A stretch of DNA of 33,016 bases from the NCBI GenBank assembly GCA_000934665.2, contig JYFJ02004330.1:1-33016 (forward strand), written 5' to 3'. Source of the stretch: Catajapyx aquilonaris (lineage: Eukaryota). Positions 1-33,016 of the stretch are shown here, piece after piece (position 1 is the stretch's first letter; every line of letters starts with the position of its first letter). The notes below the pieces were generated by a model. That model was not told the DNA's origin and did no database searches. It saw nothing but the letters and a program-made list of their open reading frames with translations. Position numbers and translations under genes: made by a program.

Positions 1-236
1 GTATCCGCTGTAGGCCTGTATCCGCAACGAGTGAAGGTTAGCTTTGGTTAGGTTGGGTTAGTACATCGTACGCTGACGATAGGGCTGTATCCGCTGACGA
101 TAGGCATGTATCCGCTGTAGGCCTGTATCCGCAACGAGTGAAGGTTAGCTTTGGTTAGGTTGGGTTAGTACATCGTACGCTGACGATAGGGCTGTATCCG
201 CTGAAGATAGGCCTGTATCCGCTGAGGATAGGGCCG
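1..236. repeat. Tandem repeat, ~107-bp period, with ~21-bp subunits (TGTATCCGCTGACGATAGGGC) and a GGTTAG/TTAGG-rich block
   Basis: Bases 1-107 recur from 108. Subunit variants continue to ~236. The array is cut by the window start. Confidence 0.9.
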
Positions 237-1355
237 GCGGTAACTTCGTCTACTGGTAGGGCCACCCAAGTCGGACAGGTCTTTGGGGTGGGAGACCGGC
301 TTAGAGAAATGCCACGCCTTCGTCTCTTTTTTTAACCAATACAAATAAACAGTTGCAACAATGGAACACTTGCTTATTTTCTTTTATTCATTGTTAATTA
401 CTTGCAATTTCATAATTCAATTACTCTTTAACGAAACGTTTCTCCACCCAAGGAATAGTGTCATTCGACTCAGCCCATGGAGGAGCTTCAGGAAATGTAT
501 AGAAACCTGCAATATTTTGGGGGGGCTAAAGTGCATCCTTACCGAGACCTGCACCCGTACAGCCGTACTGCTCAGTTCTAAGGGAGAGGCCTAACCTCCC
601 ACCCGATCGCTCTGAAAGTCCCAGCCAGACTGGTTGAAAATGGAACAGGTTGTTGACTGGCTTGGGGGCCTGTCGTCCTGGCAACCCGCCGAGTGTGCTT
701 TGTTTCTTTCCTTTCGTTGTTTATTTGAATCTGCAGATGATGGGAGCACCTTGTTGAATTCGATATCGAACGCTGTTGCCGTGGCGACGGTTTTTTTTTT
801 GTTGGGGGGGGGGNGGGGTAGTGGGGAAGATGGTAGGGTGGGGGGTGTGGGCATGGAGGAGTGCATGGGAAGGGGTAGACGGACGGGGGCTTTTTTGGCG
901 GACGAAGAATATATTGAAAGGCCTCGATGTGGCGGCATGAGATGGTGATGTGACCCCTCCGGCCTTGAGGGAAGGGAAGGATTATTGTTTCCCCGGAAAC
1001 AGAACAGTTGTTGTTCATACAACAATGCGCATTATTAGAACAGGGGGCCAAACTCCGAAAGTTCTTGTCGCCTCCTGTGGCCAAGGATGACCTGGGAGGT
1101 CAATTCCAATGCGCTACGTCCCTTCCCGGTTAAAAACTACCCCTAGTGATACCCCTGGGGAGTGTGTGGGGGCCTCCATATGGATTTTGCATAGGTCACA
1201 AAAGACAGACATACGTCGAGAAATATGTATTAGATTTTCACAGAGGCAGACCATGTATGGCAAATTGTAATTTGGCATTGACTTGAATTGTGTCACCAGG
1301 GGCATTCACATTGGACATATTCCAAGACAGTCTGGTTTGGATAAGGATCTACTCA

Positions 1356-1541
1356 AGGCCCATTCACACAGGCCGTCGACGGTTTTGGTTTTTGGTCGCG
1401 TTGACGACGCGGACCAATCATGACTCATGTAAACAAGCACAACCCATTGTTTATTAGAGCTTGTTTACATGGGTCATGATTGGCCTGCGGTGTCAACGCA
1501 ACCAAAAACCAAAACCGTCGACGGCCTGTGTGAATGGGCCT
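1356..1541. mobile_element. PIF/Harbinger-type MITE, 186 bp, near-complete palindrome
   Basis: TIRs AGGCCCATTCACACAGGCCGTCGACGGTTTTGGTTTTTGGT.../...ACCAAAAACCAAAACCGTCGACGGCCTGTGTGAATGGGCCT. 3-bp TSD TCA at 1353-1355 and 1542-1544. Confidence 0.92.
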
Positions 1542-1679
1542 TCAAGTGTTAGGTAGCAGAACTTGTTCCTTTCCTTTTGCAACATGAATCAGACAATGAA
1601 TTTCCCACAAATCCCTCCTGTCATCATGGCCATTTCATGTGGAGAATAAATTAATAATGTTTTTGACGACATAGTCTAC

Positions 1680-2460
1680 TCACTCTCTTGGCTCAATAAC
1701 ATCCCGCATGAATCCCATTCGTGTGAAAAAGGGCCACTTAATGTCTGCAGCCTCCTCCAGCCCTGCACCGCTTTTCGTGGCTTTCACCTCTCGCACTTTG
1801 CGGCGGAGCACATCACACAAGTTCTTCCACGTTTTTATGCACCATTCCTCTGGAACCAAAACATATTTTAATATGCAGAAAATTGGCTTCGAAAGTGCTC
1901 TGGGCACCGTTGTTTGTCGCTTGGCAATGAACAGCATGGAAATGAACTGAACTGAGGAGGAATTTTGGTGAGGGAAGGAACATGATCAGGTAGAGAGTTG
2001 TGTGTGCACATGATGTCTACAACGCTCAGAAACACCAGCTTCCTTTCCCAACAACATATTAGCTTGTCCCTTTTGCAACATTTTCCTGCACCCCCACCCC
2101 TGCCAGTGATCATCCTGTGATTTTTTTACAGACGCAGTGCGAATCCCTACATGCGCCCACACTCATCGTGTATGGAAAAATTCACCGGTTTTGACCCAGG
2201 TGTACCACAAGTTTAGCCAGCTACTGCTCTGCCTACATATATGGTTGGAGCTCAAGTTGTTCGAGGAACTTCATTCTAGAGATACTTCAGTACTCAGCCT
2301 GTATACTTACTTGGCTGCTCGACTCTCTCTGCCACTTCTTCCCACAGCACCTGCAGGTGGTACCGGTCTCGGTGCTCCTTGCAGCGGACGTCCCAAATAA
2401 ACTGCCGCTCATATACCTCATCAATGAGGCGCTCTTTCAGAGCCACCTCCTCCTTCAGTT
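1680..2460 (-). pseudogene. MADF-domain DNA-binding gene, spliced, probably the Harbinger partner ORF
   Basis: Exon LIDEVYERQFIWDVRCKEHRDRYHLQVLWEEVAERV ends at a GTAAGT donor (~2310). Downstream exon EEWCIKTWKNLCDVLRRK...KSGAG...KWPFFTRMGFMRDVIEPR gives the MADF tryptophan pattern. Confidence 0.8.
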
Positions 2461-2929
2461 TTTCTGCACGCTCCTGCCGCAAAGCTGCCTTCATTGTAGG
2501 CGCGACCCGTCCTACGTAGGTCCAGCCCCTTGACACATCCAATCTATCCCTGTGTTGAAGGTTGTTTAATAAAAGGCACCGCTAGGCGGGGAACGTGGCG
2601 CTGGTGCGCCTCCTGGGTTTCCTGGGTCATCTAGTCCGTGATCTAGTCTCTAGTGGAGGGTCCCTTCGGGTGGCTGCCTACTTCAGCCTGCGGACTGGTG
2701 CTGGGGGCAAAAAAAAAAAACAACAAACAAACAAACAAAAAGTCGGCATATTGCACCACGGTACTAACGGTAACTTACGGTAAAAATCCGGTAAGAGTGA
2801 AAAGACCCTAGGTAGGTTTGAACGGTTTCGAGCAGGTGTCCGCCCGAAGGGACCCCCCACTACACGAGTTCTATGCGCGGGGTTCCATGGCCAAAATGGG
2901 CCTACACGTGACCCACACGTGACTTATTT

Positions 2930-3187
2930 TGTCGCCAGCGACCGTGTGTCTGCCGTCGCAGGTATCTGGATCTAGCAGATCCTGGCGACGGGCACCAAAT
3001 CGGTCGCTGGACGGGAACTCCGTCGCTGGGGGCACCGCGTCGTGGATACGTGAACGCTCCGGCGACAGCGACGGGCACCAAATCGGTCGCTGGGGCACCG
3101 CGTCGTGGATACGTGAACGCTCTGGCGACAGCGACGGGGCACCGAATCGGTCGCTGGGCACGATATCGCGGATATGTGAATGCACCT
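2930..3187 (-). mobile_element. Harbinger terminus (TIR AGGTGCATTCACAT) with ~63-bp subterminal repeats
   Basis: GTGAATGCACCT ends at 3187 and is followed by TTA, a Harbinger-type target. GGCACCGCGTCGTGGATACGTGAACGCTC repeats at 3031 and 3094. The partner end was not found. Confidence 0.7.
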
Positions 3188-4138
3188 TTAATCATCTGAC
3201 AGGGAGTCGTCCAAATCGATGATGGTTGGGCTCGATCGATCGGATTCTGCTGGTGCATCGGCTCCGCTTGCGACCAGGTCACTTGTCCTGACCTGGGATG
3301 AGGGCACTTCTGGTGTGATTGCTGGGTTATCTGGAGGTGTAGATTGGCCATCTGGGATGTAGTTGTACACGTCAAAAGGGACGGCAAAGGCTTGTCTTTC
3401 ATGGCCAGGTGTGTCCTCCAGGAAGGTGGTTCCAGACATCAGCAACCTATGGAAATCCAATTGTCACTCCCACTGGGTCAGGAAATCGGTGGTTAATGCA
3501 AAATTACAGTTCTTAACAGGTCATGTTTACCTCTCAACACCATTACTTGCTGCTGATGCAGACAAGGAATTTCCTTTTTTATGTATCCTTCCTGGATGTG
3601 CTTGGATCCTACATGTGGGAAGTACCCCAGCTTCTTTACATAACGCTTGAAACCCCTCATCTAATGATGAATCGCTTTCACCTTCATCAGATGGCTTCCA
3701 ATGGCTTGATGGTGAGCTATCTGTCCGCTGGTCAATGTCTGCATCATGGGGTTGCGGGTGGATCTGTGCGCTGTGTCCAGCAACATTACCTCCGCCGACA
3801 TTTTGATCTACAATTTCATATACGATTGTATGCCTAGTTATTTTCCCTTATGCGTACCAAAATTGATTTTAACCTCTGTATTTTTAAAAGTACTGCTCTG
3901 GATGAATTACCTGGTGCATCTGGAGCTGCAGCCACTTGTAAAGGCAAGTTAGGGGCTGCTTCATCTGCACTTAGTTGGCAGGCTGCATTTCCATCCTCTT
4001 CCATGTGTCCGCCTAATTGGCCGCTGCAAGTCTTACGTCTGCAACAAGAAGGCAGAAGTACCTGTGTTATTATTCTGGAAGTAAAACGGAAGCAGCAATA
4101 ATCATCATAAGATGTTGGGGAACGGTGCAACGAGGAAG

Positions 4139-4617
4139 TGTCATCAACTAAACGTGATTAACCCAAGTCAGTTGACGTTGAAAGTTTTCCAATAACCCAA
4201 GCCACCAGAAATGATACAGACAAGTGTTCACAGTATATAAAAAGGTTTATTTATGAGGATACACAGAATACAGACATAGGGTCGTCTGGTTTAAACACAA
4301 TTAGAATGTTAACAAACGTGGGTTACTTACACTAGTGGAGCTTCTCGTAGATTCGTCCTGGAGAGAGTGCTTTTTGGGTCCCGAAAGACGGCTTTTATAG
4401 TGAGGATTTGTCCTTCACAATAAGAAAAAACTCGACAAGTGATGCTACGATTGATTAGTCATAATGAAAAGAAGATGGCCGATACATCGATCTACATGTA
4501 AAATTTATGGTAAAAAGGTGACCTTCGTCCGTCCTTGATCGACACTGTAAGAGTTTAAAAGATGGCGCGCATGTGGATGTTAAGTTACTGTATTCTATCA
4601 TGGCCCCTTTCGTGACA
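4139..4617 (-). mobile_element. Solo LTR, 479 bp, Gypsy-like
   Basis: Minus strand reads TGTCACGA...TATAAAA...GTAAGT...AATAAA...GATGACA, with inverted TGTCA/TGACA ends. 4-bp TSD GAAG at 4135-4138 and 4618-4621. Confidence 0.85.
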
Positions 4618-5326
4618 GAAGACTGCGTCGACGTCGTGTTCTTTAAGTCTTTAAGTTCTTTAGTGCTACAAATGCTTATGTTTACACCATTTCCTTGGTA
4701 GGCTATGCTTTCATTGATCCACTCTGCCCACGAATTGTTGACTTTTTTCCGCATTAGGCCGGTTGTCTACACGGAGTGTCATGTATTATTTTACCCCGTG
4801 CCTGCAACAAACACACATATGCATAGATAATGATGTTCAGAGACAGAGGTCCCACTTTTATAAACAGTATAGCAGTGAATGATGTGAGCTGCATTACCTG
4901 TAATAACTAGTGAAGGTAGCTATTTTGTGGTTTGTTAACGCGCCTTCTTTCTTGCCGCCAAGTGTAACTTTCTTGGCTCGGTACTCCTGGACCAGGTTCC
5001 GCATGCCAGTGCCAGCTCTCTTGGCTGCATGGTTGATGCATTCCTCCTTGGTCTGAATTCTTTCCCAATTCATTGGAACGCAAGGTGCACAAGTGGCAAT
5101 ATTTTGAGAGGACTTCATAATCTAGAACGAGGCCTGTCATGACATCAATGACAGCTCCAAGGCCATACAATGTGTATTGTTAGCCAGTTGGCATGACGAT
5201 CAGGTTGTCAACTGGCATTGTTGTCATTTAGTAAACACTTAAGAGTTCACAAGGTCAGGACGTGTGTGTTACTCAGAGGGCCTGTTCGAGGGCCGCTCAC
5301 GAGCCTTGCCAAGGCCTATCACTACA

Positions 5327-5338
5327 TGGTGGCAGCGG
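5327..5338 (+). promoter_or_regulatory. Primer-binding site, complementary to the tRNA-Leu 3' end
   Basis: TGGTGGCAGCGG directly after the LTR terminal CA matches the reverse complement of ...CCGCTGCCACCA. Confidence 0.75.
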
Positions 5339-5410
5339 GGTGAGACGTTCTACCCCTACCATTGTTGGAGAGTCAAGTTCCGAGGTCAGAGACGCCTTAT
5401 TGCAGCGGAC

Positions 5411-6784
5411 ATGGCATCCTGCCCATTTCTACCTCCGGAACCTCTCGACTTCCAACATCCAGAAGCATGGACTCTTTGGAAAATGTGCTTCCAAAGGTAC
5501 AGGACCCTGTCCAAGTTGGACAAGCAGCCGGCAGCCTATCAAGTCGATGCTTTAGTGTACTGTATGGGACCTCAGGCGGAGGAAGTCTTGATAAATTTCC
5601 ACCTGGACGAGGTTGCTATGAGTGACTACGACCTGCTGTTGATGTTGTTCGAGAATCACTTTGTCAAGAAGAATCGAACGCAGGAGTTGAACGTCACGCA
5701 AGCCTGGCTGTCTGAAGACGTTAAGCAGCAGCAGCAGCAGCAGCAGCAACGGGGTGAGCCGAGTCTACCCCTACCGTCAGACAGGGAGCCAGCGGCCGAA
5801 CAGTGCGCCGTCACTCAGGTCAGGCTGCCCGCCAAGCAGAAAGAGCAGCAGCAGCGGGGTGAGCCGAGTCTACCCCTACTGTCAGATCTATCCAGCAAGC
5901 CAGCGGCCGAACAGTGCGCCGTCACTCAGGCCAGTCTGTCAGTCAAGCAGCAGCAGTCTACTCTCCAAGGTAAGGAGATGCTGGAACAGGACCGGGTTCA
6001 TTCTTCCAGTCACACCAAAGGGTCCGCTGGCAAGAATAACGGTTCAAGTGGTCATAAGAACCAGAAGCATACTGCTTCCGAGATGTGTGCCTGTTTCAAG
6101 ACAGCAGGGCACTACGGGGAAGTTTGTCAGTCATTCCAAGAAGCCGACGTCACAGAGCTGACGCAGTTGCCCATCACATTTTTGGGGCGCTTGGAAGCTA
6201 GAGAAATCGTCGACTCCGTCCAGGACCGTGTGTTGACCGACGCCAAGGGCAACTACAAGATAGCCACCGCCGGGACCAATGTTGGGGCCAGTCGCCAACA
6301 GGCATCCAAGCAGGATCCAGAGCTACAAGAGGTTCTGGAGCGGAGTAAGCGCAGCAGCCTCAGGTCCTCCGGCAAGGTCTCCGGAGGAGGACAGATCAGG
6401 TGCAATGTTGGACGTGGAGGATGCAGCCAGGTGGCCAAGAAGTCATCAGCAGAAGAGTATCAGAGCGACACGGTGCTATGCAGCAACAGGGACCAACAAC
6501 CGGTGCCCATGGACGCTGCCCCCTCTGACGCCCCAGCCGAAGCAGCCATGGAAGTCGCACCAGCCGACACCTCCAGCGACGAGGACCTACGCGACAGCCG
6601 CTGTGTCCCGTACTGCAGGTACATGTCCGGCTGCATCCTGGAGGACCACTTGGACCACACCACTGACCGCCTGAATGTCGATGAAAAGGACGTGGTCATC
6701 AAGAAGGTGCTGAAGAGGACATCCCTGATGCAGCCTAGATCCACGGGTCGCCCGCCGCCAAAGAGGGGGAGATGTATTATGTGA
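5411..6784 (+). CDS. Gag-like protein, ~457 aa, with no recognisable PR/RT/RH/IN
   Basis: N-terminus PPEPLDFQHPEAWTLWKMCFQRYR...QVDALVYCMGPQAEEV...FENHF is typical of Mag/CsRn1-like Gypsy gag. Degenerate knuckle CFKTAGHYGEVC. PolyQ plus an internal ~90-bp duplication (5744/5849). The ORF runs through the first PPT. Confidence 0.8.
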   Translation: MASCPFLPPEPLDFQHPEAWTLWKMCFQRYRTLSKLDKQPAAYQVDALVYCMGPQAEEVLINFHLDEVAMSDYDLLLMLFENHFVKKNRTQELNVTQAWLSEDVKQQQQQQQQRGEPSLPLPSDREPAAEQCAVTQVRLPAKQKEQQQRGEPSLPLLSDLSSKPAAEQCAVTQASLSVKQQQSTLQGKEMLEQDRVHSSSHTKGSAGKNNGSSGHKNQKHTASEMCACFKTAGHYGEVCQSFQEADVTELTQLPITFLGRLEAREIVDSVQDRVLTDAKGNYKIATAGTNVGASRQQASKQDPELQEVLERSKRSSLRSSGKVSGGGQIRCNVGRGGCSQVAKKSSAEEYQSDTVLCSNRDQQPVPMDAAPSDAPAEAAMEVAPADTSSDEDLRDSRCVPYCRYMSGCILEDHLDHTTDRLNVDEKDVVIKKVLKRTSLMQPRSTGRPPPKRGRCIM

Positions 6785-6947
6785 TGCCCCGCTAAAAGGG
6801 GGATATGTATTGTTAGCCAGTTGGCATGACGATCAGGTTGTCAACTGGCATTGTTGTCATTTAGTAAACACTTAGAGTTCACAAGGTCAGGACGTGTGTG
6901 TTACTCAGAGGGCCCGTGAGCGGCCCTCGAACAGGCCCTCTGAGTAA

Positions 6948-7145
6948 CATGATGGCTCGTGGCATCGCAGGGGCCACACTTCATTGTGTATTATGTGATG
7001 CCCCGCTAAAAGGGGGAGATGTATTGTTAGCCAGTTGACAACCTGATCGTCATGCCAACTGGCTAACAATACATCTCCCCCTTTTAGCGGGGCATCACAT
7101 AATACACAATGAAGTGTGGCCCCTGCGATGCCACGAGCCATCATG
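6948..7145. repeat. Perfect inverted repeat, 90-bp arms with an 18-nt loop
   Basis: 6948-7037 is the reverse complement of 7056-7145. Confidence 0.9.
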
Positions 7146-8367
7146 CGATACTGTGATGGCAATCACATCATCCTCATTTAGGTTTGCGTCTAGTTCAAGA
7201 TAAGCTTTTCGAACACATTCCCTTGACTTTTGAAGTACTGCTGCCTTGTACTTCATGCTAGAATCTAGCAGTTTCTGCAGGTGACTTTCCCAGGTCCTCT
7301 GTGCCATAGGTTCCATGCCCATTTCCAAGCAAAAGCGCTCCATGGATGCATACCCAGAGCCAATGTTAATGAATGCATCAACGAGTCTTCTGTTCACAGC
7401 AAACGGAGCTCTTGTTGAATCTTCATCATGCACCCTTGGGCTTGTGTATGACTGACCCTGAACCTCTTCGCAAGTTGAACATACCAGACTTAGCTTTCTG
7501 CTAAAACCATGCTTTTCATTTACTTTTGGTACAATGCTTTGTTTCTTGCAAACCTTGCACATTATTGTTTTAGTGGCATTGGCTAGGCACTGGTTGGAAA
7601 TGAAAATGAATTCATTCCTACATTTTGGTGTCTCACCTGCATCAAACTTTTTCGTCAGCCTCGAAAAAGCGCATCTTCCTTGAAGTTGTTGATTGAGGAC
7701 GCTCGATTTCTTGTTCAGGTCCATGGGCAGGTCCTTGGGCAGGTTCAGATTCAGTGAGGTTGGGAGGTGCAGCAGGTTCGGAGGTATTTTGGAAACGTTC
7801 TTTTGCTGCCGCGGATCGTATCGCCGAACCTCTCTTCCTTCTTCCTCGCAGTCTCCGCCAGCGTTTACTCTGGCTATGCATTCTGCTTGCAACGGTGCGA
7901 CGCTTCCAGGACTTGCTTTTCCTCAGCAACGTTGAAGAGTACGGGTGGGCGCGGACAGGTACCGTCAGTACAGCACAATCATCACGAACTACGCAGTCTC
8001 AGCAACAACAAACTCATTGCCAGCATTGCCTCTGACAGCTGATGTGACATGGCACCAAAGACCGTATATGTTAAGACGCGCTCATGTATGGGGCAGAGTG
8101 AAATGGCCGCTAGTGCTGCCATATGTCGAGTGCGGAGTTTGGAGTTGACAGCACAGCACGTTTCGTATGGACGTGTGGACGTCCCCTTGACCAGTTTTTC
8201 CGTGCTAAAACACTCAACACAAACTACTCATATCACTCCATGTAACCAACTGGAAGCTGCTCAGGGCACAAGTTTATGCCCAAGTGTGATTCAGCCTCTG
8301 CAGTACATGTAGTGCCCATAAAAATTCGAGTGCGGATCATTTCCGAACGACCCTCGACTTATGTACA

Positions 8368-10440
8368 TTAATTGTGGTGAACAACTTTGGCCATCTTTCT
8401 GTTCTTTCTTTTTGATTTTTTGACAGCTTTCCTCTCCTTTGCTTCTTGTGAAATGGCATCATTCAATTTTTTCACTTCTTCGAAAATGATTATTTTCAAA
8501 AATAAATCAACATATTGTACCAAACATGGCTCACAGACATAGCATTTTTGCTCTTTTGATAATTTGGACATCACAGTATTCAAAAGATCCTTTCTCAAAC
8601 CATTCTTATGTTGTAAGTTGAGAAAGTTATCACCAAATGCAGCTAAGCAGCAGTCACTTAATGAATGTTGTGATGGCATGAACAAACCACAGAAGTCAGA
8701 TTTCTCAGTGTTGTAGGCTTTAAATGACATGAATAACTGTGCTGGATCCAAGCACTCAGTTTCCATACTGATGAACTTATTCTTACACGCCTCATGAGTC
8801 ATTTTACTGCAGACAAATCCGGAAACATAAACTAGAGCATTTTCATCTCTAATGTCTATAGGTCCCCGTTCATAGTGCATGTCGTTTGTCTCCTCTTCAC
8901 CTTGTACCCTACAAGTAGGGAACACAAATCCCTTCTTTTCAATATTTTGCTTGACCAAAATAAATTCTTCCAGATCCACTTTGCAATTGCTTGTTGCTGG
9001 AGGAACAATGAGTTCATTTGCCATGCATATTTTGAAGGATGATTTGAAACCGTTTATATCAGGATGGTCACCATGACCACCTTTCAGCCTTAACTGAGAA
9101 AAAAAAAATCTCCAAACAGTCTTGATTGCAACGGTGGGTCATCAAGAACTCAAATCCGTATTTAGTGGATAAGCTGTCCCACAGACCTTTCAGTGATGTG
9201 ATGTTCATCTGCCACCCTTTGAAGCAGTTTGGTTGAACTCGTGCACCTATAACCTCTATTGATTGCAAAATGGCCTGGGCCCTATCCAAAAACTCCCATT
9301 GCTTCACATTTCCATTGCAGAGACCTTTCCGCAGAGATTTCTTACAAAATTTGGTCTCTGAATTAAATATATCAAATAGTGAATCAAAGAAACTTAATAA
9401 TTCTGCTGTATGGACTGCACTGGATGGCATCTTTCCGACACTCACATGAGTATATATTCCTGCACTGACAGTGTGGCTGAAAACTTCTGTTGCCAAATGC
9501 ACAGACATCGACGCAAAAGGCGGCAATTTTATGTGCCGTTGTGTCAGCTTTGGCGCCAAAGACACTCTTTGTTTGCTGTCTCTCAAGTAAAAGGCAACGA
9601 TGTGGCACCACTTGGCTACAGAGCCAGATCCAAATCTAACGTTATATTTCATCAGCATGTTTCTTACACACTTCATCAGGTGGTGTATATCATACATGAA
9701 AAAAAAAAAATCTTCAGAAGGATCTGTGGGCAGTGTGAAAAAAGGCTGGTCATTTTTAACCCCTAGCAGCCGTTTCAAAACCTTGTTATGTGGTCCTTGG
9801 TCACATACAATCAATTTAGGAATGAAACCAGTGGCACGTATTTTCTCACAAGCTTCTAAGACTAGCTTCTTCAGAGTCCTGCCTTTCGCTCCGTTCGTGA
9901 AAAAAAAGCCAAGAGGCTGTTTCCATTTGATTTTTAAGCCCTTAATCATGAAAACTAATGCTTGGGTCGCACGAACTGGCTTAACAGGTTTCCCTTCCTC
10001 ATCTCCATAATCTTCCCAGCCCTCAATAACATCATCATTTTTATTGTATATCAACTTCTCTGAAATAGACGTTTCGTCTAATACCAATGCCACTGGCAAC
10101 TCACTTTTAGACATATACTTTGACTTCTGCCGCACAGAGAGTACACCTTCATTAAATCCAGGCCTGACTCTTAAAGCTGACAACCAGCTTTGAAGTGAAC
10201 GGACAGGTGGCAAAGCAAGCAATTTTTGGCAAAATCTGTATGCCTTGGGGCTACAGTAATACAGAGCTATAGCAAAACTTTTTTCATAACCTGTGTACCT
10301 TCTACCTCTGGGCTTATGCTTCCGTAGTGCAAGTTGGCTTCTGAAAAACATCTTCATGTGGTCACTGATGTGGTCAGCAATCTCCCAGATTCTGGCATTT
10401 CCCAAAAACTAGAGCATTTTGCGCTGCCTGTTCATTGGCC
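8368..10440 (-). pseudogene. P-element/THAP9-family transposase, 5'-truncated, frameshifted at the A-run ~9099-9108
   Basis: SPKAYRFC..LALP, LVLDE, KWKQPLGFFF, CDQGPHN, YDIHHLMKCVRN, MSVHLATEVFS, FDIFNS and NQDCLEIFF. C-terminal ALVYVSGFVC is in ORF 8368-9024. Confidence 0.93.
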
Positions 10441-10780
10441 AATTTCATCCTCTTCTGTAATCTACATACTTGGACCCAGGGCCGGATTTAGATGAAGAGA
10501 GGCCCTAGACTATCCACTTGTGAGGCCCTTCCCAACAGTGCCCCCCCCCCCCCCGAGAAACCTAGGCTATTATCCGAAAATCACTAATTCATGAATTTTT
10601 TTGGAAAAAGTGCTACCAATTTCATCACATATACACCAATTCAAATCTCCCACATTCACCTAAGCTCATGTGACCTACCCCCCAAAAATCCCCGCCTATT
10701 ACGGCTTATGGACCCCCTCCCAACATTTTTTCTGCCTACGCGCATGCCCCTGTATTTGCGTTCATTAAAAAACCTATAAN

Positions 10781-10816
10781 CCCCCCCCGCGCAAACTTGT
10801 GCTGGATCCGCCACTG
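10781..10816. mobile_element. Single end of a hAT-type MITE (CTGGATCCGCCACTG)
   Basis: Reverse complement CAGTGGCGGATCCAG resembles a common hAT MITE TIR. It is next to an N/poly-C gap and the partner end is not seen. Confidence 0.45.
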
Positions 10817-11298
10817 CTTCCCAATCCCCCACCCTCATGACTAGAGAAAGACGGAAATATTTTAAACCAAATTATTCTGTGAAGCCGATGATGAAATTTT
10901 GGCATTTCACAATTCCTCGTCCAATGGACATAATATTACTGTTAAATACCGATAGCGTAGTGACTGAAATAAGATGCGTTAAAATTATCACTGAAAAGTT
11001 TTTGCAATAAATCGAACTTATTGTTAGTATAAACATTTTGTGGAGTAGGCAGGATTTTTTTTCTGAAAATGAAATGCTCAATTCTCTGTTACATTCTTTA
11101 ATGCGGTACATTCTTTTAAAATATAGAGAGAAGCTACATCATCGTCAAATGCATCGTAAATACATCAATATACAGTCATTCATAAAAATATTACAATATA
11201 TACGTGTATAATACACAATATATTATACAATATACATCAAATCGGATACATCATCATCAAATCATGTACATCATCTATCATCATCAAATCATGTACAT

Positions 11299-11599
11299 CA
11301 GTGGTCGGCAACCTTATGTCAAGGGTGGGCCGGATAAAAAATTTCCAACCTTCCGAGGGCCGCTATGATAAGATAGCCATTTCGGAAGTTTATTCCCCCC
11401 CCCCCCCCCCCCCNCTGGGCGTCTTCAAGGTCGAGACCTGTACTCATTTCGGAAAATGGGCTTTTCGCTCGTATCGTTATCGCAGTCAATTTTTATTATT
11501 TCCCAAGATTTTCTCGAAATATTTCAATGGCGCCGCGGGCCAGATGCGGACCCTTGGCGGGCCGCGTCCGGCCCGCGGGCCGTAGGTTGCCGACCCCTG
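11299..11599. mobile_element. hAT Charlie/Buster-type MITE, 301 bp
   Basis: TIRs CAGTGGTCGGCAACCT / AGGTTGCCGACCCCTG. 8-bp TSD ATGTACAT at 11291-11298 and 11600-11607. Confidence 0.93.
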
Positions 11600-11656
11600 A
11601 TGTACATCATCATTAAATCGGATACATCATCGTATACATCATCAAATACATAGAGA

Positions 11657-13054
11657 CTAAACAAGTTTTTTTCTGGCCTTCCTCATTGCAAAATCTTCGC
11701 AGAGTTCATCAAAATTTGTTTGTCTAAGTTTGTCACTTTCTATGCACAAAATGCTCAGTGCGACCAACCTCTTTTGAGACATTGTGGCCCTTAATTCATT
11801 TTTAATTCTTTTGAGTCTTGAAAAAGACCTCTCTCCTGAGCAGTTAGTAACCATTAAACTAAGAAATAGCCGCAAGATTGCTTCAACATTAGGGAAGGCC
11901 ATCTGAATTTTTTCCTTGTATATAATTTGATAAAGGTCTGTATGAGACAGTGACTGCTCGTGCTCTTCTATACTCATATGGTTTTGTCTCACGTACAAGT
12001 GAAAGTGCAGAAGTTCTAAAGTAAGTTTCTGGTCAACATCTTCAGGGTATGCTTCTATCAACAGTTCAACACCTTGCTGAATGTCTTTCTTAGATGCTGC
12101 CAGATTAGCGAGAAAGGAAAACATTTGTGCAACATCATTATATACAGAAGCTCTTTTTCTTAAATTGGCGTCAAGTGCATCTAGTACAGGAATAAATGAT
12201 TTTACCCTAAACTTATCTCTTGAAGTTGCCCTCGCCTCCTGGTTAGGTAAGATAACATGGCATTCCTGTGATTTTCTGAGGTTTCATGACCTTGGATAAT
12301 GCAGGAGTTTTTCCAATCGTCAAACCCATCCGAAGCTAAAGCAGATACAATGTTGGGGGGGGGGGGGGGGGGGGGCAATTCACATTGNTGCACACAAAGC
12401 AATAAATCCGGCCACTTGAGGGAGAATACACAAGCCACTCTCGGCTGTATTTTTCCCCATTGGCTTTTGTGGAATAAAAAAGATATTTTGTGCAAAATCT
12501 GGACTGCATTTTGTACATTCGCTTAGAATTTAAAAATGGGCCACAATGATGCTGAAGTTGAGACGGCCCCTTCTCTACCCAATATGATACTTCCTCAGAT
12601 GTTAATTCTTTCCACAGACCAACGTCTTTTGCTGTGTCTGGAATAGCTTGGTCTTTGCCTACCTTGCCAGATGTGAGTTGACAATTCGGAGTCTCCACAT
12701 AATCAATTCTGCCTCTGTAGCCTCTTGTCCTGTAGGTGACACTTGAGTAAGTTCTCTTACTTCATCTTGAGCCGGCATCATGGCTGCTTTCGTATGATCA
12801 CATTGCTGCTCTGCGTCCTGCTCCGTATTTTCTCTTTCGGGAAGGATTTCTTCTGGTTGACTGGTTGGCTGTGTAGCTCCAAAACACTCATTTATTTGCG
12901 TTTGTGTTAATGCATCTTCTTCACCACTGGCACTTGTTGCTGCTGGCAGTGGCCGATGTAAGAAAGCAGTGATTGGTGTTAACTTCTTTACCATATCATC
13001 TTCAAGTCTCTTTTTCTTGCGCTTGCTAGCACCACTTTCAAATCTCTTACTCAT
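11657..13054 (-). pseudogene. hAT transposase remnant: TTF zinc finger plus C-terminal dimerisation domain, catalytic core deleted
   Basis: REWLVYSPSSGRIYCFVC...GFDDWKN...HETSENH joins near 12225 to FIPVLDAL...FPNVEAILRLFLSLMVTNCSGERSFSRLKRIKNELRATMSQKRL. Confidence 0.9.
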
Positions 13055-13369
13055 GGTCGGAGTAGAATCTGAAAATTTAAGAAATAAAATTAATCATGAT
13101 CAGTTATTAGAAAGGAAAACCTAAAAAAGCATTCTCACAAAATGGGGTTCACTTCAATGAAGAAATAATATTTATCTTTTAATAAGATTTGGGCAATTTT
13201 TTCGAAGCTTGCGCACCGTACCGTATTGACAATTACATTGCAAAATCTGAATGAAATCTTCTTCCAAAACCATTTACAATTGAATGCCCTTTTTCTATCG
13301 TTGACAAAGGTGCTATAAATCGGCATAATTTGATTACTAACCTTACTGATGAAAACTGCAACGACTTAT

Positions 13370-13700
13370 TCAGCTTGGCCTGGTATTCTTCCTAACCTGT
13401 GCACTCTCTCCAATTTGACAGTGGACGGCGATGGATGCATTGCATGGGTTTGCAGGAACTCCCGAAAAATAGCTGTCGTGCGGTCTCATACTTCGTCCTT
13501 CTCTTCTTGCAGTCCATATATCACCAAATCCTCCGAGATTGGTTTTCAGGATGATCTATACTTGATTTTCCAAATCAATGAGGCGCTACTGGAGTCCCTC
13601 CGAGCTTTGTTCGTGTCGGTGGCTACCTTTGTGAGTTCCTGAAAGCTGGCAGTCCAGGTCTCTTCGATGGTCTCGAGCGTCTTCTTTTAGAGTAATGTCC
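13370..13700 (-). pseudogene. LINE ORF1-like remnant (coiled coil-RRM)
   Basis: Manual translation gives ENQSRR/(frameshift)LVIYGLQEE...VKLERVHRLGRIPG, matching the LENxSRRxNLxIxG...ERxHRLG pattern. Confidence 0.65.
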
Positions 13701-14678
13701 CCTGAAAATTTCTGAATGACAAAAATTAGTCCCTTCCACATATTTTTATTGCAACATTTTCTTTAGTGCATCCGCATACTTTGGAAGGGAATCATGGGGT
13801 GGGAGGCCCAAAACATGCTGCTGCAAAAAAGTTAAAGTTTATTTTGCTCCTTTTGCATACTTCATGTCAAAAACATAGCAACACGCTATGGTACATTTGA
13901 CCGCTTCGCTCAAACTGTTGAATGTTCCATCGGTAATGGTCTCTGCCTGGATGTGGAGGGTTACTTTTGTCGTCTGATTCCAAGGGCAGTTGCCATCCAC
14001 TGACAACACTGGCTCTCCTGGTAGTTTCTATATACAAGAGGAAGAAAAAAGACACATTGAAAGTCACATTTGATCAGATCAAAACAAAAATACTGCTTCT
14101 GTCTCACCTTTGCCTCGTTGTTGAGGACAACATCATCGGGCTTTTTCCGCAGCAATACGGCCAGTCCCAGTGCCTGCAAGGCCTGTTCCTTGTAGGCTGA
14201 AGGAGTAGGTGACTGCTCTTAAGCTTTGCGAAGGACTTTTGCTGCTGGAGACTGGGATTTTTCCAGAGCGCTGCAGATTTTTGCACCATTTGAGGAAAAA
14301 AATCTGGTCAGCTTTTCTTTGGCATCAATCATTACCAAGCGCTTCATTTCTAGCAGTATCTGATGAGGAGAAAAAAAAAATATGGGGGAAAAAAGGACAA
14401 AACAAAAACACACACACACACCCACCCACACAAAGTTTACAGTTCCATGTCCCCCCTTACGGGTTCGGGACTTGATCGTGGGACGGGCGGCTCCTCTGGG
14501 TGTCGTCCCAATGGTCGAGTCTCGACCCTATGACGGCTTGGGTTCGATTCGGAAGCGAACGGGTGGTCCGCCCCTGTGCGGACCACGATGAAAGGGACTT
14601 AGAGTGATGATATAGGCCCTATGTGGGGCCCGGGGTTTAAGGACCTACATGGTCTGGAATAACCCCGTTAATATCTGA

Positions 14679-15155
14679 CTAAGTTTTTTTTTTTTTAAGT
14701 TCCATGTCCCCCAACGCCTTGGCTGCTTCCGGGTCACGTACCCCCTCCTGTTGCGTCTTGACCTGGCCATCCGTCTGGGCTCCCTTGATGTGCTGCTGCA
14801 GGTTGCAGATGTAATCTGCCATGATCTTCAAGGCCGCCCCCGCGGTGATCTCCTCGCCTGTGGACACACCCACCAACCGGAGGGCCTCCTCTTTTGCGGC
14901 GTTCTCCACCTGTCGCCGCTCGTGGTGTTGACGGTCACGCCTACCCCGCAGGTAGGCTGCAGGTGTGGCGATGGTCACCACGGGCTCTCCAGGGCCTGTG
15001 GGCTCCAAACGAATTGGAGGCCCTACTGCTGCTTCCTCCTCCCCAGAGACCGGAAGGTAGCTGGTGCCAACCGACCTCTGCCCGCATGGAATGGGGGCGT
15101 GATGCATCCGGATACCTGCACAAATGTCCATGGGAGAGGCCGTTGTCAATCCACG
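14679..15155 (-). pseudogene. Family B copy 1: bHLH-like accessory ORF, 5'-truncated by the adjacent LTR
   Basis: Highly similar to 22573-23061, sharing VTIATPAAY.RGR.DRQH..RRQVE.AAK.EALRLVGVSTGEEITAGAALKIMADYICNLQ. Confidence 0.7.
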
Positions 15156-15635
15156 GGTCATTAAATGACAACCCAAGCGAGTGGACGTTATAGTTTTTAA
15201 AATACCAATGCCAAAGGGAAATTATGCACAATGTATCTCAGATTACATACGTTTATTTGGTAACCAGCAGTAGTTATTCCACAGAATATAATACGCTAGA
15301 GTTACAAACAATATAATGGTTGATCAATAATAAGTAGGTTAACTTACAAACTTGGAGCTTCTGGTTCTGCTGTCCTGGAGAGAGTGATTTTTGGGCCCCG
15401 AAAGACGGCTTTTATAGAGAGGATTTGTCCTTCACAATAAGAAAAACTCGACACGTGATGCAACGATTGATTAGTCACCAAAGAAAAGAAGATGGCCGAT
15501 ACATCGATCTACATGTAAAATTGATGGTAAAAAGGTGACCTTCGTCCGCCCTTGATCGACACTGTAAGAGTTTAAAAAGATGGCGCGCATGTGGATGTTA
15601 AGTTACTGTATTCTATCATGGCCCCTTTCGTGACA
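15156..15635 (-). mobile_element. LTR of the same family as 4139-4617
   Basis: 15350-15635 closely matches 4336-4617. The remainder is weakly alignable (AACCCAAG..AGT.GACGTT). No TSD was found and the left end is approximate. Confidence 0.8.
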
Positions 15636-15754
15636 ATCACAGAAGAAATTTTGGCAACGCCAGAATTTCTACAATCAAAATTTATGCTCAACACTGGAAC
15701 AATTCATTTTACGAAAGAGAGGGGAGAGAGAGAAAAACAAAACAAGATAACAAA

Positions 15755-15820
<66 letters not shown>
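15755..15820. repeat. (AAT)n microsatellite, ~22 units
   Basis: Read directly from the sequence. Confidence 0.97.
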
Positions 15821-15845
15821 TAAAATAAGGGATCCCCTTGACACA

Positions 15846-16668
15846 TTATGGCGTGTGGTGGGTCGGGGTCACCGGCTTGCCGTCTCTGACCCGCCATGCT
15901 CCCCGCGGACCTGGCTGTCGGCGAGTGCCATATGGATGTTCACTATGGTCCGGCATCCTCTTTCGGCGACGAATGGGCCCCTTGACGCTGTCGCAACCGG
16001 ATGAAGCCGGGGCCACGGGAGAGTTGATACAGTTCCGTGCCACGGTAATGGCCGGGACAGCTGGACTGACCTCCTCCATCGCCCCAAGCTCCGTCGGGAA
16101 CTTGTCCGACATCATTTTTCCTCTGTGAGAGGACACCGGAGCGTGGCCTCGTCCTGATGTCGTCGAGGCCACCGGATTGGGAATCGTATTCCGCGCCAGG
16201 GTAATGGCCGGGACAGCTGGACTGACCCCCTCCCCAATCCCGTACTCAGCCAGGAACTGGTCCGACAGCTGCGGCAGCTCCAGACTTGATTCGCTGATGG
16301 GTGACCACGTCGCCTCAGGAGCGCCCTGGCTGGGTGAGGCGGCATCCTCCCCTTGGTGTCTGGCGCTCATCACGCCTTGGCGCCATGGTTGGACGACGAA
16401 CTGCACTTCTGACGGCAGCCATCTCCAGTCAGCCACCCAGTTACTCGCAACACGCAGCACCGACATCCCTCCATGGTAAGGGTCCGGCGACAACACAACG
16501 GATCCATGGGGGAATGAGGTGACCGACTAGACGCAAGGTGTCCGGGGACACCCTAGTCTCAGTGGGAGGCGGAGGCAAGATGTATGTGAGCACAGGACCA
16601 TCCGAGGATGAGTAATCCTTGCAGATGGGAAACACGTAGCGCGAAGAAAATGGGAGGGTCAGCTCCAT
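15846..16668 (-). pseudogene. Family A copy 1: unknown ORF, one frameshift near 16510
   Basis: ORFs 16441-16668 and 15846-16496 join into a protein aligning with 21189-21965. VSPAVPAIT.ARN is duplicated internally. Confidence 0.65.
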
Positions 16669-18463
16669 AACGTTTCCCTGTTTCGTCTCGGATACGGAAA
16701 GGTAAAATGTCTGAAGACGCGTGCTGGAGGGTGACTATGGACTAACTGTTCATACGTTCAAAAGCGTGGCCTATGATTCGCACGTAACTCAAGAAAAATA
16801 AAAATAAAATGTTTAGGTCGACATTATGTCAACCCTTTTTTCCTTGTTAGCCTTGTCGCCTTGAAGATGCTGAAGGCATAAAGAAAAACGCAATAATGCA
16901 AATGGCCAGAAGATCGAATGTCGATCAGTGGTTGCACTGGGACAACCGTACATGGGGCTACCATCTTGGAAATTTCTCCCATCTTGCATGTTACTACAGC
17001 TGACTTCGACATTAAATGATACGTGAGCCTCTCTCCCCAAGGCTAAAGAAAATAAAAGAAAATGAGATACAAATAAAATAAAATCCAACTTATACCGTAC
17101 CGGTATACGAACCATGTAAGAAGCTCCAATTTAATTCTACACAATATTACTCGGGAAATTTGGTTCTGACATTTGAATCCCCAGACTCAAAAAAACGCCC
17201 TCCTCAACATGAGGAATAGCGGGCTGGCCTTGCTCGGGAAACCTGGGCCCCCGTTTTTTTTTTCTTAAATGGCCCAGACCTCCTCCAAGGGCGGAACTTG
17301 ACACGACAAAATATGATAGCTCCTAAACACAACAAAGAAAAACAATGCTATTACTGGGTCAAAAAAACCCATAGGCTGAGACCATTAGGATGGCCCAAAA
17401 TCGGACTCAAATTCAAAAGGTGAAATTTCTCGTAATGAGTCAACTGTTTCTCTCAATGTTTCCAATGAAACCTGAGATCCTGGCACAACGGGGCGCAACT
17501 GCTTTACAACAGCTGTCCATAGGCTCGAATTCGAACCTATGTTTGCTAGTCAGTTTCGTTCCGCTAGCTACAGGACACTGGTGACACGTGGCACTACTAC
17601 CATATGTGAAAAAGGATACTGCATGTGAGATGATCCATGAGAACTCGTGACTAACTTGAATCCAGATATGAACTTCTACGGAGAGATTGGATGAGGAAAA
17701 ATGGGCCAGGGGTACTTTCTCATCAAATCAACTGAGTTGGTTTCTGCTTGCAGTGGTAATTATATGAAAAAGTCTAACGTTATCCATTCACCATATTAAC
17801 TGTACCCGAAACTGAGGATAGAGCTCGCGAAACTCCACCGCAGCATCACGTACTACGAAAGACAACCCCTTCGTCAAGACTAGAGAAAATGTTGTGAGTA
17901 AATTCTCCGCATACTGACCTCGTACTAACTGAAATCACTCGGGTCGCCAGGCGACCCAAAAGGAAAAACACTGTCGCGCAGTGAATCATTGCAAGCTTGT
18001 CCGGATGGGAGAAGCAAGCCATTTAGCAGAGTAAATCTGAGAAAACTGAGTGATGACGTCAGTAACTGATTTTTTTTCGGAGGTGAAGAATCCAAATCTA
18101 ATACCACGTTCCAACTGCTGTCCATATCAATAAATTCGCCCAACTTGACGAATTACAATCCTGAATAGGGTGGATTCTGTAGTCCTCCAAATGTATTGCT
18201 ACATGTCTGGTGACTCTGGAAGAGAACACACTTATCCGACCCACATATTATTTGCCAAATCAAAATTAATTGAGGGGTCTTAAGCAAGAGTTGCCTAACC
18301 CACATGAACCTTGTTTCAAGATATTTGCATTTGAAAGTTTGTCAGGTTGTCTTACTGCTGTGCTACTACTGACTGTCGCCAAACTCGATGGGTGGATGCA
18401 ATGAAATTTAGTGAAGCAATAGCAGCAGAAAAGGAGACGAAAACGTTACACAATCCGATAGGA

Positions 18464-19530
18464 GAGCACTTGACACAATGACATGTAGCTCTTTGGGCTA
18501 CTCTGGCTAAATTATAATGTGAGCCGATGTGTCATAGGCTACTCCGGCTCACAAACCTTTAGATACAGATTGACGATTGTAGGCTACTATTAATAACCTT
18601 CAAAGTGAGCCTCTCTAATTATTTACTTTACCGTGTAGTAGGTAGAAATTCATAGAATCATTGTGCGCAACTTTTATTACCTTTTGAGCAAGTTTTCATC
18701 CGTATACACAATATCATGAATAATACCCGTAATAAAAGGAAAGGTAAGTAGTTAATCAATGACTTGTTGAAATTTTCAACATGTGACAGCAAAGTAGTAG
18801 CCATATTGTTGTCCTAAACTGTTATTTTCCACTGTTCATGGCCAATATTGATCCTGGACCCTGTCTTCATCTTATAATGTAATGCATCGAGCAAGTTCAA
18901 CACACTTCACTGATCCACTTCCTTTTCTTGCTCTCCAATAGAACTGCCAACACTACACTCGTCACCATCAAGCTGGGCAGAATCCCCTTTCAAATCCCAG
19001 TAAAACTGGTGATTTACTGGCGGCACAAACTTCAGTAGATCCTGCAGGTCTTTCAGTTTAGCACTTTGCACTCGCCTACCCTCAGGGTGGAGTTTCTCAA
19101 GTGTGTCTGGTGTGCGTACTCCCTTTCGAGTGAAATCCACTCTGTAGAATGCAACGTCTTCGTTGGTGGTGTACTTGTACAGCATAATATTGGGCTCAAC
19201 TGCTGAACCTAATCCATCGAATCTTCAGCCATTGCACCTTTTGCTTTTCATTGTTGACCTTTCGATTAATCAAGCTTTTTTGCAGGCTCTCCGTTGAAAA
19301 GAAGTCCTCTTGACTCATCTTGGTGACAGGAAAAGGTACGTATTTTGGGTCTTGCTGCATCTATAACTCGAATCCAATCATCTGGCACATACACCTCTGG
19401 ATGGTATTGTTTGCGCCGCTCTATGACACCAAAATCTTCGTCGCATGGAAGATAAGAGTGCCCTGGGATCAAGAACTTGTGGTCGATGCATGTCACTGCA
19501 TACTTGCTGCTTAAGACGGAAATTTTTTCA
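18464..19530 (-). mobile_element. Sola1-like transposon 3' part: transposase C-terminal fragment (18907-19530) and probable terminus
   Basis: IDHKFLIPGHSYLPCDEDFGVIE, YVPDDW and AKLKDLQDLLKFVPP..HQFY. Candidate terminus GAGCACTTGACACAATGACATGTAGC at 18464. The family label is from motif recall. Confidence 0.7.
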
Positions 19531-20566
19531 AAATAGCTTTTGCAGCCTCTTGGTATTGTGATGTTTTCGGCTGGCTGAAATATATTGCACACAGTTTACT
19601 TAATTATTTCCAAGAGTAATTGCACCCCCTCATGCTTATACTGACAGAGTATATGTCGGCATCTTCTCAAACACAGCAGTGACCAGGCGGCACCTGTCCG
19701 TCTTGTCCAAGGGACCCTTCAATATCGCATTAACAAGTGGCTGTGGCAGTGCTGGAAGCTCAAATTTGGCCGGCCACTTCTGCTCTATTAGTTGGACTTC
19801 CCAGGCACACTGCTTCTACTGGCGGTCTAAACAGAAAAATAATAATTGTACGACAGAAGAAGTGCTGTACAAAACTACTTTCTCAAGTATTTTAAAGATC
19901 ATAGAAACGCACTTTAAATTATTTGCAGCATTGATACATTGTCACGTTGGCTTTACACTTTTTCTTTCAATATTAATATTGCATCATTCACTTCTCCTTT
20001 CCAATTATTGAATTACTAAGGAAAATCATAAATGTGACTACTTCCTGATAAGGATGATCCTGGTCATATTACATTATGCTAATGGATAATTTTGCACATT
20101 TTAAACAACTTTCATAAATATCTCATTTCTGATTTTTAAAAAAGGAACACTTGCGATGCATTGATCCTGCTGCTTTTATGTTAATTTTTAAACATGACAC
20201 TAGGTCAAAACATCTGTCACGTTTAGGCACATTCACTTTGTTTGTGCATTTGACAGGTCACAAAATAATCCCCTCTCATTGCACCATACATTCAAAAAAT
20301 CAATAACATTTAGGGACAAAACCATCAAGAAATCAGGAAAGACTACCACGTAGGACTGAGAACTGTATTAGCACACTTACATTGAACTTCCGGCACTGTC
20401 AGTAGTAGCCTCATCTACAGTGACGTTTGGGGAGTCACTTGGGGAGTGATCTGTCAAGGGTGTTTCTGGCTCACTAAAACAAGTGTCATCGACATTAATT
20501 TATTTATTGGTAGGAACAGTCGACCTATAGTTATTCTGTGGAGCAGGGTGAGAAATTAGTCAAGTC

Positions 20567-21174
20567 TGTCCCGCACTTAAAAAGGGCGATCACACCCAGG
20601 TTTATTTATATCAGACAGATTTCCAAATATATTGGCTTAAACCAACAAGTACCTTGAGAAGATATGCAATTGGAATATGGAGGTACTTACTGTATTAGTA
20701 GCCTGGACGATGAGAGAGAGATGGAATGTCACCGACTTGCTGAGTGTTGCTGGGAAGTGCCCTGGAGGATCTCTGCTGCAGAGGTTCCCAAAACCGTCTC
20801 TTTTATACTTAATGTCCACGTGTTAACTACGTTGTGACGGTTTCCAATGACGCACACCGATGCCTATGTACGTACATTGGAACACCTGACACCACCGATA
20901 TCCACTCGATTGGATACGGTTACTTTTAATGTGCTGAAATGCGTCAAGAGTTGTTCTAGATCAGATGACGCATTTCGCATTTTACCACGATACGGTTTGA
21001 ATTGAAGGGCAAAGTCATATACCGTATGACGTCCAAGAGCGCGATTAAAAGTTACCTAACCTGTTGCAAAATGAACTACGCAATGCTCTAAAAATTGTCG
21101 CTACTCTCACTCAAACTAAGGCAATACTGCTGAAATATTTTACTAAGGATCGTGCTTACTCAGCAATGGTGACA
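20567..21174 (-). mobile_element. Putative 3' LTR, ~608 bp
   Basis: Preceded on the minus strand by the purine tract GAGGGAAGGA (21175-21184). Starts TGTCACC and ends GGGACA. TATAAAA ~20805, GTAAGT ~20688 and AATAAA ~20603 are in the expected order. Confidence 0.65.
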
Positions 21175-21188
21175 TCCTTCCCTCAGTT

Positions 21189-21965
21189 TCAGGACTTTTT
21201 AGCCAGGCTAGAAAGGATCAACCCTTGAGGTCGCCTATGTCCCATACACGGACATATGCAAAACGAAAAGAAAACAAATCGTACACACACAGTTAAAAAA
21301 AAAGAAAGGGGTTCGACGTCCCTTTTCACTTCCTGACAGTTGACCTGGACGCTCACTCCTCCGCCTGGTATCCATCGACCCCCGGTGGCTGTGGTTCCTC
21401 TTCCCGCTGGTGATTGGGGACGTTCCTCCGTTCTCCCCCGTCCGCTGATGTCTCCGGCTGCTGATTCGCCTGTCGTGGGTCTAGGTTTCCCCCGAGACAA
21501 CGGTGGGTGTGAATTCCGGGAGTGTCCTGGAGGGTTCGCTGAGCCCAGCCCGATGACGGTGGAGTGACCAAGGGATGAGGCCACTGGTGACACGCTCTGA
21601 AGGTCCAATCGGCTCCAAAAATAGTCTTCCTCTGGAGGGGAGGCCTCAGCGGAAGGGGCCCAAGCCTGGACGATGATTCGGCTGCCCTCAGGATAATAGC
21701 GCCAGTCCGTGATCCTGTGCGCGTTGATGCGCACTACTTGGAGTCCCGGACCTGATGGGTCCGGCGATATCATTACTGAGCCGTGGGTGGCTATGTATTC
21801 TCCAAGGCGGAGCTGCATCCATGGTTGTGGGGCGGTAATTGGAGCTGGGAGAGTGTAGGTCACGACTGGGTATCCCGGCTGAGAATAATCCTCCAGGAAA
21901 GGAGGGAGAGGTGTGAAGGAAGTCATGATCTTTGGTAGAAGGAGGACAGAGGACTGACTGGCCAC
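21189..21965 (-). CDS. Family A copy 2: unknown protein immediately upstream of PPT+LTR
   Basis: 258-aa open frame with an ~85-aa N-terminal region conserved with copy 1. The true stop may be earlier, since the tail runs through T-rich sequence. Confidence 0.65.
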   Translation of the reverse strand: MASQSSVLLLPKIMTSFTPLPPFLEDYSQPGYPVVTYTLPAPITAPQPWMQLRLGEYIATHGSVMISPDPSGPGLQVVRINAHRITDWRYYPEGSRIIVQAWAPSAEASPPEEDYFWSRLDLQSVSPVASSLGHSTVIGLGSANPPGHSRNSHPPLSRGKPRPTTGESAAGDISGRGRTEERPQSPAGRGTTATGGRWIPGGGVSVQVNCQEVKRDVEPLSFFLTVCVRFVFFSFCICPCMGHRRPQGLILSSLAKKS

Positions 21966-22155
21966 ATCCCGGCGTTCAAACGGGAAGGGCCTTCCTAAAA
22001 TGTCGACACTGCAAAACGTCAGTCATTAACCTCCCCTGACTTGTATCAATGATCATGGGAAATGACCCTCTATCGTTCCTCCACCAGTCTTCCTCTGCTG
22101 ACTCGATACCTTAGAGGATGCACGGAACATATTGCGCTACTTCCCGTGGTCACCT

Positions 22156-22413
22156 TGTAATGACGATTGCACGTCGTCGTCGCCAGCTACTCAATAATAT
22201 ACTCGGTAGGTTCTAGAGCACACAGGTGTTTATTCAACTGTCCCCAAAAGGGGCTGGAGTACAAGTGTCTTGGGGAAAAGGGAATCAGTGTATATATATG
22301 ACAAGGGGGGAGGGGAAAAAGGGAAGGAGCAGGGGGCTCCTTCTTGGGGCCCCACCCACCAGGGGGGGAAGAACTGGGTCAGCCCAGCCCCCTGGTGAGT
22401 GGGACGTCACACA
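22156..22413 (-). mobile_element. Putative 3' LTR, ~258 bp
   Basis: PPT AAAAGGGGGGGA (22414-22425), then TGTGTGACG...TATATATA...AATAAA...GTCATTACA. The left end is approximate. Confidence 0.7.
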
Positions 22414-22572
22414 TCCCCCCCTTTTAAAAACAAGTAAATATATTTAAATTCGTTAGGCCACAGCCTAAACTGTTACAAAATGAGTCGGCCTCCTCGTGGC
22501 ACACATAGGGGGAAAACAAACAGAAAAATGGGGGAAAGAAAGGGAGAGAGAGAGAAAAAACACTCGCACAAT

Positions 22573-23205
22573 TTACATGTCCATGACCTCCAACGCCTTG
22601 GCCGCTGCCGGGTCCGGTGCCACCTCCTTTGGCATCTTGTCCTGGCCTTCCTTGATGCGATTCTGCAGGTTGCAGATGTAATCCGCCATTATCTTCAATG
22701 CCGCCCCCGCGGTGATCTCTTCGCCTGTGGATACCCCCACCAACCGGAGGGCCTCCTTTTTAGCAGCGAGCTCCACTTGTCGCCGCTGCCGGTGCTGCCG
22801 GTCATGCCTACCCCGCATGTAGGCGGCAGGTGTGGCGATGGTCACCAAGGGCTCCCCAGGGCCTGCATCTTCCAGCTGAATGGGAGGCCCAGACGCCTCC
22901 TCTTCTTCCTCCGAGGCCTCCAGGTAGCAGGTCCCCACCGACCTCACTCCCAAGGGAAAAGGCACGGGGTGTACCTTGATCCCCTCGCAGATGTCCCGGG
23001 GAGTGGCCGTCTTAATCACTGGGAATTTTTGTTCCTCCTCCCCCCCGGAAGCAGCCAACACCTGAGCATATGAGACCCTGGCTGCGTTTTTGTTGTAGCG
23101 CCCTCTCTTGGGCCCACCCCGGCCACGGAAAGGATGCGTACCGCGACCCCGACCTCGACCCGTCTGCTGCCTTCTTCATTGCTCCAAAGAGATGGTTTCA
23201 ACCAT
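22573..23205 (-). pseudogene. Family B copy 2: RG-rich N-terminus plus bHLH-like C-terminus, one premature TGA (23176-23178)
   Basis: MVETISLEQ*RRQQTGRGRGRGTHPFRGRGGPKRGRYNKNAARVSYAQV is in frame with ORF 22573-23061. It ends ~150 bp upstream of PPT+LTR. Confidence 0.7.
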
Positions 23206-23761
23206 GGTCTACCATCCCTTTGGATCGATGCAGAAACACAGTCTGGTGCACTAGTTAAGTAAATAAATTATTGCAGCTAAAATAATAACTAAACCTGAAA
23301 TTATCAAATGTTTTATTTTCTTCTAAAGTACCGTACATCTTAAGGAAAGGTTGAGTAAGATTGTACCCTTATTAGGGGAGACAGAAGAACATCACTAGAT
23401 GAACCTATGTATATCCAGAATTCTGAGAATTTCATTCTTTTCATCATATTGTGGGGGTATCTTATTTGAACTTTTGAGGCTGCTTCGAATGATTTAAAAT
23501 ATCGAATACAAAGTGACAGCTGTGGTCGTGAAATTGGTCGCCTACTGCATACATTTTTTTACGTTGAGTATAGCATTGGCAATGAATTTCAATGGTTTAT
23601 GTATCGCCATTTGCTCTAAATTCTTGAATCATGAAATTACCAGATAGGTACAATTACTCGACCATTTTTATATGGAGTGAAATTTGAAATTACATTCCAG
23701 GTACATGATAATTATTTTCTCTAAATACTGCACAAGATGAATTTTTAGAGACAAAACACAA

Positions 23762-23961
23762 TTATTTGGCCTTTCCTTTTAGCTTCAGAATAGTATTATA
23801 GACACAATTCTTCACGTCTTTCCATGAGCGTGTTACACCAGTACTTGAAATGCAGGCTTCACAATCTTCTTTTCTAGGGACAGAGCCTTTGATTATCGAC
23901 ACTCGGAAGTGGTGGAGAACCTTCCGCTTCTCTTCGGTGTCCCAGTACTTCTTTGCTACAT
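23762..23961 (-). pseudogene. Orphan terminal exon encoding a SANT/Myb-like motif
   Basis: After a TTTCAG acceptor it reads VAKKYWDTEEKRKVLHHFRVSIIKGSVPRKEDCEACISSTGVTRSWKDVKNCVYNTILKLKGKAK*. It is absent from the ORF track. Confidence 0.55.
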
Positions 23962-24841
23962 CTGAAACAGAACAATAAATTTAATAAAAGGGGTCATTTC
24001 ACAGATAACAACTTTTATTTATGGTACTATACAGTGGGACATGACATGTTTAATACAGTATACATTATCTGTTTTAAATCACTTTTATTGCAATGCCTTG
24101 TAGGCCAACAGGCCTGACAAGTTGATCCTAGTCCACACCACCAAATATAATGTCTGAATACAAATTATGGAAAGAAAGTTGACCCTAATCCACATACATA
24201 CACTAGGCTAGTAACTTTAGGTGCTAGTCATCATCACTCTCATCTCCGCCTTCCTCAGCCTCACCATGTTTATTCTCGTACATCCTGGCACACATTAAGG
24301 TTCTATGCATTGCTTCCACTTTGAAGCCGTAACAATTACTCTGGGTAATTGCCCTCTTCGCATGAAGGAGACCAATTGTTGTGTCGGTGCTCAGGCGATT
24401 CCTGGCGTCTGTTACCATTTGGTTTGTTGCAGAGAACACTCTCTCAACTGCAGCACTTGAGTGTGGCAGGGTCAGCAAACTCTTCACATATGTACATAGA
24501 GCCGGAAACACGGCACTGCCATCGCCTTTTTTCAGTTTGCTGATATGAGACCGAAACTCCTGGATGGAAAGACTTTCAGGCAAGCTGGTGTTTCTCAATA
24601 AACGCCACTCATTATCAATGTGGTTAAAGTCGGCATCCTGTATGATGTTTGGGAAGTCGCAGAAGACATGAGAAATGGATGGCAGCTCTTTCTTCTGAAC
24701 TACTTCTGGATCCATGAATTCCAGTTTCTTCAGACTCTGAAGATGTTGAAAGGGAAATCTTATGTAGATCTGCGAAGCTCCTTCCACCAGAAAAGCGAGA
24801 CATCGCTTCCGAAACATCTCCAGATCTTCTGCTGTAACATA

Positions 24842-26102
24842 CGAGGGTGGTTCAATAATTTATCTACCTGAGTATCAAAATGAATACCTTTATTGAAATC
24901 CTCCTAATCATTTTTCAATACAGTCCCCCTTGAGCTCTACACACTTCTTCCACTTTGTCTCAAGTGACCTTAGGCCGTCAAAAAAAATAGTTTCCTGTTG
25001 GTCTGCAAACTACTGCCTGGAGTTCTTCATCGCTGGAGAAACGCTGGCCACGCAGGAATTTCTTCAAGTTTCGGAACAGGAAATAGTCGCTGGGGGCCAG
25101 GTCTGTGCTGTACGGCGGATGGTTCAGTGTTTGGAAGCCACATTCAGCAATGGCGGCCTGTGATTTGTGGGCCATGTGCACAGGTGCGTTGTCGTGGAGA
25201 AGAAGAATGCATGATGCAAGTTTCCCATGACGTTTGCTGTCGCAGAGCCCTCACAGTTTCAGCATAGGACTCCCCAGTGTTGGTCTTCTTGTGAGACATG
25301 AAATCCAGGAGCAGTAGGCCGTTTTCGTCCCAGAAAACAGTGGCCATGATCTTCCCTGCGGAGCGCTGCACACGGAACTTCTTAGGGTCGGAGAACCCTT
25401 GTGCTTCCACTGCATTGACTCTTGTTTGGATTCAGGGTCCCAGTGATGGACCCATGTTTCGTCACCTGTCACCACTCGAGGGAAAAATCCATCGGGATAA
25501 TCTCCAAGGAGCTCCAAATTCTCCTGACTGTACTCGCTGCGGCAGGCTTTTTGCATTGGCGTGAGCATTCTGGAACTGACCTTAGACCATCCCCAAATTT
25601 TCATGGACAATTTTCCAAACTGTTCCTGCTGAAATGTCCAATTCTTGCACGATTTCCGCAACCTTGACTCGACGGTCCATCATAATGAATGTCTCCACTT
25701 TGTCGCACATTTCCTCTGAAAATGCACTCACCGGCCGCCCTGGGTGGGGGTCATCTTCAATTGACTCCCGTCCCCATTTGAACAGCTTATTCCAAAACTT
25801 GACCTTGTAGGCCGATGGTGCACCATCACCAAGCACTGTTCCCAGCCTTTCATGGATCTCCTTTGGTGTTTTCTGCTCTTTTGTGAGGAACTTAATCACC
25901 GACCTATGCTCCAAATCTACAACTTTCTTCGCAGAGAGACAGGCACTATCACTTCACATCCTGTCACTCTGAGGTTGAACAACCTACTGTGCTATAATTT
26001 GGTGTGAGTCACCCCAAGACATGTATATAGCTGTCTGGGCAAGTTCGGACTTGCACCTCTACGCTTTCATACTCAGGTAGATAAATTATTGAACCGCCCT
26101 CG
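24842..26102 (-). mobile_element. Mariner element, 1261 bp, both TIRs present, frameshifted transposase
   Basis: 34-bp TIRs CGAGGGYGGTTCAATAATTTATCTACCTGAGTAT. TA TSD at 24840-24841 and 26103-26104. Motifs HRSVIKFL, VTGDETWVHHWDPESKQESMQW, SAGKIMATVFWD and HPPYSTDLAPSDYFLF. Confidence 0.96.
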
Positions 26103-26365
26103 TATATTCGTCCAGAAGAAAGAAATGCACCCAATTTCCCACCCAAATATAACTTGTCCAGAGGGACATAGTTTGTAGGATCCCGAAACTGAATGTTCTC
26201 CACTGGTGTTCTCTGAACATAATCGGGTTTCAGGTAGCATTCCACAATAGACTTGTACAAGGATGAGACCCGTGCATATAGCAGGTGAACTTTTGGCTGT
26301 TCACTCTGCATTTCTTTGTTCAGGTCAGCAAAATACGGCAGAATGAACTCAAGAAAGAGGAGGTA

Positions 26366-26576
26366 CACCCGCGAGCATAAAGATGGAGACGGCAAGCCCT
26401 CACCTTCGGCAGGCTGCTCTGCCAATCTCAGCTATTACGGTATCAAATATACTGACATAAATACACGAACACAAACCTGAAGCAGCTAACTCGGTCCAAA
26501 AAGAGTTCATTAATTTGAGTCGGATAAAGAAAGGTCAAAAAAGGGCCTGCCGTCTCCATCTTTATGCTCGCGAGGG
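26366..26576. mobile_element. Tc1/mariner-type MITE, 211 bp
   Basis: ~35-bp TIRs with core CGCGAGCATAAAGATGGAGACGGCA. TA TSD at 26364-26365 and 26577-26578. Removing it restores KEPTCRM|YLLFLEF in the hAT frame. Confidence 0.9.
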
Positions 26577-28139
26577 TACATTCGGCATGTTGGTTCCTTT
26601 AGCCAGCCTAATATGCTTGCCGCTGCAAGTACATGGTCAACTGTGTCACAGCATGTTCAAAGTAGAGTACCAATGCTTGGTGCTGCTCAAGCAGCCTCAC
26701 TACAACAGACAAAAAGGAGAGCCAGCGAGTTTGCGATAGTTGAAGTGTTTTGTGTGCTGCCACCTGTACAAATGCTTGAAACTCAACAAACTCTGCAGTT
26801 CTTTTCGGACTGGAATGAAAATAGTTGGAGACGTCACGGGCCAAGTCCTCCAAAAATCTGGGCAGTTTCATGCAGGCATAAGAGGCGCACAAATGAAAAG
26901 AATGGCAAACGCACTTCAGAATAAACAGGCCAGGAATCTCATTTTTCAGATGGGAAGACAGCGAATTGTGGGCACCCATCATTACATTCGCCCCATCAGC
27001 TGCAAACCCAATCAAATTCTTTTGGTATTCAATGTCCTGATCTTTGAAAGATTTCTTGATTGCATCATGTAGAACTACAGCAGTAGCATCTTGTAGTGGC
27101 ACGAGGTCGAAAAAGTGATCCTTCGCCCGAAACTCACTATCAACCACACGGACTACAAGGCAAAGGTGTTTTTTACAACTCTTGTCTGTAGACTCGTCTA
27201 CCATCAAGGAAAAGGATTGACAGCGGAGTAATTCGCTTAACTCCCTACGTGAAATCTCCCCAATGACATTTCTGACAATTTCAGTACATTTTGTGCGTGA
27301 ACATTTCATCTTAGCGGCTATGTTGGAGTCTGGACACATGCTTGGTATCAGTTTTGATAAATGACCAGCAACATCGAAGGGCAAGTTGTGTTCAGCGATA
27401 AATGCTGCTAATTTGATTTCTGCGTCCTTTATTTTTGCATCACCACTGGTGGTTGATTGACTTACGAAGGAATCCAGCGTGGCGCTCTGACGAACAGTTC
27501 TGCACATTTCCACGTGCTTCTTCCCAGTTGAATGCTTCTGGATTTCCGCTTTCCCACCCTTTCCATCAAAATTGCAGGCCTTGCAATGAAAATACAGGCT
27601 TCCTTTCTTGCTTCTGGAAAGCCAGCCACTGAATTCAGGCTGTTTCTCCCATTCCGTAAGATACTTCTGCTGGTATTTTTTTTCTTTTTTGTCTGGAGGT
27701 TGTTGCACGTCATCTTCGCTGCTACTCATTTCGCAAACTGCCGAATAAGTAGTTACCATGTAAAATCTTATTATAAAATTGACTACAAAAGAGTAATAAT
27801 TTCTATATACTTTCAAGTTAAATGAGATTAGGCAAAAGCTGATAAAGAGAGTTGTGGCTGAAATATGCGAACTTCTGCACTTTCTGGCTCATTCCTACCT
27901 GTATGTAGCCTATAGCAGTCTCTCTACTTCTGCCTGCGCCCTGCGTGCTGCCGATTCTGCAAACAATATAAAGGACCATGGTGCTATGGAATAGCCAATC
28001 ATCGTATCCGCATTTTCTAAGCGGGGAATTCCCTCTGCCGGTGGGCCCGGGCGCTACGTCAAAAAAATCATGTCGAAATAAAGGTTCCCTCCCTGCGGAA
28101 CGATGCAGTTAGGGGGGAAAAAAATTTGTATCGCATGTG

Positions 28140-28237
28140 TTGTAACATCAGTAGATTTGTTAACAAATGCAGTAGGTCAGCAGATCGTCTTCAAATTCAG
28201 TAGATCTACTGAAATTCAGTAGCATCTGGCAACCCTG
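28140..28237 (-). mobile_element. 5' terminus of the hAT element (TIR CAGGGTTGCCAGATG) with CAGTAG subterminal motifs
   Basis: CATCTGGCAACCCTG ends at 28237, ~500 bp upstream of the transposase start. Confidence 0.75.
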
Positions 28238-28351
28238 GAGCAGGAAGTATTGGCAGTGTGGGATGCTTTGGGCCCAGAGGAAGCTAAGGGGATTCCCCGC
28301 TGCTGAATTGTCACAAAATTGGCAAAGAAAAATGTACCTAAACTGCAATCC

Positions 28352-28434
28352 AAGGTGGCTATATGTAGCCTACAAGCTGGACTGTGTAAATCTTAAGGTG
28401 GCTATATGTAGCCTACAAGCTGGACTGTGTAAAT
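28352..28434. repeat. 40-bp direct repeat, two copies
   Basis: AAGGTGGCTATATGTAGCCTACAAGCTGGACTGTGTAAAT at 28352 and 28395. Confidence 0.9.
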
Positions 28435-28997
28435 ATTTTAAAAAATTTAATTCGCGCAAGCGGATATACTGTACCACCTGTACCAAGGTTGTTATATGCT
28501 CCACTTTACCAACCTTGACCTGTACCACTACCGAAAAAAATTGAGGGAGGGAGGGAGGGAGGGAGGGGAGAGAGGGGGAAGATGTGGCAACAGCGCGGGC
28601 GATGTGGCAACCTCCGATGTGGAAATTTCGAATGTACCGATGTGGATTTCTCGATGAATTTTTTCCCCTTTTCCTCCCCATAGATCTGTGTTCAAAATTT
28701 GGAAGCTCTCACTTTAGTGTAACTTGAGTTAGGGCGAAATTTTTAAAAGCCTAATAAGAACAAGTGGGGAAAATTCATTGTTGAAATGCTATATGCTACT
28801 GTCTTACTTAGGGGCTACCGCCCCTAAAATGCATCTCATTTCATTTTAATCCATGTTCAATGTTGTTCCAAAAGGTGTCTAAATAAATCCTTTCAATTAG
28901 TGAAACATCAATAATTTATTTCTGAATTATAGCAAATGACAGAATTATACACACAATGACTTACTTAACCGAAGAGCCCATGTATAGGCCTACTCAT

Positions 28998-29260
28998 CTA
29001 CCAGTACGGTAACCATTTTCCATTGCTTGTCTTTATTAGCTCATACTCTTCCAAACCAGGTGCATTTTTAATGCCAAACTCCATGTGCTTTTTAAATTCC
29101 TCATAATCTTCGCCGTGGACAACTGGTAGCTTGATCTCATTACCGCATGTGCTGGCTAGTGGTAGTTTCAGTACCACCTTGTGCTCCTGGAAACTCAACT
29201 TCGGGTGCTCGTTGAAGCCACCCACACCCACAGCTGACACACATCCATCAGATCAATGAT
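28998..29260 (-). pseudogene. HECT E3 ligase C-lobe fragment (G2E3-like)
   Basis: GFNEHPKLSF...LPLASTCGNEIKLPVVHGEDYEEFKKHMEFGIKNAPG fits the HECT PxAxTC.N.L.LP...Y..F motif containing the catalytic Cys. Confidence 0.8.
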
Positions 29261-29737
29261 TGGTACAAAAAATGCATCAAATGGGGCTGACACTATCGAG
29301 ATATATTTACCAGACCGTTCACACACCTCCCGGAACAAAATGGCGGCAGGAATGAAATGACAGAGGCCATCACACCAAAAGGGGCCAGTGCGAGGCGCAA
29401 CAACCTGCGTAATCACAAAACAAGATACAGGAACAGAAAAAATGAACGTTCTTGGAAATTCCACTAAATGTAAGATAAACAATAAACAAAAGATCACATT
29501 CGTAAGGAGAATAGAAACATCGTCCAACCGAACTAAGACATATCACAACAGGTTTGAGGCGCCAGTAATAACTAGGTTATACAACAACAAAAAAAGGGGT
29601 GATGCAACATCCAAGTGATTGCATGAACAAACGGACAAATGGGGTATCCCCTACTTGGACTGACTGAAAATGGAACACCAATCAAATTAACTGAAATCAT
29701 ATAATTATGAAACACAAGCGTGGATCACACAAACACC

Positions 29738-30350
29738 CTACTTCTTCTCCAGCTGTGCAGCAAAAGATAGGACTGCTGTCGATAATTTTTTTAGCGTGGA
29801 ATTCTGCTTCTGCATCATTTCCCGAACTTCATCTTTCCACTTCCTGTCGGACTCATCCCTCTTATCCATGTACCCTTGGAACCACTTCGGTGGTCCATCA
29901 TCTTCATCATCTTCTTGCTTCTCGCTAGTGGCCCTCTTCCTCCTCCTTTCTGATCTCCCCAGAACCTGTTCAGAACTCCGCTTTCTCATGGATGCTGCTG
30001 GCACATCCGCCTCCACCCTTGTCCCAGAGGCAGAGGCGTACACAACACGTGCTGGAGGTGAAATGTTCGGTTTGCCACCCATCATCCTCTCAAAATCCTC
30101 CATGTGAGGCCACTTGCTTGCACCTCGCCCAGTCTTGGATGTTCTATTCTTTACGGATTTGTATGTGGCCAAAAGGTTTATATCCCATTTCTTTGAAGCA
30201 GCTGGACCCTCCACATTGTGACCATGTTTTTTCATCTCTGCTGAAACTTCACTCCACTGGTCTTTTTTTTCTCCTCCCAGATAGGGGCGATAGAACTTTC
30301 TTCTCTTCAATGACAGACAGGAGCAGTTTGATGGCGGGTGCAGTCCACTT
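29738..30350 (-). pseudogene. Myb/SANT-like (trihelix) DNA-binding protein, Harbinger-partner type
   Basis: KKDQWSEVSAEMKKHGHNV...ASKKW..NLLATYKSVK...KTGRGASKWPHMEDFERMMGGKPNISPP followed by a coiled coil. Confidence 0.8.
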
Positions 30351-31083
30351 AAATGCTGTAATGCAAAATCACAAATCAGGAAAGGGTGTTTTATCCATTT
30401 TAGCCTCCATCTGCAGGTCCATGTAAGGACATTGTCGCAGCTCACTGGCAATGAAGTCACCAAATATACTCCACTTGTCCTGTGCCTGTGCTCCGTCGAG
30501 TTGCTTTTGGAGGTTTTGCAAAGTTTCCTGAGCCTGGTGAAAGCCTTCAGGCATGTCTTCCCCCCTACTTTATTTCCTCAGAGGCTCTGGTGAAATTGGT
30601 ATCACCTCATGTGGTGATCCCTCGTCTTGTGTTCCCTGGAAAGACATGATTGCGTTGAAATTGTGGACATACTGCCACAGAAATGTGTCCGATTTTCACT
30701 CGATTCCTGCCCCCATGTTAATTAAATGGGCTTTTCCAAAATGCAATTTTTATCTCACCAGAACTTGTTGTAAGGTCATTGTTAGGCCGAAAATGGGAAA
30801 AAGACGAACTAGGCGGCCTGTGCCAGATCATCTACTATATTTTGGTGCAATTTATGTGTCGATTGAACCATTTTGCGGTCGTACGGGCAAAGTAATGTAG
30901 ACATGTCGAATCCCCATAATTGTGCTGCCTATATGCTTAAGCCAGTTTGTTTAGGTCGTCTCCAAATGCTCCGCATTGTTACCGTATTTTTGCTAATGCG
31001 CCGACTTAATTGAATCGGTGACTTCCCTTCTCTTCCCCTGCATGTGCTGTCTTTTTTCCAGCTGCTACTGTACGCATACGTCA

Positions 31084-32919
31084 CTATTTAATTCCCGGGA
31101 CAGAAATATGCTGCACGATTCTCTCTACATGTACACGTGCAGCAGCAATGTCTGCTGTCTCGTGGGCTTCCTCTGCAGAAAGTTGCTTTTTTTTGAGGAA
31201 TGGAGGCTGTATAATTCCAATTCCATTCGCAGAACAAACATCTTCAATGCGGAACCCTTTATCGACCATTACTTGATCGACACCTGCTTCAAGTCTTTCC
31301 ACCAACCCTGACTCCTCGAAAATGGCTTTATCCGAGGCACGGCCCCCATAAATGTCACTACAAAAATTGATCAAGCCTCCCGGTGTGACCCCCACCATGA
31401 ACTTGGCTGTATGACACCCATAATAATGTGAGTATGTCAAAATTTTACAATTCAGAGAACGATTCTTTTCGAGAGCTATCTCGGTAGGCCTACAGTCCTA
31501 AACGATTCGTGTGTTCATATAATTTGTAAAACAGAGGGGCAAATTCATCATAATGTTATGTCTTGTGGGCCATACAAACGCTGACTTCATGATCTTAGCA
31601 AGAACCCTGACGCAACTGTGAAATATATCGCGACATGTTGTCGCGCTCACCTGAACAAAATTGCCAAAGCAGAAAAAGTAAGGCAGGTCTTCAGCTTTGA
31701 CATCACAAGTATGACTGCATCTGCTGTGGTCAACAACCGTGATTTGTTACAGTGTAACTCATCCAGGCTCTCCACCAAAAGCTGAAGAAAAGCAAAACTT
31801 GGCAACCCTGTAAATATGTGCAGGTCTTGGTCAGATTTCAGCAAATCGCTCAATATTTGCCTCTTCCCCAGGTCCAAAAATGTATTAACTTGCACTCCTT
31901 GGTCACTGGAGGTTGTCAGGATTTCTTCCAGAACTTCTTTCTCCTGAACCTCAGTGGAATTCTGTGTCATGCTGTCTGGAGCAGCATCCCATGGAGTGCC
32001 AGGCATATGGCTGGCTAGAGTGCTGACATAAGTCAGGGTTTTCCATAGTGGGACTGCGGGCACGAACTGGACCTGAGAAGCAGAAATAGTCAGTATCAGT
32101 AAATCAGTAAAGAGTCACAAGATTAACATATTACAAGTGAAGCAGCTGCCAAGGTTCAGTTGAACTGTGGAAATTAATAGAGTATCAGTTTTGTGACCTC
32201 AGTGGGGAGGCTAAGCTTTCTCTTGTTAGTACTGTACAGTAAGTCGTCGCTGGACTTCGGACAGTCATACTATTTGGTACATAGAGAGTTCCACCAATCT
32301 TGTGTGGATGTGAGTTTGATGCATGTACAACATGTTGTTTCGCTACTTGTAGGTTCTGTCAGCTCAGGCAAATCTTTCTCGACAAAATTAATGGAAATTT
32401 GATCTCCATGGTAAAACGGAACACCTAATCACTCCAAATATTGACTTCATGCAGTAAGTACTGTATCTCCAATCAATTTTTAAAAATATACATTCTTTTC
32501 GATATGCAAGTAAATCCATTTACCAGAAGTGGCATACTTCTTCTCTGCTCGCTGATTCATACGCTCTTTGCGGCCCTCAACAGTTGAATGGCTGGTCCTA
32601 GGCAGGTCATGGGTCCTGACTGGTAAATTCTTTGATGGGAGAGTGCCAAGCCTGAGTCGGTGGTGCATTGCAGGTACTCCTGTAAAGAAACATGCATTGT
32701 ACTGTTCACTGTTGTGATACACTGTCATGAAAAGTTTGGCCTGCATGAAATTATGCATTATCACTCACCTGGCAGATAGTAATCCTTGGGCTCAAAGTGC
32801 AGACTGCACACGTACATCGTCCTGGTTGCAGTCTTCCCCATTCGAAGCTTTACTTCCCATTCCTTCTTCAGGCTCTTGTCTTTCGGGAAAGTGTGGATCC
32901 ATATCCCTGCCTGGGCATC
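31084..32919 (-). pseudogene. ISL2EU/Harbinger-group transposase: THAP + HTH + DDE, spliced and degraded
   Basis: THAP exon IHTFPKDKSLKKEWEVKLRMGK...YVCSLHFEPKDY (32769-32919). HTH part FTGLPSF...LTFSALAILF. DDE part TYSHYYGCHTAK, YGGRASD, VMVDKGF and ARVHVER. Confidence 0.88.
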
Positions 32920-33016
32920 TGTCATCAACTAAACGTGATTAACCCAAGTCAGTTGACGTTAAAGTTTTCCAATCACCCAAGCCACCAGAAATGATACAGA
33001 CAAGTGTTCACAGTAT
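32920..33016 (-). mobile_element. U5 end of another LTR of the 4139-4617 family, cut by the window edge
   Basis: Nearly identical to 4139-4236 and starts at the same TGTCATCAAC terminus. It abuts the THAP coding sequence. Confidence 0.85.

Follow-up and report, generated by a model that had tools for sequence, protein, structure and literature searches.

Described loci with co-oriented transposons

The closest described systems are flamenco and the flam-like piRNA clusters of Drosophila, in which dense, nested fragments of many families have their coding sense nearly all on one strand, and for which a strong antisense bias is described (PMC10643416; PMC6367137). Such clusters are single long transcription units with the promoter at one end, marked by abundant 23-32-nt, 1U-biased piRNAs from one strand. 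The window (the whole stretch of 33,016 nucleotides from Catajapyx aquilonaris that we analyzed) resembles these loci in its nesting and in its common coding sense. However, flam-like loci span 227-1,085 kb and have a defined promoter (PMC10643416), compared to a window of 33 kb, both ends of which fall in repeats. Moreover, only Gypsy-type endogenous retroviruses carry their bias (PMC10643416), whereas DNA transposons dominate here: in Pfam, none of 472 ORFs matches reverse transcriptase, integrase, protease or envelope families, and apart from solo LTRs and a gag-like ORF on the other (plus) strand the window shows no retroelement traces.

Uni-directional clusters are also described as common outside Drosophila, in genomes rich in DNA transposons, as in Anopheles gambiae (PMC4662822), but those clusters were defined by small-RNA mapping, and the window by its DNA sequence. 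Intronic transposons likewise show a one-strand excess relative to the host transcript, explained by the purging of sense insertions (PMC3088655), although the evidence for it comes from LINEs and LTR elements and the window holds mostly DNA transposons. Finally, nested piles, in which elements insert into older elements, can carry a pair-specific bias, such that some pairs are 2- to 2.6-fold same-sense in intergenic DNA (PMC2836564). That bias mainly concerns Alu and L1 and is explained by their target-site mechanics; it does not predict that all of 7-8 units from unrelated cut-and-paste families lie on one strand.

Profile-supported coding remnants have their sense on the minus strand

At least eight different transposon copies, mostly near full length yet decayed, are nested in the window, inserted both next to and within each other. 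It contains a Mutator-like element, a P element, two hAT copies, a mariner and a transposase with THAP and DDE_Tnp_4 domains, together with Myb-like and MADF-like ORFs, three solo-LTR copies and small hairpin elements (Table 1).

Table 1. Features of the window and their basis (strand ".", strand of the LTR not established)
Feature	Position	Strand	Basis and remarks
MADF-domain ORF pair	1683-2581	-	Pfam MADF_DNA_bdg 23.9 bits (cut-off 22) and 19 bits; 2297-2581 covers profile positions 1-38, 1683-1985 positions 40-84
Solo LTR R1, 479 bp	4139-4617	.	repeat copies and sequence; TG...CA ends, flanks GAAG/GAAG
Mutator-like transposase, downstream piece	4910-5172	-	Pfam Mutator E 1.8e-4, below cut-off; profile positions 172-205
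1.93-kb gag-like insertion	5173-7106	+	main plus-strand item; splits the Mutator gene
Mutator-like transposase, upstream piece	7107-7922 (ORF 7098-7922)	-	Pfam Mutator 66.5 bits; profile positions 12-165
P-element/THAP9-like transposase, ORFs of 446 aa and 256 aa	8371-10408	-	Pfam and adjacency; ORF 9071-10408: TNP-like_RNaseH_N 107.5 bits, TNP-like_GBD 63.1 bits, Tnp_P_element 39 bits; ORF 8371-9138 placed by adjacency only
hAT copy 1, frameshifted and broken by a homopolymer run	11660-13093	-	Pfam Dimer_Tnp_hAT 35 bits (11660-12283); upstream ORFs 12205-13093 assigned from adjacency and reading
Module B1, ORF without known family	14682-15155	-	69% aa identity to B2
Solo LTR R2	15156-15635	.	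repeat copies; inserted in module B1, oriented as R1
Module A1, ORF without known family	15849-16750	-	weakly like A2: tblastn 43% over 42 aa, 52% over 23 aa
Two ORFs formerly called Sola	18910-19595	-	no Pfam match up to E 5, no homologue
Module A2, 277-aa ORF	21192-22022	-	no known relatives
Module B2, 200-aa ORF without known relatives	22576-23175	-	homology searches, comparison with B1
hAT copy 2	24227-27888	-	Pfam Dimer_Tnp_hAT 32.8 bits (ORF 24227-24859; dimerisation domain 24227-24840), DUF4371 39.3 bits (26611-27888); split by the mariner and a small hairpin element (26363-26579)
mariner, 1,261 bp	24842-26102	-	sits inside hAT copy 2; has terminal inverted repeats, with TA duplications; Pfam Transposase_1 49.7 bits (25147-25431), DDE_3 28.6 bits (24981-25250), HTH_48 24.1 bits (25585-25953)
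Weak hAT-like fragment	28021-28200	+	Pfam DUF4371 positions 7-52, E 0.0062, 16.9 bits, below cut-off
HECT C-lobe-like fragment	29001-29252	-	Pfam HECT 20.1 bits, cut-off 23.9; spans the catalytic-cysteine motif region; NEDD4L match in PDB, E 0.53
Myb/SANT-like ORF, 279 aa	29741-30577	-	Pfam Myb_DNA-bind_4 30 bits, cut-off 27
THAP + HTH + DDE_Tnp_4 transposase, frameshifted	31087-32928	-	PIF/Harbinger or ISL2EU type; Pfam DDE_Tnp_4 100.5 bits (31087-31497), HTH_Tnp_4 E 0.007, THAP 33.2 bits (32764-32928); THAP N-terminus cut by LTR R3
LTR R3, 5' 97 bp	32920-33016	.	repeat copies; cut by the window end, oriented as R1 and R2

We searched every stop-to-stop ORF of at least 40 aa in the window (252 on the plus and 220 on the minus strand) against Pfam. 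Twelve passed the curated cut-off and all 12 lie on the minus strand, compared to none of the 252 plus-strand ORFs, while sub-threshold matches to unrelated families, which we read as noise, were balanced (4 plus, 3 minus). Minus-strand ORFs also predominate among those of at least 150 aa (14 to 5), the purine skew over annotated spans is consistent with minus-strand sense (z -9.35), and all three dispersed repeat families (LTR, A and B) occur in direct orientation. Since the minus-strand ORFs come from at least six mutually unrelated transposase superfamilies, a single duplication is ruled out as the cause. All of the coding remnants with profile support have their sense on the minus strand.

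These assignments agree with much of what an earlier note on this DNA had claimed. The MADF, Mutator-like, P, mariner and Myb remnants and both hAT copies that it placed on the minus strand each have a Pfam match above the cut-off, and the ISL2EU element that it named would correspond to the THAP and DDE_Tnp_4 transposase, which is of PIF/Harbinger or ISL2EU type. From the profile coordinates, the MADF pair is probably one domain split by a gap or an intron; the two Mutator pieces are likewise contiguous in profile coordinates. The Myb/SANT-like ORF is possibly the second gene of the neighboring transposon.

The size of the bias is another matter. The 12 supported ORFs represent 7-8 independent units (MADF, Mutator-like, P, two hAT, mariner, the Myb-like ORF and the THAP and DDE_Tnp_4 transposase): the Mutator occurs as two pieces, the mariner as three and the second hAT as two or three, and THAP, HTH and DDE_Tnp_4 belong to one transposase, to whose element the Myb ORF may also belong. 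Two items, not one as first claimed, lie on the plus strand, namely the young gag-like insert and the weak DUF4371 fragment, and half of the window (16.6 kb) is not orientable. Thus, the earlier ratio of 19 minus-strand items to one had the direction right but the number inflated, the recount being 7-8:0, or 9-10:2 with weaker items counted. Two-sided binomial p values are 0.016 for 7:0, 0.0078 for 8:0, 0.065 for 9:2 and 0.039 for 10:2; a realistic p is 0.008-0.065, in place of the value of about 4e-5 derived from 19:1. At 0.0078-0.065, chance alone should yield about 5-40 such windows among the 604 read in this genome. The strand bias is thus real, though less strong than first claimed.

Several of the 19 items could not be sustained. 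No LINE ORF1 family was matched in the Pfam scans of the 472 ORFs, the ORFs called Sola have neither a Pfam match nor a homologue, and two orphan exons could not be located in the window. A HECT-like match does exist where one was claimed, but it is sub-threshold; this weak fragment aside, the same scans found no non-transposon coding exon on either strand. The two LTRs described as standing alone on the minus strand are genuine solo LTRs, and there are three co-oriented copies, but orientation relative to one another does not establish the strand of the LTR. The four A and B ORFs exist but are two modules, each duplicated and diverged, that lack known relatives, and comparison of the copies supports the minus frame for B only (differences by codon position in that frame, 19/27/43). 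Module A2 had no match among 1.84 billion representatives; its sole PDB match (E 0.41) was read as chance.

The youngest element is on the plus strand

The insertion that splits the Mutator gene is flanked by a 5-bp target duplication (CAATG), has perfect terminal inverted repeats of 44 bp and carries a 513-codon gag-like ORF at 5243-6781. With terminal repeats that are 100% identical and an intact target duplication, it is the youngest element in the window. A homologue was searched for and none was found; the nearest Atlas clusters are Retrotrans_gag/zf-CCHC at 0.82-0.88, which we treat as a lead only. The insertion is purine-rich on the plus strand (z +3.08), opposite to the skew of the minus-strand annotated spans.

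DNA signs of plus-strand transcription are neutral or negative

We took three proxies for plus-strand transcription from the DNA, and each came out neutral or negative. A shortage of sense-strand termination signals has been proposed for flam-like precursors, though not as a strictly defining feature; here the poly(A) hexamers AATAAA and ATTAAA number 36 on the plus and 39 on the minus strand, both above their shuffle means (25.5 and 24.8). In the unannotated 16.6 kb, the base composition of the two strands is balanced (purine fraction 0.5027, z 0.69; GC skew -0.005; AT skew +0.014), which is weak evidence, as the effect size is not calibrated in this animal. Ratchet-point (recursive-splice) motifs occur in some long arthropod introns; in the whole window, YAG|GTRAGT occurs zero times on the plus and once on the minus strand, and AGGTAAG with a pyrimidine tract once on the plus and zero times on the minus strand. 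There are also no exon-like ORFs among the 252 on the plus strand.

Possible causes of the bias

We consider it most likely, with about even confidence, that the bias arose because copies within a long plus-strand transcription unit were retained or lost according to their orientation. Copies whose promoter, splice and termination signals run parallel to the host transcript would be lost over time, while copies pointing against it would be retained; the same filter has been proposed both for the piRNA precursors of flamenco-type loci and for long introns of ordinary genes. In favor of it are the strand split of the supported and of the long ORFs, the number of unrelated superfamilies, the purine skew and the direct orientation of the repeat families. 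That the youngest clear element lies on the plus strand fits a filter acting over time, although this is a single case. Against it stand the flat transcription proxies, the lack of exon-like ORFs on the plus strand and the small independent count, and the intron study left DNA transposons out of its orientation analysis (PMC3088655). As host transcript, a piRNA precursor and a giant intron would be roughly equal candidates, each carrying about half of the weight of the filter explanation.

If the host were a piRNA precursor, a plus-strand transcript antisense to nearly all residents would supply piRNAs that silence mainly DNA transposons. The nested, diverse insertions agree with this tentative reading, as do long open frames that point to recently active families (a 446-aa P ORF and a 426-aa hAT ORF), and in Anopheles gambiae 55% of chromosomal clusters have >75% of piRNAs on one strand (PMC4662822). 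However, DNA transposons yield only 12% of piRNAs in that mosquito (PMC4662822), and the Gypsy domains that exclusively drive the bias of flam-like loci are missing from the ORFs of the window. The prior is also low, since clusters cover a small share of a genome, and the undepleted plus-strand hexamers count against a piRNA precursor and a long intron alike. Somewhat doubtful as well is a host in the form of a lncRNA or of a very long intron, the window then lying between plus-strand exons of one gene and sense insertions having been purged as disturbing splicing or termination. Antisense bias is established for intronic LINEs and LTR elements (PMC3088655), and the lack of non-transposon coding exons in the Pfam scans is as expected, but the scans found no plus-strand exon, and recursive-splice motifs number 0-1 per strand. 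Intronic orientation bias is usually moderate, and weakest for DNA transposons.

Once the non-independent items are collapsed, the bias that is left could equally have arisen in a long intron or by chance among the 604 windows. Random insertion orientation, with a 19:1 ratio built from multiple pieces per element and unverifiable items and with selection of the window, may be the whole explanation, although we favor it less than retention by orientation. In its favor are the reduction to 7-8 units, the four claimed items that failed verification and the A and B ORFs that amount to two at most, the number of such windows expected, the flat transcription proxies and an orientation readable in only half of the window. 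On the other hand, the separation of supported ORFs by strand is clean while noise matches are balanced, and co-orientation extends to the LTR copies, all three of them, and to the A and B pairs. We think it improbable that nesting elements simply landed parallel to existing transcribed elements, without a host transcript. Some human intergenic nested pairs are indeed sense-biased up to 2.6-fold, for example MuDR into ERVL (50 vs 20), but the same paper concludes that intergenic insertions are usually random (PMC2836564). Within the window, the two orientable nested pairs disagree: the mariner is parallel to hAT copy 2, whereas the 1.9-kb insert is opposite to the Mutator. To our knowledge, there is no mechanism for a preference common to six unrelated transposase superfamilies.

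Significance

Among these readings, we suggest tentatively, and with some doubt, that the contig may be a fragment of a uni-strand piRNA source-locus system that archives and targets cut-and-paste DNA transposons (P, hAT, Mutator, mariner and Harbinger/ISL2EU). If there are no plus-strand piRNAs, the window is a caution that strand counts made by eye over-count the pieces of single elements, and that, with hundreds of windows read, several can be expected to show a 7-8:0 split. If plus-strand piRNAs do arise here, the window would exemplify a one-strand cluster with DNA transposons as its main targets, and would widen the model derived from flamenco of Drosophila, in which the strand bias is Gypsy-specific.

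Strand distribution of coding sequence in the window

We took all stop-to-stop ORFs of at least 40 amino acids in the window (33,016 bases, ~46% G+C, four single Ns), 472 in all (252 plus, 220 minus), and scanned every one against Pfam with E values up to 0.01, such that items were not picked by eye. The curated cut-off was reached by 12 of the 472 ORFs, all 12 on the minus strand, and by none of the 252 plus-strand ORFs (see table). Sub-threshold matches to unrelated families (Orexin, COG2_C, PUB2_N, XAF1_C, Sru, Ribosomal_S13_N and TBCC), which served as an internal noise control for the strand split, divided 4 plus to 3 minus. ORFs of at least 150 amino acids numbered 14 on the minus strand versus 5 on the plus strand. 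A relaxed Pfam scan (E up to 5) of 28 ORFs added nothing, and Rfam and tRNA scans over the window returned no matches. The first bases of the window belong to a 107-bp tandem repeat and the last to a repeat copy; since both ends lie in repeats, the window looks like a whole contig from a fragmented assembly.

Coordinates of features located in the window
Feature	Position	Strand	Support or remarks
MADF	2297-2581	-	Pfam, at curated cut-off
MADF, second piece	1683-1985	-	Pfam, sub-threshold, consistent with neighbour
Mutator	7098-7922	-	Pfam, at curated cut-off
Mutator, second piece	4910-5179	-	Pfam, sub-threshold, consistent with neighbour
P/TNP-like, three families	9071-10408	-	Pfam, at curated cut-off
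hAT dimerisation, first	11660-12283	-	Pfam, at curated cut-off
hAT dimerisation, second	24227-24859	-	Pfam, at curated cut-off
mariner, three pieces	24981-25953	-	Pfam, at curated cut-off
DUF4371	26611-27888	-	Pfam, at curated cut-off
DUF4371 fragment	28021-28200	+	Pfam, sub-threshold, E 0.0062; exception to the minus bias
HECT	29001-29252	-	Pfam, sub-threshold, 20.1 bits (cut-off 23.9)
Myb_DNA-bind_4	29741-30577	-	Pfam, at curated cut-off
DDE_Tnp_4	31087-31497	-	Pfam, at curated cut-off
HTH_Tnp_4	31650-32114	-	Pfam, sub-threshold, consistent with neighbour
THAP	32764-32928	-	Pfam, at curated cut-off
LTR copy R1	4139-4617		479 bp, starts TG, ends CA, GAAG on each side
LTR copy R2	15156-15635		second full copy, first half diverged, inserted in B1
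LTR copy R3	32920-33016 (window end)		cuts THAP region
MITE-like hairpin elements, four	1355-1542, 2651-2862, 11288-11610, 26363-26579		inverted arms of 27 to 84 nt; one of the four sits in the second hAT copy
Tandem repeat, 107 bp	1-224		2.1 copies, very start of window
Tandem repeat, 63 bp	3022-3180		2.5 copies

Several items that the earlier note had counted as minus-strand fragments found no support in this survey. No LINE ORF1 family was matched in the 472 ORFs, the orphan exons of the note could not be located in the window, and the ORFs called Sola (18910-19595) gave no Pfam match up to E 5 and had no homologue, with a homology search of the ORF at 19269-19595 returning no match. The Pfam score of the HECT item is below the cut-off, but an alignment to NEDD4L spans the catalytic-cysteine motif (E 0.53). 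This isolated 84-aa ORF resembles the last part of the HECT ubiquitin-ligase domain and may represent a piece of a gene or an exon that was captured.

Independent units and the strength of the bias

Since several Pfam-supported ORFs are pieces of the same element, the 12 ORFs reduce to 7-8 robust independent units on the minus strand and none on the plus strand. The Mutator gene is a single copy, broken by a 1,934-bp insertion (5173-7106) with a 5-bp target duplication (CAATG), and the second hAT is likewise a single copy, broken by mariner and a small hairpin element. The mariner itself spans 1,261 bp (24842-26102), with terminal inverted repeats and TA flanking each side. THAP, HTH_Tnp_4 and DDE_Tnp_4 align in order as one transposase. 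PIF/Harbinger elements have two genes, and the Myb-like ORF just downstream of this transposase might be that element's second gene. Near the first hAT, we noted a run of ~19 C and a run of ~20 G (11392-11414 and 12355-12388), 940 bp apart, with inverted ATT(C)n and (G)nCAAT arms. A single N lies close to each run, and the hAT reading frame is broken by the G run; these homopolymer runs may have arisen through errors in sequencing or assembly.

The minus bias that had been claimed is thus confirmed in part: it is clean and supported by profiles, but as a count of independent transposon genes the 19 items shrink to these few units. The two-sided binomial probability of about 4e-5, obtained from a 19:1 split, is replaced by 0.016 (7:0), 0.0078 (8:0), 0.065 (9:2) or 0.039 (10:2) when independent units are counted, the last two splits including weaker items. 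At these values, chance would yield ~5 to 40 such windows among the 604 read in this genome. The minus bias is real in the sequence; taken alone, it stays within reach of chance combined with the choice of window.

Repeated modules and LTRs

The four minus-strand ORFs of the A and B modules had been entered as four fragments, and they contribute at most two events. A and B each exist as two diverged copies in direct orientation (A1 at 15849-16750, A2 at 21192-22022, B1 at 14682-15155 and B2 at 22576-23175), with 69% identity over 151 aa between B1 and B2 and 43% identity over 42 aa between A1 and A2, and the order of the modules is not the same between copies. For B, nucleotide differences at codon positions 1, 2 and 3 of the minus frame were 19, 27 and 43. 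Since an open plus frame would show the reverse, this concentration at position 3 favours the minus frame, and it suggests a real coding sequence of unknown kind; A, in contrast, is oriented by its open frame alone. A2 had 0 matches among 1.84 billion representatives, and its sole PDB match was a streptavidin-like protein at chance level (E 0.41). B2 had no match in longer proteins, no usable Atlas match and no PDB match, and a sensitive tblastn search for more copies of A or B found none.

The stand-alone LTRs, which had been placed on the minus strand, are solo LTRs, three in number and all co-oriented, but their strand cues (TATA and AATAAA) are present on both strands. One half of the LTR is 92-98% alike between R1 and R2, and the other half is strongly diverged. 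As the placement of TATA and AATAAA and this half-specific divergence gave conflicting cues, no strand was assigned to the LTRs. We rejected a single large composite element and a single segmental duplication as the origin of the whole window; the repeated parts are the LTR and the A and B modules only.

A plus-strand insertion in the Mutator gene

The plus strand is sparse, as had been reported, although it holds two items and not one: the weak DUF4371 fragment and the 1.93-kb insertion in the Mutator gene. This insertion is bounded by 44-bp perfect terminal inverted repeats, contains a direct copy of its own left end, and is purine-rich on the plus strand, contrary to the rest of the window. 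It carries the longest ORF in the window (5243-6781, 513 codons, plus), for which a homology search returned no match; in the Atlas, the clusters closest to this ORF are those of retrotransposon Gag and zinc-knuckle families (0.82-0.88), which provide a lead only. The combination of Gag-like coding, inverted ends and target duplication in this young insertion matches no family that we could name. At its right end lies a palindrome (6948-7145) with 93-nt arms that are 99% perfect, the outer 39 bases of which are Mutator flank (7107-7145), present inverted at 6948-6986. The palindrome arose either through fold-back rearrangement at the junction or as an artefact of assembly.

Explanations for the strand bias

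We looked in the DNA for marks of a plus-strand transcript. AATAAA and ATTAAA hexamers numbered 36 on the plus strand versus 39 on the minus strand, both above the dinucleotide-shuffle means of ~25, such that the plus strand is not purged of them, by what is a weak test. The plus-strand pyrimidine excess is limited to annotated minus-sense elements (z -9.35), and the 16.6 kb outside them are symmetric in composition (purine 0.5027, z 0.69), as far as this weak test reaches; recursive-splice motifs, equally weak as a test, numbered 0-1 per strand. Together, these three weak tests support transcription of neither strand.

Judged from the sequence, orientation filtering of transposon copies inside a long plus-strand transcript would be the most likely explanation, with roughly an even chance of being right, and such a transcript might about equally well be a piRNA precursor or an ordinary long intron. 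Uni-strand clusters are described as holding fragments strongly antisense-biased to a capped, spliced and polyadenylated transcript (PMC6367137), and in flamenco-like clusters sense insertions are thought to be counter-selected, possibly for bringing poly(A) signals (PMC10643416). For introns, an antisense bias is described for LINEs and LTR elements in an analysis that excluded DNA transposons (PMC3088655). Chance combined with over-counting is a substantial, if somewhat less probable, explanation, and the number of such windows expected among those read speaks for it. A preference in the orientation of insertion itself seems quite improbable; in human intergenic DNA, certain nested pairs show up to a 2.6-fold same-sense excess (PMC2836564).

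The flamenco-like clusters span 227-1,085 kb, and their bias comes exclusively from Gypsy elements (PMC10643416); unlike them, the window is not dominated by Gypsy elements, the sole compositional criterion on which they were compared. In Anopheles, uni-directional clusters are described as frequent and DNA transposons as giving only 12% of piRNAs (PMC4662822). On its sequence, this window of the Catajapyx aquilonaris genome is a reasonable candidate for a uni-strand piRNA cluster, a known kind of locus.
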